NCBI GenBank assembly: GCA_017466345.1
Contig: JAFTUI010000001.1
Location: 13,808-77,807 of the forward strand
DNA length: 64,000 bases
Source of the DNA: Tidjanibacter sp.
GTDB lineage: Bacteria; Bacteroidota; Bacteroidia; Bacteroidales; Rikenellaceae
Direction of reading: 5' to 3'
Shown: in pieces, positions 1 to 64,000 of the stretch
How positions within the stretch are numbered: the stretch's first letter is position 1
Layout of the letters: the number at the start of each line of letters is the position of its first letter
Notes under the pieces: model-generated
What the model saw: the letters and a program-made list of their open reading frames with translations, nothing else
The model's database searches: none
What the model was told of the DNA's origin: nothing
Program-made: the position numbers and the translations under genes

Positions 1-4
1 TATT

Positions 5-247
5 ATGAGAATGGAGGCAGAGGTATCTGCTATCCACGTAATGCTCCAAGAATTGAAGGAGCAGACAGTAGGAAAGGTGTATAACACACAAGAGTTATGT
101 GAGTATCTTAAAGTCGGTAAAGGAACCATTGACAAGTTGAGACTGGACGGCGAGTTGGAGTTTTCAAAGTTGGGCAGAACGATTGTATATACCCAGCGAG
201 ACATTGAGAAGTTATTGGAGAATAATCATTTTAGTTTTGTGGCGTAG
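5..247 (+). CDS. Excisionase-like helix-turn-helix DNA-binding protein
   Basis: 80 aa with the pattern YNTQELCEYLKVGKGTIDKLRLDG...KLGRTIVY typical of Xis/HTH_17; ends 3 nt before the integrase. Confidence 0.75.
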   Translation: MRMEAEVSAIHVMLQELKEQTVGKVYNTQELCEYLKVGKGTIDKLRLDGELEFSKLGRTIVYTQRDIEKLLENNHFSFVA

Positions 248-250
248 TAT

Positions 251-1582
251 ATGGAGGGAAAGTTGAAATTGAGAACAGACGCTACACCTAATGAGTATGG
301 CGAGTATCCAGTAGTGATTATGTATTGCACTATGGGTAAGGCAGTGAGAAAGACATCGGACATCAAGGTTGCCCCAGAGCACTGGTTAGATGGTAAGGAC
401 AACAAGTATGTTAAGGGCGGAAAGGATGGTCATCCAAAGGCAGCACTGCTTAACAACAAGTTGAGAAACTTCAAGGATACATACGATAAGATGATAAACG
501 AGCATCTCGGTGATGGCAACACAATCATAACAGAAGCGGCGTTGAGAGCAATCCTCAATGGAAGATATCAGCAGCATCTTGACACCCAAGAGGGTAAAGT
601 GCCGTTCATACCGTTTGTATTGGAGCATAACGAGGGACTTTACAAAACAGACAAGATTTCAATATCAGTATGGTCGAATGTGAAATGCTATATGAACAAG
701 TTTGATAAGTTTCTTCGCACCATCAAAAGACGGAACACCAATGATGACAATATCCTTTACTGCCGAGATATAACTGCGGATTTGATAAAGGACTATATCA
801 TTTGGAGAAAAGAGGTGGAGGGAAACAGTAATGGCACCATCAACAAGGCACTCTCACCAATTATCAAGACTGTTAAGGCGTGTTGCAGAAAAGGATGGAT
901 AAGCAGAGTGGAGAGTGAAGAAATCAGCGAGTTGTATCTAAATGATGAGGGAAAGTCATTGGATGACAGTATGGAGAAAGAATTTCTTACCATTGAACAA
1001 TTAAGAAAGTTCAAGGAACTTGCTGGTAAGGCGAAGTATGATAGAACACGAGAATACGCGGATGTATTTCTATTTGCTTGTTTCACAGGTTTGCGTTGGA
1101 GCGATTTGATAAGTTTGAAATGGAGCGAGATTGATATGGACAAGTATATGATTGCTCATATGCAATATAAGGGTCATACTCGTAAAGCAAAAATGCTCTA
1201 CATCCCGCTCAATGACATATCAAGAGAGATTTTGGAGAGATGGAAAGGTAAGCACGAGGAGTTCGTGTTCGGACTATTGCCTTCTGGCTATGATTTGAGC
1301 GATGAGGCAGATTTCTTAAAGGTGAAGAATGCTGCGAACAGAACCATCAACCAGTCGCTTCAAAGTATAGGTAATAAGATGGGACTGCCCTTCAACCTTC
1401 ATATACATCTCGGCAGACATACATATGCGATGATGGCACTCAACGGTGGCGTGGATATTAAGACCACCTCTGCATTACTGGGACACGCTTCTACATTGGT
1501 TACGGAGAAGGTATATGCCACATTGCTGCCTAACACGATTGCAGAAATAGTAGGCGACAAACTCAATGTTAAGTTAGATTAA
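251..1582 (+). CDS. Tyrosine recombinase/integrase, Bacteroidetes type (arm-binding, SAM-like and catalytic domains)
   Basis: Catalytic motifs TGLRWSD (R), HLGRH (HxxR), LGH and C-terminal Tyr (KVYA); 443 aa. Confidence 0.95.
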   Translation: MEGKLKLRTDATPNEYGEYPVVIMYCTMGKAVRKTSDIKVAPEHWLDGKDNKYVKGGKDGHPKAALLNNKLRNFKDTYDKMINEHLGDGNTIITEAALRAILNGRYQQHLDTQEGKVPFIPFVLEHNEGLYKTDKISISVWSNVKCYMNKFDKFLRTIKRRNTNDDNILYCRDITADLIKDYIIWRKEVEGNSNGTINKALSPIIKTVKACCRKGWISRVESEEISELYLNDEGKSLDDSMEKEFLTIEQLRKFKELAGKAKYDRTREYADVFLFACFTGLRWSDLISLKWSEIDMDKYMIAHMQYKGHTRKAKMLYIPLNDISREILERWKGKHEEFVFGLLPSGYDLSDEADFLKVKNAANRTINQSLQSIGNKMGLPFNLHIHLGRHTYAMMALNGGVDIKTTSALLGHASTLVTEKVYATLLPNTIAEIVGDKLNVKLD

Positions 1583-1585
1583 CAC

Positions 1586-1616
1586 AAGGACAGAACTTCG
1601 GTTTTGTCCTTTTTTT
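1586..1616 (+). terminator. Intrinsic terminator after the integrase
   Basis: AAGGACAGAAC-TTCG-GTTTTGTCCTT hairpin (cUUCGg loop) followed by a T-run. Confidence 0.85.
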
Positions 1617-1622
1617 GTCTTT

Positions 1623-1854
1623 GGGCAGTGAAGACGGGTAATTATGGGTAAGTTTTTGACCTCAAAGAGCGGTTTTTTAGAGTTGCTCGCTTTCTTGCAA
1701 AAAGTGCCCCAGACAGCGTCAGGGCAGTGTTTGGGCAGTGTGCCACCCCTCACTTACTACTCTTATTTTCGGGAGGATTTGGTCATATTTTCAGGGCAGT
1801 ATTTGGGCAGTTTTCGCTCAATTTTGGGTAGTTTTTGGGCAGTATTTGGACAAA
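1623..1854 (+). repeat. Phased GGGCAGT direct repeats, putative integrase arm-type sites
   Basis: GGGCAGT at 1623, 1722/1733, 1794/1805 and 1837; GGGTAGT at 1826; degenerate copy at 1848. Period is 11 bp within each cluster. Confidence 0.65.
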
Positions 1855-1883
1855 AAAAGACCGATGGGACTACCCAATCGGTC
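1852..1883 (-). terminator. Intrinsic terminator downstream of the DUF2795 gene
   Basis: On the minus strand, GACCGATTGGG-TAGT-CCCATCGGTC followed by T7. Confidence 0.75.
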
Positions 1884-1887
1884 ATTG

Positions 1888-1900
1888 TAAATTGTTGATA
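1888..1900 (-). promoter_or_regulatory. IHF-type binding site at the putative att junction
   Basis: The minus strand reads TATCAACAATTTA, an exact match to the WATCAANNNNTTR consensus. Confidence 0.55.
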
Positions 1901-1927
1901 TTTAGGTTTTTAACCTTTCTCAACCTC

Positions 1928-2149
1928 TTAATACTCGTCCTCGTTAAAGAGGAAATCCTCTTTGCTGGGGTAGTCGGGCCATACGTCCTCGATGCTCTCA
2001 TATACATCGCCCTCGTCCTCAATCTCCTCCAAGTTCTCGATTACCTCCATAGGAAGACCGCTGCGCACTGCATAGTCAATAAGTTCCTCTTTTGTTGCTG
2101 GCCAGGGAGCATCTTCAAGTTTCGATGCCAATTCAAGTGTCCAATACAT
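1928..2149 (-). CDS. DUF2795 family small acidic protein
   Basis: MYWTLELASKLEDAPWPATKEELIDYA is the highly conserved Bacteroidetes DUF2795 sequence. Confidence 0.9.
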   Translation of the reverse strand: MYWTLELASKLEDAPWPATKEELIDYAVRSGLPMEVIENLEEIEDEGDVYESIEDVWPDYPSKEDFLFNEDEY

Positions 2150-2240
2150 AAAACTCTCTGAATTTTAGGTTGTTATGTTAATTCTGTGTTTGTTGCGGTC
2201 TGCAAAAGTATAAAAAAAACATAAAACCACAATAGTTTCT

Positions 2241-2792
2241 CTATTTTCTCCAAATTTTTTCTTCCACACCGAGCCTTTGGGTGCTCCAACGAGAGAGGGT
2301 GTAGAGCAGGTCCGAGAGGCGGTTTACATAGCGCATAAGGCTCTCTGTCACAGCGCACTGCTCGCTTGCTGTGAGGATTCTGCGCTCGGCCCTGCGGCAC
2401 ACCGTGCGGCAGATGTGGCACTGAGAAATTATGCGGTGTCCGCCGGGGATGGTAAAGCCTGCAAATGGTGGTAGCGACTCCGAGAGAGTGTCAATATGTC
2501 GCTCTATGCGCTCAACGTCTTCGGGGCATACCCTTTGGATAGTGCCCTCGTACTTATCCGAAAGGGCAAGTTCGGCTTCTACGGTCATCAAATCCACCGC
2601 CACCTCATCGAGCAGTGCTACCATCTCATCCAATCCCTCCTCAGCGGCAAAGTCCGTCAGCAGGGCTATATGAGCCCCAAGTTCGTCTACCGAACCGTAA
2701 GCCTCCACTTGTGGGGAGTTTTTGGCAACCCTCTCGCCGCCAATCAGCGAAGTGGTACCCTTGTCGCCCGAGCGTGTGTAAATGCGTGCCAT
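2241..2792 (-). CDS. pduO: Cob(I)alamin adenosyltransferase, PduO type
   Basis: RIYTRSGDKGTTSL, YGSVDEL, CRTVCRRAER and NRLSD motifs; start moved to MARIY (2792). Confidence 0.9.
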   Translation of the reverse strand: MARIYTRSGDKGTTSLIGGERVAKNSPQVEAYGSVDELGAHIALLTDFAAEEGLDEMVALLDEVAVDLMTVEAELALSDKYEGTIQRVCPEDVERIERHIDTLSESLPPFAGFTIPGGHRIISQCHICRTVCRRAERRILTASEQCAVTESLMRYVNRLSDLLYTLSRWSTQRLGVEEKIWRK

Positions 2793-2797
2793 ATTTT

Positions 2798-3262
2798 CTA
2801 TATGTTTATGTGTTGTTTCTGTAAATCCTTGCGAGAAATGAGGAGCGTAAATGTGGGTTTTGAGGCACTCATTGAGCGGTGCTCGGCAATCAACTCCTTG
2901 CAGAGTCTGCGCCTTGTGCGACCAACTATGGGGTGTAGTATGCACAAAACTCCCTCCTGCTCCCAGAGCGACCTCGCCATAGCCCTCAGTTGCTCATCGT
3001 GGCACTCTGCGGTAGCAATCATCATCTCGCCCTCGTCCGCCACAGTGTCTACCTTCCACGCCCCGTAGCCCTCTGTTGTGAGGAGGTTTTGGAGCCTTGT
3101 GGCTGTGCGCCTACCCACGCCCCGAGCCCTCAGTGCATCGTAGAGCGAGGTGTCGGAGCCTTTTATGCGGTGTGGCATCATCGCCTCGCGCACAATGCGG
3201 TAAAGCAGTGGGGAGTGCACCCCATAGCCGCGCGAGTGTCGGAGGTGTTCTTCGAGCCACAT
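2798..3262 (-). CDS. Conserved hypothetical protein
   Basis: RHSRGYGVHSP resembles a conserved Bacteroidetes GxGVHSP motif; tightly packed in the minus-strand operon. Confidence 0.65.
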   Translation of the reverse strand: MWLEEHLRHSRGYGVHSPLLYRIVREAMMPHRIKGSDTSLYDALRARGVGRRTATRLQNLLTTEGYGAWKVDTVADEGEMMIATAECHDEQLRAMARSLWEQEGVLCILHPIVGRTRRRLCKELIAEHRSMSASKPTFTLLISRKDLQKQHINI

Positions 3263-3275
3263 AGTCGGGTGGGGA

Positions 3276-4553
3276 CTACAACATTACGTCTTTACTCTTG
3301 CGCAACTGACCGGCAAGACGTCCCGTAGAGAAGGCAATTTGGAGGTTGTAGCCGCCTGTGTTGGCGTCAATATCCATCAGTTCGCCTGCAAAATACAAGC
3401 CCTCCACCTTGCGCGACTGCATTGTGTGTGGGTCAATCTCTGCGAGGTCTACGCCACCAGCTGTAACGATAGCCTCCTCGAAGGGGCGGTAGTCGCTGAT
3501 GGGTAGTACGAAGTGTTTGAGAGCCTCCACAAGACGCTCAATCTTCTCCTCTTTCAGCTCGCCCATAGAGTGTTTGGCGTGCGCACCGCAAGCCTTAGCC
3601 ATAGGCACCACAAGTTCGCGGGGCATAATCTTGCGCAGCAGTTCGCCTACGGTGAGTGTTGCGGGTTGCTCGGCAATCTCGCGGAGTATTCGCTCGCGCA
3701 ACTCATCGTGATCCATAGCGTGTTTGAGATCCACAACGACCTCCACCTTCTTCTCCTCAATCAGCGCATCGACAGCCTTGCGGCTCATACGGAGGATGAT
3801 GGCACCCTCCACGCCACGTTTCGAGAAGAACATCTCGCCAAACTCGCTCTGCGCCACCTCGCCGTCAATCACAAGGTCGGCGTGTACGTTTTTAAGCAAC
3901 AGTCCAGCCATAAAAGGAGCCTCCTCGTAGGTGGTTTCCAGAGGAACGAGCGATGGGCGTATGGGGGTAATCTCGTGTCCCACCTCGTGTGCCATTCGAT
4001 AGCCATCGCCCGTAGAGCCCGTAGCGGGGTAGGAGGCACCCCCTGTGGCGAGAATTACCGCAGGAGTTTCGACCTTGCGCTGGAAGCCGCGAGCATTGCG
4101 ATATGTCACACTGCGCACCTTGCCGCAAACGACATTTATCTTCTCCACCTTGGCGTTGCACTCTACCTGCACACCCTCCTCGCGGCACCAATCAACCAGA
4201 GCCTGAGCGATGTCCCACGCCTTGCCACTCTTGGGGAATACACGTCCGCCACGCTCGGTTTCGAGCTTCACGCCCTTGCGCTCCATAAAACGTATGAGGC
4301 TCTTGTTGTTCCACTGCGTGTAGGCGTATGTGAAGAACCCCGCACCATTCTGCACCTTTGCGAGGAATTCCTCATCGGTGCAGACATTTGTGAGGTTGCA
4401 ACGTCCTTTACCCGTGATGCGGACTTTGCGTCCGGTTTTCTCCATTTTTTCGAGCAACAGCACGCTGTTACCATTCATTGCAGCTGTTCCAGCCGCCATA
4501 AGTCCTGCGGCGCCACCGCCCACGACCACTACATTGTACTCTTTGTGTTCCAT
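3276..4553 (-). CDS. HI0933/YhiN-family flavoprotein (NAD(P)/FAD-dependent oxidoreductase)
   Basis: GGGAAG, ITGKGRCNLTN, GRVFP, ATGSTGDG, VTAGGV and GGYNLQIAFSTG motifs; start moved to MEHKEY. Confidence 0.92.
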   Translation of the reverse strand: MEHKEYNVVVVGGGAAGLMAAGTAAMNGNSVLLLEKMEKTGRKVRITGKGRCNLTNVCTDEEFLAKVQNGAGFFTYAYTQWNNKSLIRFMERKGVKLETERGGRVFPKSGKAWDIAQALVDWCREEGVQVECNAKVEKINVVCGKVRSVTYRNARGFQRKVETPAVILATGGASYPATGSTGDGYRMAHEVGHEITPIRPSLVPLETTYEEAPFMAGLLLKNVHADLVIDGEVAQSEFGEMFFSKRGVEGAIILRMSRKAVDALIEEKKVEVVVDLKHAMDHDELRERILREIAEQPATLTVGELLRKIMPRELVVPMAKACGAHAKHSMGELKEEKIERLVEALKHFVLPISDYRPFEEAIVTAGGVDLAEIDPHTMQSRKVEGLYFAGELMDIDANTGGYNLQIAFSTGRLAGQLRKSKDVML

Positions 4554-4579
4554 AATTGCCACAAAAATACCGATTAAAA

Positions 4580-4607
4580 TTGAGAATTGAGAATTGAGAA
4601 TTGAGAA
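4580..4607 (+). repeat. (TTGAGAA)4 heptamer array
   Basis: Four exact copies in the divergent HI0933/rsmA spacer, just upstream of TATTTTTG (4625-4632). Confidence 0.9.
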
Positions 4608-4658
4608 TTTTAGAATAAATATGATATTTTTGTGGCGTAATAATAGAGCAAGAGAGAA

Positions 4659-5498
4659 TTGGCAACTAAACGACACAACAGCAAAGGGAGGGTAGCGCAC
4701 AAGGTGACGCCATCCAACAACCCCAACTATGTACGTCCGAAGAAGGCTCTCGGACAGCATTTCCTGACGGATATGGGCGTGGCACAACGCATAGCCGAGG
4801 CAATGAGCGAAGGCGGAGATGTCTTGGAGGTGGGGTGCGGTACGGGTGTGCTGACGCAGTTCCTCTTGGCTCGCAAGGATATAACCACTTGGGGTGCTGA
4901 GGTTGATGGCGAGAGTGTGGAGTATCTCCATCGCCACTACCCCGACTTCACGCCACGTCTAATTTTTGGCGACTTTCTGAATTTGCCCCTCAGTGAGATG
5001 TTCCCCAATGGGCTGAAAGTCATCGGCAACTTCCCCTACAATATCTCTTCGCAGATTTTCTTCAAGGTGCTGGACTACAAAGAGCTCATTCCCGAAGTGG
5101 TGGGTATGGTACAACGTGAGGTGGCCCTGAGGATAGCCTCGCCCGCAGGCAACCGCGACTATGGCATACTGAGTGTGCTGATGCAGGCGTGGTATGACAT
5201 CGAATACCTCTTTACAGTCCACGAGAATGTCTTTAACCCACCCCCAAAGGTTAAGAGTGCTGTTGTGAGGATGAGGCGCAATGGTGTGAAGGAACTCGGT
5301 TGCAACGAGGCTCTCTTTGTGAAGGTCGTGAAGGCGGCTTTCAGCCAACGCCGCAAGATGCTCAAAACACCCCTCAGAGCAGTCTTTGGCGATTTCGGGG
5401 GCGCAGAACACGAGTTCTTTGCGCTCCGTGCCGAAGCCCTCTCGGTCGAAGACTATATCGCCCTCACAAATTGGGTGGAGGAGCATACGGAAGGCTAA
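4659..5498 (+). CDS. rsmA: 16S rRNA m6,2A1518/1519 dimethyltransferase
   Basis: KKALGQHFL, LEVGCGTG, IGNFPYNIS and FNPPPKVKS motifs; TTG start is uncertain. Confidence 0.95.
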   Translation: MATKRHNSKGRVAHKVTPSNNPNYVRPKKALGQHFLTDMGVAQRIAEAMSEGGDVLEVGCGTGVLTQFLLARKDITTWGAEVDGESVEYLHRHYPDFTPRLIFGDFLNLPLSEMFPNGLKVIGNFPYNISSQIFFKVLDYKELIPEVVGMVQREVALRIASPAGNRDYGILSVLMQAWYDIEYLFTVHENVFNPPPKVKSAVVRMRRNGVKELGCNEALFVKVVKAAFSQRRKMLKTPLRAVFGDFGGAEHEFFALRAEALSVEDYIALTNWVEEHTEG

Positions 5499-5594
5499 GA
5501 GAACTCTCGCTTATCCGTTATCAAACAAACCTATTGCAACTACCTTGGGTTGCGTAAACATAAAAGAATAAACTAACCATATTTTTTCAGTCCT

Positions 5595-6950
5595 ATGGCA
5601 TCTTGGATTATTGTGACGATAGTTATACTCTCTATTGTATTAGGTGTAGTCTTAACACTCTACCTCCATCCCAGCCGCCGCATCCTCCGAGAGAGGGAGG
5701 AGAGTTTGGCATTGGCTAATGAGGAGGTTGCTACACTACGCACCGAGGCTTTGAACCGTAGCGAGCAGAGGGCTCGTTTGCAGGAACGTATAGCCTCGCT
5801 CGAACCACTTGTGGAGCGCACCGAGAAACAACAACGCGAGATAACCGCCCTCTCGACCGAGAATGCAAGACTCCGTGAGCAACTCCGTCAGGAGAGCGAA
5901 CAAAGAGCCAACCTGCGCCGCGAGAGCGAGCAGAACTTCAAGGAACTTGCCACTGCCATACTCGAAGAGAAGTCGCAGACCTTCAAGAAGAACAACGAGG
6001 AGCGACTGACGGAGATATTGGCACCTTTTAAGGAGAATTTGGAGGGACTGAGAAACAAAATCGACAAGTGTTATACGGATGAGGTTAGCGAGGTTAAGTC
6101 GCTGCGCGATAGTCTTAAACAACTCACCGAACTGAATGCTACCATCTCTCGCGAGGCTCGCGAACTTACGGATGCTCTGAGGGGCAATAGTAAGGTGCAG
6201 GGCGATTGGGGCGAGATGATATTGCGCCAGATACTCGAAAAGTCGGGCTTGGAGGAGGGCGTGAACTTCACTATGCAGGCTACACACAACGCCGATGGTA
6301 GCAAAATTGTGGGCGAGGAGAGCAACTTGTTGCGTCCCGATGTCATCTTCCATCTGCCCGAAGGCAAACATATCGTCATAGACTCCAAGGTGTCGCTTAC
6401 GGCATACGTCAACTATGTCAATGCCACAAGCGAGGAGGAGCGCGAGGCTGCACTTGCGGCACACGTTGCATCGGTCACTCAGCACGTCAAGGAACTAACC
6501 GCCAAACAGTATCAACGCTATGTGAAGGACGCCGCCGACTTTGTAATGATGTTTGTGCCCAACGAGGGCGCCTATATGGCGGCAATGAACGCTGATACGG
6601 GGCTGTGGGAGAAGGCTTACCAACAACACGTTGTCATCATCAGCCCCACACACCTCATCTCGGTGCTGAAACTGATGTACCAACTCTGGACACGCGATAA
6701 GCAGACCAAAAATGCGCTCTCGATTGCCGAAGAAACGGGTAAACTCTACGACAAACTCTGTGGCTTTGTGAAGGATTTGCAGGATGTCGGCTCTGCTCTC
6801 TCGAAGGCTCAGGAACGCTACGATGAGGCGTGGGGTAAACTCTCCACAGGCAAGGGCAACCTCCTGAAAAAAGCCGAAGATATTAAGGCACTGGGCATTA
6901 AGACCGCCAAACAACTCCCCGCAGCAGTTACCGAGCAGTTGGAGGAGTAG
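5595..6950 (+). CDS. rmuC: DNA recombination protein RmuC
   Basis: N-terminal TM segment and coiled coil; QGDWGEMIL, RPDVIFHLP, IDSKVSL and MFVPNEG motifs. Confidence 0.93.
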   Translation: MASWIIVTIVILSIVLGVVLTLYLHPSRRILREREESLALANEEVATLRTEALNRSEQRARLQERIASLEPLVERTEKQQREITALSTENARLREQLRQESEQRANLRRESEQNFKELATAILEEKSQTFKKNNEERLTEILAPFKENLEGLRNKIDKCYTDEVSEVKSLRDSLKQLTELNATISREARELTDALRGNSKVQGDWGEMILRQILEKSGLEEGVNFTMQATHNADGSKIVGEESNLLRPDVIFHLPEGKHIVIDSKVSLTAYVNYVNATSEEEREAALAAHVASVTQHVKELTAKQYQRYVKDAADFVMMFVPNEGAYMAAMNADTGLWEKAYQQHVVIISPTHLISVLKLMYQLWTRDKQTKNALSIAEETGKLYDKLCGFVKDLQDVGSALSKAQERYDEAWGKLSTGKGNLLKKAEDIKALGIKTAKQLPAAVTEQLEE

Positions 6951-6995
6951 ACAGAAGAGAAATCTCAACACAATCAAACAAATAATACCAAACTT

Positions 6996-7658
6996 ATGAA
7001 CGAAGAAAAGAACTTCGCAGTCGCAGTTGCTCCCAAAGTGGCACGCACACAGAAGGTTGCTTGGTGGCTGATGCTCGTAGGTGTGGCTTTGGGAGCAATC
7101 TCATCTCGCCTGCTCTTTGCGGAACCACTGCTGATGCTGGTGGCATTCCTAATGCTCGGTAAGGTGGCATCCAATCACGTTGTTCGACTTGCTTGCAAAC
7201 GTATGGTGTGGGTGCAGGCTGTGATTGCCGTTGCACTGCTTGCGCTGTCGCTTATGTGGATAGATTTGGGCGAAGGCGATATGTTGGCGGTGGATTGGGC
7301 TGTTGCTCTTTTGTGGGGAGTTAATGTGTGGTGCTATGCAGCCATTGCCCGTAGCAAGACGCTCAGCAATGAGAACTTAGGATGGCTCAATGTTATTGCT
7401 ACACTGCTCATCGTGAGGATTGTGAGCATAGCCTTTGGCTTCATCAATTTCTACGAGGCATATAGGATTATCCACATTGCTTGGGCTGTTGTGATAATCG
7501 TTGCGTGGAAGAAGGTGCTGAGTAGCGAGGCTTTTGCGGGTGCGGGATTGACAATCGCCACCGTTGAGCCCCGAGAGGCTTTCAGAGTATTTACCAAATA
7601 CACCATCCTTTGCCTTGTACCCATTGTGGTTGCGGCTGTGGTATTGTTGTTCGAATAA
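6996..7658 (+). CDS. Hypothetical polytopic membrane protein
   Basis: 220 aa with about 7 hydrophobic segments; A-rich upstream region. Confidence 0.7.
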   Translation: MNEEKNFAVAVAPKVARTQKVAWWLMLVGVALGAISSRLLFAEPLLMLVAFLMLGKVASNHVVRLACKRMVWVQAVIAVALLALSLMWIDLGEGDMLAVDWAVALLWGVNVWCYAAIARSKTLSNENLGWLNVIATLLIVRIVSIAFGFINFYEAYRIIHIAWAVVIIVAWKKVLSSEAFAGAGLTIATVEPREAFRVFTKYTILCLVPIVVAAVVLLFE

Positions 7659-7672
7659 AACCGCTGTGAGAT

Positions 7673-8209
7673 ATGAAAGAGAAGATTAAGAATATGATTA
7701 ATTGGCTCCGCTCGTGGGACGATAAACTCTGGGGCGAACAGTTTGCAGGCTCCTCGTGGCTGGGTGTCATCACTATTATTGTTGCCGCCGTTGCGGGTGC
7801 ACTGCTCACAATTTTTGAGGGCGGTCTTGACGATAGTTTCATACCCTACATTGTGGTCATCGCACTTGCTAATATCGTGGAGTCGATACTCTCTGCCAAA
7901 AACACAAAGGTTGCTGTACTGCGCTCACTGCTGATGACTGTGGCTGTTGTGGTGGCAATGTTTGCGGGCGTTGTGGTGGTAGTTGTTGTTGCCCTTGTGC
8001 TACTTGTGATGTTCGCAGGCTTCCTTATGAGCCTTGTTGGCGAGGGCGGTAGCGGCAGTGGCTCCTCGCGCAAACGCAAAATTAAAATTGATGGCGAGGA
8101 AGTTACTGAGAGTAGCGATCTCTTGGGCTTCGATAAGACCTACGAGTCCAAGGAGAGCGACCGCAAGTGGCGCTCCACCGATGGCGGCACGACCGCAACA
8201 GAAGAATAG
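7673..8209 (+). CDS. Hypothetical membrane protein
   Basis: 3-4 TM segments, a Gly/Ser linker and a short polar tail; followed by a strong terminator. Confidence 0.7.
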   Translation: MKEKIKNMINWLRSWDDKLWGEQFAGSSWLGVITIIVAAVAGALLTIFEGGLDDSFIPYIVVIALANIVESILSAKNTKVAVLRSLLMTVAVVVAMFAGVVVVVVVALVLLVMFAGFLMSLVGEGGSGSGSSRKRKIKIDGEEVTESSDLLGFDKTYESKESDRKWRSTDGGTTATEE

Positions 8210-8225
8210 GTATAGCTGAAACGAT

Positions 8226-8264
8226 AAGAGAAGTGCCACCGAAACACTCGGTGGCACTTCTCTT
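8226..8264. terminator. Bidirectional terminator between convergent genes
   Basis: AAGAGAAGTGCCACCGA-AACAC-TCGGTGGCACTTCTCTT, a perfect 17-bp stem. Confidence 0.85.
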
Positions 8265-8298
8265 GTCTTAATGTAAGTTTTGCGAAACTCACGTTCTC

Positions 8299-10497
8299 TT
8301 AGTGTCCTTGTTCGCAGAGGAATTTGATGCGCACAAGGCGAATTTCCTCCTCTGTAAAGTCATCGCCCAACTCCTCCATAGCCTCATTTATGCTATCGCT
8401 CTCGGCGTCCTCTTTGAAGTAGAGGTATATTTCCTCTGCCTTGTCGTCATCGACAACCTGTTCGATGTAGTAGTTGATGTTGAGCTTTGTACCCGAATTC
8501 ACAATGGACTCAATCTCGCTGAGCAGTTCCTCCATTTCGAGGTTCTTGGCGTGTGCAATATCCTCGAAGTCCATCTTGCGGTCTATGCTCTGGATGATGA
8601 ATACCTTGTTGCCACTCTTGTTTACAACGCTCTTTACGACCATATCCTGCGGGCGGATAATCTCCTTCTCCTCCACATAAGCCGCAATGAGTTTGATGAA
8701 CTCCTCGCCAAATTTCTTAGCCTTACCAGCACCTACGCCACTGATGTTCTGCAACTCCTCAATGGTGATGGGATATTGAATGGCCATATCCTCCAACGAA
8801 GGGTCTTGGAAGATAACAAAGGGTGGTAGATTGTGGCGCATAGCCACCTTCTTGCGAAGGTCTTTGAGCATCGCAAATAGTTCTTCGTCTGCCACAGCAC
8901 CCTTGCCCGCAGCAGCCGCCATAGCATCTTCGTCACTCTCTTCGTTGTAGTTGTGGTCGAGAGTGATGGTGATTGGATAGGGCCTGTCGAGGTACTCTTC
9001 GCCCTTGGCACTGAGCGACAGCAGACCATAGTTCTCGATATTCTTGTCAATAAGTCCTTCGATAAGACCTCGGCGTATTACCGCACCCCAGAACTTGTCA
9101 TCGTGATCCTCGCCAATGCCGAAGAACTCCGACTTGTGGTGGTTGTAGGACTTGATAATGGCGTTATTCTTACCCACAAGTACCGATGTCAGATAGTCTG
9201 CCTTGAACTTAGGACCGATAGATTCGAGTGTTTCGAGTGCGGTCTGCATCTGCTTCTGGGCGTTGATTTTGGGTTTAGGATTGAGGCAGTTGTCGCACGC
9301 ACCACAATCCTCCTCGTGGTACTCCTCGCCGAAGTAGTGCAGTAGGCTCTTGCGGCGGCATACCGAACTCTCGGCATAAGCCACCGTCTCCATCAACAAC
9401 AACCTGCCAATCTCCTGTTCTGCCACAGGTTTACCCTGCATAAACTTTTCGAGTTTCTGGATGTCCTTATAACTATAAAAGGTAATACACCTTCCCTCGC
9501 CACCGTCACGACCAGCACGACCCGTCTCCTGATAGTAACCTTCGAGACTCTTGGGGATGTCGTAGTGGATGACATAGCGCACATCGGGCTTGTCAATACC
9601 CATACCAAAGGCGATTGTGGCAACGATAACCTCCACTTGCTCCATCAGGAAGGCGTCTTGGTTGTTGGCCCTCGTGGCGCCATCCATACCTGCGTGGTAG
9701 GGTAGGGCGCGTATGCCGTTTGCCACGAGCAACTCGGCAAGTTCCTCCACCTTTTTGCGCGATAGACAGTAGATGATGCCACTCTTGCCCTCGTTCTGTT
9801 TGATGTAGCGTATGATGTCCTTGTTTACATCGTTCTTGGGGCGTATTTCGTAGTAGAGGTTTGGACGGTTGAAAGAGGACTTAAAGACCTTTGCGTCCAT
9901 CATACCGAGATTTTTCTGTATGTCGAACTGCACTTTGGGAGTAGCAGTTGCTGTGAGGGCAATGATGGGAGCCCTGCCTATGTCGTTTACTATGGGACGT
10001 ATGCGCCTATACTCTGGGCGGAAATCGTGACCCCACTCCGAGATGCAGTGCGCCTCGTCAATGGCATAGAACGAGATTTTGATTTTGCGAAGGAAAGAGA
10101 TGTTCTCCTCTTTGGTGAGTGACTCGGGAGCGAAATAGAGGAGTTTGGTTTTGCCTGCCAGCACATCGTTTTTGACCTGAGTGATGGCTGCTTTGTTGAG
10201 CGAGGAGTTGAGGAAGTGTGCAATGCCATCCTCCATACTGAAAGTGCGCATTGCGTCTACTTGGTTTTTCATAAGGGCAATCAGAGGAGAGATGATAATC
10301 GCGACACCCTCCATCATCAGTGCGGGCAGTTGGTAGCAAAGACTCTTGCCTCCACCCGTAGGCATCAGTACGAAGGTGTCGCCACCCGCAAGCACGTTGC
10401 GAATGACCCCTTCTTGGTTGCCTTTGAATGCCGAAAAACCGAAATACTCCTTCAATTTGGCGAGTAAAACCTCACTCTTGATGTTGTTTACCTCCAT
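8299..10497 (-). CDS. recQ: ATP-dependent DNA helicase RecQ
   Basis: MPTGGGKSLCYQ, DEAHCISEWGHDFR, TATAT and QETGRAGRDG motifs; Zn/RQC and HRDC domains. Confidence 0.97.
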   Translation of the reverse strand: MEVNNIKSEVLLAKLKEYFGFSAFKGNQEGVIRNVLAGGDTFVLMPTGGGKSLCYQLPALMMEGVAIIISPLIALMKNQVDAMRTFSMEDGIAHFLNSSLNKAAITQVKNDVLAGKTKLLYFAPESLTKEENISFLRKIKISFYAIDEAHCISEWGHDFRPEYRRIRPIVNDIGRAPIIALTATATPKVQFDIQKNLGMMDAKVFKSSFNRPNLYYEIRPKNDVNKDIIRYIKQNEGKSGIIYCLSRKKVEELAELLVANGIRALPYHAGMDGATRANNQDAFLMEQVEVIVATIAFGMGIDKPDVRYVIHYDIPKSLEGYYQETGRAGRDGGEGRCITFYSYKDIQKLEKFMQGKPVAEQEIGRLLLMETVAYAESSVCRRKSLLHYFGEEYHEEDCGACDNCLNPKPKINAQKQMQTALETLESIGPKFKADYLTSVLVGKNNAIIKSYNHHKSEFFGIGEDHDDKFWGAVIRRGLIEGLIDKNIENYGLLSLSAKGEEYLDRPYPITITLDHNYNEESDEDAMAAAAGKGAVADEELFAMLKDLRKKVAMRHNLPPFVIFQDPSLEDMAIQYPITIEELQNISGVGAGKAKKFGEEFIKLIAAYVEEKEIIRPQDMVVKSVVNKSGNKVFIIQSIDRKMDFEDIAHAKNLEMEELLSEIESIVNSGTKLNINYYIEQVVDDDKAEEIYLYFKEDAESDSINEAMEELGDDFTEEEIRLVRIKFLCEQGH

Positions 10498-10584
10498 AAC
10501 TAATCTCTCTTTTTCACTTTTCGCAATACTAAGATAGTACTTTTTTCGGAAATTAAACTAACTTTGTGGAAAATTTTTTGGATA

Positions 10585-11325
10585 ATGAAGTTATATACCT
10601 CCGATTTAGTAAAGAAGTATAAGAGCCGCACGGTTGTAAACCACGTTTCGATAGACGTTAAGCAGGGCGAAATTGTAGGTCTGCTGGGTCCCAATGGCGC
10701 GGGTAAAACCACCACTTTTTATATGATTGTGGGACTCGTAAAACCAAACGATGGTCGCATCTTCCTCGAAGATGAGGATGGCGCCACAACCGAGATTACC
10801 AAAATGCCCGTCTATAAACGCGCCCAAATGGGTGTGGGCTATTTGGCACAAGAGGCTTCTGTGTTTCGTGGACTGACGGTTGAGGACAACCTCAAAGCGG
10901 TGCTCGAAATGACCGGATACTCCAAGGAGTACCAACGCCAAAGGGTGGAGGAACTATTGGATGAGTTCCGCTTGCAGAAGGTGCGTAAGAATAAGGGTAT
11001 CCAACTTTCGGGTGGCGAGCGTAGGCGTACCGAGATTGCGCGAGCAGTGGCTATCAACCCCAAGTTCATCCTCCTCGATGAGCCTTTTGCGGGTGTGGAC
11101 CCCATCGCTGTGGAGGACATCCAAAGCATCGTGCGCACGCTCAAAGATAAAAATATCGGTGTTATCATCACCGACCACAATGTGCACGAAACCCTCTCCA
11201 TTACCGACCGCACCTACCTCCTCTTCGAGGGCAAAGTTTTGAAGGCTGGTAGTGCCGAGGACCTCGCAAATGACGAGGAGGTAAGGCGAGTGTATTTGGG
11301 ACAGGACTTCAAACTCGATAGATAA
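10585..11325 (+). CDS. lptB: LPS export ABC transporter ATP-binding protein
   Basis: [25 protein letters not shown] and [11 protein letters not shown] motifs; start moved to ATG 10585, downstream of TAACTTTG (10559-10566). Confidence 0.95.
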
Positions 11326-11353
11326 AACGCATCTTGCGGGTGCTTTTTATGAG

Positions 11354-11381
11354 TTGAAAATTGAAAATTGAAAATGGAAAA
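11354..11381 (+). repeat. (TTGAAAA)n heptamer array
   Basis: Three exact copies plus TGGAAAA after lptB. Confidence 0.85.
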
Positions 11382-11385
11382 TTAT

Positions 11386-11420
11386 GGTGCGCTGCAAACT
11401 TTGCGGCGCATATTTTTTAT
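11386..11420 (+). terminator. Probable lptB terminator
   Basis: TGCGCTGCAAA-C-TTTGCGGCGCA followed by TATTTTTT. Confidence 0.6.
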
Positions 11421-11531
11421 GATGATATTAGGCAAATCTTGCAATGTGGTAAATATATTTTATTATAAAATCTCCCCGTAGTAGGTATTTTGTCGTTTTT
11501 TTATCGGTTTTTTTGCTAAAAAATAGAGAAA

Positions 11532-11576
11532 TTTTCAATTCTCAATTTTCAATTCTCAATTTTATTCGTATCTTTG
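11532..11576 (+). promoter_or_regulatory. rpsF operon sigma-A promoter preceded by a (TTYTCAA)4 array
   Basis: TATCTTTG at 11569-11576 matches TAnnTTTG; heptamers at 11532-11559. Confidence 0.75.
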
Positions 11577-11626
11577 CGCCCGCATTTGGTATGCAAATAA
11601 CATTTTTAACTAATTAACAAAACATT

Positions 11627-12022
11627 ATGAACAATTACGAAACCGTTTTCATTGCCACCCCCGTTCTTTCGGAGGCTCAGCTCGACGAGTTGTTTGGCAA
11701 ATTCCAGGGTGTAATTACCGAGAACGGCGGTCAAATCGTAAATGCAGAGGCTTGGGGTTTGAAAAAACTCGCTTATGCTATCCAGAAGAAGACCACCGGT
11801 TACTATTTCCTCATTGAGTTCACCGGCGAGGGCAACCTCATCGAGACTCTCGAAAAACAGTACCGCCGCGACGAGCGCGTTATTCGTTTCCTCTCGTTCC
11901 GTCAGGACAAACACGCAGTAGAGTACTCGATCAAACGCCGCAACAAACTCGCAGGCAAAGTTAACGCTGAGGTTGTAGAGACTGAGGCTAATGTTGAACC
12001 CGTAGCAGTAGAGGAGGCATAA
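11627..12022 (+). CDS. rpsF: 30S ribosomal protein bS6
   Basis: [19 protein letters not shown] and [10 protein letters not shown] motifs. Confidence 0.97.
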
Positions 12023-12025
12023 ACT

Positions 12026-12304
12026 ATGGCAGCACCTGTAAAAAACGATAGCGAAATCCGCTACCTCAACCCCGTGTCGGTTGACGTTAAGAAGAAAAAA
12101 TACTGCCGTTTCAAAAAGAGCGGTATCAAATACATCGACTACAAGGATGGCGAATTCTTGAAGAAATTCCTCAACGAGCAGGGTAAAATTCTTCCCCGCC
12201 GTTTGACCGGTACTTCGCAGAAATACCAGAAGAAAGTGGCTCAGGCTGTTAAGCGTGCTCGCCACCTTGCAATTTTGCCTTTCGTAACCGATTTGATGAA
12301 ATAA
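12026..12304 (+). CDS. rpsR: 30S ribosomal protein bS18
   Basis: [21 protein letters not shown] and KRARHLA motifs. Confidence 0.97.
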
Positions 12305-12326
12305 TTTTTAGAAGGAGGACAATACT

Positions 12327-12764
12327 ATGCAGATTATTCTTATTAAAGACGTTGAGAAATTGGGTTACGCTAACGACATCGTAGACGTAAAACCCGGCTA
12401 TGCAAACAACTTCCTTCTTCCTCAGGGCTACGCTAAGGTAGCTACCGAGTCGGCTAAGAAAGTTTTGGCAGAGAACCTTCGTCAGAGGGCTCACAAAGAG
12501 GCTAAACTCCTCGCAGACGCTCAGGCACTTGCAGAGAAAATCGAGAACCTTCCCCTTACCCTCAGCGCAAAAGCAGAGGAGGAGAAAATCTTTGGTAGCA
12601 TCACTTCGGCTGACCTCGCAGCTGCTCTCGCAGAGAAGGGCGTAGAGGTAGATCGCAAGGCTATCGAGGTTGAGGCAGTGAAGACCCTCGGCGAGTATGT
12701 AGCAACTGTTAAACTCCACAGGGAGGTTAAAGCAACCATTCACTTCTCGGTTGTAGCAGAGTAA
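12327..12764 (+). CDS. rplI: 50S ribosomal protein bL9
   Basis: [25 protein letters not shown] and IFGSIT motifs. Confidence 0.97.
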
Positions 12765-12787
12765 TTATCTTAAACACAGACAAAACG

Positions 12788-13039
12788 ATGAAAAAAGATA
12801 TCCATCCTAAGAACTATCGTATCGTTGCATTCAAGGATATGTCCAACGATCACGTTTTTCTCTGCCGCTCGGCAGTGAACACCAAAGAGACCTTGGTAGT
12901 GGACGGTGTTGAGTACCCCGTATACAAAATGGAGATTTCGAACACTTCGCACCCCTTCTACACTGGTAAGATGAAACTTGTTGACACTGCTGGTCGTGTT
13001 GATAAGTTTATGCAGCGTTACGCTCGCTACAAAAAGTAA
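12788..13039 (+). CDS. rpmE2: 50S ribosomal protein bL31, type B (no zinc-binding CxxC pairs)
   Basis: MKKDIHP and SHPFYTGK...GRVDKF motifs; 83 aa. Confidence 0.95.
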
Positions 13040-13161
13040 AAACGCATATAATCGGCGACTTAGTCGTTGCACTGCGATAAACCACCTCCTCATTTACGCC
13101 TTGTAAACTGCGGAGGTGGTTTTCTTGTGCGCCTATAATTCATCCGATTCTATGCGTTTTT
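13038..13161 (+). repeat. Palindromic element, copy 1
   Basis: Terminal IR AAAAACGCATA/TATGCGTTTTT; core AAACCACCTC-CTCATTTACG-CCTT-GTAAACTGCG-GAGGTGGTTT. Confidence 0.85.
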
Positions 13162-13162
13162 C

Positions 13163-13286
13163 AATAACACATATAACGGGTGCTTTTCGCACCAAACTGC
13201 AATAGGCGAGTTCCTCATTTGCGCAAAGCAAATTGTGGACTCGCCTTTTTGTTTGGCACAAAAATCCCTCCGCTATATGCGTTATT
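13163..13286 (+). repeat. Palindromic element, copy 2 (tandem with copy 1)
   Basis: IR AATAACACATATA/TATATGCGTTATT; core AGGCGAGTTC-CTCATTTGCG-CAAA-GCAAATTGTG-GACTCGCCT. Confidence 0.8.
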
Positions 13287-13288
13287 TT

Positions 13289-13439
13289 GTCTAACGTCTA
13301 ACGTCTAACGTCAATAGTCCTAAGGCTTATAAGGCATATAAGGCATATAGGGCTTATAGGAATTTAAGGAGTTTAAGGGCTTTAATGACCTTAACGACCT
13401 TAATGTCCTTAATGTCCTTAATGTCCTTAATGTCCTTAT
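13289..13439 (+). repeat. (GTCTAAC)3-GTCAATAGTCC followed by a 9-mer TAAGG/CCTTA array
   Basis: About 7 units carrying TAAGG/TAGG, then 6 units carrying CCTTA (TAATGTCCT x4). Confidence 0.85.
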
Positions 13440-13841
13440 CCTCCCTAATAACCCTCCCCTAAGTTAGGGGAGGGTGCCAAGGCGGGAGAGGTCTGTAAAG
13501 TAGTTCTTCCCCTACGAACCGACGCCCGAAGCGGGAGCAGAGGTTGCTTGCAAACTATGCCCCGCAAGTAGGAGGAAAAGCCACCGAAGGTGGATTAAAG
13601 GGGAGGATAGGAGGGGTGGTCGAAATTGTGCTCGGCGTCCTCGCCGAGCAGTGCCCGAAGGGCGGGAGAGGTCTGTTGAACACACGCCTCATCACTTCGT
13701 GATACCCCCTCTGACTTTGAGGGGGAATTATCATATCTCTCATATCTCTCATTCCTCCCATAAAAAATCTCGGGTATCTTTTTCGATACCCGAGATTTTT
13801 ATTGACCGCAAGTTGCTAATTCGCAAGTTGCTGATTGTTGG

Positions 13842-14978
13842 TTACTCCTCCAAGCCAAGCAGGCGGCACATAATTTTTGGAAGGTCGGTATTCTCGAATA
13901 CACCGCTAAAATGCTCTGAGCCTGTGCCGTAGGCGAAGATGGGAACCATACCGCCCGTATGACCGCCTGTTGTCCAAGCGTAATCCACTTGGTGGTCGTG
14001 GAGGTCGAAGCGGCGGTTGCCATTGACAATTGTCAGTCCGCCCGTCTCGTGGTCGGCAGTAACCACAACGAGTGTTCCAGGGTGTTCATCCGCATAGTCG
14101 AAAGCGACCTCTACTGCGGCGTCAAAATCCCTAATTTCGGCAATCATACCCTCCAAGTCGTGACCGTGAGCCTTGCCGTCAATCTGCGAGCCCTCAACCA
14201 TCAGGAAGAAACCCGTGCGGTCGGCTTTGGCATTATTGGAGAGTATTTCGAGTGCTTTGGCGGTAGCCTCGGGCAGGAAGTCGCCACGACCGCTGAGCAT
14301 TGAGGGCATAGAATCCTCGGTGGGTAATAATGCTACCTTACCCTCGCTAACATTCTCAATATCAGAGATTGAATAGGCGATTGTGTAGCCCCTCTCGCGG
14401 AGTGTGTCGAAGAAGTTGAGCGAGTCGGCACGCTGGTCGAAACGCTTGCTGCCACCGCCCATAAATACATCCAACTCGTTGGAGAGGTAGTAGGTGGCAA
14501 TCTCATCCTCTTTGTGGCGATTGTCAACGTGTGCAACGAAAGCTGCGGGAGTGGCGTTGGTTACGGGGTAGGTAACCACCACGCCCGTAGCCATACCTGC
14601 TCTCTCTGCCTTCTCGCGAATGGAGGGGTGGGGTAGACTGTCGGGTGTGACGCCAATCATTCCGTTGTTGGTCTTGTAGCCCGTAGCCAGAGCTGTACCT
14701 GCTGCTGCCGAGTCGGTTATGCGGTTGTTGGCAGAGTAGGTTTTGCAAAGCCCCACATACTCGGCACGTTCCATAGCCAGAGGCTTGTAGTCTTGCGCAA
14801 TCTGTGCCACCGAGATGTGAGCCACACCCATACCATCACCTATCATATATATAATACGCTCCACGCGGGGCTCCTCGTCACCGAGCCACCTGTTGATGCC
14901 GCGTATTGCCAAGCCTCCAACCAAAATAACCACCACGCACTCCAACAGTGTGCGCCAACCTCTCGAACATCTTTTCAT
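13842..14978 (-). CDS. Alkaline phosphatase family protein
   Basis: MIGDGMG, TDSAAAGTALATG (catalytic Ser), ATPAAF, VEGSQIDGKAH and TADHETGG motifs. Confidence 0.93.
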   Translation of the reverse strand: MKRCSRGWRTLLECVVVILVGGLAIRGINRWLGDEEPRVERIIYMIGDGMGVAHISVAQIAQDYKPLAMERAEYVGLCKTYSANNRITDSAAAGTALATGYKTNNGMIGVTPDSLPHPSIREKAERAGMATGVVVTYPVTNATPAAFVAHVDNRHKEDEIATYYLSNELDVFMGGGSKRFDQRADSLNFFDTLRERGYTIAYSISDIENVSEGKVALLPTEDSMPSMLSGRGDFLPEATAKALEILSNNAKADRTGFFLMVEGSQIDGKAHGHDLEGMIAEIRDFDAAVEVAFDYADEHPGTLVVVTADHETGGLTIVNGNRRFDLHDHQVDYAWTTGGHTGGMVPIFAYGTGSEHFSGVFENTDLPKIMCRLLGLEE

Positions 14979-15076
14979 AGTGATATACTATATAATAAAC
15001 ATACAAATTATACTAACGTGTGCCCATTTGTGCTCTTTTTGCATCCAAATCTTCCGATTATTTGCATAAAAATCAT

Positions 15077-15101
15077 TAACTTTGCACGCAAAGCGTGCAA
15101 A
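15077..15101 (+). promoter_or_regulatory. RND operon -7 box overlapped by a perfect palindrome
   Basis: TAACTTTG at 15077-15084; TTTGCACGC-AAA-GCGTGCAAA at 15081-15101. Confidence 0.6.
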
Positions 15102-15185
15102 ACCACTCGCGGGGAGCTGAGATGCCCTCGTTGGGTGGAATGCCACAAATATAGTTCTTGCAAATATACAAAAATAAATAGAAAA

Positions 15186-16361
15186 ATGAAGCGACTAATT
15201 TTCCTTTTTGTGAGCCTTTGTGTGCTCGCATCGTGCAAAAATGAGGCTCCCAAGCAGCAGACCTCACGCGAGAGAATTTACAAAACAATGACGGTAAAGG
15301 CTGCTGACCGCACACTTACCACAGGCTATGCTGCGACCATCAATGGTTGCCAGACTGTGGAAATTCGCCCCCAGGTGAGCGGTATGATTACCGACATCCT
15401 CATCAATGAGGGTGACTTTGTGTCGAAGGGACAGGTGCTGTTCGTTATCGACCAAACACCCTATAAGGCGGCTTATGAAATTGCGCAGGCAAATGTGAAG
15501 AGTGCCGAGGCTGGTCTTTCAACAGCTCAGCTTATCCTCGATAGTAATAAGGAGCTCTTCGAGCAGGGCGTGGTGTCGGAGTTTGACCTTATGACCTCGC
15601 GCAATGACCTTGTGGATGCCGAGGCACGCTTGGCTCTGGCAAGGGCAGAGGAGATTAACGCTACCAACAACCTCTCCTATACCGAGGTGCGCTCGCCTGT
15701 GGATGGTGTGGCAAGTATGATTCCCTATCGCGTGGGTGCGCTGGTTAGCAGTAGCATTGCAACACCATTGGTTACGGTATCGGACGATAGCGAGGTTTAT
15801 GCCTACTTCTCTATGGCAGAGAATACGATGCTCGACCTTATTCAGGAGTATGGCTCGCTCAAAGAGGCCATCCGCGAGATGCCTGAGGTAGAACTCATTA
15901 TGAGCAATGGTAAGGTGTATAACAAGAAGGGACGTATCAATGCCATCAGTGGTACCATCAGTGCCACCACGGGTGCTGTGAGCCTTCGTGCAACTTTCCC
16001 AAACCGCTCGCGTATGCTGCGCGATGGTGGTAGCGGTAAGGTTGTCATTCCTACGGTGCTGAAAAATGCCATTGTCATTCCTCAGTCGGCAACCTACGAG
16101 TTGCAGGAGAAGATTTTTGTCTATAAGGTTATTGACGGTAAGGCTGTGTCGGCTGGTATCACTGTTCTGCCCCAGAATAATGGCGTTGAGTATATTGTTG
16201 AGAGCGGTCTGTCGGTGGGCGATATGATTATTGCCGAGGGTGCCGGTTTGGTACGCGAGGGCGCAACCATCAAGACCGAGGAGGATGTGGCTCGCGAAGC
16301 TGCCGAGAAGGCTGCCGCAGAGGCTGCTGCCCAAGAGAGTGTTACTGCTAACGAAAAGTAG
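15186..16361 (+). CDS. RND efflux periplasmic adaptor (lipoprotein)
   Basis: Lipobox LASC; VEIRPQVSG, GQVLFVID and EVRSPVDG motifs; start moved to MKRLIF. Confidence 0.92.
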   Translation: MKRLIFLFVSLCVLASCKNEAPKQQTSRERIYKTMTVKAADRTLTTGYAATINGCQTVEIRPQVSGMITDILINEGDFVSKGQVLFVIDQTPYKAAYEIAQANVKSAEAGLSTAQLILDSNKELFEQGVVSEFDLMTSRNDLVDAEARLALARAEEINATNNLSYTEVRSPVDGVASMIPYRVGALVSSSIATPLVTVSDDSEVYAYFSMAENTMLDLIQEYGSLKEAIREMPEVELIMSNGKVYNKKGRINAISGTISATTGAVSLRATFPNRSRMLRDGGSGKVVIPTVLKNAIVIPQSATYELQEKIFVYKVIDGKAVSAGITVLPQNNGVEYIVESGLSVGDMIIAEGAGLVREGATIKTEEDVAREAAEKAAAEAAAQESVTANEK

Positions 16362-16372
16362 GGTAGAGGATT

Positions 16373-19300
16373 ATGAACATTAAGACGTTTATAGATAGAC
16401 CGATTTTTGCAGGGGTTATCTCTGTGATTATCGTATTGGTGGGACTTATTAGTCTTACCCAGCTGCCTGTTGAGCAGTTCCCTGAGATTGCGCCACCAAC
16501 TGTGAGCGTGTCGGCAAACTACTCAGGTGCGAATGCCGAAACAGTACAGAGGAGTGTGGTTATTCCTTTGGAGGAGGCTATCAATGGCGTGGAGAATATG
16601 ATGTATATGACCTCTTCGGCTACCAACAATGGCTCGGCAAGCATCCAGATCTACTTCCGCCAGGGTACCAATGCCGATATGGCAATGGTTAATGTGCAGA
16701 ACCGTATTGCTTCGGCTCAGGGTCTGTTGCCCGCAGAGGTTACCCGAAGTGGTGTGAGTGTCCGCAAACGCCAGACAAGCCGCATCAAAACTCTTGCTAT
16801 CTACTCGCCCGATGACTCGTTTGACGAGCGATTTATGAGCAACTACCTTAAAATCAACATCGAACCACGCCTTTCGCGTATTGCCGGTGTGGGCGAAGTG
16901 GATGTGAGGGGTGCCGACTACTCGCTGCGTATATGGCTCGATCCGGCCAAGATGTCGCAATATAAACTTATGCCTTCGGATATTTCGGCAGTACTCGCCG
17001 AGCAGAACTTGGAGGCTCCTACGGGCACGCTCGGTGCCGACTCCGAAAATACTTTCCGCTATACGCTCAAATATCGCGGTCGCTACGACAAGGAGGAGGA
17101 CTATGCAAATATGGTCATCCGTGCTGAGGCTGATGGTACGGTACTGAGACTCAAAGATGTGGCTGAGATAGAGTTGGGCTCTATTAGTTATGACTATATC
17201 GGTAAGGTAAATGGTCATCCAGGCACTACTCTGATGATTTCGCAAACCTCTGGCTCAAATGCTAACGAGATTATTGAGGCTATTGATAAGGAGATTGTGG
17301 AGATTCGCAAGTCGCTGCCCAAAGGTATGGAGATTGTTGACTTGATGAGTACTAAGGACTTCTTGGATGCTTCGATTGCGAGCGTTATCGAAACGCTTGT
17401 GCTGGCAATTATCCTCGTGGTGCTGGTGGTGTATGTATTCTTGCAGAGCTTCCGCTCCACGCTCATACCCACCATCGCAATTATCGTGTCGCTCATTGGT
17501 ACCTTCGCTTTCCTCATTGTTGCTGGATTTAGCCTCAATATGATTACCCTCTTTGCGCTTGTGCTCGTGATTGGTACGGTGGTGGATAATGCCATTGTGG
17601 TTGTGGAGGCAGTGCAGGCGAAGTTCGACAGCGGCTATACATCGCCCTATAAAGCAACGGTAGATGCTATGCAGGGTATCTCTACTGCGCTTATCGCCAC
17701 CACGTTCGTATTTATGGCGGTGTTTATCCCCGTATGTTTTATGGGTGGTACAACGGGTACGTTCTATACCCAGTTTGGTCTTACTATGGCAGTTGCAGTG
17801 GGTATCTCGCTCCTCAATTCCATCACTCTCTCGCCTGCTCTGTGTGCTCTCTTGATGAAACCACATATCCCCGATGAGAATGGTAAGTTGAGCTTCTCGG
17901 CTCGTTTCCACATCGCTTTCGATGCAGGATTTAGGGGTGTGGTGCGCCACTATAAGAAGGGTGTGAAGTTTATGCTCCGCAGACGCTGGCTTGCTGCATT
18001 GCTGGTGATTGTTGCTACGGGCGGTCTTTTCTATATGATGGAGAATACCAAGACAGGTCTGGTGCCTAAGGAGGATATGGGCTCTATTAATATAGATGTG
18101 CAAACCCCTCCCGGAACTAACCTTGCTGCAACCGTGGAGGTTATGGAGCAGATAGCCTCGCGTCTGAATCAAATCTCGCAGGTGGAAACATATTCTTACA
18201 CAACAGGTTATGGTATGATGTCGGGTGTGGGCTCTTCGTGCGGTATGTTTACTGTTAAGCTGCGCGATTGGGAACTTCGCGAAGGCGAGGGCGATGATAT
18301 AGACTCGGTTATGGAGCGTATCTACGACCTTACATCGGATATTACCTCGGCTAAAATTATGGTCTTCACGCGAGGTATGATTCCTGGTTATGGTGCAAGT
18401 GGCGGTTTTGAGATCTATGTTCAGGACCAGAAGGGCGGCACCATCGACAACCTGAAAATGGTTACCGATGATGTTATTGAGGGGCTCAACGAGCGCCCAG
18501 AGATTGCGCGTGCTTCGACTGCTTTCGATACCAAATACCCCCAATATCTCATTGAGGTAGATGCTGCCAAGTGTAAACGCAATGGCGTGTCGCCCTCTAA
18601 TGTTCTGAGTGTCATTTCGGGCTATATTGGCGGTAACTACGCATCGAATATGAACCGCTTCTCGAAGCTCTATCGTGTTATGGTTCAGGCAAATCCCGAA
18701 AGTAGGCTCGATACTGATGCACTCGAAAATATGTTTGTGAGAAACTCCGGTGGCGAGATGTCGCCCATCTCGCAGTATGTAACCCTCACGAGGATTTATG
18801 GTCCTCAGTCCATTTCGCGTTTCAACCTCTTCTCGGCAATATCCGTCAATGGTCAGGCTGCCAACGGGTACTCTTCGGGCGAGGCTATTGAGGCTGTGAG
18901 GGAGGTTATGGAGGAGCGTCTGCCTGCGGGCTATGGCTACGAGTTTGGCGGTATGTCGCGCGAGGAGGCTTCGACTGGTAGCAGTACGGCGATAATCTTC
19001 GTTATTTGTATTGTCTTTATCTACCTCATCCTCTGCGCCTTGTACGAGAGCCTTATGATACCTATCGTTATCATCCTCTCTATACCTTTCGGTTTGGCAG
19101 GTAGCTTCCTCTTTGCCAATATGTTCGGCTTGGAGAACAATATCTATCTGCAAATCGGTCTGCTGATGCTTATCGGTCTGTTGGCAAAGACAGCCATTCT
19201 GCTTACCGAGTACGCCTCCGAAAGACGCAAGGCGGGAGCTTCTATTGTCAGTGCGGCACTATCGGCTGCCAAGGCACGTCTTAGGGCTATTTTGATGACC

Positions 19301-19519
19301 TCGCTTACGATGGTCTTTGGTATGCTGCCTATGATGTTCGCTACGGGTGTGGGTGCAAATGGTAACATCTCGATTGGTGTGGGTACCGTAGGCGGTATGC
19401 TTGTGGGTACCATAGCACTGCTCTTTGTGGTGCCGGTGCTCTTCGTAATCTTCCAATCTATCGAAGAGAGGCTCAGCCCCAATAAACTGAAAAAGAACCA
19501 ACTAACCGAAGTAGAGTAA
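16373..19519 (+). CDS. RND efflux permease (HAE1/AcrB-like)
   Basis: FIDRPIFA, LPVEQFPEIAPP, VDNAIVVVE and RLRAILMTS motifs; 1048 aa. Confidence 0.97.
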   Translation: MNIKTFIDRPIFAGVISVIIVLVGLISLTQLPVEQFPEIAPPTVSVSANYSGANAETVQRSVVIPLEEAINGVENMMYMTSSATNNGSASIQIYFRQGTNADMAMVNVQNRIASAQGLLPAEVTRSGVSVRKRQTSRIKTLAIYSPDDSFDERFMSNYLKINIEPRLSRIAGVGEVDVRGADYSLRIWLDPAKMSQYKLMPSDISAVLAEQNLEAPTGTLGADSENTFRYTLKYRGRYDKEEDYANMVIRAEADGTVLRLKDVAEIELGSISYDYIGKVNGHPGTTLMISQTSGSNANEIIEAIDKEIVEIRKSLPKGMEIVDLMSTKDFLDASIASVIETLVLAIILVVLVVYVFLQSFRSTLIPTIAIIVSLIGTFAFLIVAGFSLNMITLFALVLVIGTVVDNAIVVVEAVQAKFDSGYTSPYKATVDAMQGISTALIATTFVFMAVFIPVCFMGGTTGTFYTQFGLTMAVAVGISLLNSITLSPALCALLMKPHIPDENGKLSFSARFHIAFDAGFRGVVRHYKKGVKFMLRRRWLAALLVIVATGGLFYMMENTKTGLVPKEDMGSINIDVQTPPGTNLAATVEVMEQIASRLNQISQVETYSYTTGYGMMSGVGSSCGMFTVKLRDWELREGEGDDIDSVMERIYDLTSDITSAKIMVFTRGMIPGYGASGGFEIYVQDQKGGTIDNLKMVTDDVIEGLNERPEIARASTAFDTKYPQYLIEVDAAKCKRNGVSPSNVLSVISGYIGGNYASNMNRFSKLYRVMVQANPESRLDTDALENMFVRNSGGEMSPISQYVTLTRIYGPQSISRFNLFSAISVNGQAANGYSSGEAIEAVREVMEERLPAGYGYEFGGMSREEASTGSSTAIIFVICIVFIYLILCALYESLMIPIVIILSIPFGLAGSFLFANMFGLENNIYLQIGLLMLIGLLAKTAILLTEYASERRKAGASIVSAALSAAKARLRAILMTSLTMVFGMLPMMFATGVGANGNISIGVGTVGGMLVGTIALLFVVPVLFVIFQSIEERLSPNKLKKNQLTEVE

Positions 19520-19522
19520 AGT

Positions 19523-20884
19523 ATGAATAGAGCAAGAATTATAGCAATTTTGACACTTCTTGTGGGGCTTACGGGATGTAGCTTCTACACATCTTTCGAG
19601 CGTCCCGAGGTAAGTAATCTGCACGAACTCTACGAGGCAGATACAACCCACACACGCCTTGCCGACTACTCGTGGCGCGAGTTCTTTACCGACACTCTGC
19701 TCCAAAAGTATATCGAGCGTGGATTGGAGTACAATATAGATCTGCGCACCGCAAGACTCAACATTGTGCAGGCTGAGGCTGCTTTGGAGGCTGCAAAACT
19801 CGCTTTTCTGCCTTCGGTTAATGCTTCGCTGCAATCAACCCTTAGCGGAGGCAATGGCGATGGTGCGACCTTCTCGTATAGCCTTGTGCCTACCGCCTCG
19901 TGGGAGATAGACGCCTTTGGTAAGTTGCGAAATGCAGAGCGAGGTGCCGAGGTGGCACTCCAACAAAGCCACCTTGTGGAGCAGGCTGTGCAGAGCAAAC
20001 TTATCGCTACCATAGCCAACAACTACTACACCCTCTTGATGCTCGATGAACAGCTCAAAACCAGCCAACACACCCTCACGACTTGGGAAGAGAATATCCG
20101 TACCCTTACCGCTCTTAAACGTGCGGGTAAGGCTACCGAGGCGGCAGTGTTGCAGGCTAAGGCCAATAAGTTCAGCGTGGAAGGTCAGGTGCTGACCCTC
20201 GAACGCCAGATTGTTGAGCAGGAGGAGTCGTTGGCAACACTTATGGGCGTACTTCCCTTTGAGATTAAGCGCGGAACGCTTGCCGAGCAGACTTTCCCCG
20301 AAGAGTTCTCGTTGGGTGTGCCCCTCGAACTCGTGTCGTTGCGCCCCGATATTTTGCAGGCAGAGGCTAACCTTGCCACCAAGTTCTACGCTGTCAATGA
20401 GGCTCGTGCGGCATTCTACCCCTCCATAACCCTCAGTGGCTCATTGGGCTGGCAGGATGCGGTGGGCAATGCTATCTCCAACCCAGGGGAGTTCATCTTA
20501 CGCCTTGTGGGTGGCATTGTGCAACCCATCTTTGCGCGTGGAGCCAATAATGCAAGGATGAAAATCGCACTTGCACAACAAGATGCAGCACTTCTGCAAT
20601 ACCGTCAGGCACTGCTCAATGCGGGCGCAGAGGTTAATAATGCGCTGAAAATGTGGCAGACCTCGCGTGAGAGGTACAATATCGACCTCAAACAAATCGT
20701 TACTCTCCGCGCGGCAGTGTGGAACACCCAACTGCTTATGAAATACGGCTCGGCAAGCTATTTGGAGGTGCTTACAGCACAGCAAAACCTCCACAATGCC
20801 GAGTTGGCTGAATCCACCGACCGCTACTCCGAGATACAAGGTATTATACAGCTCTACTACGCTCTCGGTGGCGGTGTGAAATAA
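19523..20884 (+). CDS. RND outer-membrane channel, TolC/NodT-type lipoprotein
   Basis: Lipobox LTGC; SWEIDAFGKLR, RPDILQAE, FYPSITLSG and YYALGGG motifs. Confidence 0.93.
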   Translation: MNRARIIAILTLLVGLTGCSFYTSFERPEVSNLHELYEADTTHTRLADYSWREFFTDTLLQKYIERGLEYNIDLRTARLNIVQAEAALEAAKLAFLPSVNASLQSTLSGGNGDGATFSYSLVPTASWEIDAFGKLRNAERGAEVALQQSHLVEQAVQSKLIATIANNYYTLLMLDEQLKTSQHTLTTWEENIRTLTALKRAGKATEAAVLQAKANKFSVEGQVLTLERQIVEQEESLATLMGVLPFEIKRGTLAEQTFPEEFSLGVPLELVSLRPDILQAEANLATKFYAVNEARAAFYPSITLSGSLGWQDAVGNAISNPGEFILRLVGGIVQPIFARGANNARMKIALAQQDAALLQYRQALLNAGAEVNNALKMWQTSRERYNIDLKQIVTLRAAVWNTQLLMKYGSASYLEVLTAQQNLHNAELAESTDRYSEIQGIIQLYYALGGGVK

Positions 20885-21001
20885 CAAAATATAGAGCGAC
20901 TGCTGCGTTGCACTGCGATAAACTCCCTCCTCATTTACGTCAAAGTAAACTGCGGAGGGAGTTTTCTTGTGTGCCTTGCATTCATCTCTCTATTTTGTTA
21001 T
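20881..21001 (+). repeat. Palindromic element, copy 3 (right-half fragment follows at about 21002-21060)
   Basis: IR ATAACAAAAT...ATTTTGTTAT; core AAACTCCCTC-CTCATTTACG-TCAAA-GTAAACTGCG-GAGGGAGTTT. Confidence 0.85.
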
Positions 21002-21081
21002 TTCTTGTGCTGCGGAGGTCGCCCTCTTGTTTGGCACAAAAATCCCTCCCTCTATTATTCCACACTCGGTGGTTGCTCTTT

Positions 21082-21197
21082 GTCTAACGTCTAACGTCAA
21101 TAGTCCTAAGGCTTATGAGGCTTATAGGGCTTATAGGGCTTATAGGGCTCATAGGAGTTTAACGACCTTAATGTCCTTAATGTCCTTAATGTCCTTA
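21082..21197 (+). repeat. (GTCTAAC)2-GTCAATAGTCC followed by a 9-mer array
   Basis: Same architecture as 13289-13439. Confidence 0.85.
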
Positions 21198-21280
21198 TTC
21201 TCTCTCAACTATTTATGTGACTTTCAATTCCAAGAGCGGTAGATGCCAACCGCCCACCTCACGGTGGTCGTGGCAAGACG

Positions 21281-21314
21281 CAAAAATCGCAGGTTGAATT
21301 TGCAACCTGCGATT
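21281..21314 (-). terminator. Terminator of the orphan membrane gene
   Basis: AATCGCAGGTTG-AATTTG-CAACCTGCGATT with a T-run on the minus strand. Confidence 0.7.
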
Positions 21315-21339
21315 ATGATTATTGTAAATTCGAATAGAG

Positions 21340-22623
21340 TTAATCATTTGATTTTAAGTCTATTGACAAGAAGTTACAAAATGCTTCTTCTGAGCCAATT
21401 TCACTTGTGGTATAACCATAATCTATTAGCTGCCAATAGAATTCCCTAATCTTTTCTTCATTGCTTAGCGACTTCAAAAAGTTGTTAACTGTTCCTAAGT
21501 CTTTGCTTGATATGTATTTGGAACCTAAAAGACTATAATAGAGCAATCTTCTTTTATGTGGGAACTCAACCTCGTTTAGTTTTTGTGTTATGTGTAGTCT
21601 GGCGGATGGATACTCTTCTAAAAAATGGTCAATATCACAAAGCGCAACTCTATATACTTTCCCATTACATAGATATTTGACATTAAACGATAATTTACTC
21701 TCTTTAAGCGTGTGGAATGCAAAAACGGGACTTGTAAATTCCTCGTTTCCCATATACAGAGTATGATATAAATGGGCCGTACCCAAGTATGTTTCCACCT
21801 CTACTCTGCTCATCAATCCCTCATACTTATCTCTTATAAGTCTGCCCGCAATGCGCTCTACATTGTAGTCGTGAGCCAATGATGATACAAACTCGCTAAA
21901 AGTTCCTAAATTGTTGAAATTATTGTCTTGAAGATATGAGTATACCTCTTCCAATGGATTTGCAACCTCTCTAATTGCATCGTGTTTTAGTTCTATTTGG
22001 TTGGGGTTGCAAGTGGTGGTTAAAAATGCAATAAGCGCAATTAACAATATGCACACACATCCTACAACTACTGAGATGATACTCTTTCTTCCTGTCTTGT
22101 TTGTTGTTTCTGCATCAATAGGGGACGGTTGCTCTTGCTGAGTAGTGGTAACTTCATCCGATTTCTCATTTGAGCCAATATGAGTTTTATGGCTATCCTC
22201 TCTTTGGTGGGTAGACTTTTTGTGGGGAAAAAACACTCGCCACGCAGACCTTCCATTTTTACGCAAGCACAGCAAAAGCGCAAATATAATGCAGACTACC
22301 GAAGAGGTAAAGAGCATTTCCCACAAATCTCTGCCATAATCTACACTTTGAACAACTATGTTGATAACTTGCAGTGCACCAAGTATATACAATCCTATGC
22401 GTTTGATTTTCAGTACCTCAAACATTGCATATATCATTGCCAGGTGCAAAAATGTATTCCACCAAAGATAGGATTCTGGTATATGGTAGTCCGAAACTTG
22501 CGTAAACATAAGGGGCGTAGTTATTACTAAACCCACAATGTGGTTTGCTATAACTAAGTAGATGTATAGTTTAAGAATTATGTTTAGTTCGCCCTTGGCA
22601 CCACTTGTTTTATCCCTATTCAT
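21340..22623 (-). CDS. AT-rich orphan membrane protein
   Basis: 427 aa: 4 N-terminal TM segments, a polar linker, a fifth TM segment and a C-terminal domain; promoter TATCTTTG on the minus strand at 22711-22718. Confidence 0.75.
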   Translation of the reverse strand: MNRDKTSGAKGELNIILKLYIYLVIANHIVGLVITTPLMFTQVSDYHIPESYLWWNTFLHLAMIYAMFEVLKIKRIGLYILGALQVINIVVQSVDYGRDLWEMLFTSSVVCIIFALLLCLRKNGRSAWRVFFPHKKSTHQREDSHKTHIGSNEKSDEVTTTQQEQPSPIDAETTNKTGRKSIISVVVGCVCILLIALIAFLTTTCNPNQIELKHDAIREVANPLEEVYSYLQDNNFNNLGTFSEFVSSLAHDYNVERIAGRLIRDKYEGLMSRVEVETYLGTAHLYHTLYMGNEEFTSPVFAFHTLKESKLSFNVKYLCNGKVYRVALCDIDHFLEEYPSARLHITQKLNEVEFPHKRRLLYYSLLGSKYISSKDLGTVNNFLKSLSNEEKIREFYWQLIDYGYTTSEIGSEEAFCNFLSIDLKSND

Positions 22624-22727
22624 ACTTTGTTGGTTTTATATGAAGACAATTCCCTATGAAGATAATTTGAGATGAAGCCTATGCTTTGTGCGTAAAATCA
22701 AATGTTTCTACAAAGATAATATAATAA

Positions 22728-22762
22728 TTTCCAACTTTCAACTTTCAATTTCCAATTCTCAC
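22728..22762 (-). repeat. (TTGRAAR)5-like heptamer array
   Basis: Plus strand reads TTTCCAA CTTTCAA CTTTCAA TTTCCAA TTCTCAC, directly upstream of the orphan's -7 box. Confidence 0.8.
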
Positions 22763-22775
22763 AAATACGAGAGGG

Positions 22776-22816
22776 GCGAGAGCAAAGAAAACGAGTTTTC
22801 TCTGCCGAGCAGGAGC
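22776..22816 (+). repeat. Second hairpin repeat family, copy A
   Basis: GCGAG-AGCAAAG-N12-CTCTGC-CGAGC-AGGAGC; a matching copy lies at 36436-36476 on the minus strand. Confidence 0.55.
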
Positions 22817-22907
22817 ATTTTCGACAAAACTTTGTTTTGTCAATTTGTTTTCGTATTTTTGTAGATTGAATAATTGCGAATTAATCAAAACATAAAAATA
22901 TAGAAAA

Positions 22908-24449
22908 ATGACACAGGAAGAACTCTTTAAGAAACTGATTGCACACTGCAAGGAGTATGGTTTTATTTTCCCTTCGAGCGAGATTTACGATGGTCTGAGT
23001 GCCGTTTATGACTACGGTCAGCTCGGCGTGGAGCTCAAAAACAACATCAAGACCTATTGGTGGGACTCGATGACCAAACTTCACGACAATATCGTTGGTA
23101 TTGATGCTGCCATCTTTATGCACCCCAAGGTTTGGGAGGCGAGTGGTCACGTTGGCGCATTCAACGATCCTCTTATCGACAACAAGGACTCCAAGAAACG
23201 CTATCGTGCCGATGTGCTCATTGAGGATTGGATTGCCAAGCAGGACGAGAAAATCGAGAAAGAGTGCGCAAAGGCTGCAAAGCGCTTTGGCGAGAGTTTC
23301 AACAAGGAGATGTTCTTGCAGACCAACGCCCGCGTGTTGGATATTAAGGCTCGCAGGGATGAGGTAAACAAACGTATGGCAGACGCACTGAATGCCAACG
23401 ACCTCGCCGAGGTGCGCCAGATTATCCTCGACTGCGAGATTGTGTGCCCCATTTCGGGCTCGCGCAACTGGACCGATGTGCGCCAGTTCAACCTTATGTT
23501 CTCCACCCAGATGGGTTCGGTGGCAGAGGGTGCCAATACCGTCTATCTCCGTCCCGAGACTGCTCAGGGTATCTTCGTAAACTTCCTGAATGTGCAGAAG
23601 ACCGGCAGGATGAAGATTCCCTTCGGAATTGCACAGATTGGTAAGGCTTTCCGTAACGAGATTGTAGCCCGTCAGTTCATCTTCCGTATGAGGGAGTTTG
23701 AGCAGATGGAGATGCAGTTCTTCGTGCGTCCCGGCGAGGAGATGATGTGGTGGAACAAGTGGAAAGAGACCCGTATGAGCTGGCACCGAGCACTCGGCTT
23801 CGGCGATGACAACTACCGCTTCCACGACCACGAGAAACTTGCCCACTACGCCAATGCTGCAACCGATGTGGAGTTCAACTTCCCCTTCGGCTTCAAGGAG
23901 GTGGAGGGTATCCATAGCCGTACCGACTACGACCTGGGTCGCCACCAGCAGTTCTCTGGCAAGAAGATTCAGTATTTCGATCCCGAAACGGGCGAGAGTT
24001 ATGTTCCCTACGTTGTCGAGACCTCTATCGGTGTAGACCGTATGGTATTGCAGGTTCTCTCGGCAGCCTACAAAGAGGAAGCTCTCGAAAATGGCGAAAC
24101 ACGCACCGTACTCTCCATTCCCGCACCTCTGGCTCCCGTCAAGGTGGCTGTATTGCCTCTCGTGAAGAAAGACGGCTTGCAAGAGATTGCTATGGACCTT
24201 GTGCATAAGCTCAAATTCAGCCACAACGTGCAGTACGATGAGAAAGACTCCATTGGCAAACGCTACCGCCGTCAGGACGCTATCGGTACCCCCTTCTGCG
24301 TGACCGTAGACCACCAGACCAAAGAGGACGGCACCGTAACCATCCGTGAGCGCGACACAATGAAACAGTACCGCGTGAGCATCAGCGAGTTGGAGGCTAT
24401 CGTGGCTGAGAAAGTAGGTATGCGTCAGTTGTTCGAGAAGTTAGTTTAA
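22908..24449 (+). CDS. glyQS: Glycine--tRNA ligase, alpha2 type
   Basis: YDYGQLG, LRPETAQG, FRNEI..RQFIFRMREFEQMEM, EKLAHYA and ETSIG motifs. Confidence 0.97.
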   Translation: MTQEELFKKLIAHCKEYGFIFPSSEIYDGLSAVYDYGQLGVELKNNIKTYWWDSMTKLHDNIVGIDAAIFMHPKVWEASGHVGAFNDPLIDNKDSKKRYRADVLIEDWIAKQDEKIEKECAKAAKRFGESFNKEMFLQTNARVLDIKARRDEVNKRMADALNANDLAEVRQIILDCEIVCPISGSRNWTDVRQFNLMFSTQMGSVAEGANTVYLRPETAQGIFVNFLNVQKTGRMKIPFGIAQIGKAFRNEIVARQFIFRMREFEQMEMQFFVRPGEEMMWWNKWKETRMSWHRALGFGDDNYRFHDHEKLAHYANAATDVEFNFPFGFKEVEGIHSRTDYDLGRHQQFSGKKIQYFDPETGESYVPYVVETSIGVDRMVLQVLSAAYKEEALENGETRTVLSIPAPLAPVKVAVLPLVKKDGLQEIAMDLVHKLKFSHNVQYDEKDSIGKRYRRQDAIGTPFCVTVDHQTKEDGTVTIRERDTMKQYRVSISELEAIVAEKVGMRQLFEKLV

Positions 24450-24571
24450 CGAGCGCATCTCGCACCACATCTGCTGCGTTACGCTCGGGCTCGGAATGCT
24501 CATTTACGCCAAAGTAAACTCCGCATCCTCGCCCTTCGCAAGCCTTGCATCTGCGGCACGATATGCACTCG
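24450..24571 (+). repeat. Palindromic element, copy 4
   Basis: Core GGGCTCGGAATG-CTCATTTACG-CCAAA-GTAAACTCCG-CATCCTCGCCC; starts at the glyQS stop. Confidence 0.75.
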
Positions 24572-24783
24572 CAGGTTGGGGAGGGATGGCGCAAACGCAA
24601 CACCCACCCACAGGTTGGGAGATGGTGCAAAAATCACCTCACAATACCCACTCGCAGGTTGGGGAGGGATGGCGCAAACGCAACACCCACCCACAGGTTG
24701 GGAGATGGTGCAAAAATTACCTCACAACACCCACTCGCAGGTTGGGGGGGATGGCGCAAACGCAGCATCCACCCGCGGATTAG
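24566..24783 (+). repeat. 83-bp tandem repeat made of alternating 39/44-bp subunits (A-B-A-B-A')
   Basis: CACTCGCAGG recurs at 24566, 24649 and 24732. Confidence 0.9.
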
Positions 24784-24810
24784 GAGAAGAAGTAACTTTG
24801 AATTACTGAA

Positions 24811-25278
24811 ATGAAAACTGCAATTTTTCCCGGGTCGTTTGACCCATTCACTTCGGGACATCAGGCACTCGTTGAGGAGGGCTTGAAGATTTTTGATAGG
24901 CTTGTGATTGCCGTGGGCGAGAATCAGGACAAGCACGGACTGCTCACCACCGAGAATCGCAAGCGACTCATTGCCGATCTCTACAAGGACGACCCCCGTG
25001 TGGAGGTAGTTAGCTACCACGGACTTACGGGCGAGTATTGTAGGGATAGGGAGTTGAAATTTGTGCTGCGTGGTATGCGCAATACTGTCGATTTTGACTA
25101 TGAGCGCAATATGATGCAGATAAACCAGAGGCTCTACCCCGAGATTACCACTGTGCTGCTCTTTACCCCTTCGGAGTATGTGGCAGTGTCGAGTAGCGTC
25201 ATTAGGGAGATTCTTAGTTTCGATGGCGATGTGGCGCAGTTTATGCCCGAGGGTATTGATATCAAGAAGTATCTGTAA
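24811..25278 (+). CDS. coaD: Pantetheine-phosphate adenylyltransferase
   Basis: [25 protein letters not shown] and SSSVIRE motifs. Confidence 0.96.
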
Positions 25279-25325
25279 GTAAGAGATATAATAAAAACAA
25301 CCACAACTATAAAATACAAAAAGAA

Positions 25326-26363
25326 ATGATGCAATTTACGGCTGAGATGATTGCTGCCGGTTTGGGTGGCGAGATTGTTGGCAACAAAGATGCCACGGTT
25401 AGCACATTTGCAAAAATTGAAGAGGGACACGCCGGCGCATTGTCGTTTATGGCAAATCCCAAATATGAACACTATGTCTACACTACCGACTCCTCGATAG
25501 TTATTGTCAATCGCTCGTGGGAGCCCAAAGAGCCCGTTAAGGCTACACTCATAAAGGTGGATGACGCCTACGGATGCTTTGCAAAACTCTTGGAGATGTA
25601 TGTGGCTTATAAACCCCAAAAGAGCGGCATTCACCCAACGGCAGTGGTGGCAGAGAGTGCCAAGGTTGGCGAGGGCTGCTATATCGGTGCATACGTTGTC
25701 ATAGACGAGGGTGCCGAGGTTGGCGATGGTGTGAAACTCTACCCCCACGTCTATCTGGGCGATGGTGTAAAGGTAGGCGCAAAGAGTACCCTTTACTCGG
25801 GCGTGAAGGTCTATGAGGGATGTAAAATTGGCGAGAGGTGCATCATCCACTCGGGCGCAATTATCGGCTCAGATGGCTTCGGCTTTGCCCCCAATGCTAA
25901 GGGCGAGTACGACAAGATACCCCAAATTGGCATAGTAACCCTCGAAGATGATGTAGAGATTGGTGCCAATACAACCATTGATAGGGCAACTATGGGTTCA
26001 ACGGTTATCTGCAAGGGTACGAAGATTGATAACCTTGTGCAGATTGGTCACAATGTTGTTGTGGGTGCCAATACGGTTATGGCTGGTCAGTCAGCTGTTG
26101 CAGGCTCGGCAAAGGTCGGCAAAAACTGTATGATTGGCGGCCAGGCAGGCATTGTGGGACATATCACCGTTGGCGACCGCACCATTGTAGGTTCGAGTAG
26201 CGGTGTTAGCTCTTCGGTACCCGAGGGCTCACAGATTATGGGCTCGTTCGGCATTGACGCGGCAAGGTTCCGTAGGGCAAATGCCGTATTCCGCAACTTG
26301 CCCGAACTGCAACGCACCGTTAGTCGCCTTAAAAAAGAGGTTGAGGAGCTGAAAAACCGATAG
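25326..26363 (+). CDS. lpxD: UDP-3-O-(3-hydroxymyristoyl)glucosamine N-acyltransferase
   Basis: Hexapeptide repeats; [17 protein letters not shown] and [12 protein letters not shown] motifs. Confidence 0.96.
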
Positions 26364-26422
26364 GAAAAATTCCGAATTTTCGACTTCGGACCGTTGATAT
26401 TAGACCTTAGGCGTTAGACCAA

Positions 26423-27028
26423 ATGAGCACAGAGCACCGCATAATTATGGGTATCGACCCCGGCACCAACCGTATGGGCTATGGCGTGTTGGAGGTGCTG
26501 GGTAAGAATAAGTTGCGTGCGGTGGTCATTGGCGACATCGAGATGCAGAAGATGAAAGACCCCTACGAGAAGTTGCGCTACATCTTCAATAGGGTACTCG
26601 CTCTTGTGGATGAGTATAAGCCCGATGAGGTGGCTTTGGAGTCGCCCTTCTTTGGCGAGAATGTCCAGAGTATGCTCAAATTGGGTAGGGCGCAGGGAGT
26701 GGCTATGGCTGCGGCACTTTGTAGGGAGCATAGGGTATTTGAGTACGCCCCAAGACGTGTCAAGCAGGCTATTACGGGCAATGGCGGTGCCGCCAAGGAG
26801 CAGGTTGCTGCAATGCTCAAAAGTATGCTCGGCGTGGAGTATAACCCCAAGAGGTTGGATGCTACGGACGGCTTGGCAGTGGCTCTGTGCCACTATTTTG
26901 AGACCTCTTCGCCCATTCCGCACCAGACGGTTGCCGTAAAGAGGGGGACCTCGCGTAGCGCCTCGTGGGAGAAGTTTGTGGCGGGCAATCCCGACAGGGT
27001 GGTGTCGGAGCGAAAGAAAGGCAAATAA
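26423..27028 (+). CDS. ruvC: Holliday junction resolvase
   Basis: MGIDPG, ALESPF, KLGRAQG, KQAITGNG and DATDGLAVALCH motifs. Confidence 0.96.
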   Translation: MSTEHRIIMGIDPGTNRMGYGVLEVLGKNKLRAVVIGDIEMQKMKDPYEKLRYIFNRVLALVDEYKPDEVALESPFFGENVQSMLKLGRAQGVAMAAALCREHRVFEYAPRRVKQAITGNGGAAKEQVAAMLKSMLGVEYNPKRLDATDGLAVALCHYFETSSPIPHQTVAVKRGTSRSASWEKFVAGNPDRVVSERKKGK

Positions 27029-27052
27029 TTAACCAATAAAAAAGATAAGAGT

Positions 27053-28093
27053 ATGAAAAAACTGATGATGATTGTGGCTGCTGCCCTTATGGTGGTTGCT
27101 TGTAACAGCACAAAAACCTACGTTGTAGAGGGACAAATCGATGGATTTACGGGCGATGTGGCAGTTATGAATATGGCTGGCGATGAGGTGCTTACCTCTA
27201 CACAGACCGAGGATGGTACTTTCTCGCTCCAAGTGGAGAGTGCAACGCCTATCTTTGCTGCCTTGGCTCTTGGTGGCGAGCCCGTGTTGCCTTTGTTTAT
27301 TGACGGCACACCTATCGTTGTAGAGGGTGTTTTTGCACAACCCGAGACCATTTTGGCTACGGGAACCGAGTCCAATCAGGCTTTTGCCGACTTCAACAAG
27401 AAGCAGTGGGAACTGATGGCTCCTGTTATGAGTGGCGAGGCTGCCGATGAGGATGTTATGAATGTCTTTGCTCAGATGCAACAGGCTATGGACGAGAGTT
27501 ATGAGGCTAACAAGGAGAACCTTTGGGGTGCATACATCTTCGTAAGTAACAAATATCGTGAGATGAGCGGCGAGGAGATTCTCGAAACCGTTGCTGCCTA
27601 TCCCAAAGAGTTGCAGAAGGTGGAAGAGGTAAAACTCGTCAAGGAGTATGCCGAAAAGATGCTCAAAACCGATGTGGGGCAGGATTATACCAACATTACT
27701 CTGCCCAATGCGGAGGGCGAAGAGGTGTCGCTTAAAGAGATTGTGGAGGCAAACAAAGTGGTGCTTTTGGACTTTTGGGCTTCGTGGTGCCGTCCTTGTA
27801 TGGGCGAGATGCCCTACCTCTTGGAGGCATACGCAACCTACCACGACAAGGGCTTTGAGATTTACGGTGTGAGCCTCGATGATAATGCTGAGGCTTGGAA
27901 GGCTACCATCGAAAAACAGGGTATGCAGTGGGTAAATGTTAGCGAACTTGCAGGCTGGCAGACCGCTGCCGCTCAGGAATACTCGGTAAACTCCATTCCT
28001 GCCAATTTCCTTATTGGTGCTGATGGTAAAATTGTCGCTAAGAACTTGCGTGGCGAGGCTTTGGTAGAGAAACTTGCCGAACTCTTTGAGTAA
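27053..28093 (+). CDS. TlpA/AhpC-TSA redoxin lipoprotein with a DUF4369-like N-terminus
   Basis: Lipobox VVAC; DFWASWCRPC motif. Confidence 0.9.
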   Translation: MKKLMMIVAAALMVVACNSTKTYVVEGQIDGFTGDVAVMNMAGDEVLTSTQTEDGTFSLQVESATPIFAALALGGEPVLPLFIDGTPIVVEGVFAQPETILATGTESNQAFADFNKKQWELMAPVMSGEAADEDVMNVFAQMQQAMDESYEANKENLWGAYIFVSNKYREMSGEEILETVAAYPKELQKVEEVKLVKEYAEKMLKTDVGQDYTNITLPNAEGEEVSLKEIVEANKVVLLDFWASWCRPCMGEMPYLLEAYATYHDKGFEIYGVSLDDNAEAWKATIEKQGMQWVNVSELAGWQTAAAQEYSVNSIPANFLIGADGKIVAKNLRGEALVEKLAELFE

Positions 28094-28134
28094 AAATAAA
28101 TTAACCGCACTAATCTAAACTAAAAATTGAAGAG

Positions 28135-29163
28135 ATGAAAAGAGCGTTGTTTTCCCTTGCAACCGCACTCCTTATGATAAGTTGCGGTAGCGATTACATC
28201 GTTAAGGGTACCATCGAGGGTTATTCGGGCGAGGTAAAACTGATGGCTAACAAGAGTCAAGAGTGTTTCGGCTCTGTTGTGACCAAGGATGGCTCGTTCG
28301 AGATAGATATTGACACCAAGGCTCCAATGTTTGCAGTCCTCGTGGTGGGTGATAAACAGCGTATGCTCTTTGTTGAGGAGGGCGAGGTTGTTGTTACGGG
28401 CTCCTTGGAGGAGTGGGGTAGTGTGACCGTTACGGGCACCGCCTCCAACGAGGCTAATGAGGTCTATCGTGCCGAGGAGAAGGCTCTTATGGAGGCTTAT
28501 GTGGCTGCCAAGAGCGAGGAGGAGAGAAACGCCGCCGAGCAGGCATACGATGTACATACCACCACTGCGTATGAGGCTAACAAAGACAACCTCTTTGGTC
28601 TTTATCTCTTGGCAACGCAAATCTACTACTCGATGTCGCCAGACGAGATTTTAGCGGCAGTGGATGCCTTGCCCAAAGAACTGCAAAAATCACATACGGC
28701 AATCACCTTGCGCAACCACGCAGAGGGTATTAAGAGGGTAGATGTGGGACAGAAATTCATTGACCTCAGCCTGCCTGATGCGGAGGGTAATGTAGTGAAA
28801 CTCAGCGATGTGCTTGCAAAGAATAAATACGTTCTTTTGGACTTCTGGGCTTCGTGGTGCGGACCTTGTATGGGCGAGGTACCCTATCTTGTGGAGGATT
28901 ACGCCAAGTACCACAAAAAAGGCTTCGAGATTTATGGTGTGAGCCTCGATAAGACTCGCGAGCCTTGGCTGAAAGCTATCGAGAGCAAGAAACTCGTATG
29001 GATTAACGTGAGCGAGTTGAAGTTTTGGGATGATGAGGCTGCAAAGCAATATGCCGTAAGGAGCATTCCCTCCAACTTCCTCATCGCCTCAGATGGCACC
29101 ATCGTTGCCCGCAATTTGCGTGGCGAGGAGTTGGGTGCGAAGTTAGCCGAACTCCTCAAATAG
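28135..29163 (+). CDS. TlpA/AhpC-TSA redoxin lipoprotein (tandem paralog)
   Basis: Lipobox MISC; DFWASWCGPC motif; same architecture as the upstream gene. Confidence 0.9.
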   Translation: MKRALFSLATALLMISCGSDYIVKGTIEGYSGEVKLMANKSQECFGSVVTKDGSFEIDIDTKAPMFAVLVVGDKQRMLFVEEGEVVVTGSLEEWGSVTVTGTASNEANEVYRAEEKALMEAYVAAKSEEERNAAEQAYDVHTTTAYEANKDNLFGLYLLATQIYYSMSPDEILAAVDALPKELQKSHTAITLRNHAEGIKRVDVGQKFIDLSLPDAEGNVVKLSDVLAKNKYVLLDFWASWCGPCMGEVPYLVEDYAKYHKKGFEIYGVSLDKTREPWLKAIESKKLVWINVSELKFWDDEAAKQYAVRSIPSNFLIASDGTIVARNLRGEELGAKLAELLK

Positions 29164-29273
29164 GGCGCGAGTGTGCCTTGTGGGTGCTTTTTGCACCAAA
29201 CTACGATCAACCACCTTCTCATTTACGAAAAGTAAATTGCGAAGGTGGTTTTCTTGTTCGCCTACTACTCGCC
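29164..29273 (+). repeat. Palindromic element, copy 5
   Basis: Core AACCACCTT-CTCATTTACG-AAAA-GTAAATTGCG-AAGGTGGTT. Confidence 0.8.
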
Positions 29274-29311
29274 TCACAAATCAGACTCTCCCGAGCGATA
29301 GGATAAGGCTT

Positions 29312-29381
29312 ATGGGAGATATGGGAGATATGGGAGATATGGGAGATATGGGAGATATGGGAGATATGGGAGATATGGGAG
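29312..29381 (+). repeat. (ATGGGAGAT)7.8 perfect 9-mer microsatellite
   Basis: Seven exact units plus a partial unit. Confidence 0.92.
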
Positions 29382-29430
29382 TGTTCGCTATCTTAGTTCT
29401 CTCTTCGATTTACAGGCGGCACAAAATAAG

Positions 29431-29458
29431 AAAGGGAGTTCCATTTGGAACTCCCTTT
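29431..29458 (-). terminator. tRNA-Arg terminator
   Basis: AAAGGGAGTTCCA-TT-TGGAACTCCCTTT hairpin immediately 3' of the tRNA. Confidence 0.75.
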
Positions 29459-29459
29459 G

Positions 29460-29533
29460 TGACACCGACAGGACTCAAACCTGTAACCTTCTGATCCGTA
29501 GTCAGATGCTCTATTCAATTAAGCTACGGTGCC
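29460..29533 (-). tRNA. tRNA-Arg(ACG)
   Basis: GGCACCG/CGGTGTC acceptor stem; anticodon arm TCTGA-CTACGGA-TCAGA; CCA not encoded. Confidence 0.95.
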
Positions 29534-29670
29534 GAATTGCGAGTGCAAATATACGGCTTTTTTGGGTATCTGCAAGAAAAAAAGCGAAAATTTTGCAATC
29601 TTTTTTATGCCCCACTCATTATCAGACCTTTACATCTGGCAGTGGAGTGGGGCACTATTTCTGTCGCAAT

Positions 29671-30546
29671 CTAAAAGGCTGCGAGTTTGTCCAGAGCCAT
29701 CTCAATCATCTGCCTTACGAAGGGTTTGTAGTCGGTATTCATATCCTTCACAGCCCTCTGAGCGATGATTGTGCAGAGTGTACCTGCGCGGTGTCCCATA
29801 AGCCTGCCCAAGCCCGCAAGTGCGCTACCCTCCATCTCGAAGTTGGTGATGCGGCGACCTTTGTGGCGGAAACTCTCAATCTTGGCATTGAGCTCCTTGT
29901 CGGCGGGGGCGATGCGCAGCCACCTGCCCTGAGGACCATAGAAACCGGGTGCAGCAACCGTAATACCCTCCACCACCGAATCCTTGAAGTGCTCATAGAG
30001 CGACTCATCGGCATTGATGAAGTAGGGTGCGGGAAGTTGAGCGTTCCAGCCCGTATGCTCCACAAAAGCCTCCTCAATGGCAAGGTCGCACACATCGTTG
30101 CGTCCTGCGTAGTAGTTCAGTAGACCATCGAAGCCCACCGAGGTGCGTGCAAAGACGAATGAGCCGAGAGGAATATCGGGCTGAATGGCGCCCGAAGTGC
30201 CGAGGCGGAGCAGTGTGAGTGAGCGGTGCTCTGCCTTCTCGGTGCGAGTCGCAAAGTCGATATTTGCCAGAGCATCCAACTCGCTGACAACAATGTCGAT
30301 ATTGTCCGTACCGATACCTGTCGAGATGACGGTCATACGTTTGCCCTTATAGGAGCCCGTAATGGTGCGGAACTCGCGGCTGGCGATGTTGCATTCCTGA
30401 GTGTCGAAATAACTTGCCACCATCTCAACCCTGCCGGGGTCGCCAACCAAGATTACGGTGTCGGCGAGGTGCTCGGGGCGGATGTGGAGATGGAAAATAG
30501 AACCATCGGAGTTGATGATGAGTTCTGAGGAGGGAATGATTCTCAT
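29671..30546 (-). CDS. Nucleoside phosphorylase (uridine phosphorylase-like)
   Basis: VGDPGRV, REFRTITG, STGIGTDN, RLGTSG and NFEME motifs. Confidence 0.92.
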   Translation of the reverse strand: MRIIPSSELIINSDGSIFHLHIRPEHLADTVILVGDPGRVEMVASYFDTQECNIASREFRTITGSYKGKRMTVISTGIGTDNIDIVVSELDALANIDFATRTEKAEHRSLTLLRLGTSGAIQPDIPLGSFVFARTSVGFDGLLNYYAGRNDVCDLAIEEAFVEHTGWNAQLPAPYFINADESLYEHFKDSVVEGITVAAPGFYGPQGRWLRIAPADKELNAKIESFRHKGRRITNFEMEGSALAGLGRLMGHRAGTLCTIIAQRAVKDMNTDYKPFVRQMIEMALDKLAAF

Positions 30547-30662
30547 AATTTTATAGTATTAAAATTTTATATATTGCCTAATTTTTGTAAATTTGTAACC
30601 TACCCACAGTGGGGTAGACAATTACAAAAATAGTGAAAATTTCTTTAAGTGAACCTAAAATT

Positions 30663-32024
30663 ATGAAAAAGAGTAATCAATTTGTCCAAGAAAACCGCGA
30701 GCGCTTCCTCGAAGAACTCTTTGAGTTGCTCCGCATCCCCTCCATCAGCGCACAAAGTTTCCACCACGAAGATATGGTCAGGACTGCCGAGTGGCTCCGT
30801 GAGGCACTCCTCAGGGCGGGTGCTGATCGTGCCGAGGTTATGCCCACCGCAGGCAACCCCGTAGTCTATGCCGAGAAGATTATCGACCCCGCGAAACCTA
30901 CCGTGGTGGTCTATGGTCACTATGACGTGATGCCCGAGGACCCCAAAGGCGAGTGGCTCACCGACCCCTTCGAGCCCGTCATCAAAGATGGACGCATTTG
31001 GTGCCGTGGTGCCGATGACGACAAGGGACAACTCTTTATGCACGCCAAGGCTTTCGAGGCTATGGTGCAGACGGGCGAACTCCCCTGCAATGTGAAGTTT
31101 ATGCTCGAAGGCGAGGAGGAGATTGGCTCGCCCAGCCTCTACGCTTGGTGCGAGGAGAATAAGGAACTCGTGAAAGGCGACATTATCCTCATTTCGGATA
31201 CGAGTATGATTTCGATGGATACCCCCTCCATCACTTGTGGTCTGCGTGGCTTGTGTTATATGCAGGTGGAGGTTACGGGTCCCGACCACGACCTGCACTC
31301 CGGACTGTATGGTGGTGCTGTTGCCAACCCCGCAAATGTTCTCGCAAACCTCATTACCAAACTTGTTGATGAGCAGGGACGTGTGACCATCCCCGGCTTC
31401 TATGACGATGTGCGCCTGCTGACCGAAGAGGAGCGCATCAACTTCAACAAAGCGCCCTACGACAAGGAGGAGTATATGCGCGGTGTTGGCGTGGAGGAAC
31501 TCGCTGGCGAGGAGGGCTTTACGACTATCGAGCGCACGGGTGTCCGTCCCTCGCTGGATGTGAATGGCATTTGGGGCGGCTACACCCTCGAAGGTACCAA
31601 GACCATCATCCCCTCGAAGGCTTACGCTAAGATCTCTATGCGCCTTGTGCCCGACCAGAATTGGAAGAAGATTGCCCAACTTTTCGAGGACTACTTCCGC
31701 AGCATAGCACCCAAGTGCGTGAAGGTGGATGTTAAGGCTCTGCACGGCGGTCAGCCCTACGTTTCGCCCACCGATTTGAAGGCTTATAAGGCTGCCGAGG
31801 CGGCTATTGTTGATACCTTCGGCAAACAACCTCTGCCCTTCTATTCGGGCGGTAGTATTCCCATTGTGAGTGGTTTCGAGAATATACTCGGTATGAAGTC
31901 CATACTCATTGGCTTTGGCTTGGGTAAGGACGCAATCCACTCTCCCAACGAGAGTTATGGTCTTGACCAGTTCTATAAGGGTATCGAAACCATCATCCGC
32001 TTCTACCACCATTTCGCTAAGTAA
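30663..32024 (+). CDS. M20 family dipeptidase
   Basis: YGHYDV, GRGADDDKG-like RGADDDKGQ, EGEEE, DLHSG and IHSPNE motifs; start moved to MKKSNQ. Confidence 0.92.
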   Translation: MKKSNQFVQENRERFLEELFELLRIPSISAQSFHHEDMVRTAEWLREALLRAGADRAEVMPTAGNPVVYAEKIIDPAKPTVVVYGHYDVMPEDPKGEWLTDPFEPVIKDGRIWCRGADDDKGQLFMHAKAFEAMVQTGELPCNVKFMLEGEEEIGSPSLYAWCEENKELVKGDIILISDTSMISMDTPSITCGLRGLCYMQVEVTGPDHDLHSGLYGGAVANPANVLANLITKLVDEQGRVTIPGFYDDVRLLTEEERINFNKAPYDKEEYMRGVGVEELAGEEGFTTIERTGVRPSLDVNGIWGGYTLEGTKTIIPSKAYAKISMRLVPDQNWKKIAQLFEDYFRSIAPKCVKVDVKALHGGQPYVSPTDLKAYKAAEAAIVDTFGKQPLPFYSGGSIPIVSGFENILGMKSILIGFGLGKDAIHSPNESYGLDQFYKGIETIIRFYHHFAK

Positions 32025-32146
32025 AAAACGCATATAATCGGCGTCTTTGGCGTTGCACTTCAAAAGCGAGTTCCTCACATAGGCTTACTATGCTGCGGAC
32101 TCGCTTTTTTGTGCGCCTAAAATACGCTCGATTCTCTGCGTTTTTT
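32023..32146 (+). repeat. Palindromic element, copy 6
   Basis: IR AAAAAACGCA/TGCGTTTTTT; core AAAAGCGAGTTC-CTCACATAG-GCTTA-CTATGCTGCG-GACTCGCTTTT. Confidence 0.8.
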
Positions 32147-32216
32147 CGTTGTTTGTTCTTTGCAAGCCTTGTACTCGCCTCACGCTATGCAAAATGCGGT
32201 TGTGGGGTTGCCTAAT

Positions 32217-32292
32217 GTCGATAGTCCTAAGTCTTTAAGGAGTTTAAGGAGTTTAAGGAGTTTAAGGAGTTTAAGGTCTTTAAGGTCCTTAA
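32217..32292 (+). repeat. GTCGATAGTCC followed by a (TAAGGAGTT)n 9-mer array
   Basis: Same lead-in as the 13310 and 21096 arrays. Confidence 0.8.
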
Positions 32293-32369
32293 TTTAGTCC
32301 TCATCTAACTTATGGGGAGAGTTCCCATTCCTCCCATTCCTCCCATTTGTTGGGGGAGAGAATAATAAT

Positions 32370-32415
32370 TTTTCAACTTTCAACTTTCAATTTTCAACTT
32401 TATTTCTTAGTTTTG
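32370..32415 (+). promoter_or_regulatory. dnaN promoter with an upstream (YTTTCAA)4 array
   Basis: TAGTTTTG at 32408-32415; TTTC at 32385-32388, 19 nt upstream. Confidence 0.7.
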
Positions 32416-32520
32416 TAGATTAAATAGGGTACTTGTGTGCGCACGCGAGTGGGTGCGCGTGCGAGTAATCACTGAAAGTAGAATAAATAGTAAACGTAAA
32501 ACAATAAAAATCAAAGCATT

Positions 32521-33645
32521 ATGAAATTTACAATCTCCTCTTCGGCACTTTTGTCGCTCCTTTCGACAACGGGTAAGGTGGTAAGCAGCAAGAACACTCT
32601 GCCTATCCTCGACTATTTTCTCTTCGATTTGAAGGGCAACACTCTGAAAGTTACCGCTTCCGACCTCGAAACCACTCTCGTGGGCAGCATCAATGTAGAG
32701 AGTGTGGAGCGTGAGGGTATCATCGCAGCCCCCGTAAAGCTGATGCTCGACTCGCTCAAAGAGTTCTCCGAGCAGCCCCTCACAATCGAGGCTAACGAGG
32801 ATACTTGGGAGATTACCGTAAGTTGGAAGAGCGGTTCGCTCAACATCCCCGGCACCTCGGGCTTGGGCTATCCCGCACTCCCCGAACTCGCCGAGGACAA
32901 AATTGAGGTCGCTCTGGACGTGGATATGATGATTGGCGGTATCAACAAGACCATCTTCGCAACTGCCGATGACGACTTGCGCCCCGTGATGAACGGTATC
33001 TATGTGAACCTTGCACAGGGCTTGGTTACCTACGTTGCTACCGATGCCCACAAACTCGTTAAGCACACCGCTGAGGCTGAGGTGGCGGCAGAGGCTTCGT
33101 TCATCCTGCCCAAAAAACCCTCCAACCTGCTGCGTGGTATCCTGCTCAAAGAGGAGGACGCTGTGAAGGTGGCTTTCGACAAGAAGAATGTTGTTTTCTA
33201 CTTGAAGAACAGCACTTTGGTATGCCGTCTTATTGAGGGTGTATATCCCAACTATAATGCAGTTATTCCCGCAGCCAACCCCAATAGGGTTATCGTTGAC
33301 AGGGTAGAGTTGCTCAATGCCATCAAGCGTGTGGCAGTCTGCTCGAACCAGGCTACCAACCTTGTGGAGTTCAGCATTGGTGCCAACACCATCAACCTTG
33401 CAACCAAAGACCTCGACTTCTCCTACTCGGCACGCGAGAGCGTTTCGTGCGCCTACGAGGGACAACCTATCGTCATTGGCTTCAAATCGACTTTCCTTGT
33501 GGATATTCTCTCCAACATCGAGACCCCCAGCGTTGTCGTTGAGTTGGCAGACTCCACTCGTGCAGGCGTCTTCAAACCCCTCTACGATGAGCCTCAGAGC
33601 GCAAATACCCTGATGCTCTTGATGCCTATGATGATTAACTCGTAG
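32521..33645 (+). CDS. dnaN: DNA polymerase III beta sliding clamp
   Basis: ASDLET, RPVMNG, ATDAHKL and RLIEGVYPNY motifs; C-terminal LLMPMM. Confidence 0.97.
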   Translation: MKFTISSSALLSLLSTTGKVVSSKNTLPILDYFLFDLKGNTLKVTASDLETTLVGSINVESVEREGIIAAPVKLMLDSLKEFSEQPLTIEANEDTWEITVSWKSGSLNIPGTSGLGYPALPELAEDKIEVALDVDMMIGGINKTIFATADDDLRPVMNGIYVNLAQGLVTYVATDAHKLVKHTAEAEVAAEASFILPKKPSNLLRGILLKEEDAVKVAFDKKNVVFYLKNSTLVCRLIEGVYPNYNAVIPAANPNRVIVDRVELLNAIKRVAVCSNQATNLVEFSIGANTINLATKDLDFSYSARESVSCAYEGQPIVIGFKSTFLVDILSNIETPSVVVELADSTRAGVFKPLYDEPQSANTLMLLMPMMINS

Positions 33646-33648
33646 AAT

Positions 33649-34431
33649 ATGGAACTAAATCTCAAAAACCCGATAGTATTCTTCGACCTCGAAACCACCG
33701 GTATAGACATCGTCAAGGACCGCATCATCGAGATTTCGCTCGTGAAAGTGAGCCCCGGTAGCGACAAACCATTGGTAAAGACGCGCCGAATTAAACCCAT
33801 TGATGACAATGGCGAGGTGATGCACATCCCCGCAGAGGCCACAGCGGTTCACGGTATTACCGATGAGGATGTGGCAGGGGAGTATACCTTCCGTCAGATT
33901 GCCAAGTCGCTTGCCGAGCTCATCAAAGGGTGCGATATTGGCGGTTTTAACTCCAATAGGTTCGATGTGCCTATGCTCGCCGAGGAGTTCCTGAGGGCGG
34001 GTGTGGATATTGATCTGAAAAAGCGCAAATTTGTCGATGTGCAGACTATCTTCCACAAGAAGGAGCAACGCACACTCTCGGCAGCTTATATGTTCTACTG
34101 TGGTAAGGAGTTGGAGGGTGCGCACTCGGCAGAGGCGGATACGTTGGCTACCTACGAGGTGCTCAAAGCACAACTCGACCGCTACGAGGACCTGCCCAAC
34201 GACATCGCCGCTTTGGCGGAGTTCAGTCAGCAGAACCGCACAGCCGACTATGCGGGCAGAATTCTCTACGATGATCAGGATAGGGAGATTTTTGGCTTCG
34301 GAAAACACAAAGGCAAACTCGTGGAGGAGGTATTCCGCAAGGAGCCTTCCTACTACGATTGGATGATGGATGGCGATTTCCCGCTCTATACCAAACAGGT
34401 CATAACGCAGATTAAGACCCGTTGCAAGTAG
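33649..34431 (+). CDS. DEDDh 3'-5' exonuclease (Pol III epsilon-like)
   Basis: FDLETTG, GFNSNRFD, AHSAEAD and FGKHKG motifs. Confidence 0.92.
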   Translation: MELNLKNPIVFFDLETTGIDIVKDRIIEISLVKVSPGSDKPLVKTRRIKPIDDNGEVMHIPAEATAVHGITDEDVAGEYTFRQIAKSLAELIKGCDIGGFNSNRFDVPMLAEEFLRAGVDIDLKKRKFVDVQTIFHKKEQRTLSAAYMFYCGKELEGAHSAEADTLATYEVLKAQLDRYEDLPNDIAALAEFSQQNRTADYAGRILYDDQDREIFGFGKHKGKLVEEVFRKEPSYYDWMMDGDFPLYTKQVITQIKTRCK

Positions 34432-34455
34432 AGGTGTAACCCAATTTTTGCACGA

Positions 34456-36279
34456 ATGAAGAGAGAGATTATACTCGTTTGGATGTTGCTCTGTGGGTGT
34501 GTGCTGTCGCTCTCGGCACAGCCCGAACGCTCAAAGGAGGTATTGCGTATCGATGGACAGAATTACTATGTTCATACGGTTGCTGCGGGCGAGGGTGTGG
34601 CAGATATTGCTGCGCTCTACTCGCTCTCGGATAGGGAGATTATCGAGGAGAATGACCTTGACCCTGTGGCTCCTGCCATTGAGGAGGGGAGGGTGCTGAG
34701 GGTGCCCTGCTACGAACGCCTAAGCCGCCTACAACCCAAACGTGGCGATGACCGCTATGACCGCTACCGCACTGTGAGTGGCGAGTCGCTCTTTAAGGTG
34801 GCGGTGGACTTTGCTATTGCCCTCGATACGCTCGTGGAGGATAATGCGGGCTTAGATATTACCAACTTGCATAACAAAACGAGCCTCAATGTGCGCCGCT
34901 CGGCGGCAGGTAGGACACAACTTGCACAGATACAAGAACAGAGTAGTAGGTATGCTGCGTTGCTTGGCTCCCTTTCGCGCGAGTGGGACTATCTTGTTGT
35001 GGGCAAGGGTGGTACGCTCTACTCCATTGCAGTGGAAATGGGTGTTGATGTAGACGATCTGTCGAAGGACAACGGTAATCCCGAACTCATCTATGAGGGT
35101 ATGGCGCTCAAAGTGCGCCGCGCAAACGAAGGCGTGGTGATGGGAGAGTATGAGCCTACCATCAAGAGTGATATTATGGGCTATTTGGATAGCCTCGCAA
35201 CCCACGATGTGGAGTTCCGCCCCTTCGATAAGGATGTCCTTACCGTGTCGCTGATGTTGCCACTGAGCGATACGCTCGGTAGGGTAAGAGGTAGTTTTGT
35301 AGAGTTCTATCAGGGCGCACTGCTTGCTGCTGAGGATTTCAAGGCAGAGGGACGCTCGGTGGATATTCAGCTCTTCAATACGAAGAACTCGGCAGCCTAT
35401 GTAGATGTCTTGGTTGAGCACGAAGATATGTTGGAGAAGACCGATCTCTTTGTTGGTCCCATCTATGAACGTAATGCTGAGGCAGTTGTGGAGTTTGCTG
35501 CCGAAAAGGGTGTGCCTGTGGTGTCGCCACTTGCTACAACCACTTCGGGTACATACGGTAGGCACTACTACCGCCTTGCGCCAACTGATAGCGCACGAAT
35601 GAATAAACTCAGCGGTTTGGTGGCGCCTACTACCAATGTGATAATGGTCTATACCTCCTCGAATGACGAGGAGATGGAACGCGAGATGCTTGCGCTACTT
35701 GGCGACCATCCCTATGGAAAGGTTATCTATAACGAAAGTTTTGAGGTCGATTCGCTCCAAAGCCGCCCCATTGAGGAACTTATGGCAGAGGATGACAACC
35801 TCTTTGTGGTCTTGTCTGATAACGAGATTGAGACCGACCGCTCGCTGGCAATCATCTCTTCGATGATGAACTCTCGCCAACCCAAATATGGCAATCGCAG
35901 GGTGCCTGTGAGAGTTGTGGGCTCGGCTGCGTGGGCGAAGTATAAGAATATGGATAAAAATCTGCTATTCAAACTCGATGTGAGCTATCTTGCCAACTAT
36001 CACGCCGATAGGGGTAGTAAGCGCATTAGGGAGTTCGATAGACGCTTTGTGAGGGAGTTTGGCAGGATGCCATCGATGTTTGCCTACCGAGCTTACGATG
36101 CAGTGAGACTCTTTGCGAGTGCAATTTTTGCGGGTGGAGACCTTGTGTCAGAACTCAATGGCTCGGTGGTGCCACTGCTCCAAGTACCGTATAGTTTTAC
36201 GGAGGAGAATGGCAATATGGTCAATGATTCTTGGGTGTTGGTCAATTATCGCCCGAACTATACGATTAGCATTAAATAA
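34456..36279 (+). CDS. LysM-domain protein with a C-terminal type-I periplasmic binding fold
   Basis: Signal peptide; three LysM-like repeats; LMLPL...EFYQGALLA and GPIY motifs. Confidence 0.8.
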   Translation: MKREIILVWMLLCGCVLSLSAQPERSKEVLRIDGQNYYVHTVAAGEGVADIAALYSLSDREIIEENDLDPVAPAIEEGRVLRVPCYERLSRLQPKRGDDRYDRYRTVSGESLFKVAVDFAIALDTLVEDNAGLDITNLHNKTSLNVRRSAAGRTQLAQIQEQSSRYAALLGSLSREWDYLVVGKGGTLYSIAVEMGVDVDDLSKDNGNPELIYEGMALKVRRANEGVVMGEYEPTIKSDIMGYLDSLATHDVEFRPFDKDVLTVSLMLPLSDTLGRVRGSFVEFYQGALLAAEDFKAEGRSVDIQLFNTKNSAAYVDVLVEHEDMLEKTDLFVGPIYERNAEAVVEFAAEKGVPVVSPLATTTSGTYGRHYYRLAPTDSARMNKLSGLVAPTTNVIMVYTSSNDEEMEREMLALLGDHPYGKVIYNESFEVDSLQSRPIEELMAEDDNLFVVLSDNEIETDRSLAIISSMMNSRQPKYGNRRVPVRVVGSAAWAKYKNMDKNLLFKLDVSYLANYHADRGSKRIREFDRRFVREFGRMPSMFAYRAYDAVRLFASAIFAGGDLVSELNGSVVPLLQVPYSFTEENGNMVNDSWVLVNYRPNYTISIK

Positions 36280-36380
36280 CGCAAGATAGGCGGATGATTT
36301 CCGCGTTATGCTTAAAAGGTGGCTTCCTTGTTTACGCTTAGTAAACTCAGGAGCCACCTTCTTTACGAGTCTTCAAATCC
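36280..36380 (+). repeat. Palindromic element, copy 7 (divergent; right boundary approximate)
   Basis: Core AAGGTGGCTTC-CTTGTTTACG-CTTA-GTAAACTCAG-GAGCCACCTT. Confidence 0.7.
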
Positions 36381-36435
36381 CATTATGGATATATAGGATA
36401 ACCCTCAATTGACCAGCCTTTGGCTGCTCCAAATC

Positions 36436-36476
36436 GCTCTCGCTCTGCAAAGTCTGCAAGCAGCCTCTGCCCTCGC
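36436..36476 (-). repeat. Second hairpin repeat family, copy B
   Basis: Minus strand reads GCGAG-GGCAGAG-N12-CTTTGC-AGAGC-GAGAGC. Confidence 0.55.
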
Positions 36477-36488
36477 TTACTCGCGATT

Positions 36489-36523
36489 TTCTCAATTCTC
36501 AATTCTCAATTCTCAATTCTCAA
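36489..36523 (-). repeat. (TTGAGAA)5 array overlapping the 3' end of a gene
   Basis: Five exact copies; they contain the TGA stop at 36513-36515. Confidence 0.9.
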
Positions 36524-37079
36524 TTTCCCATAGTGGTTCGGCGCAGCGGCGCATCATTTGAGCAATGAGGACATCATCAAGCGAGGAGTAGATGGCGTCC
36601 CATACAAACTGCTGCATAGAACCGTAGATGTTATTGACCTTCTCGGCAAAACAGTTGTAGAAAGAGGCTTGCTGGCTCTTTTTGAGTCCCGGTGGGAGTA
36701 TGCCCGAATCTACGAGTTCATCGTAAGTAAAGATGTGGCGCAGTCGCTCTGGCGAAGCCTTAATCTCGGTGACGATAGCTGCGACAACTACCATCTCCAC
36801 ACTGTCGCCCACCATAGGCATCTCTATAAATTCCACATACGAGGGATACTCCTCCTCCAAGAGGTCTGTCACATTGTTGGCGAAGAGAGCAAACTCCTCT
36901 TCGGTAAGATCTTCGAGATAGACCATTTCGCGCCATTCGCGGAGCATTTTGTGTGCTTCCTCGCGCTGTTTGAGGGTCCATTTGCTGCCACCATTGCCAC
37001 ACGAAGAGAGGAGTAGTACTGAGGCAATGAATAGGGCAGTGATAGCTCCCACCACTGCTTTGATGCGTTTTTGTTGCAT
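36513..37079 (-). CDS. Hypothetical lipoprotein
   Basis: Lipobox LSSC; 188 aa. Confidence 0.75.
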   Translation of the reverse strand: MQQKRIKAVVGAITALFIASVLLLSSCGNGGSKWTLKQREEAHKMLREWREMVYLEDLTEEEFALFANNVTDLLEEEYPSYVEFIEMPMVGDSVEMVVVAAIVTEIKASPERLRHIFTYDELVDSGILPPGLKKSQQASFYNCFAEKVNNIYGSMQQFVWDAIYSSLDDVLIAQMMRRCAEPLWEIEN

Positions 37080-37147
37080 AGAGTTTTTGTTGTTTGGTTA
37101 CAAAATGTGTTATCAATCCCTCGTAACCACAATTTTCACGCCAAAAC

Positions 37148-37186
37148 AAAGAGAGAGGGCTGTGAAAATTTTCTCACAGCCCTCTC
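37148..37186 (-). terminator. Terminator of the BACON lipoprotein gene
   Basis: GAGAGGGCTGTGA-N8-TCACAGCCCTCTC followed by a T-rich tail on the minus strand. Confidence 0.75.
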
Positions 37187-37210
37187 GTAAATATCGCCAT
37201 CAAAAATTAA

Positions 37211-38617
37211 TTATCGGCGAGCAAAACGATGCTTTGCCACGTTCTTGTTTTTTGTTACCTTCTTTGTGATGGCGGTTGCCTTTTTGCTGACCTTTGCGGG
37301 TGCGGCAGACACCTCCTCTGTGTAGTCGGTAAATTCAAATGCGCTTGTGAATGTGCCGGTTATTGCATAGCCTGCATCATCGGTGCAGTTGAGTGTTACA
37401 GAGTATACACCCTCCTCGCTTGTGGCAGCGATGGTTATAGAGCCGAGTGTGAGGGGAGCCATAGGACCATCTTTAACAATTACCCCATTATCGAATGTCG
37501 CAATCCACGAGCCTACCAAATAACCTTCCTCATCTACATAGCCTTCATCAAAAGTGTATTCATCGCTATCACTGGAAAGATAGGCGATGTAGGTGCCAAC
37601 AATGTCAGTGGCAGTTGATGGCGTCCAAATGCTAAGATAGAGGTTTAAGCCACTTAGCTCATCATTATTTTCATACAAGTCTAGTATGTAGTTGTGACAG
37701 TTGATACCATACCAATCGCCATAGAAATCTGCATAGCCGTATGCTTCATCACCCGAGATGTTGAAAGAGTAGTCATCTGTAAGGTTGCTGTAATAGTAAT
37801 CGCCCGAGCCACCCGAGCCGCCCTCATCATCCGAATAGAGCTCACATTCGAGCGAGCCTTCGTAGGTAATTGTGATGGTCTCGCCACCGACTATTTTTAT
37901 GGTAGCCTCCAACTTTCCATTCGATACCACCACAGTGGCATCTTCGAGGTTGAAAATATCGCCATTCATATAGAAACTATAACCATCTGCAATGGTGCCG
38001 GCAGCGGTAGTTGCCTCGGGGTCGAAGGTGTATGTTCCATTAGGTACAGCATAACCTGTCTCTTCGCCGGCAGTGTCGGAGTAGATGTCGAAGCAGTAGG
38101 CGATAGCGTCAAGTGGCAACTCACCCTCTGCGTCAAATGGTTTGTCGTGCAGGATTACATAGTAGTTGTAGGTCTCACTGTACAAATTACCGTAGTAGGT
38201 ACCAGAGAAGTAGAGTGTGCCCGATTCGGCACCGCCATTGCCACCACTGCTTGCGCCTGCGCCCTTCTGATTTACGGTTACCTCAAATTTGCAATCGCTG
38301 CCATATGTCACCTCGATTGTCGCAAGGCGCGACTCTTTGGAGGTGTTTTCCTCCACAACAAAGGTTACAGTCTCGCCCGTTGTTAGACCGTCAATCCAAT
38401 CGGCAGTGCACTGAGCCTTTACCTGCACACCATTTACGGGATTTTCGATAGTGTATGTAATTTCGCCATTGCCACCCTCAGCGTTAAACTCCATAATAGC
38501 TGCCGATGTGCGGTTGAGTTTTGATTTTGTTTCGGGGTCGGGGGTGTTGCCCGTCTGCTCGCACGATGCCAACAGCAGGGTGCAAAGCGCCATTGTTAAT
38601 GATAGAATTCTCTTCAT
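37211..38617 (-). CDS. BACON-domain surface lipoprotein
   Basis: Lipobox LASC; FNAEGGNGEITYTI...ADWI...FVVEENTSKESR BACON pattern; acidic Tyr-rich domains; start moved to MKRILS. Confidence 0.85.
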   Translation of the reverse strand: MKRILSLTMALCTLLLASCEQTGNTPDPETKSKLNRTSAAIMEFNAEGGNGEITYTIENPVNGVQVKAQCTADWIDGLTTGETVTFVVEENTSKESRLATIEVTYGSDCKFEVTVNQKGAGASSGGNGGAESGTLYFSGTYYGNLYSETYNYYVILHDKPFDAEGELPLDAIAYCFDIYSDTAGEETGYAVPNGTYTFDPEATTAAGTIADGYSFYMNGDIFNLEDATVVVSNGKLEATIKIVGGETITITYEGSLECELYSDDEGGSGGSGDYYYSNLTDDYSFNISGDEAYGYADFYGDWYGINCHNYILDLYENNDELSGLNLYLSIWTPSTATDIVGTYIAYLSSDSDEYTFDEGYVDEEGYLVGSWIATFDNGVIVKDGPMAPLTLGSITIAATSEEGVYSVTLNCTDDAGYAITGTFTSAFEFTDYTEEVSAAPAKVSKKATAITKKVTKNKNVAKHRFARR

Positions 38618-38866
38618 AGTCGAAATGTTTGTAAATCTATAATGTTTTATAATTAGTACAAAATTAAGGTTTTGCCCCGAAAATGCAAAATTATGACTCA
38701 TTTTTCTGCCTTTTCTGCCAGCAAGCCACTAAAATCCCCTTAGAGAAGGAGGTCTTCGAGGGTCGCAGGTTGTGTGAGCGATACAATAGAACTACCACAT
38801 AAGCCTCCCTTTGTCAAAGGGAGGTTTGGAGGGAATGTAAAAATAGTCGCGGAAACTTTCCGCGAC

Positions 38867-38900
38867 AAAAAAAAAACGACAGCATTTGGCTGTCGTTTTT
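38867..38900 (-). terminator. tRNA-Gly terminator
   Basis: AAAAACGACAGC-ATTTG-GCTGTCGTTTTT with a long T-run on the minus strand. Confidence 0.8.
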
Positions 38901-38904
38901 GTTT

Positions 38905-38980
38905 TGGAGCGGAAAACGGGACTCGAACCCGCGACCCTCGGCTTGGGAAGCCGATGCTCTACCAACTGAGCTATTTCCGC
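38905..38980 (-). tRNA. tRNA-Gly(CCC)
   Basis: GCGGAAA acceptor stem; anticodon arm TCGGC-TTCCCAA-GCCGA; GGTTCGAGTCC T-arm; U discriminator; CCA encoded. Confidence 0.96.
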
Positions 38981-39038
38981 AGTGATTGTGGCCGCAATAA
39001 CACAACTTCTATGCTCTTGCGACCACAAAGGTATAAAT

Positions 39039-39875
39039 TTATTCGTTACATTGTACGCCCTCAGGGTCAAAAATCGAGTTTAGCACATACGCCAAGCGAT
39101 AGCCACCAACAAGCAGTCTATTTTCCAACAGTGGCGAAAAGTCGAAGACAAACTGGTACGACAAGTTGGGATTTTCCTCGCCCAATGTCTCCACATAGTT
39201 GTAGATGCTTGCTGCTCCTTCTACGGTTTCGCAAAACCACTCCTCAAACGAGCCGACCGTAAGGTTCTGAGCAAACTCAGGGCAAACATTGCGGTCGAGC
39301 TGGTCGCGCCACTCGCTGTAACTCCACGAGCGAGCCGACTCCACAATCTTGCTATCCCACACCGAGTGGAGATTGGTGTTTCTGCCAAACCACCTGACCT
39401 TAGTGCGATTGCCACCCAAATCCGAGAGTCTGCCGGCGTGCATTGGGCAGTGCATATCGCCAACCATATGGACAATCATCTTCACATAGTCGCTACGCAT
39501 ACTATCGGTAAGATTCTCGTAGTTGTTTTGGAGTTGGTCGGTAAGCGTGGTGAGTGCTACCACAACATCGCCCTTCTCGTTTTTCTTCATTGTCTGGTAG
39601 GTTTCGCCCTTATCCACATTGGCATAGTGCCAAGTCTTGGTCTGGTTGTAGCCATTTTCCCAATAGGGCGAGTTCTGGATGTTGTCCATCCACGAGGAGT
39701 AGTAGACAATCGAGCGACCATCGAGGAGTTCGTTGAGTTTTGCTTTGGTCTTGTCCGTAAGGTGATTTTCGGCAATGGCTGCCACCACATCGTGTCCTGT
39801 GGGACCCCAACCGAAGGTAGTAAGTGAGTTAAGTAAAAATACACAACTCAATGCGGATAATAAAATCTTCTTCAT
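39039..39875 (-). CDS. S1/P1 nuclease family protein
   Basis: Signal peptide followed by WGPTGH; WHYANVD, HMVGDMHCPMH and NLHSVWD motifs. Confidence 0.93.
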   Translation of the reverse strand: MKKILLSALSCVFLLNSLTTFGWGPTGHDVVAAIAENHLTDKTKAKLNELLDGRSIVYYSSWMDNIQNSPYWENGYNQTKTWHYANVDKGETYQTMKKNEKGDVVVALTTLTDQLQNNYENLTDSMRSDYVKMIVHMVGDMHCPMHAGRLSDLGGNRTKVRWFGRNTNLHSVWDSKIVESARSWSYSEWRDQLDRNVCPEFAQNLTVGSFEEWFCETVEGAASIYNYVETLGEENPNLSYQFVFDFSPLLENRLLVGGYRLAYVLNSIFDPEGVQCNE

Positions 39876-39895
39876 CTTTGGGCTGTTTTGTTTGA

Positions 39896-41689
39896 TTATT
39901 GATTCATAGTTATAAGCAATTCCTCGTTGCTGGCGGTGTTCTGCATCTGCTTCTGCATAAGTTCCATAGCCTCCACAGAGGTCATATCAGCCAGGTGTCG
40001 GCGCAGTACCCAAGTGCGGCTCAGTGCCTCTTTGCTTGTCAGCAGATCCTCGCGGCGTGTGCCACTTGCTGCAACATCCACTGCGGGATATATGCGTTTG
40101 TTGGCGAGCTTGCGGTCGAGCTGCAACTCCATATTGCCCGTACCCTTGAACTCCTCGAAGATAACCTCGTCCATCTTCGAGCCCGTATCCAAAAGTGCTG
40201 TTGCGATGATTGTGAGTGAGCCACGCTCCTCGGTCTTACGAGCCGCACCAAAGAAGCGTTTTGGTTTGTGGAGTGCGTTGGCATCCACACCGCCCGAAAG
40301 CACCTTACCCGAAGCGGGCTGTACGGTGTTGTAGGCGCGTGCAAGGCGAGTGATGGAGTCCAATAGGATGACCACATCGTGACCGCACTCAACCATACGT
40401 TTTGCCTTCTCCAAGACCATCTCAGCAACCTTGACGTGGCGCGAAGCCTGCTCATCGAAGGTCGAGGATACAACCTCGGCTTTGACGTGGCGAGCCATCT
40501 CGGTAACCTCCTCAGGACGCTCGTCAATGAGCAATACGATAAGATAAACCTCTGGGTGGTTGTCGGCAATGGCGTTGGCTATCTCTTGGAGTATCATTGT
40601 CTTACCCGTCTTGGGCTGAGCTACAATCATACCCCTCTGACCTTTACCGATGGGGGCAAAGAGGTCGATGATGCGCGTTGTGAGATTGTTGTGCCCGTTG
40701 CCCGTAAGGCAGAATTTCTCCTGTGGGAAGAGAGGAGTCATATACTCAAACTGCATCCTATCCCTAAGATTTTCGGGCGCAAGACCATTGACCTCCAAGA
40801 CCTTCACTAAGGGGAAGTATTTTTCGCCCTCTTTGGGTGGTCGGATGATGCCCATAACGGTGTCGCCCACCTTCAAACCCCAGTTCTTGATTTGCGAGGG
40901 TGCAACATAAATATCATCGGGCGAGTTGAGATAGTTGTAGTCTGCCGAGCGCAAGAAGCCATAACCATCGGGCATAATCTCCAACACACCTTCGCCCTCA
41001 ACAGCCACATTCTCAATCTCCTGCTGAACATATACACTCTCGTCATACTCATCCTCAATGCTTGCCAAGAGAGCTTCGCCAGCATCGGGCTCTGCTACGA
41101 CAGCGGTGGCGGCTGCGGCTGCCTTCTCTGCCTCAACGAGGGCTTTGGGCTTGCGACCACGGCGAGGCTTGGGTGCCTCCTCTACGGGCGTAGTATCCTC
41201 AGCAGCTACCTCTTCCGTTACCAAAGGAAGCTCAACTGTGGCAGGAGTTGCAACAACCTCTTCGGGCAGAGGATTTTTGCGAGGACGACCGCGCTTGCGG
41301 GGCTTGGGTTCCTCAGCAGGTGCCTCTTTGGTTTCCTGCTCGGCGGCTTGCGTGTCTGCTGCCACTTCCGCTTCTGATGGGGGCGTTACTTCGCTGCCGC
41401 TATCTGCTTGCGTGTTCTCCATTATTACCTCTTCGCTTTCGTTGTGACGGATGGAAAACTCTACCTTGCGTGGAGAGGTTATGCGCTTGCGCGTGCGGCG
41501 CTGAGGTGTCGCCTCGCTGCCCTCTTCTAATAGTCCTTTTTCGGCTGCAACCTCATCCTCGGTGCGCGTGGCATCAATGATTTTTGCAACAAGTTTTTCG
41601 CGCCCAGAACGAATATCGAGCCCGAGCGCACGAGCAATCTCTCGGAGCTCCGAGAGGCTTTTGCCCATCAATGTATCCATATCCTGCAT
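39896..41689 (-). CDS. rho: Transcription termination factor Rho with a long N-terminal low-complexity insertion
   Basis: [35 protein letters not shown] and [10 protein letters not shown] motifs; promoter TACCTTTG on the minus strand at 41776-41783. Confidence 0.97.
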
Positions 41690-41958
41690 AACAGATTTGG
41701 TATAAGATTTTATTAAACAACGTCTTTGTGGATTTATGGTGCCCGAAAAGACACCACAATGCGATTGAACGAGTACAAAGGTAGGAATTTTTTGCGAAAT
41801 ATCAATATCACAAAACTATTTTTTCGCCCTCCGCAAGAATAGTACCAGAGGGAGTGAGAATTCAAAATTCAAAATTATTTTTCCTCCCCTAACTTAGAGG
41901 AGGGTTACACACGCCACCTCACTGCGTGGCACACCTCTAACTTAGGTGCACAGAACAA

Positions 41959-42004
41959 CTTTCAACTCTCAATTTTCCACTTTCAACTTATTTCACTATA
42001 TTTG
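41959..42004 (+). promoter_or_regulatory. Promoter with an upstream heptamer array
   Basis: TATATTTG at 41997-42004; heptamers at 41959-41986; TTTC 19 nt upstream. Confidence 0.7.
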
Positions 42005-42031
42005 TACTACTGAACCAAACGAGTAAATGAT

Positions 42032-42568
42032 ATGTCAATGATTTTCAAATTTCGTATGCTTTCCGATGAGAGCGATGTGTTCGTTAGGGACTATGAGGTA
42101 AGGTACGATATGAACCTCTTGGAGTTCAACGACTTCATCTGCCGCGACCTCCGCTACGACAATTCGGGTATGACCTCTTTCTTTCTCTCCGATGGCGAGT
42201 GGCGCAAGTTGCGCGAATTTACGCTGATGGATATGGGCGAGGGTATGGGTGGCTTCCACGATAGCGACAGCGAGCCCCCAATGCCTATGGAAAAAGTCGT
42301 GCTCGGACAGCTCATTCACGAAAACCACGACCGCCTGATTTGGCAGTTCGATATGTTCGCCGACCGTGCCTACTATCTCGAACTCATAGAGGCTAAGTTT
42401 GTGGAGGAGGGTGTAGAGTATCCTCGCACACTCTTTGCACACGGCGAGCCCTCCGACCAATACGACCCCGAAGCGGGTGGAGTGGGCGAGAAGAGCATCT
42501 TCGAGGAGATGATGGACGACTTTGGCGACTTCGGAGGTGGCGATGATAGCTACGATGACGAGTACTAA
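42032..42568 (+). CDS. Conserved protein (pRiA4b ORF3-like family) coupled to miaA
   Basis: F+DFICRDL, SFFLSDGEW and LIWQFDM motifs; acidic tail; overlaps the miaA start. Confidence 0.75.
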   Translation: MSMIFKFRMLSDESDVFVRDYEVRYDMNLLEFNDFICRDLRYDNSGMTSFFLSDGEWRKLREFTLMDMGEGMGGFHDSDSEPPMPMEKVVLGQLIHENHDRLIWQFDMFADRAYYLELIEAKFVEEGVEYPRTLFAHGEPSDQYDPEAGGVGEKSIFEEMMDDFGDFGGGDDSYDDEY

Positions 42569-43487
42569 ACAAAATAATCACAAACCGCTACTGCTGGTGG
42601 TTGTAGGACCTACGGGGTCGGGCAAAACCGACTTCGCGGTGGCTCTTGCACGCCACTTCCAGACCGAGATAATCTCCACCGACTCGCGCCAATTCTATCG
42701 CGGTATGCCTATCGGCACCGCACAGCCCACTGCCGAACAACTCGCTGCCGTACCACACCACTTCATTGCCGACCGTCTGCCCGAAGAGGAACTCTCAGCG
42801 GGAGGTTACGAAAGGGAGGCTTTGGAGCGCTTGGAGAGCCTTTTTGAGCGTCACGATATTGTGGTGGCTGTTGGAGGCTCGGGGCTCTATATTGATGCAC
42901 TCTGCGAGGGTTTCGATGCACTACCTTGCGACACTGCCGAGATACGCGCACAACTTATGGAGCAACTCGCCACAAAAGGCTTAGAGAGTCTTGTGGAGGA
43001 ACTTCGAGAGCGTGATGAGGCATATTGGCAGGTGGTGGATAGGCACAACCCTGCGAGGGTTGTGAGGGCTTTGGAGGTCTGCATTGCCAGCGGTAAGCCA
43101 TACTCCGAGCAACGCACCGCCACAAAGCGTGAGCGACCTTTCGAGGTCGTGAAGGTGGGCGTACTGTGGGAGCGCGAGGTGCTCTACGACCGCATAAACC
43201 GCAGAGTAGATATGATGGTTGAAGAGGGTTTGGAGGCTGAGGCTCGCTCGGTCTATCATCTGCGCCACCTTAGTTCGTTGCAGACGGTTGGTTATCGCGA
43301 GTTTTTCGATTACTTCGATGGCAACATTTCGCGTGAAGAGGCAGTGGAACTTATAAAACGCAACACACGCCGCTATGCCAAGCGACAAATGACCTGGTTC
43401 CGCCGCGATAGCTCCATACATTGGCTCACAACCGAAGAGCTCAGTGCCGAGAGAGTGGAAGAACTATGTCTGACGTCTAACGTCTAA
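42555..43487 (+). CDS. miaA: tRNA dimethylallyltransferase
   Basis: VGPTGSGKT, STDSRQFY, GGSGLY, RVVRALE, QTVGYRE and RRYAKRQMTWF motifs; start moved to MTSTKQ. Confidence 0.95.
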   Translation: MTSTKQNNHKPLLLVVVGPTGSGKTDFAVALARHFQTEIISTDSRQFYRGMPIGTAQPTAEQLAAVPHHFIADRLPEEELSAGGYEREALERLESLFERHDIVVAVGGSGLYIDALCEGFDALPCDTAEIRAQLMEQLATKGLESLVEELRERDEAYWQVVDRHNPARVVRALEVCIASGKPYSEQRTATKRERPFEVVKVGVLWEREVLYDRINRRVDMMVEEGLEAEARSVYHLRHLSSLQTVGYREFFDYFDGNISREEAVELIKRNTRRYAKRQMTWFRRDSSIHWLTTEELSAERVEELCLTSNV

Positions 43488-43506
43488 CGTCTAACGTCAT
43501 TAGTCC
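43468..43506 (+). repeat. (GTCTAAC)n array overlapping the miaA stop
   Basis: GTCTGAC, then GTCTAAC x3, then GTCATTAGTCC; the TAA stop at 43485-43487 lies inside a unit. Confidence 0.85.
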
Positions 43507-43557
43507 TGTGTTCCCCATCTCTCCTGCAAAAGATACAAGAATAATAAGCTCATACGC

Positions 43558-43600
43558 AAAAAATATCTGGTAACCCCCGAAAAGGCTACCAGATTTTTTT
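43558..43600. terminator. Bidirectional terminator
   Basis: ATCTGGTA...TACCAGAT stem flanked by an A-run and a T-run between convergent operons. Confidence 0.65.
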
Positions 43601-43688
43601 TATAGAGTAGGACTTTATAATTGGCTTGTGGGGTGTTTCAACTTCCACAAAATTATTCAACGTGCAAAAATACTATCCAGGGCGTTGA

Positions 43689-44150
43689 TTAATTTCCGAG
43701 TATTTCTGATGGAATGGCAGAGCGAACATAGGTTAGGCGCTCCAAGGGGTCGTCTTTTGCTTCGAGGAGCATCTCTTCGGCTGTGAGGCTCTCGACAATG
43801 TAGCGGTGGTTCCATTCACCAGCACCGTGGTCGTACTCGCCACGCAGCACCGCCTTGCCCAACTCCTCATCAACATAGATGTTGTATCTGCCCGTAAGTG
43901 TGCGGGTGTAGTGGCTGTCGGTGTTTTGGTACATCGTGAAAGTGCGGTCGGAGCGCACAAAGTCAATGTAGACATCGAGCCCCTCAGGGAGTGTCGCATC
44001 GTTCCACAGCAAGAGCTTCCAACTGCCCGAAATGTTGTTGGGCGTAACCTCCAACTGTGTAGGTGTCTGAGGTTCGGTGGCGGGTTGCTCACAAGCGAAG
44101 CCCACGAACATCAAGGCTCCAACTACCAAAAGTTTAACAATCTTTTTCAT
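43689..44150 (-). CDS. Lipocalin-like lipoprotein
   Basis: Lipobox GFAC; NISGSWKL motif; last gene of the SusC/D locus. Confidence 0.8.
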   Translation of the reverse strand: MKKIVKLLVVGALMFVGFACEQPATEPQTPTQLEVTPNNISGSWKLLLWNDATLPEGLDVYIDFVRSDRTFTMYQNTDSHYTRTLTGRYNIYVDEELGKAVLRGEYDHGAGEWNHRYIVESLTAEEMLLEAKDDPLERLTYVRSAIPSEILGN

Positions 44151-44161
44151 CTTTCGTTACT

Positions 44162-44929
44162 TTATCTTTTTTCAATTTCTATCTCAATTTTTCTCTCGCG
44201 AGGTGGAGCATTCACGCCCCCCAAAAAGAGTATAGGCTTTACATCGGTGGCCTCTAATTCCACAACAAGCACCCCCTCTTCGCCACTCTGCAATACACTT
44301 GGCTCGGTGTAGGCGCTAATTCCTCCGAGTGAGAGTCTGCTATCGTGCAGAACCCTCAGAGGTTCACTGCCGCAGTTCCTGACTGCTATCTCCATCTTTC
44401 CGCCCTCTGCGGGGAGTGTCAGCGTGCGATTGCGCAGTCCTAACGTACCCATCAAGTGGGGGTAGAGTGAGGCACGGTCGGCGGAGAGTTCTACACTACC
44501 CACAATCTCCACAATGGCTGTGGGCTTACTCTCCGAGAGAGTGGTGTAGATGAAAATACGCTGTCGGATGCCACCTGTGTGTCCCTTTGGACGATACTCT
44601 ACCTCCAAAGTACCACTTGTGGCGCTCATACTCTTGCGTCTATCCCATTCGGCGACCAAACATCCGCAACTTGTCTTAATTTGCGTGATGGTTACCCTTT
44701 GTCCCTCGCTACTCCTCCAATGGAGCGTTGTGCGCCACGGTTCGGAGTCCTCGCTGATGGTGCCAAACGACACCCTCTCGCCCTGCTCAAAGAGCATCAC
44801 TCTCTTCCCGATAGTCGAAGGGTTGGCAGCCTCCTCAATGCGCTCTTGGGGTATGAGGCGTATCTGAGCTGTCGCTACGCCCAAAGTGCCCAATAGCAGA
44901 AAGAGTATGCCAACTATGCCCCTTCGCAT
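44162..44929 (-). CDS. DUF1573-like Ig-fold periplasmic protein
   Basis: Signal peptide; FGTISED...ITQIKTSCGC and GTLEVEYRP motifs; start moved to MRRGIV. Confidence 0.8.
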   Translation of the reverse strand: MRRGIVGILFLLLGTLGVATAQIRLIPQERIEEAANPSTIGKRVMLFEQGERVSFGTISEDSEPWRTTLHWRSSEGQRVTITQIKTSCGCLVAEWDRRKSMSATSGTLEVEYRPKGHTGGIRQRIFIYTTLSESKPTAIVEIVGSVELSADRASLYPHLMGTLGLRNRTLTLPAEGGKMEIAVRNCGSEPLRVLHDSRLSLGGISAYTEPSVLQSGEEGVLVVELEATDVKPILFLGGVNAPPRERKIEIEIEKR

Positions 44930-44951
44930 TCTTCCTTGCGGTTTTGAGTTT

Positions 44952-46961
44952 TTACATCCAACCGTTGGAGTTGGCACCTTTGCGAACGGTAATCACAAAG
45001 TCGTGCTGTTCGGTGCGACTGCCCTTGACTACGAGTTTTGCGCCCGTAGTGCCACTCTTCTTACCCTCGAAGAATAGTTTGCCATCGCTCTGGCGGCAGG
45101 TGGCAATCTCTTGGTTTTCAATTACAATCTCGAACTCATTATCCTCGCCCTCTGGGAAGAAACGTGCAGGATTGATGGCGTACTCTTCGCCCACGGGAAC
45201 ATAGATGTTGGGGAAGTGCATCGGAACGCCCACGCCCTCAATTTTGGCGAGCAGTGCCGCAGCATCCACCTGACCTGCGCCCATCTTATTTTTATAAAGA
45301 CTCAGGTCCATCTGCATAGGCTGCAAGGGACCAATGTCGGCAACATAGCGGCGGTATGACTTGGTGCCCACGCAGTATTCATCAATCGGACGAGCGGTAG
45401 AGTAGAGCGCCTCTTTGAGTTGGTCGGGAGTGAGGCTTATGGCCAACTCCGAAGCGTGCGAGATAGCGAGTGCCAAGACGCCTGAGATATGAGGACAAGC
45501 CATCGAGGTACCCTCCATCCAACCATAACCACTCTCGCTGACATTGGTGGGCAGGGTTGAGAGGATACATCCCACCTCTCCGTAGTTGTGATCATCGTCT
45601 TTATAGTCCCAATAGTAGTCTTGGTCGCCACCAGGGGCAGAGATAGTAGTACCCGTGCCATAGTTGGTATAGACTGCGGGGGTAAAGTCGGCAGCGGTGG
45701 CAGCAACCGAAACTGCAAAGTCCGCAGCACCTGGGTAACCAGCCGAAGGAGCACTCTCGTTGCCACCCGCAAAGACTACTACACCACCCGTAATAGGTCC
45801 GTTGGGCGAACCTGCATTGTGTACAAAGTAGTCGAGAGCTTCATATTCGAGCGGAGAGCCCATTTTCCACTCCTCTTCGGTGTGGAAGCCCTGCTCGCCC
45901 CAGTCGTACTCGTTGGCAGTACCCGAAACATAACCCCAGCTGCACTGCAAAACAACAGCACCATTGTCGGCAGCATATTTCATCGCCCTGGCAACATCCA
46001 AAACACTCGCGCCCACATTGCCGGAGAAAATCTGGCACGACATAATCTTCACGCCACCCTTTGTGCCATTGCCACCAGCAATAGAGGCAATGCCTACGCC
46101 ATTGTTGTTCACTGCCGATATAACACCTGCAACGTGGCTACCGTGTCCCGAATCGAGATAGTGGTTCCAAGTAATCACGCCACTCTTTCTGGCGAAGTTG
46201 TAGCCATTGATGTCGCCCTTGTAGCCATTGTTGTCGTTATCTTCGTGGGAGTGTGCAATCTCATCCTCATTTACCCAAATGTTGGCTTTCAGGTCGGGGT
46301 GCTCAACACATACACCCTCATCCAACACAGCGACAATTATATCCTCCGAGCCTGTCGAGAGCATCCAAGCACCCTCGGCGCGAACATCGGCACCAGCAAT
46401 ACATTTGCTTGCCAGATTTTCGCCCGTATTTATAAGGTTCCACTGGCTGCCCAGCAATGGGTCGTTCATAGCACCCACCGAGCCTCCCGCGCGAGTCAAA
46501 TCCTCCAATTTAAGGGGCGTAGCCTTACCATTATAGGCACGTTTTACGGTGCGGTTGAGGTCCACCCTCTGCACCTCGCCCAATGCAGACAACTTATCTG
46601 CCACACTCTCTACGCTCTCGCCCCTAAAACGCACCACATACCAAAGGTGCATACCGCTCTTGCGGGTAATCTCCTCGCGGCGTGAGTCAATTGGGAAGAC
46701 CCTCTCTAACTCGTATGCGCCCACAGCCTCCAACACCTCGTCAACCGAGGGAATGGTGCTGCGCGTAATATCCGTGCGAGTTTGCAACATACTCTCCACT
46801 TCGGGCGTGAATTTAATCATCAACTCGCCCTCCACAAAAGCCTTCTCTTCCTCCAACGGAGCCGAACTATCGGCCGTGGGAATGTCGTTAAGGCAGCCAA
46901 CAAGCAACAGCGTACTTGCAAGCGAAATGGTAAGAGGTAATATCTGTTTTGTAATCTTCAT
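44952..46961 (-). CDS. S8 subtilisin-family serine protease lipoprotein
   Basis: Lipobox LVGC; propeptide; catalytic triad motifs VAVLDEG, GHGSHVAG and GTSMACPH. Confidence 0.93.
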   Translation of the reverse strand: MKITKQILPLTISLASTLLLVGCLNDIPTADSSAPLEEEKAFVEGELMIKFTPEVESMLQTRTDITRSTIPSVDEVLEAVGAYELERVFPIDSRREEITRKSGMHLWYVVRFRGESVESVADKLSALGEVQRVDLNRTVKRAYNGKATPLKLEDLTRAGGSVGAMNDPLLGSQWNLINTGENLASKCIAGADVRAEGAWMLSTGSEDIIVAVLDEGVCVEHPDLKANIWVNEDEIAHSHEDNDNNGYKGDINGYNFARKSGVITWNHYLDSGHGSHVAGVISAVNNNGVGIASIAGGNGTKGGVKIMSCQIFSGNVGASVLDVARAMKYAADNGAVVLQCSWGYVSGTANEYDWGEQGFHTEEEWKMGSPLEYEALDYFVHNAGSPNGPITGGVVVFAGGNESAPSAGYPGAADFAVSVAATAADFTPAVYTNYGTGTTISAPGGDQDYYWDYKDDDHNYGEVGCILSTLPTNVSESGYGWMEGTSMACPHISGVLALAISHASELAISLTPDQLKEALYSTARPIDEYCVGTKSYRRYVADIGPLQPMQMDLSLYKNKMGAGQVDAAALLAKIEGVGVPMHFPNIYVPVGEEYAINPARFFPEGEDNEFEIVIENQEIATCRQSDGKLFFEGKKSGTTGAKLVVKGSRTEQHDFVITVRKGANSNGWM

Positions 46962-47028
46962 AAGTCTTTATTTATTAATCTTATAGATTGAAATAATATA
47001 CTTTATCCAAAACATTCACAGCAGACTG

Positions 47029-48669
47029 CTACTCCAAAGAGATGACAGGTTTTGTCTTTGTTGTGTAGAGGTCGTAATAGTAGTCCATATTCTCTGGCTC
47101 GTTGTCGAAGTGAGCACGCTCGCCACTCTGATTTTTACCCTCCTGAGGGAACACAAGGCTTGTGGGTATCCACCAATTGAGATTGGGATGATAGAGCAGC
47201 CAATCGGGGAGGTCGCCTGTCAGGCGGTTGTGATTGATACTGAAAAACCTTGTTTTGGTCATAATCTTCTTAATGCCCTCATCGACCAACTTACGAGGCA
47301 ATGTGTCGTTCGAGGCTGCCCAATCCTCTTCGCTATATACCTCAACCTCTGGATCGTCCTCGAATGTTGGGAGAGCACCTTGCAGGTAGTTTACAGAGAG
47401 GTTGAGGGTGTCGAGATTCCATTTGAGCAGATGCTCTGGGAACTTCTCCTCCTCAATGAAACCGCACAAGTCGGTGCGTGTGCTGTTGCTCAAATCGTAG
47501 ACCACCGATCGCTGGTTGGCGTTGAGTATGAGCGTGCGCAATTTGGGGAAGTTATCGGGATTGATAGCCTCCGGAACGGTCATAAAGTTATTACTACCCA
47601 AATTGAGGTATTCGAGATTCTCGAAGCGGAATTTATCCTTATCAAGTTCTGTTAAGCCGTGCGCACCAATGGTCAGGCGTTTGAGCTGTTGAAGGGTGAG
47701 AATATCTTCGCCAACACTCAGGCTTTTGAGGAAGGTGTTGGAGTTACCGAAGAAGAAGAGTTCTTCGGCAGCGGTCAGATACTTCACTTGGAAGGGGAGT
47801 TCCTCGTTTGTATTATAGATGAAGAACTCTGCATACCTCACACGACCCTTCTTGTCGGGGGTGTAGCCTTCGTGGTTCTCATTCCACAAAATTACTCCAT
47901 CCCAACGCTCCATAGGCACCGAAACGTCCCAACTCGAAAGGGTTTCGAGTGTTCGTTGTATGCTGACAAGTGCCACCGAGTCACCCTTACGGGTATTCTC
48001 CTCAATAGGCTCCGAAGCCTTCTGAATGACCTTCAAAACATCCTGACGCGCAAGGGTTATATCGCTACTCTGGGGCACAAAGCTAATCTCGGCGATGCGC
48101 TCCTCTGGCAGGGTGTTGATGTTCCACTCAAACTCCACATCGACCTTTCGGGGGCGAATACCCCTATTGAGGTCCAGATTGAACTTCTTGTTGTTTATCC
48201 AGCGAACACCATTAGGGATTACTACATCAAATGGAGTGTTTGCTACAACGCTGACGGTAAATCTGCGGTCTTTGTACGTCTTGTAGTTGTCGATTTTTAC
48301 CTCCTGCTTTTCGAGCTCTATGGAGTAGGGGAAACCCTCCTGCGTGACTTTGATGGTAAACCACTTGTTAGTCGTGAGGTTCTCAATCATAACCTCGTCA
48401 TAGCGCTCTGTGTGGTAGAGTGCAGAGTCGATGATAATCTCACAACTCGTGCTACCCTTACCATTGGCAGGCGATACGGTAATCCACGGTGCCTTCGTAG
48501 AGGCAATCCAGCTATCCTCGGAGTCGATACGGATTTTGCGTTTGCCACCCACAGCGTCAATTCTAATCTCGTTGGTGTCCGTAGCAAACTCCACAACGGG
48601 ATCCTCTACGCAACCGATGGTTAAGATGGCAACAAGTGCCATAGATATATGTCTGAATATATGTTTCAT
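47029..48669 (-). CDS. BACON plus leucine-rich-repeat lipoprotein
   Basis: Lipobox TIGC; BACON (WIAST..PWITVSP); LRR cap and repeats (LEYLNLGSN, LRTLILNAN, LNLSVNYLQG). Confidence 0.88.
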   Translation of the reverse strand: MKHIFRHISMALVAILTIGCVEDPVVEFATDTNEIRIDAVGGKRKIRIDSEDSWIASTKAPWITVSPANGKGSTSCEIIIDSALYHTERYDEVMIENLTTNKWFTIKVTQEGFPYSIELEKQEVKIDNYKTYKDRRFTVSVVANTPFDVVIPNGVRWINNKKFNLDLNRGIRPRKVDVEFEWNINTLPEERIAEISFVPQSSDITLARQDVLKVIQKASEPIEENTRKGDSVALVSIQRTLETLSSWDVSVPMERWDGVILWNENHEGYTPDKKGRVRYAEFFIYNTNEELPFQVKYLTAAEELFFFGNSNTFLKSLSVGEDILTLQQLKRLTIGAHGLTELDKDKFRFENLEYLNLGSNNFMTVPEAINPDNFPKLRTLILNANQRSVVYDLSNSTRTDLCGFIEEEKFPEHLLKWNLDTLNLSVNYLQGALPTFEDDPEVEVYSEEDWAASNDTLPRKLVDEGIKKIMTKTRFFSINHNRLTGDLPDWLLYHPNLNWWIPTSLVFPQEGKNQSGERAHFDNEPENMDYYYDLYTTKTKPVISLE

Positions 48670-48699
48670 AGCTAACTCTTATTTTGCCTGTTACTATTC

Positions 48700-51366
48700 T
48701 TAATCCATCATTGCGCTACATCCGACAATCTCTTGTGTCTTGTCGTAGATGAGTATGTAGGCGCCCACGCTCCACGCATAGCAGATACCCGAAGCATCCA
48801 AATAGATGTTGGGGTTGTCGCTAATGTCGAGGTAGTAGATGAGTGTCGAGATGGTGTCGTCAATCACTCCGAGATTGTTGGAGCCGAGATACAGGCCCCT
48901 AAGTCCTCGGTGGTTGCCGATACCCTGTGGCCACTCGCTAAGGCAACGACTACCGTTCTCATCGCGCTGACTACGCACTGCAAGCACAGTCAGTCCCGAA
49001 CTATCGAGAGGTTCGTAGGGGAACTCGCTGAATGAGTTGAACGAAACATCCACACCATAGAGGTAGGGGAGGTTTTGGGCATTCATATCCTTGGGGAATT
49101 TCGATATGTTGTTGTACGAAAGGTCCATAGAGGTCAGATTGACGCTGTTTTTACCCGTAAACGAGCCCTCGGGAACTTCGCTAATCTCGTTAGCCCTAAG
49201 GATGATATATGCCACCGTAGAACCACTCTCAATGAGTATCTTGGGATACTTCGTGAATTTGTTATGCGTGAGAGTGAAGGTCTCTACCTTGATACCCTTA
49301 TAGGTGCCGTCCTCTTCTCCCTCGAAACCATCTATCTGGTTGCCCGCAAAGCTTACCGATGCAATGGTAAATACACTGTTGGCATTGAAGATGTTGGGTA
49401 CTTTTGTCAGGCGGTTGTAGTTTACCGAGAAGGTCTCCACATCGTCATAACCGCAGAAATATCCATCTTCATCTTTGGGCAACTCGGTGATGAGGTTGTT
49501 GTCCAAATAGAGTTGCACAAACGACACACCTTTTCCCAGAGGGTGGAGTTTAGAGATTTTGTTGAAAGCCAAGTCGAGCAGTCCGAGTTTCTTCATATTC
49601 TTGAACGAGGCGGGGAGCTCTTCGAGGTTGTTCTGGCGGCAGTAGAGGATCTGTATCTTCTCGCTGCTGGGACCTGTTGCCAAGCCATCAAGACCTTTGT
49701 AAATCTCCTCGGCACTCCACTGAGCATTGTTCGAGAGGTTGAGCGATATGAGCTCAGGCATCTCGGTAATAGCCATTGGGAATTCGGTCATACGAGAGCA
49801 GTTGTAAATCTCCAAGTCGGTCAGCGAAGTGAGGTTCTTAATCGTGCTGGGAATGCTCTCTATGGTGCTGTTTGCAATGTAGAGGTATTCGAGGTTAGTA
49901 AGGTTGCCAATCTCATCGGGCAGACTTACCAGACCGTTGCATATTGCACCGTGCGAAGAGTCCATAAGCGATATGTTGCGTTGCACACCGCTCTTGGGGT
50001 CGATAATCTCGCTCTCACTCATATTCTCATAGAGTTTCATCTCTGGGATAGAGATGCCATTCTCTGCCAAAGCCCTTGCACAAGGCTCCGATATTTGAAT
50101 GGGAGTGTGGATGGTGCGCAACCACTCTCCGTGCAGAGCCATACGATTGCGGCTACGCTCCGAGAGACTCTTGTTGTGGTCGAGGGTGGGGTCGTAGTAG
50201 GTAAAATTGTTGTCGTTGTGAGTACCCAAGTAGAGCTCCACCAACTCCGTGAGCCTGCCGATAGAGGGCGAGAGTTCGCCCCTGATGCCAAAGCCGCTCA
50301 AATCGAGGAACGCCACACGACCATTGGCGTGGAGTTTGACACCCGGCTGGTCGCCCCACAGGTCTACATCCTTATTGAAGTCCCAATTGCAACCCTGTGG
50401 GTGCTCCTCGCCAACGTAGTACCATTCCTCGCCATTCAGGCTCTCCCAAATATCCCTAAGGGCGTAGTAGTCCTGAATGTACTTGTCGGTCGCGTAGAGA
50501 GTGATAGCCACCTTCGCCTCTGTAATTTCGTTGTCGCGAATTACAAAGGGGCTCTCGGCGGGATTATTCTTGGTTTCGAGTATGACATTGTTCGAGTCGT
50601 ATGTTTCGTATCTCGATACGACATACTCTCCCGTGGGAAGCCAAACGAGGGTATCGCACTTGATAGACGAGGTCTTGTAGCCATCATCGTCTATGCCATT
50701 ATCCTCGAAATGCATATCGAACTCGCAAGGAATATCTTTTATAGTTATGGTGGTGTTGGTGCTCTTGCGCTTGATGGTGATATTTACCTTGTCAATCTCA
50801 TCGAATGTGTATTCACGATTGGCAGCACGAGTTCCCTCCTCGTTGTTAAAACCGCTCATATCTTTGAAGAGCGAGAATTGCACCTTACCACGATTTACAA
50901 CATTGACTGCGATGTCGTGGACACTCACGCCTCCGTTGCAAATGCTAATGTTGCGATCCCCCTCAGGGTCGCCGAGGTAAATCTCTCTATCCTCTTTGTC
51001 GTAGAGCGTAAAAGTGATGATTTGGTAGTCGCCTGCCAAGAGTTTCAGCTTCTCGCTGCGCAAGCCCCACTCGGCAGCATCTCCTTCGCCACTACTCAGG
51101 CGCAGAGTTTGCGCAATTGTGGATGTGCCATAGCGCAAAGTCACTTTGACTTTGTGAGCCTCCGAGAGCCACTCCAACTCATTTTTTTCGAGGTTGGAAG
51201 CCTTCGTGGTGCTCTCTGATTGAGTGTCGGCGACCTTCTTGTAGAGTTTGAACTGAACGTAGCCGTAGCCATCGTTAATTCCAATCTCTTCGGGGCTGGC
51301 ACACGAAGCCATAATTGCCACAATGAGTGCCATCGCCACCCCTCTTATCGTTATTCCAAGTTGCAT
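48700..51366 (-). CDS. DUF4458-like plus leucine-rich-repeat lipoprotein
   Basis: Lipobox MASC; two Ig-like N-terminal repeats; plant-type LRR cap (WGDQPGV...GRVAFLDLSGFGIRGELSPSIGRL); more than 10 LRRs. Confidence 0.9.
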   Translation of the reverse strand: MQLGITIRGVAMALIVAIMASCASPEEIGINDGYGYVQFKLYKKVADTQSESTTKASNLEKNELEWLSEAHKVKVTLRYGTSTIAQTLRLSSGEGDAAEWGLRSEKLKLLAGDYQIITFTLYDKEDREIYLGDPEGDRNISICNGGVSVHDIAVNVVNRGKVQFSLFKDMSGFNNEEGTRAANREYTFDEIDKVNITIKRKSTNTTITIKDIPCEFDMHFEDNGIDDDGYKTSSIKCDTLVWLPTGEYVVSRYETYDSNNVILETKNNPAESPFVIRDNEITEAKVAITLYATDKYIQDYYALRDIWESLNGEEWYYVGEEHPQGCNWDFNKDVDLWGDQPGVKLHANGRVAFLDLSGFGIRGELSPSIGRLTELVELYLGTHNDNNFTYYDPTLDHNKSLSERSRNRMALHGEWLRTIHTPIQISEPCARALAENGISIPEMKLYENMSESEIIDPKSGVQRNISLMDSSHGAICNGLVSLPDEIGNLTNLEYLYIANSTIESIPSTIKNLTSLTDLEIYNCSRMTEFPMAITEMPELISLNLSNNAQWSAEEIYKGLDGLATGPSSEKIQILYCRQNNLEELPASFKNMKKLGLLDLAFNKISKLHPLGKGVSFVQLYLDNNLITELPKDEDGYFCGYDDVETFSVNYNRLTKVPNIFNANSVFTIASVSFAGNQIDGFEGEEDGTYKGIKVETFTLTHNKFTKYPKILIESGSTVAYIILRANEISEVPEGSFTGKNSVNLTSMDLSYNNISKFPKDMNAQNLPYLYGVDVSFNSFSEFPYEPLDSSGLTVLAVRSQRDENGSRCLSEWPQGIGNHRGLRGLYLGSNNLGVIDDTISTLIYYLDISDNPNIYLDASGICYAWSVGAYILIYDKTQEIVGCSAMMD

Positions 51367-51393
51367 AATAGTATGGATTTGTAAGCGTGAGGA

Positions 51394-53412
51394 TTAGAGT
51401 TGATAAACCACGGTTAATTGTACTGCCTGAACATATCCCTCGCCATAGAGTGTGAGATTTGAGCGTACCTCTGTCACACCTGCCTCTACTTCTGGTAACT
51501 CTGCGGTGTCGATGTGGATTGTAACCCTACCCGTTCCCTCGGTAGTGTAGAACCACGATGCATAGGGATAGGATATGAGATAGTTTGGCACAATCAGAGT
51601 TGCCTCCTGACAATTCTCGTTTAGGGTAAGCATATACTGCAAAGTGCCCACAAAAGCCATCTCGATTGAGTATTCAGCCATATCTTTGGTAATCTCTTTG
51701 AGGTTTGCACCAAGTGCATCATAATCCTTGTCGTTTGCAAAGACTACCGAGCCTTCGGGACGGTCTATGGGTGTGGTGTAGTTGGGATCGAGGATGAAAT
51801 AGATGAATGCAAAAGCCTCATCTTTGTTGAATGCCTCTTCGCTTTCGTAGAAGAAGATGAAAGCCTCGTTTTCGCCACCATCGCCAGCGTAGGGGTTTGT
51901 GTAGGTATACCCCTCAATAGTCTCTCCCAAACGGCTCTTAATCTTATAGCCGTTCTCCAAATCTTTGTGTTCCTCGCTTGGCTCTATGGTAAGCCAGCAA
52001 GTGTCGTTGTCGTATACAGACGACTCATTGAAACCATAAATCTTGTAATTGGCGATAGGTTTGGCAAAAATCAAATCGTCGCCCGAATTATTGCCCTGGT
52101 AGGTGAGTTTATAGGCATAGGGAACTTGGCTCCAAGCACCAACGTAGGGCCACGAGCCACTTGTTAACTTCTCGAATTTTGAGTTGTAGGCAGCCATAAT
52201 CTCCTCGTCATTGACAATAATAGCTTCGTTAGACTCAATAATCTTCATTACCTGTTGGGTGATGGTGCATACGATGTAGTCGTTGTAGTTGGTGGCACCA
52301 GCCGTTACAGCCGATACGGGGAGTGCGGCAATTGCACCCTCGCGCTGTGAAGTGGTGGTGTTGGCACTAACGTCAAACATAAAGGAACGCTCCCACACGC
52401 CATAGTCGCCAGCCTCCTCGGGAATATCCTCCGTGATGGTATACGTCATCCAGTCTGCACCCTCGGTGGTGTAGGTGCCATCGGCATTCTTATTGAGTAG
52501 AATGAGCATAGCGCCACGGGGCGAACTGATGCGTGCGTTGGCAAAGTCAGTATAAGAATCCGAGGAAGTCTGGAAATACTCGCCTTCGGCATTGAAGATG
52601 AGTGACTCGGGAAGAGTTACCTCGCAAATATCCTTACAACCCTCCATCGTGGTAGGATAGGAGCCGATAGCCTCAAAATTGGACTCTGTGCTATTGGTAA
52701 GGTAGATAAGACCAAATTCGATGTCACAGGCGACATCTTCGAGTGGCAACTGCTCTCTATTAACCCTCAGGAAGAGTTCTGTACGACCTGCGGTTCCTTC
52801 TGTTGCGTTGAGGTTGAGCCAAGCAGGAGCATCGGGCGAGAGATACCAATCAAAGTTAGCCTCTATCACAATCCTCTGCATCCACTGTGCGTTGCTCCAT
52901 ACCCAGTCGAGTCTTTCGGCAGGGGTGGAGGAGTAGATGTAGTTGTCATCAGCATCGGTTGAGAACATAATATCGCCGGTCTCCTCATCGGTGTAGTTTT
53001 CAGCAACATACATTACCAAGGTGTGCTCCTTACCGCCACGAGTAAGTTCGGCAACGACCTTTGTTTCGTTGCCCATAGTCATCTCAATGGCGCACACCCT
53101 AACAGTGTTGAACTCCTCAATATCGGATACGCCAACCGTAATGGTGTGAGTACCTGCCTCGCCATTCATATCCTGGCGTTCAACCGCACCGATAATAAAT
53201 TTGAAGTATGTGGCAACTTCATCGGGAATTTGCAGTTTCCACGACATATTGGCAGTGAAGGAGAACTCATACTCCTCGCCAGCCTCCACCGAGGCAGTTA
53301 TCTTCTCAGGGAAAATAGGGGTTACCTCCTCTGGTACCTCGTTACAACCAACAAAGGTCATTGCAGCACTCGCCGCAAGTGCCATCAACATATTGATTAT
53401 ACCTCTTTTCAT
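51394..53412 (-). CDS. Large hypothetical surface lipoprotein (DUF5003-like, tentative)
   Basis: Lipobox FVGC followed by acidic residues; BACON-like segments. Confidence 0.75.
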   Translation of the reverse strand: MKRGIINMLMALAASAAMTFVGCNEVPEEVTPIFPEKITASVEAGEEYEFSFTANMSWKLQIPDEVATYFKFIIGAVERQDMNGEAGTHTITVGVSDIEEFNTVRVCAIEMTMGNETKVVAELTRGGKEHTLVMYVAENYTDEETGDIMFSTDADDNYIYSSTPAERLDWVWSNAQWMQRIVIEANFDWYLSPDAPAWLNLNATEGTAGRTELFLRVNREQLPLEDVACDIEFGLIYLTNSTESNFEAIGSYPTTMEGCKDICEVTLPESLIFNAEGEYFQTSSDSYTDFANARISSPRGAMLILLNKNADGTYTTEGADWMTYTITEDIPEEAGDYGVWERSFMFDVSANTTTSQREGAIAALPVSAVTAGATNYNDYIVCTITQQVMKIIESNEAIIVNDEEIMAAYNSKFEKLTSGSWPYVGAWSQVPYAYKLTYQGNNSGDDLIFAKPIANYKIYGFNESSVYDNDTCWLTIEPSEEHKDLENGYKIKSRLGETIEGYTYTNPYAGDGGENEAFIFFYESEEAFNKDEAFAFIYFILDPNYTTPIDRPEGSVVFANDKDYDALGANLKEITKDMAEYSIEMAFVGTLQYMLTLNENCQEATLIVPNYLISYPYASWFYTTEGTGRVTIHIDTAELPEVEAGVTEVRSNLTLYGEGYVQAVQLTVVYQL

Positions 53413-53445
53413 ACTCATATCTTTTTTTTGTTTTTATTTTTCACT

Positions 53446-54354
53446 CTATTGCAATTGTTTGCGGAGGTCATCTGCCTCCTCTTTGGTTATCCACTCTACG
53501 ATGTTGTAGAAGTGACCTACGGTGCCGACAGCCTCGCCCAAATCCTCAACATAGACGTGTGCCCATAGCACCACAAAGTTCTCACAAGTGTTGAAGTAGG
53601 ATGCGTAGTAGGGACTATGGCTAATGAGTATCCTGTTGTCGCCGTGGAACATACCAAGCACCGAACCTTCGTCACTCATCACTTGCTCCTCCATCCTCAC
53701 GAGCGGATTCTCAGGGTCGCCAGCCTGCAACTTAATGTTCAGGTCGTAGCCATCATAGAAGCAGTCCCTGAGGATGATAGTATTCTTCTCGGTGGGGTGC
53801 TGCTCTGTTTCGATGATGCGCTGATAGGAGACATTGTCGCCAGGGTAGTTCTGCAATATCATCGAGCTTACGATAGCATAGCCCGTATAGTTGTTAATAT
53901 CGAATGGGCAGTATTTGTACATCACAACTTTGCTCTGTGTGCCATCCTCATAGAGGTCGTTCCACTCCATCTCTTCGGGCACCACAAGGTGGAGGATAAA
54001 ACCGAGTGAGTCGGCAGCTGCGATGTTGTCGTACATACCCTTAACCCTCACTTCGCCCGCAAGTTCGCCCGCAGGGATAGTTACACTATTAGACAGCAGG
54101 CGGTAGTGTAGCCCTTCGATGGCATTGCTACCCTTGTCGATGACCTCCACGCCAAATGTGCGGTCGCTCTTGCTCTTGGCGGTAGCCGACACCATAACGC
54201 TGAAATAGTCTTGGTCTTGCTCCACAAGGAAGTACTGCTCCTGCTCGGCAAACATAACATAGTTGGTGTCTTGGAGTGTTATATAACGCTCCTGGCAGCT
54301 CACCAAAGCCCACAACGCAAGTATTACGGTTATATATATAGGTGTGTGTTTCAT
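53446..54354 (-). CDS. SusC/D-associated lipoprotein (DUF4984-like, tentative)
   Basis: Lipobox LVSC; GSNAIEGLHY...VTIPAGE Calx/Ig-like pattern; start moved to MKHTPI. Confidence 0.78.
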   Translation of the reverse strand: MKHTPIYITVILALWALVSCQERYITLQDTNYVMFAEQEQYFLVEQDQDYFSVMVSATAKSKSDRTFGVEVIDKGSNAIEGLHYRLLSNSVTIPAGELAGEVRVKGMYDNIAAADSLGFILHLVVPEEMEWNDLYEDGTQSKVVMYKYCPFDINNYTGYAIVSSMILQNYPGDNVSYQRIIETEQHPTEKNTIILRDCFYDGYDLNIKLQAGDPENPLVRMEEQVMSDEGSVLGMFHGDNRILISHSPYYASYFNTCENFVVLWAHVYVEDLGEAVGTVGHFYNIVEWITKEEADDLRKQLQ

Positions 54355-54379
54355 ATCTTGGTTGTTTTTCGGTTGTTTC

Positions 54380-55915
54380 TTATTTGTTACTCTCGTTTGG
54401 TGCGACTTCCGAGCCCGGGGCTTCCAATTCGTGTTGTGGAATGGGCCATACAAGGCGTGGATCGTCTGCCTTAATACTCAGACTGCTACCCTCGGCAAGC
54501 GAACTCTTCTGAGGAGTGCGGGTAAAGCCTTCGCCATTCCTATAAAGCGAGCCCCAACGCTTGATGTCCTGCAATCGGTGCCCCTCCATATAGAGTTCCC
54601 TAACCCTTTCGTTGGCAATCTGCTCAATGTAGTTCTCAGCAGTGAGCGAAATGGCTCCACCGCTCTGCAAGCGACTCTCGCGCAGTGTGCTAATATCTTT
54701 CGAGGCTTTCGAGAAGTCGGGATTTTGTTTGCGGCAGTAAGCCTCGGCACGAATCAGATACTGCTCTGCCAAGCGGAATGGCTTGGGCATCGAAACGTGG
54801 TAGATGTAGTTGCTAATAAAGTCTTGGTTGCCATAGTATTTTACAAGCAAGGGCCACTGTAAGCCGTGGTCGTAGCCTGTGGATAGGGTGGCAAAATAAC
54901 TGTTATAGCGCAAATCGCCCGAAGTGTAGAGGTCCAAAACCCACTGAGCAGGCACATAGTCGGGGTAGTAGTAGGTGTAGTCGTTGTTGAAATTGAGGAA
55001 TACTTGACCGAGTGCTCCTCCCATTGAGGTCGGTGTGAAGCCTACTCGCCAGATACACTCGGTAGCAAGGTCGTAGTTCCACATATAGTCGAAGAAGGAC
55101 ATCTCGGCGGTGTACATTTGATTGGTTGCCGAGAGAGAGTACATTCCCTCCTCGTGGTCAATAACTGCCGAGGAGTGCTCGATAGCCTCATCCCATTCCT
55201 GCATATAGAGTGCAACTCTTGCGTGGAGGGCGTGAGCCACAGCATTGGTCATATAGTAACTGCTGTACACGTCATAGTCGGGGTCCAGTATCTCCTCTGC
55301 TTTTTCGAGGTCCTCAACAACAAACTTATAGGAGTCTTTCAATGAGGCTCTAATGCTCTTTTCGGGGGTGGAGTAACCCTTGCGCAACACCACGCCAAGT
55401 TCGTTGTCGGCAGTTGCGCGGTCGTAAGCCTTGCAGTAGAGTTTCAGCAACTCCGAATAGCAAAGTGCGCGAATGGCATACACCTCGCCGGTGTATTGCT
55501 CCAAGATGGTAATCCTCTCATCGTCTGTCTGTTTGGCGATGATGGAGTCTATACGTTCGAGGTAGAAGTTACAATTACTGATTATGCTATACAGCGAGGC
55601 ATAGACAGCCTCCACCTCGCTATTGGTGGAGCGTATGTCCCACAGCCAATGCTGACCATAGGTGTTCGAATAGCCATCAACGGCATATACGAGGTCGGCT
55701 TGGATGTCGGGTAAAAGGGTTAGTGCACCACTCCATAGAGCACTGCTCTTCATCATCGAATAGATACCCGTCACGGTCTGCTCGGCATCGTTATAGGACT
55801 GCATAGCCTCATCTATGGGAATTGCCGACTGAGGCATCTTGTCCAAACACGAGGTGGTAGACACCATCAACGAGAGTGCTACCACAAAATATATCATCTT
55901 TTTCATCATTTTCAT
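54380..55915 (-). CDS. SusD/RagB family lipoprotein
   Basis: Lipobox TTSC; GEVYAIRALCY, LHARVALY, FRLAEQYLIRAEA and ERVRELYMEGHR motifs. Confidence 0.95.
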   Translation of the reverse strand: MKMMKKMIYFVVALSLMVSTTSCLDKMPQSAIPIDEAMQSYNDAEQTVTGIYSMMKSSALWSGALTLLPDIQADLVYAVDGYSNTYGQHWLWDIRSTNSEVEAVYASLYSIISNCNFYLERIDSIIAKQTDDERITILEQYTGEVYAIRALCYSELLKLYCKAYDRATADNELGVVLRKGYSTPEKSIRASLKDSYKFVVEDLEKAEEILDPDYDVYSSYYMTNAVAHALHARVALYMQEWDEAIEHSSAVIDHEEGMYSLSATNQMYTAEMSFFDYMWNYDLATECIWRVGFTPTSMGGALGQVFLNFNNDYTYYYPDYVPAQWVLDLYTSGDLRYNSYFATLSTGYDHGLQWPLLVKYYGNQDFISNYIYHVSMPKPFRLAEQYLIRAEAYCRKQNPDFSKASKDISTLRESRLQSGGAISLTAENYIEQIANERVRELYMEGHRLQDIKRWGSLYRNGEGFTRTPQKSSLAEGSSLSIKADDPRLVWPIPQHELEAPGSEVAPNESNK

Positions 55916-55929
55916 ACTCGCAAGCGGTG

Positions 55930-58878
55930 TTAGAAGGTTACATCAAGACCAAAAGTGTATTGGCGTGCCATAGGATATTGAGCCGCATAGATGTTGGTTG
56001 TACCCTCAGGGTCAAGACCAGAGAAGTGTGTAAAGGTCAACAGGTTCTGAGCCTGAACATATAGCCTCACACCACGAATAGCATTCTGCCCTGCAAGCCA
56101 CTCCGAGGGGAGCGAGTAGGAGAGCATTACGTTTTTGAGCCTCAGGAATGATGCATCCTCCAAGAGTCGTGAGTCGAATTCGGTATATTCGCCATAGCGG
56201 GGAATGTCGGTAACATCGCCGGGCTTCTGCCAGCATCCCAAAAGGCGGCGCGATTGGTTGTAGGTTGCAAAGCGACCATTCGACTCATCGAAGTAGCGGT
56301 CGTTATTGAGCATCCACCTATCAGCCACCCAGCTGAACTGTGTGCTGAGTGACAAGCCTTTGTAGGTCAGTGCTGTGCCAAAGCCACCCTGCCAGGGAGC
56401 AATGTAGGTCTTGCCGACCAAGACTTTGTCCTCATCGCGCAACTCGGTCGTGAGGTTGCCCTCCTTGTCGTACCACAGGGCATCGCCATTGGCGGGGTTT
56501 ACGCCCGCATAGCGGTTGATATAGAATTCGCCCAGAGGATGACCAACAACAAGTTTGGTGTTGGTGCCCGAGCGTTCATACTCCGTCACTCCATTGTAGA
56601 GTTCGGTAATCTCGTTGTGGTTGTATGCCACATTGGCATTTACGGTCCACAAGAAGTCATCGGTGGCAACGAGTGTAGCGTTGAGGTTGAGCTCTGCACC
56701 AGCATTTACCATCTCGCCCACGTTGTCCCAATAGTAGCCAAAGCCACTTGTGGAGTAGGGGGTGGGTACTTGCATAAGCATATCGCTCGTGACCTTATAG
56801 TAGAGTTCGAAATCCACATTGAGCCTATTCCAAAAGCCTGCGTGCAGGGCGAAGTTGGTTGTCCAGGGTTTTTCCCATCCAAGATTTTCGTTACCAGGCT
56901 GAGCTAAGCCTACGCCCGCATCGCCCACATAGTCGGCACCACCGCCAACAAGGGCAAGGTGCTCGTAGTTGGGAATAGAGGAGTTACCACTCGTACCCGT
57001 AGAGAGTGATACTTGTGCGGTTGTGAGCCAATCGGTGTAGGGTAGGATGAAGTCCTCCTTCATCATATCCCACATCAGACCCATAGACCAGAAAGCACCC
57101 CAGCGGTTGGACTTACCAAACCTCGAAGAACCGTCTAAACGGAAGGCTGCCTCGGCATAGAGTCGGCGGTCGTAGTTATACTCGCCACGCGAGAAGAACG
57201 AGAGGAAACCGTAATCGGAGTCGGTCGTGTCATCCCACGAAGTAGCCCTTGTACCCGTAGAGATACTTGTCAGGCGGTCGTTGTTCTGACCTTCCACCAG
57301 CACGCTAAACGCCTCGTAGTGGTAGTCTACACCCTCTTGACCAAGCAGGAAAGTGAAATTGTGGTCGCCATCTATGTCGAAAGTGTAGTTTGCAGTGTTG
57401 GTAATCGTAAGGCTGTAACCATCGGTCGAAGAACGCGATGCAGAGCCGTTGTTTTGGTTGGGAGCGTAACTTGGATAGGACTTGCCATAGCCTGTGGTGT
57501 GTGAGTAATCCACGCCAAACTGAGAACGCAACACAAGACCCTCAATGGGTTTAGCCTCTGCAAATATCGTGGAGAGGAGTTTGTACTTTTGATAATGCAC
57601 AGGGTTTGCTTCGAGCCATTCGAGAGGGTTCTGACCATTACCCTTCCACGAACCGTCCTCGATAGAGGCAATAGAACCGTCCTCTCGGCGGGGATTCCAA
57701 TAGGGAAGCATAAAACGTGCTGCCGAGATGGGGGTTACGAGTGTATAAGCACCCTCATCTGCCTGCCGTATCTTCTGATAGTTGAGCATTGTGTTGGTGC
57801 CCAATGTGAGCCACTCTGCCGCCTTGCGCTGCACGTTCGTTCGGAGCGAAAAGCGCTCGAAGTCGCTACCCACTGCCGTACCCTGCTGGTTGTAGTAGCC
57901 ACCCGAAAGGTAGTAGTTGGTCTTGTCATCTGCACCCGACACCGAAACCTCGTAGTTCTGCAATGGAGCCGAAGAGTTGAAGACCTCGTTCATCCAATTC
58001 ACGTTTGTGCGCTCCAAAAGAGCATAGTTTTGCCCCTCTGTCATTCCTGTCTGCTTCTCGTAGGCGATGCGTTCGGGAGTAGTCATCAAATCCCACTTGC
58101 TGTCATCTGCTTGCGAAAAGCCGAGTTGAGTGCGGAACTCAATGCGTGGACGGTCGGCAATTCTACCGCGTTTGGTAGTAATCACGATAACGCCATTTGC
58201 CGCCCTTGCACCGTATATAGAGGTCGAAGAGGCGTCTTTGAGCACCGAGAGTGACTCGATGTCCGCAGGGTTGATTGTATTAAAATCGCTTGCCGAGATG
58301 GGTACTCCATCGAGGATGTAGAGTGGGGCAGTGCCTGAGTTGATAGAGTTGGTACCACGAATAGTCATCGTTGTCGATGCACTTGGCTCGCCAGAGTTGG
58401 AGAGTACCGACAGACCCGCAACTTGTCCTTGCAACGCCTGGTCAAAAGCGGCTGTTGGAGTATTCTCCACCTTCTCTGCCTTGACGGTCGAAACCGAGCC
58501 GGCAACGGTACCTTTCTTACGCACAGCATAGGCAATAACCACGACATCATCGAGCACTTCGCTTTCGCTCTGCATCTTCACATCGTGCGCAACCTCTGCC
58601 GAGCCGGTGGGAATTTTCCACGCAACCTCCTTGTATCCCATATAGGAGTAGGTTAGAGTGGTGCCGGCTGCGGCTTTGATGGTGTAGGTGCCATCTACTG
58701 CTGTTGTTGTACCACTAAATGTTTCGGTCAGGATGGTGACACCAATCAGAGGCTCTCCCCCTGCGGCATCCACCACCTTACCACTAACTGTTACCTGCTG
58801 ACCCTGCGCATAGGAGGGTAAGCCGCACAACACCGCAAGGAGTGTTGTAATTAAAAGTTTGGTCAGATTTGTTTTCAT
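55930..58878 (-). CDS. SusC/RagA TonB-dependent transporter
   Basis: Carboxypeptidase-regulatory-like N-terminus; LKDASSTSIYGARAANGVIVITTKRG signature; C-terminal Phe; start moved to MKTNLT. Confidence 0.97.
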   Translation of the reverse strand: MKTNLTKLLITTLLAVLCGLPSYAQGQQVTVSGKVVDAAGGEPLIGVTILTETFSGTTTAVDGTYTIKAAAGTTLTYSYMGYKEVAWKIPTGSAEVAHDVKMQSESEVLDDVVVIAYAVRKKGTVAGSVSTVKAEKVENTPTAAFDQALQGQVAGLSVLSNSGEPSASTTMTIRGTNSINSGTAPLYILDGVPISASDFNTINPADIESLSVLKDASSTSIYGARAANGVIVITTKRGRIADRPRIEFRTQLGFSQADDSKWDLMTTPERIAYEKQTGMTEGQNYALLERTNVNWMNEVFNSSAPLQNYEVSVSGADDKTNYYLSGGYYNQQGTAVGSDFERFSLRTNVQRKAAEWLTLGTNTMLNYQKIRQADEGAYTLVTPISAARFMLPYWNPRREDGSIASIEDGSWKGNGQNPLEWLEANPVHYQKYKLLSTIFAEAKPIEGLVLRSQFGVDYSHTTGYGKSYPSYAPNQNNGSASRSSTDGYSLTITNTANYTFDIDGDHNFTFLLGQEGVDYHYEAFSVLVEGQNNDRLTSISTGTRATSWDDTTDSDYGFLSFFSRGEYNYDRRLYAEAAFRLDGSSRFGKSNRWGAFWSMGLMWDMMKEDFILPYTDWLTTAQVSLSTGTSGNSSIPNYEHLALVGGGADYVGDAGVGLAQPGNENLGWEKPWTTNFALHAGFWNRLNVDFELYYKVTSDMLMQVPTPYSTSGFGYYWDNVGEMVNAGAELNLNATLVATDDFLWTVNANVAYNHNEITELYNGVTEYERSGTNTKLVVGHPLGEFYINRYAGVNPANGDALWYDKEGNLTTELRDEDKVLVGKTYIAPWQGGFGTALTYKGLSLSTQFSWVADRWMLNNDRYFDESNGRFATYNQSRRLLGCWQKPGDVTDIPRYGEYTEFDSRLLEDASFLRLKNVMLSYSLPSEWLAGQNAIRGVRLYVQAQNLLTFTHFSGLDPEGTTNIYAAQYPMARQYTFGLDVTF

Positions 58879-59023
58879 AACGCGCAAAAATATAATTTTT
58901 ATCTGAACAACATACCCCTTATACCTCTTTTTTATTAACAATTTATTAACAAATTATTGTCGAAGGGTGGTAGCACAGAACTGCTGCGAGAAATAACTTC
59001 CTCTTTCTTAACACTCCTCAATA

Positions 59024-59062
59024 ATTTTCATTTTCCATTTTCAATTCAAATTTGTACTTTTG
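59024..59062 (+). promoter_or_regulatory. Esterase promoter with an upstream heptamer array
   Basis: TACTTTTG at 59055-59062; TTTC at 59032-59035, 19 nt upstream. Confidence 0.65.
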
Positions 59063-59083
59063 TGTCACTAAAAATTTTATGCA

Positions 59084-60067
59084 ATGAAGAAGCAGATTTT
59101 ATTGTGCGCTATGGCATTGTTGCTTGTAGCGGAGAGTGTTGTGGGCCAGGTGGTTGAGAAGAAGACCTACACCTACGCACATCGTGGCGAGAGGGCTATG
59201 TACCTCGATATTTATTCCACCAACCAAAGTGTTGAGCCTTGTCTTTTGTACATCTTTGGCGGTGCTTTCCTTGCCGGACAGCGTGCCGAAGAGGAGGTTG
59301 TGGAGGTCTATGAGTATTTCGCCCAAAGGGGGTGGAAAGTGGTGGCTATCGACTACCGCTTGGGGCTGTTGCCACTGCTCGAAGAGCCTGAGGTTGAGCG
59401 CGGTTTGCTCGATTTTAGAGCTATGCTCATCAACGCCATAGATATTGCAACGGAGGACTTGGTGGAGGCTACGGCATACCTTGTGAGCAATGCCGAAACA
59501 CTCGGCATAGACCCCGCGAAAATCGTGACACTTGGATCGAGTGCTGGTGCTATCACTGCCCTGCAAGCCGAGTGGTCCATCTGCAACTCAAAACCTGTGG
59601 CAAGCCTTCTGCCTGCCGACTTCAACTATGCCGGTGTGGTCGCTATGGCGGGAGCAATTTGCGCTAAGGGTAGGAAATTGGAGTGGCAACAAGCACCTTG
59701 TCCTATGTTGCTCTTCCACGGCGATGCGGACAGGAATGTGCCCTATGATAAACAATCGCTCTTTGGTGTGAGCCTCTTTGGTTCGGAGGTTATTGCCGAG
59801 TCGCTCCGCGAGTTGGAGTCGCCCTATTGGTTCTATGATGCCGAGAATATGGACCACAACCTCTCGTGGCGACCTATGTACTTCCTGCGCCCCGAAATTG
59901 AGATGTTCGCCCAGAGGATGGTTTTTGGTGGCGAACGCCTGCTCATCCACCAGCGTGTGAATGATACTTCGCTCCCAGAGGCTGAGGATAACTACGGACT
60001 CGGGGACTATATAGAGGCAAACTTCGCCCCCGACAAACCTCACGGCGTGGAGGCAGCCACTTATTAG
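59084..60067 (+). CDS. Secreted alpha/beta-hydrolase (carboxylesterase-like)
   Basis: Signal peptide; FGGAF oxyanion motif, GSSAG nucleophile elbow, FHGDAD and a downstream His. Confidence 0.88.
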   Translation: MKKQILLCAMALLLVAESVVGQVVEKKTYTYAHRGERAMYLDIYSTNQSVEPCLLYIFGGAFLAGQRAEEEVVEVYEYFAQRGWKVVAIDYRLGLLPLLEEPEVERGLLDFRAMLINAIDIATEDLVEATAYLVSNAETLGIDPAKIVTLGSSAGAITALQAEWSICNSKPVASLLPADFNYAGVVAMAGAICAKGRKLEWQQAPCPMLLFHGDADRNVPYDKQSLFGVSLFGSEVIAESLRELESPYWFYDAENMDHNLSWRPMYFLRPEIEMFAQRMVFGGERLLIHQRVNDTSLPEAEDNYGLGDYIEANFAPDKPHGVEAATY

Positions 60068-60076
60068 GGGGTTGAA

Positions 60077-60111
60077 TTGAGAGTTGAGAATTGAGAATTG
60101 AGAATTGAGAA
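60077..60111 (+). repeat. (TTGAGAA)5 array
   Basis: TTGAGAG followed by four TTGAGAA, upstream of TAATTTTG (60134-60141). Confidence 0.9.
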
Positions 60112-60171
60112 CTGTTGGCGGAGTGCTGATAGTTAATTTTGGAAAGTTATAGAATTAGAGAGTTATAGAAT

Positions 60172-60999
60172 ATGAACTACGTTGAACTGAGTATAGAGTG
60201 TTCGGAGGAGTTGTCGGACATTTTGGTTGCCGAGTTGGCGGACTATCCTTTCGATAGTTTTGCTACCGAATTTGGGGTGCTCAAAGCCTACATACCCCAC
60301 GAGCGTATGGCGGACTGTTACGAGAGGGTGGAGGCTCTGCTGGCGCGTTATGGCGTGGACGAGCACCACTATGTGGTCATCGAGGCGCAGAATTGGAACG
60401 CCTTGTGGGAGAGTAACTTCCCGCCCGTAGAGGTGGATGGCGTTGTGGCTATTCGCGCCCCCTTCCACGAGCCTTATCCCGACTACCGCCACGATATTGT
60501 CATTATGCCCAAGATGTCGTTTGGCACAGGACACCACGCCACCACATACCTTATGAGCCGCACCACCGCCTCGCGCGACTTCGCGGGCAAGAGGGTGCTC
60601 GATATGGGTAGCGGTACGGGCGTGTTGGCAATCATTGCTGCCAAGTGCGGTGCCGAGAGTGTCGATGCGGTGGATATTGACGAGTGGGCATACGAAAATA
60701 GCGTGGAGAACTGCCGCGAAAATGGTGTCAGTGACCGAGTTACGCCTATGTTGGGCGATGCCTCGGCAATAAAGGGCAAGCACTACGACACCATTCTTGC
60801 CAACATCAACCGCAACATACTGCTTGCCGATATGCCAAACTATGTGGAGGCTCTCAACGAGGGTGGCGAACTCATAATGAGTGGTATCTTGGAGGGCGAT
60901 GTGGAGGCTATCCGCACCCGTGCCGAGTCGCTCGGTCTTGTCTTCGAGGGTTGCGACTACAAAGACGGCTGGGCAGTGGTAGTTACAAAAAAAGAATAA
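60172..60999 (+). CDS. prmA: Ribosomal protein L11 methyltransferase
   Basis: QNWNALWE, PKMSFGTGHHATT, LDMGSGTG and ANINRNIL motifs. Confidence 0.95.
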   Translation: MNYVELSIECSEELSDILVAELADYPFDSFATEFGVLKAYIPHERMADCYERVEALLARYGVDEHHYVVIEAQNWNALWESNFPPVEVDGVVAIRAPFHEPYPDYRHDIVIMPKMSFGTGHHATTYLMSRTTASRDFAGKRVLDMGSGTGVLAIIAAKCGAESVDAVDIDEWAYENSVENCRENGVSDRVTPMLGDASAIKGKHYDTILANINRNILLADMPNYVEALNEGGELIMSGILEGDVEAIRTRAESLGLVFEGCDYKDGWAVVVTKKE

Positions 61000-61045
61000 T
61001 TTTGAATTTTGAATTTTGAATTCTGAATTAAAGTAACTACTTTTG
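60999..61045 (+). promoter_or_regulatory. pyr operon sigma-A promoter whose -33 element lies in an (ATTTTGA)n array
   Basis: TTTG (61015-61018), a 19-nt spacer, then TACTTTTG (61038-61045). Confidence 0.75.
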
Positions 61046-61056
61046 TGGGCAAATAA

Positions 61057-61173
61057 ATGACAAAAGAAGCCATAATGATTTGCAAGCAACATAGCGTGGC
61101 GGTGGACAAAAGCCGCAATGTGAGCCGAGTGAGGTCGCGCTGTCTTTTGTCGTTTTCGTTGATACAGAGGTAA
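61057..61173 (+). CDS. Putative pyr leader peptide (38 aa; alternative start at 61075)
   Basis: Open frame MTKEAIM...LIQR whose TAA lies inside the 5' arm of the downstream terminator. Confidence 0.45.
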   Translation: MTKEAIMICKQHSVAVDKSRNVSRVRSRCLLSFSLIQR

Positions 61174-61200
61174 TTCGCTTTGCGAGTTACCTCTTTTTTT
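61166..61200 (+). terminator. Leader terminator (attenuator) upstream of pyrC
   Basis: AGAGGTAATTCGC-TTT-GCGAGTTACCTCT followed by a T-run, between the promoter and pyrC. Confidence 0.85.
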
Positions 61201-61232
61201 ATGCCTCTATCGGGGTACAAAATGGAGAGATA

Positions 61233-62513
61233 ATGAGTTGCAAACAAGCAGTTTCGATGTTGATTACGGGTGCTACGGTGTGGTACGAGGGTGGCTTTGC
61301 GGTGCGTGATGTGCTCATCATAGATGGTGTGCTCCGCGAGATCGCCGAGCATATCGCTCCTTGCGAGGGTGTGAGCATTGTGGAGGCAGGGGGTAAATAC
61401 CTGCTGCCCGCATTTGTGGATATGCACGTCCACCTAAGAGAACCGGGCTATGGCTACAAGGAGACCATTGCCAGCGGTACAAAGGCTGCCGCAAAGGGTG
61501 GTTTTTCGTTGGTGTGCCCTATGCCAAATCTCAATCCCGCTCCCGACAATCTCGAACACCTCAAAGAGCAGCTTGCTATCGTTGAGCGCGATGCAGTAAT
61601 AGGAGTGTTGCCCTATGCTACCATCACAACGGCTCGCCAGGGCGATGAGTGTGTAGATTATACCGCTCTTGCTCCCTATGTTGCCGGTTTTTCGGACGAT
61701 GGTACGGGTGTGCAGTCCTCGGAGGTTATGGAGGAGGCTATGAGGCGCATAGCTCCCACGGGAAAACTGCTTGCAGCACACTGCGAGGTGGAGAGTCTGC
61801 TCAGGGGCGGCTATATCCACGATGGCGAGTGGTGCAGGGCGCACAACCACAAGGGTATCTGCTCCGAGAGCGAATGGGGCGAGGTAAAACGTGATATTGA
61901 GCTTGCCGAGAAGACGGGTTGCCGCTTGCACATTTGCCACATCTCGACCAAAGAGAGTGTAGCGCTCATCCGCGAGGCAAAGAGTAGGGGTGTGAGGGTA
62001 ACTTGCGAAACTGCACCTCACTATTTGGCTCTTTGTGAGGAAGATATGAGGGAGGAAGGTCGCTTTAAGATGAATCCGCCACTCCGCACCAGAGAGGATA
62101 TGGAGGCTCTTCGCAAGGGCGTTGCCGATGGTACAATAGACGTCATCGCCACCGACCACGCGCCCCACTCGGCAGAGGAAAAATCACGAGGTTTGGAGAA
62201 GAGCGCAATGGGTGTTGTGGGTATCGAAACATCGCTTGCGGCAACCTACACCTTTATGGTGGGCGGGGGTATCATCTCGCTCGAAAGGTTGGTGGAGATA
62301 ATGTCGCTCACGCCCCGCAAGTTGCTCGGCATAGGTGGCGGTATCTGCTTGGGCGAGAGGATAGATGCTACGTTGGTGGATTTCGCCAAGGAGTATAATG
62401 TAAATCCTTCGGAGTTTATCTCTATGGGCAAGAGCACACCCTTTGAGGGTATGCGCCTAAGGGGCGAAGTGCAGATGACCATCGCCGATGGTAGGAAAGT
62501 TTACGAAAAATAG
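61233..62513 (+). CDS. pyrC: Dihydroorotase (type I)
   Basis: DMHVHLREPG, MPN, HICHIST, KMNPPLR and ATDHAPH motifs. Confidence 0.95.
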   Translation: MSCKQAVSMLITGATVWYEGGFAVRDVLIIDGVLREIAEHIAPCEGVSIVEAGGKYLLPAFVDMHVHLREPGYGYKETIASGTKAAAKGGFSLVCPMPNLNPAPDNLEHLKEQLAIVERDAVIGVLPYATITTARQGDECVDYTALAPYVAGFSDDGTGVQSSEVMEEAMRRIAPTGKLLAAHCEVESLLRGGYIHDGEWCRAHNHKGICSESEWGEVKRDIELAEKTGCRLHICHISTKESVALIREAKSRGVRVTCETAPHYLALCEEDMREEGRFKMNPPLRTREDMEALRKGVADGTIDVIATDHAPHSAEEKSRGLEKSAMGVVGIETSLAATYTFMVGGGIISLERLVEIMSLTPRKLLGIGGGICLGERIDATLVDFAKEYNVNPSEFISMGKSTPFEGMRLRGEVQMTIADGRKVYEK

Positions 62514-62517
62514 GAGT

Positions 62518-63261
62518 ATGTACAAACGCAATATATATAAAGTGTTGTCCAGTGAGCCCCTCTCGGCAAAGACTCGGAAGATGGTCTTGGAGGGCGATAC
62601 GCAGTATATCACTGCCGCAGGACAATTTGTAAATGTGGAGGTGGAGGGTAAGTTCCTGCGCCGTCCAATCTCGGTGTGCGACTATGACGACAAGAGCATA
62701 ACGCTACTCTACGACATTGTAGGCGAGGGCACTAAGGCAATGAGTCTTTGGGCAGAGGGCAAACAGGTAGATTTGCTCACAGGCTTGGGCAATGGCTTTT
62801 CGGAGAATAGGGGGTGTCATCACCCCGCACTATTGGGTGGTGGTATAGGCTGTGCACCACTCTATAATTTGGCGAAGAAACTCATTGCAAAGGGCGCACA
62901 ACCCGTTGTTATTTTGGGCTTTAATAGTGCCAAAGATGTGGTTAGTAAGGATATGTTTGAGGCGCTCGGAGTGGAAACATACATCGCCACTGTGGATGGA
63001 TCGGAGGGCACCAAGGGCTTTGTGACCGATGTTATAAGGGAAAAGGGCTTGGAGTGCGACTACTTCTACGCTTGCGGACCAATGCCTATGCTTAGGGCGG
63101 TCTGCAATAGCATAGAGTGGGCAGGCGAAGTGAGCCTCGATGAGCGTATGGCGTGTGGCTTTGGCGTTTGTATGTGTTGCAGCATCGAAACCAAAAGCGG
63201 TGCAAAGAGAATCTGCAAAGAGGGACCCGTATTCAGCAAGGAGGATTTGATATGGAAGTAA
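62518..63261 (+). CDS. pyrK: Dihydroorotate dehydrogenase electron-transfer subunit
   Basis: LRRPISV, GGGIG, ACGP and MACGFGVCMCC motifs; start moved to MYKRN. Confidence 0.95.
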   Translation: MYKRNIYKVLSSEPLSAKTRKMVLEGDTQYITAAGQFVNVEVEGKFLRRPISVCDYDDKSITLLYDIVGEGTKAMSLWAEGKQVDLLTGLGNGFSENRGCHHPALLGGGIGCAPLYNLAKKLIAKGAQPVVILGFNSAKDVVSKDMFEALGVETYIATVDGSEGTKGFVTDVIREKGLECDYFYACGPMPMLRAVCNSIEWAGEVSLDERMACGFGVCMCCSIETKSGAKRICKEGPVFSKEDLIWK

Positions 63262-64000
63262 AACGAGATACGAGTGTGGTATTGAGCGGTGTAAGGCTCG
63301 ATAACCCTGTAATACCTGCCAGCGGTTGCTTTGGCTACGGCTATGGTATGGCGGACTACTACGATATTAACATTCTGGGCTCCATATCCTTCAAGGGTAC
63401 CACCCGCGAGGCTCGCTATGGCAATCCTCTGCCCCGTGTTGCTGAGTGCAGAGAGGGTATGATTAACGCTGTGGGCTTGCAGAATCCAGGCATTGACGCT
63501 GTCATTGCTGAGGAACTTCCCAAGATGCGCGAGAAATTCCACAAACCCATCATCGCCAACATTAGCGGCTTCTCGATTGACGAGTATGTGGAGTGCTGTG
63601 CCAAGATTGACAAAGAGGAGCAGGTGGAGATTATAGAACTCAACGTATCGTGTCCCAATGTGCACGGAGGAGGTATGAGCTTTGGCACCTCGCCCGAGAG
63701 TGTTGCAGAGGTTGTGAAGGCTGTGAAGAAGGTCATCACAAAACCGCTCTATGTGAAACTCACGCCCAACGTGACCGATATTGTGGCTATCGCTAAGGCG
63801 GCAGAGAAGGCGGGTGCAGATGGTATATGCCTTATAAATACTATGCTCGGAATGAGAATAGACACCCGCACCCGCAAACCCGTTATTGCCAATAAAATGG
63901 GTGGCTTTTCGGGCGCAGCGGTTTTTCCCGTGGCGGTGAGGATGGTCTATCAGGTGTCGAAGGCGTGTGGCATTCCCGTCATCGGTTGTGGCGGCGTGGA
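63252..64000 (+). CDS. pyrD: Dihydroorotate dehydrogenase 1B catalytic subunit (truncated by the window end; not in the ORF track)
   Basis: The frame from ATG 63252 reads MEVKRD...NPVIPASGCFGYG, NAVGLQNPG, ELNVSCPNV and YVKLTPNV, with no stop before 64000. Confidence 0.93.
   Translation, partial: MEVKRDTSVVLSGVRLDNPVIPASGCFGYGYGMADYYDINILGSISFKGTTREARYGNPLPRVAECREGMINAVGLQNPGIDAVIAEELPKMREKFHKPIIANISGFSIDEYVECCAKIDKEEQVEIIELNVSCPNVHGGGMSFGTSPESVAEVVKAVKKVITKPLYVKLTPNVTDIVAIAKAAEKAGADGICLINTMLGMRIDTRTRKPVIANKMGGFSGAAVFPVAVRMVYQVSKACGIPVIGCGGV

What the first reader, a model, noticed from the sequence alone, without database searches (positions are those of the whole stretch)
1..64000. Two DNA words, CATG and CTNNAG, appear to be missing from the window, including from the foreign-looking genes
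Seen: I found no CATG in 1 to about 4900, 21340-22623 or 55930-58941, where roughly one per 250 bp is expected. I found no CTNNAG (any of its 16 hexamers) in 1-1582, 5700-6950, 21340-22623 or 22908-24449. CTNAG, CTN3AG, GATC, TCGA and GGCC do occur. The gap shows in codon pairs: Leu-Glu is written CTC GAA or TTG GAG, Leu-Lys CTC AAA or CTG AAA, Leu-Gln CTG CAA, and Met follows T-, A- or G-ending codons, although GAG/AAG/CAG and C-ending codons are otherwise common. Established: palindrome avoidance is the classic footprint of restriction-modification, and CATG is the NlaIII/FatI site. Inference: a long-standing R-M or methylation-linked pressure acts on this lineage. I do not recall a prototype enzyme for fully degenerate CTNNAG (SmlI CTYRAG and SfcI CTRYAG cover only subsets), so this may be an undescribed specificity. 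The integrase module and the AT-rich orphan obey the same rule, which suggests incoming DNA is filtered or drawn from a pool under the same barrier. The scan was by eye and partial.
Basis: partly seen in the sequence, partly recalled or inferred. Interest (0 to 1): 0.72.

Follow-up and report, generated by a model that had tools for sequence, protein, structure and literature searches.

The report
Genome purged of restriction-enzyme target words
This gut bacterium (Rikenellaceae, Tidjanibacter) has almost completely removed several short DNA words that restriction enzymes recognise, above all CATG and CTNNAG, and selection still keeps them out; the phenomenon is known, but this case is extreme and points to an uncharacterised candidate CTNNAG enzyme.

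Summary
The 64-kb window has 0 CATG and 0 CTNNAG, against about 245 and 207-254 expected. Across the 1.82-Mb genome both words stand at O/E about 0.03, and about 0.008 in the 1.6-Mb core. All 16 CTNNAG hexamers are equally depleted. CTAG, GGCC, GATC, CCGG, GGNCC, CCNGG, CGWCG and YACGTR are depleted too.

The cause is selection, not mutation bias. Synonymous codon pairs are rerouted. Dipeptides with no synonymous escape (Gly-Pro, Pro-Gly, Trp-Pro) are themselves depleted. The 1,445 substitutions separating this genome from its nearest relative created about 10-fold fewer CATG, CTNNAG, CTAG, GGCC and GATC sites than matched random substitutions, while control words behaved neutrally.

CTNNAG is not an undescribed specificity. 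It is the published specificity of M.Eco57I and a published 6mA motif of Barnesiella intestinihominis. This genome and B. intestinihominis both carry an Eco57I-type methyltransferase followed by a conserved 240-aa protein with no family assignment, a candidate CTNNAG endonuclease.

No CATG system was found here; two CATG-free relatives carry NlaIII/IceA-type enzymes. The link between erasure and resident genes is partial. Not all incoming DNA is filtered: a prophage and one R-M cassette carry many sites.

The parts
1..64000 (.). Core chromosome stretch with complete absence of CATG and CTNNAG. It has one CTAG (position 37681) and 5-10-fold depletion of GGCC, GATC, CCGG, GGNCC and CCNGG.
   Evidence: counts against Markov expectations; codon-pair rerouting; substitutions against L031 avoid creating the words.
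1..1582 (+). Right end of a low-GC mobile or defence island, C5:1 to about 15,400 in genome coordinates. The island holds Type I hsdR/S/M, two unknown ORFs, a serine resolvase and a tyrosine integrase (window 251-1582). It contains no CATG, CTNNAG, GGCC, GATC or CCGG, and one CTAG (in the hsdRSM genes).
   Evidence: Pfam: Phage_integrase, HsdR/S/M; Resolvase; word counts: 0 of those five words across L087:1859-13900 and the integrase.
21076..22811 (-). Strain-specific insertion holding the AT-rich orphan ORF 21340-22623 (427 aa, no Pfam family). It is absent from the closest relative L031. GC is 0.38. It has zero CATG, CTNNAG, CTAG, GATC and CCGG.
   Evidence: L031 alignment jumps from window 21075 to 22812; no family; counts.
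22908..24449 (+). Prolyl-tRNA synthetase gene, used as the marker to fetch and place 80 relatives.
   Evidence: Pfam; loci; tree.
37681..37684 (.). The only CTAG in the window.

Best explanation
The window is ordinary core chromosome of a Tidjanibacter-like Rikenellaceae gut bacterium. Its whole genome has been purged by purifying selection of the recognition words of Type II restriction-modification systems that circulate in this lineage.

Shown:
- The words are almost absent genome-wide.
- The absence is achieved through synonymous codon choice and, where no synonym exists, through loss of dipeptides.
- New substitutions still avoid creating CATG, CTNNAG, CTAG, GGCC and GATC.
- CCGG depletion is a fading relic: CCGG sites are now gained at the neutral rate.
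- Sets of erased words switch on and off between related species.

Inferred: each unmethylated site carries a small fitness cost. The cost could come from self-cleavage when methylation lags, when a system arrives or is lost, or when DNA moves between strains with different systems. With large populations the words are then driven close to zero.

For CTNNAG the likely agent in this genome is a two-gene operon between leuS and mntP (C25:124295-126476). It encodes an Eco57I-type gamma N6-adenine methyltransferase (P0002, 488 aa) and an overlapping 240-aa protein of an unannotated family (P0001). I propose that P0001 is the cognate endonuclease and that it cuts every CTNNAG. For CATG no cognate gene was found in this assembly. 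NlaIII/IceA-type systems in two CATG-free relatives show that such enzymes circulate in the family.
For: Depletion and its uniformity:
- Searches give the counts and expectations.

Selection rather than mutation:
- All 12 one-step neighbours of CATG, and the CC/CG/TT variants of CTNNAG, are modestly raised. No single direction dominates.
- The genome has no PF00145 C5-methyltransferase.
- Codon-pair rerouting is seen.
- Gly-Pro (always GGNCC), Pro-Gly (always CCNGG), Trp-Pro (always GGCC) and His-Val are depleted about 2-fold relative to relatives.

Ongoing constraint:
- The window and L031 differ by 1,445 substitutions in 15.6 kb.
- Observed gains relative to simulated gains are CATG 0.11, CTNNAG 0.04, CTAG 0.00, GGCC 0.08 and GATC 0.11.
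- Eight control words give 0.78-1.31, and CCGG gives 0.86.

Lineage specificity:
- O/E is bimodal among 68 relatives. CATG is below 0.1 in 10 and at least 0.6 in 47. CTNNAG is below 0.1 in 9 and at least 0.6 in 50.
- The CATG-free state needs at least 7 changes on the ProRS tree, and the Tidjanibacter clade is uniformly CATG-free.

Link to CTNNAG:
- M.Eco57I has CTNNAG specificity (PMC3874165).
- B. intestinihominis methylates CTNN6mAG and encodes exactly this operon (exact protein matches EJZ65391.1 and WP_410264589.1). The 20 kb around the operon there have CTNNAG O/E 0.02-0.09.
- P0001 follows a P0002-like methyltransferase in 49 of 49 metagenome loci.
- Close P0002 homologues occur in 3 of 14 CTNNAG-free relatives and 0 of 36 others.
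- In unlinked 20-kb samples, 9 of 13 operon-positive Rikenellaceae species have O/E at most 0.06, and none reaches 0.7.
- The P0001 model is confident (pLDDT 92). Its best fold matches, all weak, are Type II endonucleases: BsmI, BstEII, BsaWI and BspD6I.
- The operon itself has 0 CTNNAG, 0 GGCC, 0 GATC and 1 CATG, so it looks long-resident.

Link to CATG:
- PF05315 (IceA/NlaIII) was found only in G015 and G021, both CATG-free.
Against: - The gene-to-erasure link is partial in both directions. Eight of 18 operon-negative congeners are equally CTNNAG-free. The nearest relative L031 shares every erasure but lacks P0001, P0002 and NlaIII-type genes. Rumen loci carrying the operon show CTNNAG O/E of only 0.4-1.1.
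- In B. intestinihominis the operon is less depleted (0.48) than its flanks (0.03), so the present copy may post-date the erasure.
- No CATG methyltransferase or endonuclease was identified in this genome. The assembly nevertheless holds 234 CATG sites. These need either protection or the absence of an active CATG enzyme.
- P0001's nuclease nature rests on gene context and weak fold hits only (no Foldseek hit at E <= 0.001; no PDB profile hit).
- These are MAGs (this one 95.6% complete). Binning by composition can lose atypical R-M islands, so gene absences are weak evidence.
Confidence: 0.72

Rival explanations
1. Transfer-level selection rather than self-restriction. The words are kept out because DNA of this highly recombining gut lineage is repeatedly exchanged between strains and species that carry different, rapidly changing R-M systems. 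Alleles without target words cross those barriers more easily. The core genome would then behave like a mobile element, and a given cell need not encode the cognate enzyme.
For: - Erasure is actively maintained in lineages whose MAGs lack any detectable cognate system (L031).
- Eight of 18 operon-negative congeners are CTNNAG-free.
- Identity between the window and L031 is mosaic, 87.6-98.4% in adjacent blocks, which suggests recombination.
- The integrase/Type I island is even more thoroughly purged than the core.
Against: - There is no direct measure of recombination or of the R-M repertoires of partner strains.
- MAG incompleteness, or non-homologous enzymes with the same specificity, could explain the missing genes.
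- Self-restriction costs are the established explanation and are sufficient in principle.
Confidence: 0.15
2. Relic of past R-M systems. The words were removed long ago and are simply slow to return, with no present selection.
For: - Most erased genomes lack a cognate gene.
- CCGG behaves this way: O/E is 0.18, but new sites are gained at the neutral rate (0.86).
Against: - For CATG, CTNNAG, CTAG, GGCC and GATC, recent substitutions create 9- to 25-fold fewer sites than matched random ones (for CTAG, none), while control words are neutral.
- Five Tidjanibacter species share only 73-88% DNA identity in alignable stretches, yet four keep CATG at O/E 0.07 or below and the fifth, L031, at 0.09.
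Confidence: 0.06
3. Mutational bias, such as deamination of methylated cytosines or a very-short-patch-type repair system that converts the words to specific neighbours.
For: C-to-T was the commonest change at orthologous CATG positions in relatives, but counts were small. CTAG depletion in enterobacteria has been ascribed to Vsr repair (my own knowledge).
Against: - No C5-methyltransferase gene is present.
- The known CATG and CTNNAG modifications are N6-adenine, which is not mutagenic.
- Neighbour words are raised evenly: GATG 1.7, TATG 1.25, and CC/CG/TT-NNAG about 1.2.
- Amino-acid dipeptides are also affected.
- CCAG/CTGG is itself depleted (0.57), the opposite of the Vsr prediction.
Confidence: 0.04
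4. Artefact of assembly or of binning by tetranucleotide composition.
For: Composition-based binning would favour collecting contigs with the same 4-mer gaps, and could exaggerate genome-wide uniformity.
Against: - The absence holds inside single long contigs: 0 sites in the 110-kb contig C5.
- The same pattern recurs in independent MAGs from goat, deer, buffalo and human samples, and in the isolate-derived B. intestinihominis sequences.
- Islands with normal word density sit inside otherwise purged contigs.
Confidence: 0.01

Closest known systems
Restriction-site (palindrome) avoidance in prokaryotic genomes and their mobile elements. Sources: Gelfand & Koonin 1997 and Rocha et al. 2001 from my own knowledge; Rusinov et al. 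2018, PMC6286503; Shaw et al. 2023, PMC10359461, seen by title and abstract only.
   Same: Short palindromic words recognised by Type II R-M systems are under-represented. The set of words is lineage-specific. Mobile DNA shows the same effect.
   Different: - The degree: O/E about 0.008 in the core for two words with four specified bases each, and at least ten words affected at once.
- The constraint reaches amino-acid dipeptides.
- It is demonstrably active in a close relative in which no cognate gene was found.
Eco57I R-M system: the Type IIG enzyme Eco57I (CTGAAG) with its companion methyltransferase M.Eco57I of specificity CTNNAG (PMC3874165).
   Same: P0002 is a stand-alone gamma-class N6-adenine methyltransferase. 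It carries the Eco57I Pfam domain and an NPPY motif, and its size is similar. CTNNAG is the word erased from the genome.
   Different: There is no large fused restriction-methylase gene beside it. The partner is a 240-aa protein of an unannotated family. All 16 hexamers are avoided, not only CTGAAG/CTTCAG. This implies restriction with the full degenerate specificity.
CTNN6mAG methylation in Barnesiella intestinihominis (mEnrich-seq preprint, bioRxiv 10.1101/2022.11.07.515285).
   Same: It has the same two-gene operon (49% and 53% identity), belongs to the same bacterial order, and shows the same near-absence of CTNNAG around the operon.
   Different: Methylation was measured there and not here. 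The preprint passages I read name no gene for the motif and do not mention that CTNNAG is nearly absent from the genome. There the operon sits next to a phage-terminase-like gene and is less purged than its surroundings.
NlaIII / IceA (CATG) restriction systems, Pfam PF05315.
   Same: CATG is the erased word. Full-length NlaIII-type genes flanked by methyltransferase genes occur in two CATG-free relatives.
   Different: No member was found in this genome.

Membership tests
Restriction-site avoidance | The word is far below expectation under a maximal-order Markov model, genome-wide. | tested here: met
   CATG O/E 0.034 (Markov). All CTNNAG hexamers without CTAG are at 0.02-0.07 (Markov-4)..
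Restriction-site avoidance | The word equals a known R-M recognition sequence. | tested here: met
   CTNNAG is the specificity of M.Eco57I and the B. intestinihominis 6mA motif. CATG as the NlaIII/FatI site is from my own knowledge; PF05315 homologues are present in CATG-free relatives.
Restriction-site avoidance | A cognate R-M system is encoded in the same genome. | tested here: inconclusive
   CTNNAG: a candidate operon, P0002 plus P0001, is present, but its specificity is inferred and not measured. CATG: none found. The assembly is 95.6% complete.
Restriction-site avoidance | The depletion is caused by selection, not by mutation bias or chance. | tested here: met
   Neighbour words, codon pairs, dipeptides, and the substitution simulation with control words.
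Type II R-M operon (P0002 + P0001) | An N6-adenine methyltransferase with an AdoMet-binding motif and an NPPY catalytic motif. | tested here: met
   P0002 contains 'DNSCGDGAFL' and 'VGNPPYV'. Pfam Eco57I 1.9e-23. PADLOC MTase_II PDLC03315 4.9e-133. Its nearest solved structures are adenine-specific DNA methyltransferases and M.BseCI.
Type II R-M operon (P0002 + P0001) | A conserved adjacent gene for the endonuclease. | tested here: met
   P0001 homologues lie directly downstream of a P0002-like gene in 49 of 49 loci of at least 6 kb. In one relative the downstream gene is broken while a fragment of the methyltransferase gene, cut by the contig end, is still present.
Type II R-M operon (P0002 + P0001) | A nuclease fold and catalytic residues in the partner protein. 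| tested here: inconclusive
   The model has pLDDT 92. The best Foldseek hits are Type II endonucleases, but at E 0.013-0.08 and TM about 0.3. E59, D72, K92, E107 and E112 are invariant. There is no Pfam or PADLOC family.
Type II R-M operon (P0002 + P0001) | Methylation and cleavage at CTNNAG. | not testable with these tools
   This needs a methylome or an enzyme assay.
Eco57I-type Type IIG system | A large fused endonuclease-methyltransferase (about 1,000 aa) next to the companion methyltransferase. | tested here: not met
   The operon lies between leuS and mntP and has only the 488-aa and 240-aa genes.
NlaIII / IceA family | A PF05315 match in the genome. | tested here: not met
   0 matches in G000. 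Matches occur only in G015 and G021. tblastn with their three genes finds nothing in this genome.

The most novel reading that the evidence does not exclude
The erasure is maintained without resident cognate enzymes. In this recombining gut lineage the whole core genome is selected, like a plasmid or phage, to pass the changing restriction barriers of neighbouring strains. The list of erased words would then be a readable record of the community's restriction repertoire. It would include a CTNNAG-cutting enzyme family (P0001) that has never been characterised.
Probability: 0.15. Interest if true: 0.8.

Novelty: new member of a known kind. Interest (0 to 1): 0.55.

Why it matters
Word avoidance caused by restriction enzymes is textbook biology. 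This genome shows how far it can go.
- Two words that should each occur about 7,000 times are reduced to about a hundred in the core.
- The constraint bends codon choice and even protein dipeptide content.
- It is still acting in a close relative in which no matching enzyme gene was found. That sharpens an open question: is the cost self-cutting, or failure to exchange DNA?

There are also practical uses.
- The pattern of erased words marks recently acquired DNA at single-gene resolution in metagenome-assembled genomes.
- The pattern nominates a widespread unannotated protein family (more than 1,100 homologues) as a candidate new Type II endonuclease that cuts CTNNAG. I found no such enzyme described.
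- It suggests that the reported enrichment of B. intestinihominis using CTNNAG-cutting enzymes may owe something to the scarcity of sites as well as to their methylation.

Tried and rejected
- Orthologous-site substitution spectra against more distant relatives (L002, L005, L009 and others). Only 1.5-5 kb aligned, at 72-79% identity, so counts were too small to use.
- Self-avoidance of CTNNAG inside the operon as a clue to its specificity. This was uninformative. Operon O/E was 0.48-0.67, no lower than the flanks.
- Pfam-level presence of Eco57I-domain proteins as a predictor of CTNNAG erasure. It did not discriminate: 16 of 23 erased against 16 of 25 non-erased genomes.
- NlaIII-type endonuclease and its two neighbouring methyltransferases sought in this genome: none found.
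- The C8 fused beta+alpha methyltransferase with a TdeIII-like endonuclease as the cause of the erasure. Rejected, because the cassette is a recent arrival (GC 0.35; 12 CATG and 4 CTNNAG in 2.8 kb).
- The weak Eco57I hit at C14:55139. It is a small MTS-type methyltransferase, not a DNA methyltransferase.
- Contig C20 as an rRNA operon that might explain its residual sites: no Rfam match.
- P0001 sought in phage and plasmid collections: no match.
- P0001 family profile against PDB sequences: nothing meaningful.
- Literature search for restriction site avoidance in Bacteroidales: no paper held.
Full report
**What the sequence is.** The window is C5:13808-77807 of a 1.82-Mb, 30-contig metagenome-assembled genome (95.6% complete, 4.1% contamination). 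Its genes are ordinary Bacteroidales chromosome: RecQ, RmuC, an AcrB-type pump, ProRS, Rho and SusC-like receptors. ProRS is 100% identical to an 'uncultured Alistipes sp.' MAG (L031) and 95-97% identical to several Tidjanibacter MAGs from ruminant and other animal guts. The organism is therefore a Tidjanibacter-like member of the Rikenellaceae.

**The observation.** The window contains no CATG and no CTNNAG. Expectations are 245 for CATG and 207-254 for CTNNAG. The gap is genome-wide:
- CATG 234 sites, O/E 0.033.
- CTNNAG 219 sites, O/E 0.03.
- CTAG O/E 0.02.
- GGCC 0.09, GATC 0.17, CCGG 0.18, GGNCC 0.22, CCNGG 0.24.

Hexamers and pentamers matching YACGTR, CGWCG, ACGCGT, TTTAAA and GCGCGC are also very rare. 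Among all two-plus-two words with 0-8 spacer bases, CTN2AG is third lowest. CT-AG at other spacings is 0.69-1.29. All CTNNAG hexamers not confounded by CTAG have Markov-4 O/E 0.02-0.07, so the avoided word really is the fully degenerate CTNNAG. Eighty percent of the residual sites lie in 12% of the genome. The other 1.60 Mb holds 92 sites against about 11,900 expected.

**How the absence is implemented.** It is done mainly through synonymous codon choice:
- Leu(CTN)-Lys/Gln/Glu(NAG) pairs: 66 observed, 2,730 expected.
- NNC-ATG: 61 observed, 3,304 expected.
- CAT-GNN: 57 observed, 529 expected.
- NCA-TGN: 23 observed, 459 expected.

Where no synonym exists, the protein itself gives way. Gly-Pro always spells GGNCC, Pro-Gly always spells CCNGG, and Trp-Pro always spells GGCC. 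His-Val is squeezed between CATG and YACGTR. These are among the dipeptides most depleted relative to non-erased relatives: GP 0.35 against 0.60, PG 0.48 against 0.84, WP 0.29 against 0.55, HV 0.41 against 0.91. Among relatives, loci with low GGNCC or CCNGG likewise have fewer GP or PG dipeptides. That comparison is partly circular, because the dipeptides contribute to the word counts.

**Selection, and still acting.**
- The one-step neighbours of both words are raised modestly and evenly.
- The genome has no C5-cytosine methyltransferase. A deamination route is therefore unlikely.

The strongest test uses the nearest relative, L031. It differs from the window by 1,445 substitutions over 15.6 kb. 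I placed the same substitutions at random positions, matched for base, target base and codon position. That would create 27 ± 4 CATG and 23 ± 4 CTNNAG sites. Observed gains were 3 CATG and 0 CTNNAG by a direct count, which ignores indels, scores 1 CTNNAG. The ratios of observed to simulated gains were:
- CATG 0.11, CTNNAG 0.04, CTAG 0.00, GGCC 0.08, GATC 0.11.
- Eight control words: 0.78-1.31.
- CCGG: 0.86.

So five words are under active constraint, while the CCGG depletion looks like a fading relic.

**Distribution among relatives.** In 68 loci of 9-21 kb around ProRS, O/E values are bimodal and lineage-specific:
- CATG is below 0.1 in 10 loci and at least 0.6 in 47.
- CTNNAG is below 0.1 in 9 loci and at least 0.6 in 50.
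- GATC is below 0.1 in 8 loci, GGCC in 3, CCGG in 4 and CGCG in 3.
- CTAG is low almost everywhere (58 of 68), so that depletion is an order-wide trait.

On the ProRS tree the CATG-free state needs at least 7 changes. The Tidjanibacter clade is uniformly CATG-free, although its members share only 73-88% DNA identity in alignable stretches. L031 shares this genome's entire set of erased words. GGCC erasure is confined to these two.

**What CTNNAG corresponds to.** It is not an unknown specificity. The Type I/IIG review states that M.Eco57I, the companion gamma-methyltransferase of Eco57I, has the degenerate specificity CTNNAG (PMC3874165). A preprint reports CTNN6mAG as a methylation motif of Barnesiella intestinihominis. 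A giant-virus methylome also lists the motif (PMC12700378).

**Methyltransferase inventory.** The DNA methyltransferases found in this genome are few:
- Two Type I HsdM genes.
- A prophage D12-class enzyme.
- A fused N6_N4+D12 enzyme beside a TdeIII-like endonuclease.
- One Eco57I-type gamma enzyme, P0002 (488 aa; NPPY motif; PADLOC MTase_II 4.9e-133).

**The candidate CTNNAG operon.**
- P0002 lies between leuS and mntP (C25:124295-125761). It overlaps by 8 bases a 240-aa ORF, P0001, which has no Pfam or PADLOC family.
- P0001 has more than 1,100 homologues, mostly unnamed and otherwise labelled 'hypothetical protein', apart from one evident mislabel.
- In 49 of 49 metagenome loci of at least 6 kb it directly follows a P0002-like gene.
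- Thirteen of those loci are B. intestinihominis. The proteins match EJZ65391.1 and WP_410264589.1 exactly. Their 20-kb surroundings have CTNNAG O/E 0.02-0.09.
- The AlphaFold model of P0001 is confident (pLDDT 92).
- Its best PDB fold matches are weak (E 0.013-0.08). Six of the top nine are Type II endonucleases (BsmI four times, BstEII, BsaWI, BspD6I small subunit), with other PD-(D/E)XK nucleases lower in the list.
- E59, D72, K92, E107 and E112 are invariant.

I therefore read the pair as a Type II R-M system with a new endonuclease family, probably cutting CTNNAG. This reading is inferred, not shown.

**How well the operon explains the erasure: only partly.**
- Close P0002 homologues occur in 3 of 14 CTNNAG-free relatives and 0 of 36 others. 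With this genome included, that is 4 of 15 against 0 of 36 (Fisher p about 0.006, my arithmetic).
- Across 401 Rikenellaceae species, 17 carry P0001.
- In 20-kb samples unlinked to the operon, 9 of 13 carriers have O/E at most 0.06 and none reaches 0.7.
- But 8 of 18 non-carriers in the same genus are equally erased.
- L031 lacks the operon yet is under active constraint.
- Rumen loci carrying the operon show O/E of only 0.4-1.1.
- In B. intestinihominis the operon is less purged than its flanks (0.48 against 0.03).
- Other erased genomes carry different Eco57I-domain systems. One example is a 505-aa methyltransferase next to a T5orf172-helicase protein (L219).
- Pfam-level presence of the Eco57I domain does not discriminate erased from non-erased genomes.

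Several readings remain open. Systems may turn over quickly while the erasure persists. Non-homologous enzymes with the same specificity may exist. Binning may have lost some R-M genes. Selection may act through DNA exchange rather than self-cutting. Causality could also run partly in reverse, since a site-free genome can take in such a system safely.

**CATG.** No NlaIII/IceA-type gene (PF05315) is present in this genome. The only two hits among 50 genomes are in CATG-free relatives, G015 (L002) and G021 (L014). In L002's genome (L178) the gene sits between two methyltransferase-like ORFs; in L014's genome (L179) only one of these is present. Homologues of those genes are absent from this genome. 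The agent acting on CATG here is unidentified.

Site-free elements:
- The 15-kb low-GC island ending in the window's integrase. It carries Type I R-M, two unknown ORFs, a resolvase and the integrase. It has zero CATG, CTNNAG, GGCC, GATC and CCGG and a single CTAG.
- The orphan at 21340-22623, which is an insertion relative to L031.
- The P0002/P0001 operon.

Site-bearing elements:
- A prophage at the end of C14: 39 CATG, 21 CTNNAG, 27 CTAG and 45 GATC in 20 kb, its own D12 methyltransferase, and strikingly no CCGG.
- The 2.8-kb TdeIII-like R-M cassette: GC 0.35 and 12 CATG, with flanks at zero.
- The 40-kb island upstream of the prophage.
- Parts of C7 and C18, and all of C20.

Word content thus separates long-adapted from recently arrived DNA at gene resolution.

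**Verdict.** The general R-M interpretation is the best explanation, and it is a known kind of phenomenon. The claim of an undescribed specificity is wrong for methylation and open for cleavage. New here are:
- the candidate endonuclease family;
- the demonstration of ongoing constraint in a close relative where no cognate gene was found;
- the effect on protein dipeptides.

Caveats:
- All genomes are MAGs.
- Specificities are inferred.
- The association statistics are not phylogenetically corrected.

Noticed in passing
Genome C8:39286-42101 (L081:9286-12101): A 2.8-kb R-M cassette: a TdeIII-like endonuclease (272 aa) and a fused N6_N4+D12 methyltransferase (666 aa). GC is 0.35. It has normal densities of every word the host avoids (12 CATG, 5 CTAG, 6 GATC), while both flanks have none. 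It looks like a very recent insertion between a MatE transporter gene and glycosyltransferase/LicD genes. Its specificity is unknown.
   Followed up: partly
Genome C14:147800-158989 (L082:8849-19988): A prophage with integrase, replication genes, terminase, portal, protease, major head protein and a D12 methyltransferase. The 20-kb stretch that contains it has normal CATG, CTNNAG, CTAG and GATC but no CCGG at all (CCNGG 34). The host meanwhile gains CCGG at the neutral rate. The phage seems adapted to a CCGG barrier that the host genome no longer records as active.
   Followed up: partly
Genome C5:1-15400 (L087 plus window 1-1582); L218 and L219 in relatives: The resolvase of the island next to the window is 65% identical to a resolvase in two relatives (G192, G186). 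There it neighbours a different cargo: an Eco57I-domain methyltransferase plus a T5orf172-helicase protein, instead of a Type I system. This suggests a defence island with exchangeable R-M cargo.
   Followed up: partly
Whole genome (proteome): Dipeptides whose codons must spell an avoided word (Gly-Pro, Pro-Gly, Trp-Pro), or nearly must (His-Val, His-Gly, Glu-Thr), are about 2-fold rarer than in relatives. GAGAC/GTCTC, a Type IIS-like word, is at O/E about 0.29, which may explain the Glu-Thr depletion.
   Followed up: partly
Relatives L017, L180 (G208), L208 (G192): Some Rikenellaceae erase CTNAG together with CTNNAG and CTAG (O/E 0.00-0.02 for all three). This genome keeps CTNAG at about 0.7. 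The three related words are therefore lost independently.
   Followed up: no
L151-L170 (Barnesiella intestinihominis loci): CTNNAG is nearly absent (O/E 0.02-0.09) from the 20 kb around the operon in B. intestinihominis. Published enrichment of this species with CTNNAG-cutting enzymes was ascribed to methylation, but may owe something to the scarcity of sites. The operon lies beside a phage-terminase-like gene.
   Followed up: no
Window about 13140-13420, 20900-21190, 36400-36515: Short intergenic stretches match one another and several places in L031 at 75-90% identity. This looks like a dispersed repeat family, probably the palindromic elements noted by another reader of this genome.
   Followed up: no
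Genus-level sample L196-L204: Higher-GC members of the same GTDB genus (GC 0.52-0.61) have CATG over-represented (O/E 1.4-1.7) and normal CTNNAG. Erasure is thus confined to a lower-GC subclade.
   Followed up: no

Follow-up and report, generated by a model that had tools for sequence, protein, structure and literature searches.

Introduction

The ERIC (or IRU) repeat is an imperfect palindrome of approx. 127 bp which forms a single long stem-loop. ERIC repeats have served in strain typing for more than 30 years, and to our knowledge no enzyme is known to mobilise them. They have been reported only from the Enterobacteriaceae and Vibrionaceae, occur at gene 3' ends in copy numbers which vary widely between taxa (PMC10969869), and at these gene ends they alter transcript levels via an RNase E site (reviewed in PMC10969869). 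For some MITE-type repeats, transcription termination or RNA processing is known or has been proposed (PMC10969869). The REPs are extragenic palindromes found just past stop codons and able to supply the stop (PMC3733652).

The window, i.e. the whole stretch of 64,000 nucleotides analysed here, comes from a Tidjanibacter genome (Rikenellaceae), and an initial annotation had noticed in it a family of palindromic elements located at stop codons. We found no published description of this stop-anchored repeat family. The Rfam scan suggested with the initial annotation matched no family: at the gathering scores of Rfam 15 only tRNAs were recognised in the window, and permissive scans of copies A and B and of five loci from distant relatives gave nothing near threshold.

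Results

Copies in the window

All seven copies of the initial annotation were recovered by nhmmer, every one on the + strand. Both of its fragments were real, a 5' arm at 11323-11348 and a 3' half at 21004-21060, and there is a third remnant at approx. 32147-32195. The upstream genes were recognised by Pfam under the names already given to them, L31, OEP/TolC and class II aaRS (GlyQS) being among them, as well as AhpC/Redoxin with DUF4369, M20 peptidase and LysM with Peripla_BP_6. The features are the following:

11323..11348, + strand: fragment consisting of the 5' arm alone (AAAACGCATCTTGCGGGTGCTTTTT), which begins at the stop of an ABC-transporter ATPase gene
13038..13161, + strand: copy A, full length (RNAfold -50.7 kcal/mol, z -8.6)
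13163..13287, + strand: copy B, full length (nhmmer match 13164-13286)
20879..21003, + strand: copy C, full length (nhmmer match 20880-21002)
21004..21060, + strand: 5'-truncated B-type remnant (3' half) following copy C (weak nhmmer match)
24439..24566, + strand: copy D, after glyQS, whose stop is at 24447-24449 (nhmmer)
29164..29287, + strand: copy E, after the second thioredoxin-like (TlpA-like) gene (nhmmer match 29170-29282)
32023..32146, + strand: copy F, after the M20 dipeptidase gene (nhmmer match 32024-32145)
32147..32195, + strand: remnant of an older copy (3' arm ...GCAAGCCTTGTACTCGCCTCAC...; nhmmer E 0.13)
36278..36388, + strand: copy G, after the LysM/periplasmic-binding gene (nhmmer)

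The stop codon of rpmE2 (TAA, 13037-13039) overlaps the first two bases of copy A, and copy B, which has a different middle-arm subtype (GGGTGCTTTTCGCACC), follows in tandem 1 nt after copy A. The 5' arm of copy C includes the last TolC codon and the stop (AAATAA, ending at 20884), through which it pairs with TTATTT in the 3' arm. The stop of the second TlpA-like gene ends at 29163, directly before copy E. Copy D has a T-poor tail and middle arms (GCGTTACGCT...CGCAAGCCTTG) of the type that is commonest in the other families of the order. The apical stem of copy F is CATAG/CTATG, not TTTAC/GTAAA, and copy G has degenerate outer arms around an intact core hairpin.

Copy number, fold and covariation

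In the 1.82-Mb assembly to which the window belongs, 161 nhmmer matches were obtained at E<1e-3 (141 near full length, 137 distinct sequences), and the elements account for approx. 1% of the DNA. The proposal of a dispersed palindromic family of REP/MITE type which preserves its structure was right in kind. The unit is discrete, as copies 97-99% identical are found at unrelated loci with their homology stopping exactly at the element ends. No direct repeat or target duplication flanks the copies in this genome, even in these 97-99% identical pairs, and no conserved 3' flank was seen. The assembly yielded no transposase candidate and no multi-copy protein family; MAGs are often devoid of IS elements.

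The element is approx. 124 nt long and has no ORF. Each copy folds as a rod-like hairpin of approx. 124 nt with a consensus fold of six collinear helices, in which the outer arms (the terminal inverted repeats) comprise 11-20 paired bases and the central hairpin carries a conserved TCA / CTGC internal loop. Compared with shuffled sequences, the folding of five of the seven window copies gave z values from -5.3 to -8.6; copy G gave -4.7 and the divergent copy D only -2.3. In this genome the centre is conserved and the termini are variable, and the alignments of the 124-nt unit contain no conserved terminal tetranucleotide. The core letters described earlier as nearly fixed were confirmed, CTCATTT.CG and AAACT.CG showing complete invariance or at least 90% conservation across 38 diverse copies.

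The covariation of the stems was likewise corroborated. Among the 38 diverse copies 88.9% of the cells were paired versus 68.0% in shuffles (none of 500 shuffles reached the observed value), this share dropped to 38-51% when the partners were slid, and 28 of the 32 consensus pairs had changed on both sides (278 cells). The further claim that a protein reads one strand and that selection acts on this strand does not follow from the pattern: outside three fixed G.U positions the top strand holds approximately the same number of G.U and A.C mismatches (35 vs 41), and a cruder mismatch count over whole arms favours the opposite strand. A DNA-level process keeping the palindromes symmetric, for which intrastrand template switching and conversion between arms or copies are candidates, would yield an identical covariation pattern. 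The complementarity of the arms may be kept by a need for the hairpin, by palindrome symmetry at the DNA level, or by both.

Position and orientation relative to stop codons

Anchoring was assessed without a gene caller on 126 copies, solo or first in their array, by searching for an ORF in the same orientation, 80 aa or longer, with its end between -40 and +25 nt. Such an ORF was present upstream of 108 copies (86%) and on the opposite side of 18, and 21% of random intergenic positions passed the same test. The stop-codon anchoring and common orientation noticed in the window consequently hold for the whole genome. In 74 of the 108 cases the stop ends at most 3 nt from the first base of the element, a one-base overlap being the mode. 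TGA is depleted at the elements (TAA 63, TAG 42, TGA 3), the genome-wide stops being TAA in 55%, TAG in 34% and TGA in 11%.

Filled and empty sites

Comparison of filled and empty sites, another check proposed at the outset, revealed that species differ in which orthologous sites carry an element. Every empty site inspected (rpmE2 in five records, LysM, TlpA2, and loci 1, 3, 4, 5, 6, 7 and 8) carries an ordinary, canonical GC hairpin with a T-run approx. 15-60 nt after the stop, and the C-termini of the proteins are unchanged. The sites of copy E in G054 and of copy G in G049 are such empty sites with a canonical terminator instead. Most filled sites have no canonical terminator. Since one is still found downstream at some of them (locus 2 in G049 and G054), the element would not always be the sole terminator.

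In the major subtypes a 9-13-bp stem and the apical stem are followed by a T-rich tail, TTTTCTTGT or CTTCTTGTTT, with the T-run partly within the stem. The tail contains on average 4.0 T of 9 on the sense strand and 1.9 on the antisense strand; about one third of the copies, those of D-type and of AAAATCAAAACC type, have no such tail. The elements are not called by a simple terminator scanner, owing to the interruption in the stem.

Different subtypes occupy the rpmE2 junction in four records. In a related species (approx. 90% DNA identity) this site holds a single A/B hybrid, accounted for by a deletion between two TATGCGTT repeats. The hybrid and the subtype differences point to recombination between copies. 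In G050 the site orthologous to that of copy C is arranged likewise, a 3' half standing behind a full copy. In G049 a copy of another subtype stands at the junction of copy F, and the remnant at 32147..32195 is common to both genomes. Copy E is identical in conspecific strains, and no insertion polymorphism was found among such strains at the five window sites looked up.

The 5'-truncated remnants lie behind a full, stop-proximal copy in 12 of 12 cases. At loci 5 and 8 of G054 a different full copy is at the stop and the copy of the type found in the window's genome is a downstream remnant. In tandems of two full copies the proximal one is the younger in 9 of 15, which is not clear-cut. Young-looking copies are often at sites that are filled in other species too, thus their high identity may reflect conversion or replacement and not fresh transposition.

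Relatives in Bacteroidales and in E. coli

Among 24 congeners, 17 had at least 11 matches (the top figure being at least 86), one had a single match and six had none; named relatives ranged from 0 to at least 137 copies. Model R1 found matches in 72 of the 301 Bacteroidales genomes searched, belonging to 57 of 199 genera. The relatives in the complete genome G322 have terminal inverted repeats of at least 18 nt and 6-bp TAnnTA target duplications (TAATTA, TATTTA, TATCTA, TACTTA, TAAATA, TACATA), and they occur in either orientation with no stop-codon anchoring. Approx. 210 inverted-repeat ends were counted there, and no pair among the ends listed encloses a gene.

The initial annotation had likened the core to enterobacterial BoxC/YPAL palindromes. 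The likeness to enterobacterial palindromes was a good lead, and the repeats that appear to be related are ERIC and an unnamed E. coli repeat of approx. 150 nt, possibly a minor family of older surveys. R1 and E. coli ERIC align end to end with a weak score (15.8 bits, E 0.002 in 1.7 kb). In a 5.1-Mb E. coli chromosome, model R2, built without ERIC, gave no more than three candidates, one ERIC (24.5 bits, a weak E of 0.06 genome-wide) and two copies of the other palindromic repeat. The local alignment to ERIC scored 45 against a palindrome-preserving null of 24 +/- 4, reached by 0 of 200, and a second local alignment scored 48 against 22 +/- 3, each in one orientation only. No similarity between the family and ERIC was found by blastn. 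These weak but consistent signals, which concern the central inverted repeat conserved in ERIC (where the ERIC1R/ERIC2 primers lie) and the positional homology over the length of the element, suggest kinship with ERIC at the superfamily level, not membership of ERIC proper.

Discussion

The elements are probably a lineage-amplified ERIC-like MITE which serves as a 3'-end terminator hairpin. An order-wide superfamily of ERIC-like, non-coding mobile hairpins would have undergone a lineage-specific expansion in a Tidjanibacter-like subclade of the Rikenellaceae, to approx. 50 to more than 130 copies per genome of approx. 1.9 Mb. The element would begin at, or supply, the TAA or TAG stop and point the same way as the gene. 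From the sequences we infer a role in termination or mRNA stabilisation, the central hairpin with its T-rich tail being most likely a putative intrinsic terminator and mRNA-stabilising 3' hairpin, and the element may be the standard 3'-end module of transcription units in this lineage.

The layering at gene ends leads us to infer a polarity of insertion. New or replacement copies would settle next to the stop codon, and older terminators or copies would be displaced downstream, where they would decay or recombine, giving tandem pairs, half-elements and mosaics. A mechanism reading gene ends may even insert units between the stop and the existing terminator or older unit, in one orientation and without target duplication, a suggestion that we make only tentatively. 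If it is true, gene 3' ends are a layered record of successive insertions, and the element chooses its targets in a way that is new among bacterial mobile elements. The numerous relatives which complete Bacteroidales genomes contain, with their classical ends and target duplications, could then reveal the mobilising enzyme of ERIC-type elements.

It is possible, though we think it rather unlikely, that the element is a purely selfish MITE with no host function, nearby canonical terminators decaying by drift and the position and orientation reflecting a preference for TA-rich gene ends together with removal of harmful insertions. Copy numbers from 0 to more than 130 among congeners, the decay of remnants, the retention of a canonical terminator at some filled sites and the G322 relatives, which behave as ordinary MITEs (TAnnTA target duplications, both orientations), would all suit such an element. 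However, purging of harmful insertions explains neither the 74 of 108 copies within 3 nt of the stop nor the avoidance of the remaining long, repeat-filled 3' intergenic space; the 86% co-orientation is likewise left unexplained, as is the loss of canonical terminators at most filled sites and their presence at all empty sites inspected.

The probability is small that the element acts primarily as a structured RNA of the 3'-UTR, in which a protein or RNase would bind the internal loop (TCA / CTGC beside the TTTAC/GTAAA stem) and control mRNA decay or translation termination, with transcription termination being secondary. Its analogues would be ERIC and RNase E in Yersinia and the stop-proximal REPs of E. 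coli. The loop letters are conserved across the families of the order and ERIC while all stems covary, the stop codon falls within the outer stem or at its base, the position directly behind stop codons would fit transcription as part of the mRNA 3' UTR, and the 3'-end effect of ERIC on transcript levels via an RNase E site (PMC10969869) provides a precedent. However, the covarying pairs have no top-strand excess of G.U over A.C and there is no candidate protein. Moreover, termination at the core hairpin would leave the 3' arms untranscribed, so that no RNA could contain the paired outer stems.

A REP/REPIN system mobilised by a RAYT (Y1 HUH transposase) is very improbable. The palindromic, doublet-like architecture, high copy number, extragenic location and preserved complementarity are reminiscent of it, and GTAG-type REPs reportedly supply stop codons to flanking ORFs (PMC3733652), but the present element is one 124-nt unit, not two REPs of 20-40 nt, and has no GTAG or CGTC terminal tag. 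The HUH (RAYT/IS200-like) mobiliser suggested in the initial annotation is contradicted, as Y1_Tnp (PF01797) had no match in the window's genome or in any element-bearing congener searched; among 31 genomes its sole match was in G009, which has no elements, and as a control the search was positive in 6 of 14 named genomes.

Lastly, attC-like sites, folded single strands handled by an integron-type tyrosine recombinase, would share with the elements the structure kept by covarying stems while sequence varies, the gene 3' ends, new units at the first position with the old ones distal, AAC...GTT ends (in the commonest subtype) and a length similar to that of Vibrio VCRs, but this reading is largely contradicted and hardly conceivable, since a search of 31 genomes for an integron integrase (TIGR02249) gave nothing above the curated cut-off, the elements are scattered behind housekeeping genes without forming a cassette array, other subtypes have no AAC/GTT ends, and a conserved centre with variable ends is the reverse of attC.

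With the ERIC-like terminator hairpin as the preferred interpretation, the presence of a related family across Bacteroidales would extend the range of ERIC-type elements to another phylum. One clade would use the element as a standard stop-codon module and other clades keep clean terminal repeats and target duplications, which offers comparative material for two questions: by what agent such elements are mobilised, and whether their nature is parasitic or that of functional terminators. In practice, short-read assemblies of these gut MAGs break at the elements, many contigs ending in a copy, and the prediction of terminators and small RNAs can be misled.

Comparison with known systems

ERIC and the present family are both imperfect palindromes of approx. 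125 nt forming one long rod, both have at the tip the succession stem, TCA, (C/T)TTAC, loop, GTAA(G/A), CT(C/GC), stem, both contain CTGCGTT and GCCTT...AACTCG blocks, and both occur at gene 3' ends in variable copy number. The present family differs in its Bacteroidales (Rikenellaceae) host, the low overall sequence identity, the near-exact stop anchoring with 86% co-orientation, the highly variable outer arms, the T-rich, terminator-like tail of most subtypes, and in that no target duplication was seen.

The unnamed E. coli palindromic repeat (approx. 150 nt, approx. 5 copies per genome) has a 51-nt core approx. 78% identical to the D-type copies (TTG.GCTCGAAATCCTCA..TAC...GTA..CT.CGG.TTCTC.GCGCT), whereas its copy number is low and its outer arms and phylum are different.

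REP, BIME and REPIN elements are also stop-adjacent extragenic palindromes with mosaic arrays and maintained complementarity, unlike which the present family has no RAYT, no GTAG/CGTC tag and a unit 3-4 times longer.

With classical MITEs (the G322 relatives, Correia/NEMIS) and the terminator-like SPRITE of S. pneumoniae the elements have in common the small size, the lack of any ORF, the terminal inverted repeats, the high copy number and the stable hairpin. In contrast to classical MITEs, those of the window's genome have a conserved centre and variable termini, are free of target duplications, and are neither randomly oriented nor inserted inside genes.

Copies of the element in the window

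The initial annotation had reported seven copies of the repeat in one orientation, each about 100-125 bp long, and two fragments. In order to place the copies, a profile was built from the seven of them and applied by nhmmer to the window (C5:13808-77807 of the Tidjanibacter sp. genome, G000), and the resulting coordinates agreed with the reported positions, all copies being on the + strand. The fragments were real, and an additional remnant was found behind copy F.

Copies (placed by nhmmer) and fragments of the element, in window coordinates
13038-13161, + strand, copy A
13164-13286, + strand, copy B
20880-21002, + strand, copy C
24439-24566, + strand, copy D
29170-29282, + strand, copy E
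32024-32145, + strand, copy F
36278-36388, + strand, copy G
11323-11348, fragment, 5' arm
21004-21060, fragment, 3' half

The names proposed for the upstream genes were supported by Pfam, which gives L31, an OEP/TolC protein, GlyQS, an AhpC/Redoxin+DUF4369 protein, an M20 peptidase and a LysM/periplasmic-binding protein. All copies fold into a single long rod; compared with shuffles, the z-scores of the fold were between -5.3 and -8.6 in five of the seven copies, -4.7 in copy G and only -2.3 in the divergent copy D.

Some neighbouring features were also recorded. Directly 3' of copy D an 83-nt GC-rich unit (CACGATATGCACTCGCAGGTTGGGGAGGGATGGCGCAAACGC...) is repeated three times in tandem (window 24557-24805), and it starts with the element's own 3' outer-arm sequence. 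An ORF of 427 aa (window 21340-22623, - strand), situated between the TolC and glyQS units, has no Pfam match, was passed over by the codon-usage gene caller and may be foreign. Two tRNA genes are on the - strand (window 29460-29533 and 38908-38980; Rfam tRNA, 63.5 and 74.4 bits), the former just past copy E and its 9-mer array.

The family across the genome

In the 1.82-Mb, 30-contig assembly 161 nhmmer matches were obtained at E<1e-3; 141 of them were near full length, with 137 distinct sequences, and the elements sum to approx. 19 kb, that is, 1% of the DNA. Since many contigs end in a copy, the true copy number is probably higher. Near-identical genes occur twice on the contig pairs C7/C18, C9/C15, C19/C27, C17/C26 and C14/C20, pointing to heterogeneity of strains or to redundant binning, and thus a few element copies are counted twice.

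The family is mosaic in build. There are few types of outer arm (e.g. AAAAACGCATATAA..., GCGAGTGTGCCTTGTGGG..., GCGGCTGATTTCTGTGGG...) and few of middle arm (e.g. GGCGTCTTTGGCGTTGCAC, GGGTGCTTTTTGCACC, GCATCTGCTGCGTTACGC), the inner stem is variable and the apical loop unconstrained, while the core is almost fixed: CTCATTT(A/G)CG, loop, (T/C)AAACT(G/C)CG. The Rfam scan suggested by the initial annotation gave no match to any known RNA family at gathering or at permissive thresholds, and no description of the family was found in literature searches. A simple terminator scan did not call the element cores, because their stems are interrupted. A shorter recurring unit was seen behind full copies (C12:34100-34300 and C8:144180-144400 in G000; L154 and L166 in the related genome G054). 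In this unit a G-rich linker (GGGTGGGGAG...CACAAAAG) is followed by a small hairpin (GCGTCATTCTGACGC or GCATCGTTCCGATGC) and, of the element, by the 3' arm only; the unit looks like a reduced derivative of the element or a second family with a common 3' arm.

Covariation of the stems

Covariation was assessed in 38 copies of less than 80% mutual identity, for which the RNAalifold consensus comprised 32 pairs in six collinear helices. The paired cells amounted to 88.9%, against 68.0% in column shuffles (none of 500 reached the observed value) and 38-51% when the partners were slid, and 28 of the 32 pairs showed changes on both sides (278 cells). Compensatory changes were also present between orthologous copies of different species: at locus 2, CGCGGG/CCTCCGCG in G000 becomes CGCTGG/CCTCAGCG in the related genome G049, and TTTGC/GCAAA becomes CTTAC/GTAAG. 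The stems are thus fully covarying, as had been claimed. The further claim, that selection acts on a specific single-stranded structure, is not proven by the covariation: G.U (35) and A.C (41) on the top strand are about equally frequent, three fixed G.U positions excluded, and a cruder count over the whole arms leans the opposite way from the top strand. Symmetrisation of the palindrome at the DNA level would give the same picture as selection on the RNA.

In some copies the palindrome includes the final codons of the upstream gene. The GAAATAA of copy C pairs with TTATTTC, and similar pairing was found in four other copies. Since the C-terminus of such genes is unchanged in relatives where the site is empty, it is the 3' arm that came to match the gene-derived sequence.

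Anchoring at stop codons

In order to be independent of gene calls (otherwise made with our own codon-usage caller), a copy was considered anchored when a co-oriented ORF (80 aa or longer) ended -40 to +25 nt from its 5' end, and solo copies or the first ones in arrays were used (n=126). Such an ORF end was present at 108 of the 126 copies, against 21% for intergenic positions and strands taken at random, while the same test on the opposite side of the element was positive in 18 of 126. The end of the stop codon was within 3 nt of the first base of the element in 74 of the 108, the mode being an overlap of one base; usually the stop is made of a T plus AA or AG from the element itself, and TGA is rare (3/108 vs 11% genome-wide). 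In tandem pairs the second copy begins 1-3 nt past the first. Stop-codon anchoring in the orientation of the gene, noticed in the window, thus holds for most copies genome-wide. The purging of harmful insertions by selection does not account for so sharp a peak at the stop codon, given that the intergenic regions are long and filled with repeats.

Orthologous gene ends and a proposed terminator niche

The filled or empty state of orthologous gene ends varies among species, and the protein C-termini are the same in both states. All of the empty sites read, i.e. rpmE2 (five records), LysM, TlpA2 and loci 1, 3, 4, 5, 6, 7 and 8, carry a conventional GC hairpin with a T-run approx. 15-60 nt past the stop. 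Most filled sites are without any other terminator; at locus 2 in G049 and G054, which is filled, a conventional terminator remains downstream. The records with an identical RpmE2 protein differ in what lies behind it: any of three unrelated canonical terminators, a single element, a pair of elements of other subtypes, the A+B pair or a minimal core-only hairpin. The latter (L110, JAZLDY010000003.1), located just 3' of rpmE2, is without outer arms (CAGAGAGCGAGTTCCTCATTTGTAAATGTGGAACTCGCTCTTCTTTTG) and takes the place of the full element or canonical terminator of the other records. Decay of a full copy may have produced it, or it may hint at how core and terminator are related.

Most likely, the element is an ERIC-like MITE that expanded in this clade and fills the terminator niche at gene ends, where its core hairpin and T-rich tail probably stop transcription, shield the 3' end of the mRNA, or do both. 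New copies would come in on the side of the stop codon, a polarity that may reflect a rule of insertion, and the older units, together with the canonical terminators they displaced, would decay downstream.

Turnover of the copies

Copies 97-99% identical are found at unrelated loci, and their homology stops exactly at the element ends, thus the unit is discrete. Species 10-25% diverged have a copy, sometimes of another subtype, at several of these sites too, which means that in-place replacement or conversion must be common. The idea that such "young" copies are new insertions was rejected, as most of the sites are also filled in other species and high identity is no proof of recent movement. 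Each of the 12 remnants truncated at the 5' end is preceded by a full copy abutting the stop, and at loci 5 and 8 of G054 a different full copy is at the stop and the G000-type copy is only a downstream remnant. For tandems of two full copies, a younger proximal copy was not supported (9/15, not significant). A deletion from the TATGCGTT repeat in one 3' arm to that in the other explains the single A/B hybrid that G054 has in place of copies A and B.

The elements are stable within the species. At the five window sites that were looked up, contigs from conspecifics differed in the neighbouring 9-mer arrays alone, so recent transposition within the species was dismissed. Tandem arrays of 7-nt (GTCTAAC, AATTCTC) or 9-nt (TAAGGCTTA, TATGGGAGA, TTAAGGAGT) units lie directly 3' of elements (window 13289-13450, 21075-21210, 29302-29390, 32219-32310 and 36482-36540) and fill the remaining intergenic space. 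The TATGGGAGA unit is present 7 times in its array in the window and 3 times in that of a conspecific contig, and such 7- and 9-nt arrays are present in relatives at sites without an element, too.

Distribution and the search for a mobiliser

The close relatives (Tidjanibacter sp., Alistipes sp. and MAGs of Rikenellaceae) come mostly from the guts of ruminants and other animals. With R1, the covariance model made from the G000 copies, 17 of 24 congeners had from 11 to at least 86 matches, one had a single match and six had none; in the named relatives the copies numbered 0, 5, 6, 22, 23, 47, 59, at least 133 and at least 137, all numbers outside G000 being lower bounds. In the order, 72 of 301 sampled genomes (57 of 199 genera) had R1 matches, mostly 1-11 scored matches each. 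The distant copies have the same plan and the conserved blocks CGTT(A/G)C.CT, CTCATTTAC, loop, GTAAACTCCGC and GCCT(T/C)GAA.

In G322, a complete 5.1-Mb genome of another family of Bacteroidales (C1; L143-L149), the relatives of the element are classical MITEs of approx. 150 nt, with terminal repeats G(T/A)GTT(T/C)GTC... and clean 6-bp target duplications of the form TAnnTA. About 210 terminal-repeat matches, hence about 100 elements, were found, and the eleven copies fetched were approx. 87-100% identical pairwise. Some copies are inserted adjoining one another's ends. Since the G322 copies are neither stop-codon-anchored nor oriented with genes, strict anchoring is a derived trait of the Tidjanibacter-like clade. 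The consensus of these MITEs had no matches in plasmids or phages.

An integron attC reading was rejected, as no IntI was found above the curated cut-off in 31 genomes and there were no arrays. The mobilisation by a RAYT/IS200-like HUH enzyme considered in the initial annotation also failed, since no Y1 transposase (Y1_Tnp) gene was present in G000 or in any element-bearing congener, the sole match being in a genome without elements. No multi-copy protein family fit for an IS transposase was seen in the G000 assembly, and the inverted-repeat ends in G322 included no gene-sized pair among the matches listed. A 320-aa gene lies 87 nt from one G322 copy; no homolog of this gene is present in G000, and it may resemble an Rpn/PD-(D/E)XK "putative transposase". 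The genomes studied here are MAGs, from which mobile genes are often absent.

Kinship with ERIC

R1 aligns end to end with an ERIC copy of E. coli. When R2, the second model made only from Bacteroidales copies, was run on a 5.1-Mb E. coli chromosome, only three candidates were obtained, namely one ERIC and two copies of another palindromic repeat of approx. 150 nt. The local alignment scores were 45 and 48, against 24 +/- 4 and 22 +/- 3 for a palindrome-preserving null, in one orientation only. No match was obtained when copies A and B were compared with E. coli genomes by blastn, and the kinship is visible only by covariance models and scored local alignment. Since the E-values are weak, the sequence comparison points to kinship with ERIC at the superfamily level and not to ERIC proper, the range of which is given as Enterobacteriaceae and Vibrionaceae in a 2024 review (PMC10969869). 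The two copies of the other E. coli repeat are at NZ_CP025916.1:354581-354697 and 3649944-3650001 (L183 and L185), and its 58-nt core, strikingly close to the D-type copies, is matched at about 5 places in the median E. coli genome. A 51-nt core of this repeat is approx. 78% identical to the D-type copies, the subtype of copy D.

Follow-up and report, generated by a model that had tools for sequence, protein, structure and literature searches.

What does a SusC/SusD locus harvest when the only enzyme predicted from its genes is a protease? The question is raised by positions 43689-58878 of the window (the whole 64,000-nucleotide stretch of Tidjanibacter sp. DNA analysed here), where ORF calling and searches with Pfam and NCBIfam domains place nine genes, all in one orientation on the minus strand. 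The intergenic gaps, taken from the ORF coordinates in order from susC, are 14, 25, 27, 27, 30, 67, 22 and 11 nt, in agreement with an earlier note, made from the sequence without database searches, that had described nine co-oriented genes 11-67 nt apart. About 95 nt past the last gene, a hairpin resembling an intrinsic terminator (43565-43594, minus strand; 13-bp stem followed by a T run) probably marks the end of the operon. At the other end, the region upstream of susC (58879-59083, minus strand) is common to a divergent gene encoding an alpha/beta-hydrolase resembling BD-FAE esterases (59084-60067), which accompanies the locus in the 15-19 closest relatives only. Reading of this region revealed a candidate Bacteroidota -7-like motif, TATTTTTG, at 58885-58892, 6 nt ahead of the susC ATG; a generic sigma-70 scan of the same region was uninformative.

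The presence of adjacent susC-like and susD-like genes in one operon makes this a Sus-like locus (PUL) in the operational sense. A glycan PUL is functionally defined by co-encoded CAZymes together with an HTCS, ECF/anti-sigma or SusR regulator, and Pfam and NCBIfam detected no glycoside hydrolase, lyase, sulfatase or regulator domain in the nine genes or their immediate flanks and no CE domain in the nine genes, which bears out the earlier reading of the locus as free of glycoside hydrolases, lyases, sulfatases and regulators. Exactly seven products, as first counted, carry a conserved lipobox cysteine followed by acidic residues: SusD, the DUF4984 protein, a 674-aa protein, an 888-aa LRR protein, a BACON-LRR protein, the S8 protease and a lipocalin-like protein. 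In Bacteroidota, acidic residues directly after the lipobox are a signature of surface export. SusC and the DUF1573 protein carry ordinary signal peptides. Purifying selection acts on each of the nine genes (dN/dS 0.05-0.21), and the host genome measures 1.8 Mb and holds about eight SusC genes, yet it has kept this 15-kb operon.

The transporter itself (55930-58878, 982 aa; TIGR04056 783 bits, also recognised by Pfam) is a SusC/RagA-family TonB-dependent protein with an N-terminal CarboxypepD_reg-like domain, a plug and a barrel; the domain search found no STN signalling domain in it. Its closest solved structure is Porphyromonas gingivalis RagA (6sli_B, E=1.9e-177, 596 bits), with about 39.5% identity over 885 aligned residues, nearly the full length, whereas the solved glycan SusCs score 392, 310 and 255 bits, ButC 206 and BT2264 113. 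For comparison, the RagAB paper gives identities between RagA and SusC proteins that lie mostly at 10-20%. Within its own genome the operon SusC is the best RagA homologue, the next paralogue reaching 495 bits. Judged by bit scores and identity, this SusC is specifically related to RagA. It is 65-97% identical across 69 related loci (dN/dS 0.05-0.08). The SusD/RagB-family lid lipoprotein (54380-55915, 511 aa; PF07980, 1.2e-19, and PF14322), whose lipobox (TTSC followed by LDK) is conserved, matches the uncharacterised SusD 3kez first (1e-24) and RagB second (2e-19).

The earlier note had also pointed to a similar gene order in Bacteroides, around BT0206-BT0214. This order is real: the Bacteroides loci (L100 and L101), compared by Pfam and tblastn with locus tags taken from PMC2709373 and PMC10434189, carry nine genes in identical order, namely SusC, SusD, DUF4843/DUF4984, a position-4 lipoprotein, DUF4458-LRR, BACON(-LRR), S8, DUF1573 and Lipocalin_4, and neither they nor our locus have a linked regulator. 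From SusC to the lipocalin-like protein, identities to the Bacteroides orthologues are 56, 52, 43, 29, 37, 31, 44, 28 and 39%. Gene content and order identify our locus as the orthologue, in the Rikenellaceae, of the Sus-like operon BT0206-14 of B. thetaiotaomicron. The two differ in their host, here a gut member of the Rikenellaceae with a 1.8-Mb genome, in their flanking genes, which are not shared, and at position 4, which holds a 526-aa DUF5003 protein in Bacteroides and the 674-aa Ig-chain protein here, the two being alignable over the N-terminal ~200 residues only. The Bacteroides locus adjoins fur and rubrerythrin genes, a neighbourhood that is not conserved in the Rikenellaceae loci. 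[quoted passage not shown] An iron study lists its genes as lower in iron depletion, with p values of 0.08-0.57 (PMC10434189).

The synteny comparison proposed in the earlier note found the nine genes in order in four Bacteroidales families: the Rikenellaceae, the family of Bacteroides and two more. About 70 Rikenellaceae species hold the set, and order and strand are identical in every one of the 80 related Rikenellaceae loci that lie on long-enough contigs. This clustering is far beyond chance. The flanks vary among loci, with no conserved neighbour gene, and no CAZyme lies in or consistently adjoins the locus among about 90 loci. Relatives in other Bacteroidales families (class-B loci, L105-L108) have SusC (55-56% identical), SusD, DUF4984, Ig-chain, DUF4458-LRR and BACON-LRR genes in unchanged order, but where our locus has the S8/DUF1573/lipocalin triplet they carry a third LRR lipoprotein, again of the DUF4458+LRR type, along with a small lipoprotein. 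Because these relatives have no protease, proteolysis is not intrinsic to the uptake machine and the protease is no obligatory part of it, which bears on an outcome that the earlier note had named as speaking against its proposal, a protease dispensable for uptake. On gene content, the constant core consists of SusCD with the DUF4984, Ig-chain and LRR lipoproteins, and the triplet is a modular add-on.

The S8 subtilase lipoprotein (44952-46961, 669 aa; PF00082 1.5e-36, PF16361 2.5e-29) is the sole predicted enzyme of the operon. It comprises a Peptidase_S8_N domain, a catalytic domain and a C-terminal domain, and its closest solved structures are deseasin MCP-01 and AprV2/BprV. The catalytic triad, which had been read as intact, is invariant (Asp214, His273 and Ser486, together with the oxyanion Asn401) in 81 of 81 orthologues, and Asp, His and Ser stand in subtilisin order with the oxyanion Asn, as in the sequences of active family S8A enzymes. 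The dN/dS of the gene is 0.11. Should Peptidase_S8_N be removed as a propeptide, maturation would strip the protease of its lipid anchor. It should be noted that a mutant of BT_0212 was assayed for EspB cleavage only, and no effect was seen (PMC6282197). Next to the protease gene lies that of the DUF1573 protein (44162-44929; PF07610 6e-17), whose CxC motif (C104 and C106, numbered on the longer GTG ORF starting at 44977) is invariant in 78 of 78 sequences; most of its orthologues are without a lipobox. The last gene (43689-44150) encodes a small lipocalin-like surface lipoprotein of 153 aa (PF13648 0.0027), 36-83% identical in 76 loci and annotated Lipocalin_4 in its Bacteroides orthologue.

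The earlier note had named, as an outcome that would speak against its proposal, the recognition of a CAZyme among the two lipoproteins to which it could assign no family, together with induction of the locus by glycan. Structure models point the other way. The first (53446-54354, 302 aa; PF16372 8e-48, with a weak DUF4843 match) is encoded in the position of SusE/F-like accessory binders and is modelled as two beta-sandwich domains (AF2 pLDDT 86.8, pTM 0.72). The top Foldseek matches of this DUF4984 model are the Bacteroides PUL accessory lipoproteins 3n91, 3nqk, 4qni (BT3507, an 'auxiliary nutrient binding protein'), 3p02 and 4dqa, followed by a weaker likeness to non-catalytic domains of GH18 endoglycosidase proteins. 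The second (51394-53418, 674 aa, weak BACON match) is modelled as an all-beta chain of Ig-like domains (AF2 pLDDT 86.6) whose top Foldseek matches are hydin, cadherin, KIT and PrgB Ig chains, with no enzyme fold among them. It evolves fast, its orthologues being 22-71% identical and 506-856 aa long (dN/dS 0.15-0.21). The prediction for both, made with good confidence, is a beta-sandwich protein without catalytic activity.

The two LRR lipoproteins follow. The 888-aa protein (48700-51366) carries two DUF4458 domains, LRR_10 and a long LRR solenoid (Pfam), is 54-84% identical in 80 loci, and matches PDB 4ECN over residues 31-886 of 888 (E=1.2e-157, 41% identity) and 4ECO (7e-117). In a Bacteroides cluster the sequence of the crystallised 4ECN protein recurs at 100% identity, at the position that gene order assigns to BT_0210; we take it to be BT_0210 of B. 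thetaiotaomicron, the orthologue of our 888-aa protein. The 546-aa BACON-LRR protein (47029-48669; LRR_8 6e-7, BACON 0.0023) is encoded in 80 of 80 loci, and its Bacteroides orthologue shows BACON (4e-7) and LRR. BACON domains occur in two products of our operon. The NCBIfam internalin and XopL models matched far below their cut-offs.

Taken together, these results suggest, with a probability that we put at roughly 0.5, that the operon encodes a protein-foraging 'utilisome' in which LRR proteins capture a protein, the subtilase cleaves it and SusCD imports the peptides. Protein rather than sugar is most likely harvested, because the transporter resembles RagAB and the only predicted enzyme is a surface protease. 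The RagAB-like pair would form the TonB-dependent import core, and five non-catalytic surface lipoproteins (the two-domain DUF4984 protein, the variable Ig chain, the two LRR solenoids and the small lipocalin-like protein) would bind the substrate or act as a scaffold. The lipid-anchored subtilase would cut the captured protein into oligopeptides for import by SusCD. For the DUF1573 protein, whose CxC is invariant, the site of action would be the periplasm or the inner side of the outer membrane, and its role may be redox-related. From gene content and models we infer the physical complex of these components, the binding of protein by the LRRs, the peptide cargo and the identity of the substrate. 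The capture, cleavage and import first proposed in the earlier note are favoured by a CAZyme-free locus and a RagA-like SusC (596 against at most 392 bits); an obligatory role for the protease did not stand, given the class-B loci. The retention of the operon in a small genome, the purifying selection on its genes, the seven conserved lipoboxes, the nine-gene order kept amid differing flanks, the match of SusD to RagB, and the one-unit B. thetaiotaomicron locus, co-induced with a mucin-O-glycan-responsive Sus-like system, also count for protein foraging, and the ranking of 3kez above RagB among the SusD matches counts against it.

BACON domains and the likeness of the DUF4984 fold to glycan-PUL accessory proteins would fit a glycan or glycoprotein ligand just as well. 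It is possible, albeit unlikely, that the target is a glycoprotein or glycopeptide, such as the core of mucin, a different glycoprotein of the host or a hydroxyproline-rich glycoprotein from plants. Its glycan part would be bound by BACON, DUF4984 and the Ig chain and its backbone cut by the subtilase; the glycopeptides would then be imported, with deglycosylation left to enzymes encoded elsewhere. This proposal refines the protein-foraging model and does not oppose it; the two BACON products, the DUF4984 model with its GH18-protein resemblance and the tie of BT0206-14 induction to BT3983-88 are in its favour. However, about 90 loci are without a CAZyme in or consistently beside them, the SusC is RagA-like and unlike any solved glycan SusC and BACON domains are not known to be reliable carbohydrate binders. 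The same transporter likeness and the lack of a conserved CAZyme neighbour leave little credence for an ordinary glycan PUL with enzymes unrecognised or encoded elsewhere, for which the SusC/SusD architecture, the BACON domains and the counterpart among the 88 B. thetaiotaomicron PULs can be cited; S8 is the only catalytic fold that Pfam, NCBIfam and the fold predictions returned.

Two further proposals give the LRR proteins other partners. In oral Bacteroidota, LRR proteins on the cell surface (BspA, for example) are adhesins, and the locus might serve adhesion, recognition or intact-ligand import rather than bulk nutrition, the LRRs binding a host surface, a microbe or a small secreted protein, the protease, where there is one, only modifying the partner, and SusCD taking in a small protein or signal whole, as ButCD would a ubiquitin-like toxin. 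No enzyme accompanies the three LRR lipoproteins of the class-B loci, the LRR protein is conserved to the degree expected for a defined partner, and small proteins can be carried whole by SusCD complexes (PMC11467351). We nevertheless consider this doubtful: the protease triplet is tightly operon-linked in four families with invariant catalytic residues, the nearest characterised relative of the transporter is a nutritional peptide importer, and the locus is kept in a reduced genome. Lipocalin folds bind small hydrophobic molecules, and the conserved lipocalin-like lipoprotein at the operon end could instead point to cofactor piracy, in which the LRRs capture a carrier protein, the subtilase degrades it, the lipocalin-like protein takes haem, corrinoid, lipid or vitamin, and SusCD imports the ligand. 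The fur and rubrerythrin genes beside the Bacteroides locus and the lower listing of its genes in iron depletion are in line with this, but the Fur neighbourhood is not conserved in Rikenellaceae, the iron-dependent changes have the p values given above, class-B loci have no lipocalin-like gene, and Pfam and NCBIfam found no known haem or B12 binding family; we regard it as very improbable.

Like RagAB (PDB 6SLI and others), the locus has no CAZymes and would split labour between a surface protease that makes peptides and a SusCD pair that imports them, a division proposed here from sequence; unlike RagAB, it co-encodes a serine subtilase and five accessory lipoproteins. ButCD (PDB 8YPT/8YPU) is likewise a CAZyme-free SusCD beside a peptidase, but ButC is far more distant, the neighbour is a zinc metalloprotease and LRR lipoproteins are lacking; polypeptide transport has been proposed for ButCD and for further SusCD loci of B. 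fragilis that are linked to peptidases (PMC11467351). With the glycan utilisomes (SusC2D2; levan system BT1760-63) the locus shares a transporter, a lid, a binder in the SusE/F position, a lipoprotein endo-acting enzyme and surface-export signatures on its components. Where those systems have a glycoside hydrolase, however, this locus has a protease; its binders consist of LRR solenoids and Ig chains, and neither a hybrid two-component nor an ECF regulator is encoded with them. This type of locus was already catalogued but uncharacterised; what is new here is the RagA-likeness of its SusC, the predicted beta-sandwich folds of its two previously unassigned lipoproteins, the purifying selection on its genes and the invariant residues of its protease.

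The locus consists of nine co-directional open reading frames on the minus strand (43689-58878), separated by gaps of 14, 25, 27, 27, 30, 67, 22 and 11 nt. Pfam and NCBIfam searches identified, in gene order, a SusC/RagA TonB-dependent transporter (TIGR04056, 783 bits) with a CarboxypepD_reg-like N-terminal domain, plug and barrel and without an STN domain, a SusD protein, a lipoprotein assigned to DUF4984 and, weakly, to DUF4843, a 674-aa lipoprotein at position 4 (51394-53418) for which a weak BACON match was the only hit, an 888-aa lipoprotein combining LRR_10 and a long array of LRRs with two DUF4458 domains, a 546-aa lipoprotein with BACON and LRR domains, a subtilase of family S8 that also has a Peptidase_S8_N domain, a DUF1573 protein (44162-44929) and a lipoprotein weakly matching Lipocalin_4. 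Seven products display a conserved lipobox followed by acidic residues, the signature of surface exposure in lipoprotein export of the Bacteroidota. A strong terminator-like hairpin lies at 43565-43594. The operon is flanked by housekeeping genes, namely miaA, rho and an S1/P1 nuclease gene on the downstream side and an alpha/beta-hydrolase gene and then pyrC/K/D on the upstream side; no regulator is among them. The description of the nine genes in the earlier note holds in every element. The S1/P1 nuclease (39039-39875, minus strand) and a separate 496-aa BACON-domain protein (37211-38701, minus strand) are found a few kb downstream of the operon, past rho and miaA.

Upstream of susC, a TAnnTTTG-type motif, TATTTTTG, is located at 58885-58892 on the minus strand and ends only 6 nt from the annotated ATG, a position implying either that the susC mRNA is nearly leaderless or that the promoter or the start codon lies elsewhere. 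A generic σ70 promoter scan performed no better than on shuffled sequence. The susC upstream region is shared with the divergent alpha/beta-hydrolase gene (59084-60067, plus strand), whose product matches BD-FAE, a feruloyl/acetyl-xylan esterase-like family. The possibility that it is an unrecognised carbohydrate esterase belonging to the locus was rejected, since only the 15-19 closest genomes have it next to the operon and it is absent in Bacteroides and other families.

More than 1,900 relatives of the 888-aa LRR protein, named Tidjanibacter, Alistipes or Rikenellaceae, are present in the protein collection, and a scan of species genomes recovered a relative in at least 412 of them. The best 80 of these 412 genomes are all Rikenellaceae MAGs, mostly from ruminant gut, and their loci contain the nine genes in identical order and on one strand in every case where the contig extends far enough. 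Identity across related loci reaches 65-97% for SusC, 57-96% for SusD and 52-84% for the S8 protease and the large LRR protein, and is 22-71% for the position-4 lipoprotein. Pairwise dN/dS values against three close relatives are 0.05-0.21 for all nine genes, indicating that all are kept functional. DUF4458 occurs in 48 of the 201 sampled Rikenellaceae genomes (about a quarter), distributed over 3 of 31 genera and always in single copy, and in 9 of 301 Bacteroidales genomes; a 401-genome sample of the phylum contained no case outside this order. Complete nine-gene versions were found in two more Bacteroidales families (loci L103 and L104) besides Rikenellaceae and Bacteroides, so that synteny is strict across four families. 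When the flanking ORFs of 66 loci were clustered, no neighbour or regulator recurred in more than 15 loci. These results show that the nine-gene locus is a conserved module and not a chance cluster. The host genome (1.82 Mb, 95.6% complete) encodes about eight SusC paralogues.

Comparison with the closest relative, L003, gave a heterogeneous picture of divergence: for SusC and SusD (54380-58878), identity is 97% and 96% and dS is 0.25 and 0.14, whereas dS is 0.6-1.2 for the remaining seven genes (43689-54354). The operon thus resembles a mosaic produced by recombination, with the transporter pair having been exchanged at a later time than the other seven genes.

The solved structure nearest to the window SusC is RagA, the oligopeptide importer of Porphyromonas gingivalis, with 596 bits and about 39.5% identity over 885 aligned residues. 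With the same query, the solved glycan SusC proteins scored 392, 310 and 255 bits, and ButC and BT2264 scored 206 and 113 bits. As reported in the RagAB paper, identities between RagA and SusC proteins are usually 10-20%. The sequence comparison therefore indicates a specific similarity of this SusC to RagA. For SusD, the first match was 3kez, a SusD without characterisation (1e-24), and RagB was second (2e-19). The next-best RagA homologue of the same genome scores 495 bits. It belongs to a second RagA-like locus outside the window (contig C22, 45736-51338), whose SusC is 38% identical to that of the window and which comprises SusC, SusD and one 340-aa lipoprotein without a Pfam hit; tig, an oxidoreductase gene, clpP and clpX follow directly downstream of it.

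A similar gene order in Bacteroides, around BT0206-BT0214, was mentioned in the earlier note, and this counterpart proved real. The 888-aa LRR protein aligns over its full length with the crystal structure 4ECN (E=1e-157) and also matches 4ECO (7e-117). The sequence of 4ECN matches a Bacteroides protein cluster at 100% identity, and a relative, P0158, is 86% identical to it. The P0158 locus encodes SusC (980 aa), SusD (511), DUF4843/DUF4984 (302), DUF5003 (526), DUF4458-LRR (905), BACON (660), Peptidase_S8 (695), DUF1573 (271) and Lipocalin_4 (158) proteins, and all nine window proteins match their positional counterparts, with identities of 56, 52, 43, 29, 37, 31, 44, 28 and 39% in gene order. 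In Bacteroides thetaiotaomicron, BT0207-08 correspond to SusD and DUF4984 and BT0211-13 to BACON, S8 and DUF1573 (PMC10434189). BT0206-14 was induced together with the capsule locus CPS2 in a mutant of the anti-sigma factor BT3992, and only if the mucin O-glycan-responsive Sus-like system BT3983-88 was expressed (Martens et al., PMC2709373). Mutation of the S8 gene BT_0212 did not alter the cleavage of a translocon protein of E. coli (PMC6282197). A literature search found no paper assigning a substrate to BT0206-14, and nothing relevant on DUF4458, DUF4984, PF14660, BT0210 or 'protein utilization locus'. A link to iron, suggested by a fur neighbour in Bacteroides and by an iron-stimulon table, was considered weak, as the Fur neighbourhood lacks conservation and the p values fall short of significance.

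Structure models were made for the two lipoproteins described as unknown in the earlier note, and both are predicted to adopt non-enzymatic folds. The 674-aa protein is modelled as a string of Ig-like beta-sandwiches (pLDDT 86.6) whose structural neighbours are domains of hydin, cadherin, KIT and PrgB, with no enzyme among them. The DUF4984 protein is modelled as two beta-sandwich domains (pLDDT 86.8, pTM 0.72) resembling accessory lipoproteins of Bacteroides PULs (3n91, 3nqk, 4qni, an 'auxiliary nutrient binding protein', 3p02 and 4dqa). No CAZyme fold was detected in the locus. The position-4 lipoprotein, assigned to DUF5003 in Bacteroides, is the fastest-evolving member, with lengths of 506-856 aa across related loci; its orthologues share a short conserved N-terminal segment directly after the lipobox (P-x-F-P-E/T), followed by an Ig-like domain, a pattern that would be compatible with a docking end that is conserved and a distal end that varies. 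The DUF1573 protein starts with an ordinary signal peptide; its CxC motif is unchanged in 78 of 78 orthologues and it shows weak similarity to the NCBIfam (seleno)protein family OS_HP2, which hints at a redox or metal-binding role.

The catalytic triad of the subtilase is intact, as first noticed: Asp214, His273 and Ser486, together with Asn401, are invariant in 81 of 81 orthologues, so that the protease is catalytically competent at the sequence level. Its closest solved relatives are the broad-specificity extracellular subtilases deseasin MCP-01, AprV2 and BprV. Within the genus, exactly one S8 homologue was found in each of the 14 sampled genomes with the LRR locus, whereas 9 of the 12 genomes without it carry 2-10 paralogous S8 lipoprotein genes in tandem arrays (800-980 aa, 35-44% identical), including eight consecutive genes in G138 (C9:24094-48815) and further examples in G258, G363, G374, G391, G406 and G412. 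The locus and the arrays look mutually exclusive, which may merely reflect two sub-lineages, since GC content is 62% in the G138 array region and about 50% in the window. Examined as a possible SusCD-linked equivalent, the G138 array was found to have neither adjacent SusCD nor lipocalin-like genes.

Four related loci from two other Bacteroidales families (L105:10818-19943, L106:1983-16251, L107:6487-19978 and L108:2697-17245), referred to here as class B, share the order SusC, SusD, DUF4984, Ig-chain, DUF4458-LRR and BACON-LRR, with SusC proteins 55-56% identical to that of the window. At the S8 position lies the gene for a third DUF4458+LRR lipoprotein of 459-563 aa, followed by that for a small lipoprotein; no protease, lipocalin-like gene or recognisable enzyme was found in these loci. 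Genome G086 has two of them on a single contig. What stays constant is therefore a core made up of the RagA-like SusCD pair and binders, and the S8/DUF1573/lipocalin triplet is an optional module. Class-B systems would either rely on proteases from other loci, in the way that RagAB relies on gingipains, or import a small ligand intact.

We class the locus as an importer of the RagAB/Sus type that is encoded together with LRR binders and a subtilase. Its most likely mechanism, to which we assign a probability of roughly 0.5, is that of a protein-foraging utilisome. The products would assemble at the cell surface, where the LRR, Ig-chain and DUF4984 lipoproteins would hold a protein or glycoprotein substrate, the lipid-anchored subtilase would cut it, and the RagAB-like SusCD pair would import the resulting oligopeptide cargo by a TonB-dependent pedal-bin mechanism. 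Specialisation for glycoproteins or glycopeptides is the leading competitor, although distinctly less probable. A function in adhesion or in the import of an intact ligand, the latter also being one of the two possibilities for the class-B loci, appears unlikely. Piracy of a cofactor through the lipocalin-like protein, a component lacking from class B, is more doubtful still, and a cryptic glycan PUL is very improbable.

Beyond the protein-foraging mechanism itself, we tentatively propose a more specific reading, whose odds are clearly lower: the locus might represent the first 'protein utilisation locus' that is dedicated and of defined architecture. In it, a RagAB-like SusCD core would recruit LRR solenoid lipoproteins, equivalent for proteins to the surface glycan-binding proteins, and a subtilase serving as endo-acting enzyme; the resulting proteolytic utilisome would select a particular conserved host or dietary (glyco)protein, and class B would represent uptake of intact small proteins or reliance on proteases acting in trans.

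Loci of this type were first catalogued in 2009, and structural genomics has provided a crystal structure of one component; the system is therefore known but, as the earlier note expected, functionally uncharacterised. What is new here is the similarity to RagA, the predicted non-enzymatic folds of two lipoproteins, the nine-gene synteny across four families and the protease-less sister architecture. Protein fermentation by gut Bacteroidales, Alistipes and relatives especially, shapes ammonia, branched-chain fatty acids and other health-relevant metabolites, and almost nothing is known of protein capture and import by these bacteria outside P. gingivalis. The module is single-copy, under purifying selection and also present in common human Bacteroides, and an orthologous locus is available in a genetically tractable model organism. 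If the locus does encode a protein-capturing utilisome, the utilisome concept would be extended from glycans to proteins and bacterial LRR proteins would gain a defined nutritional role.
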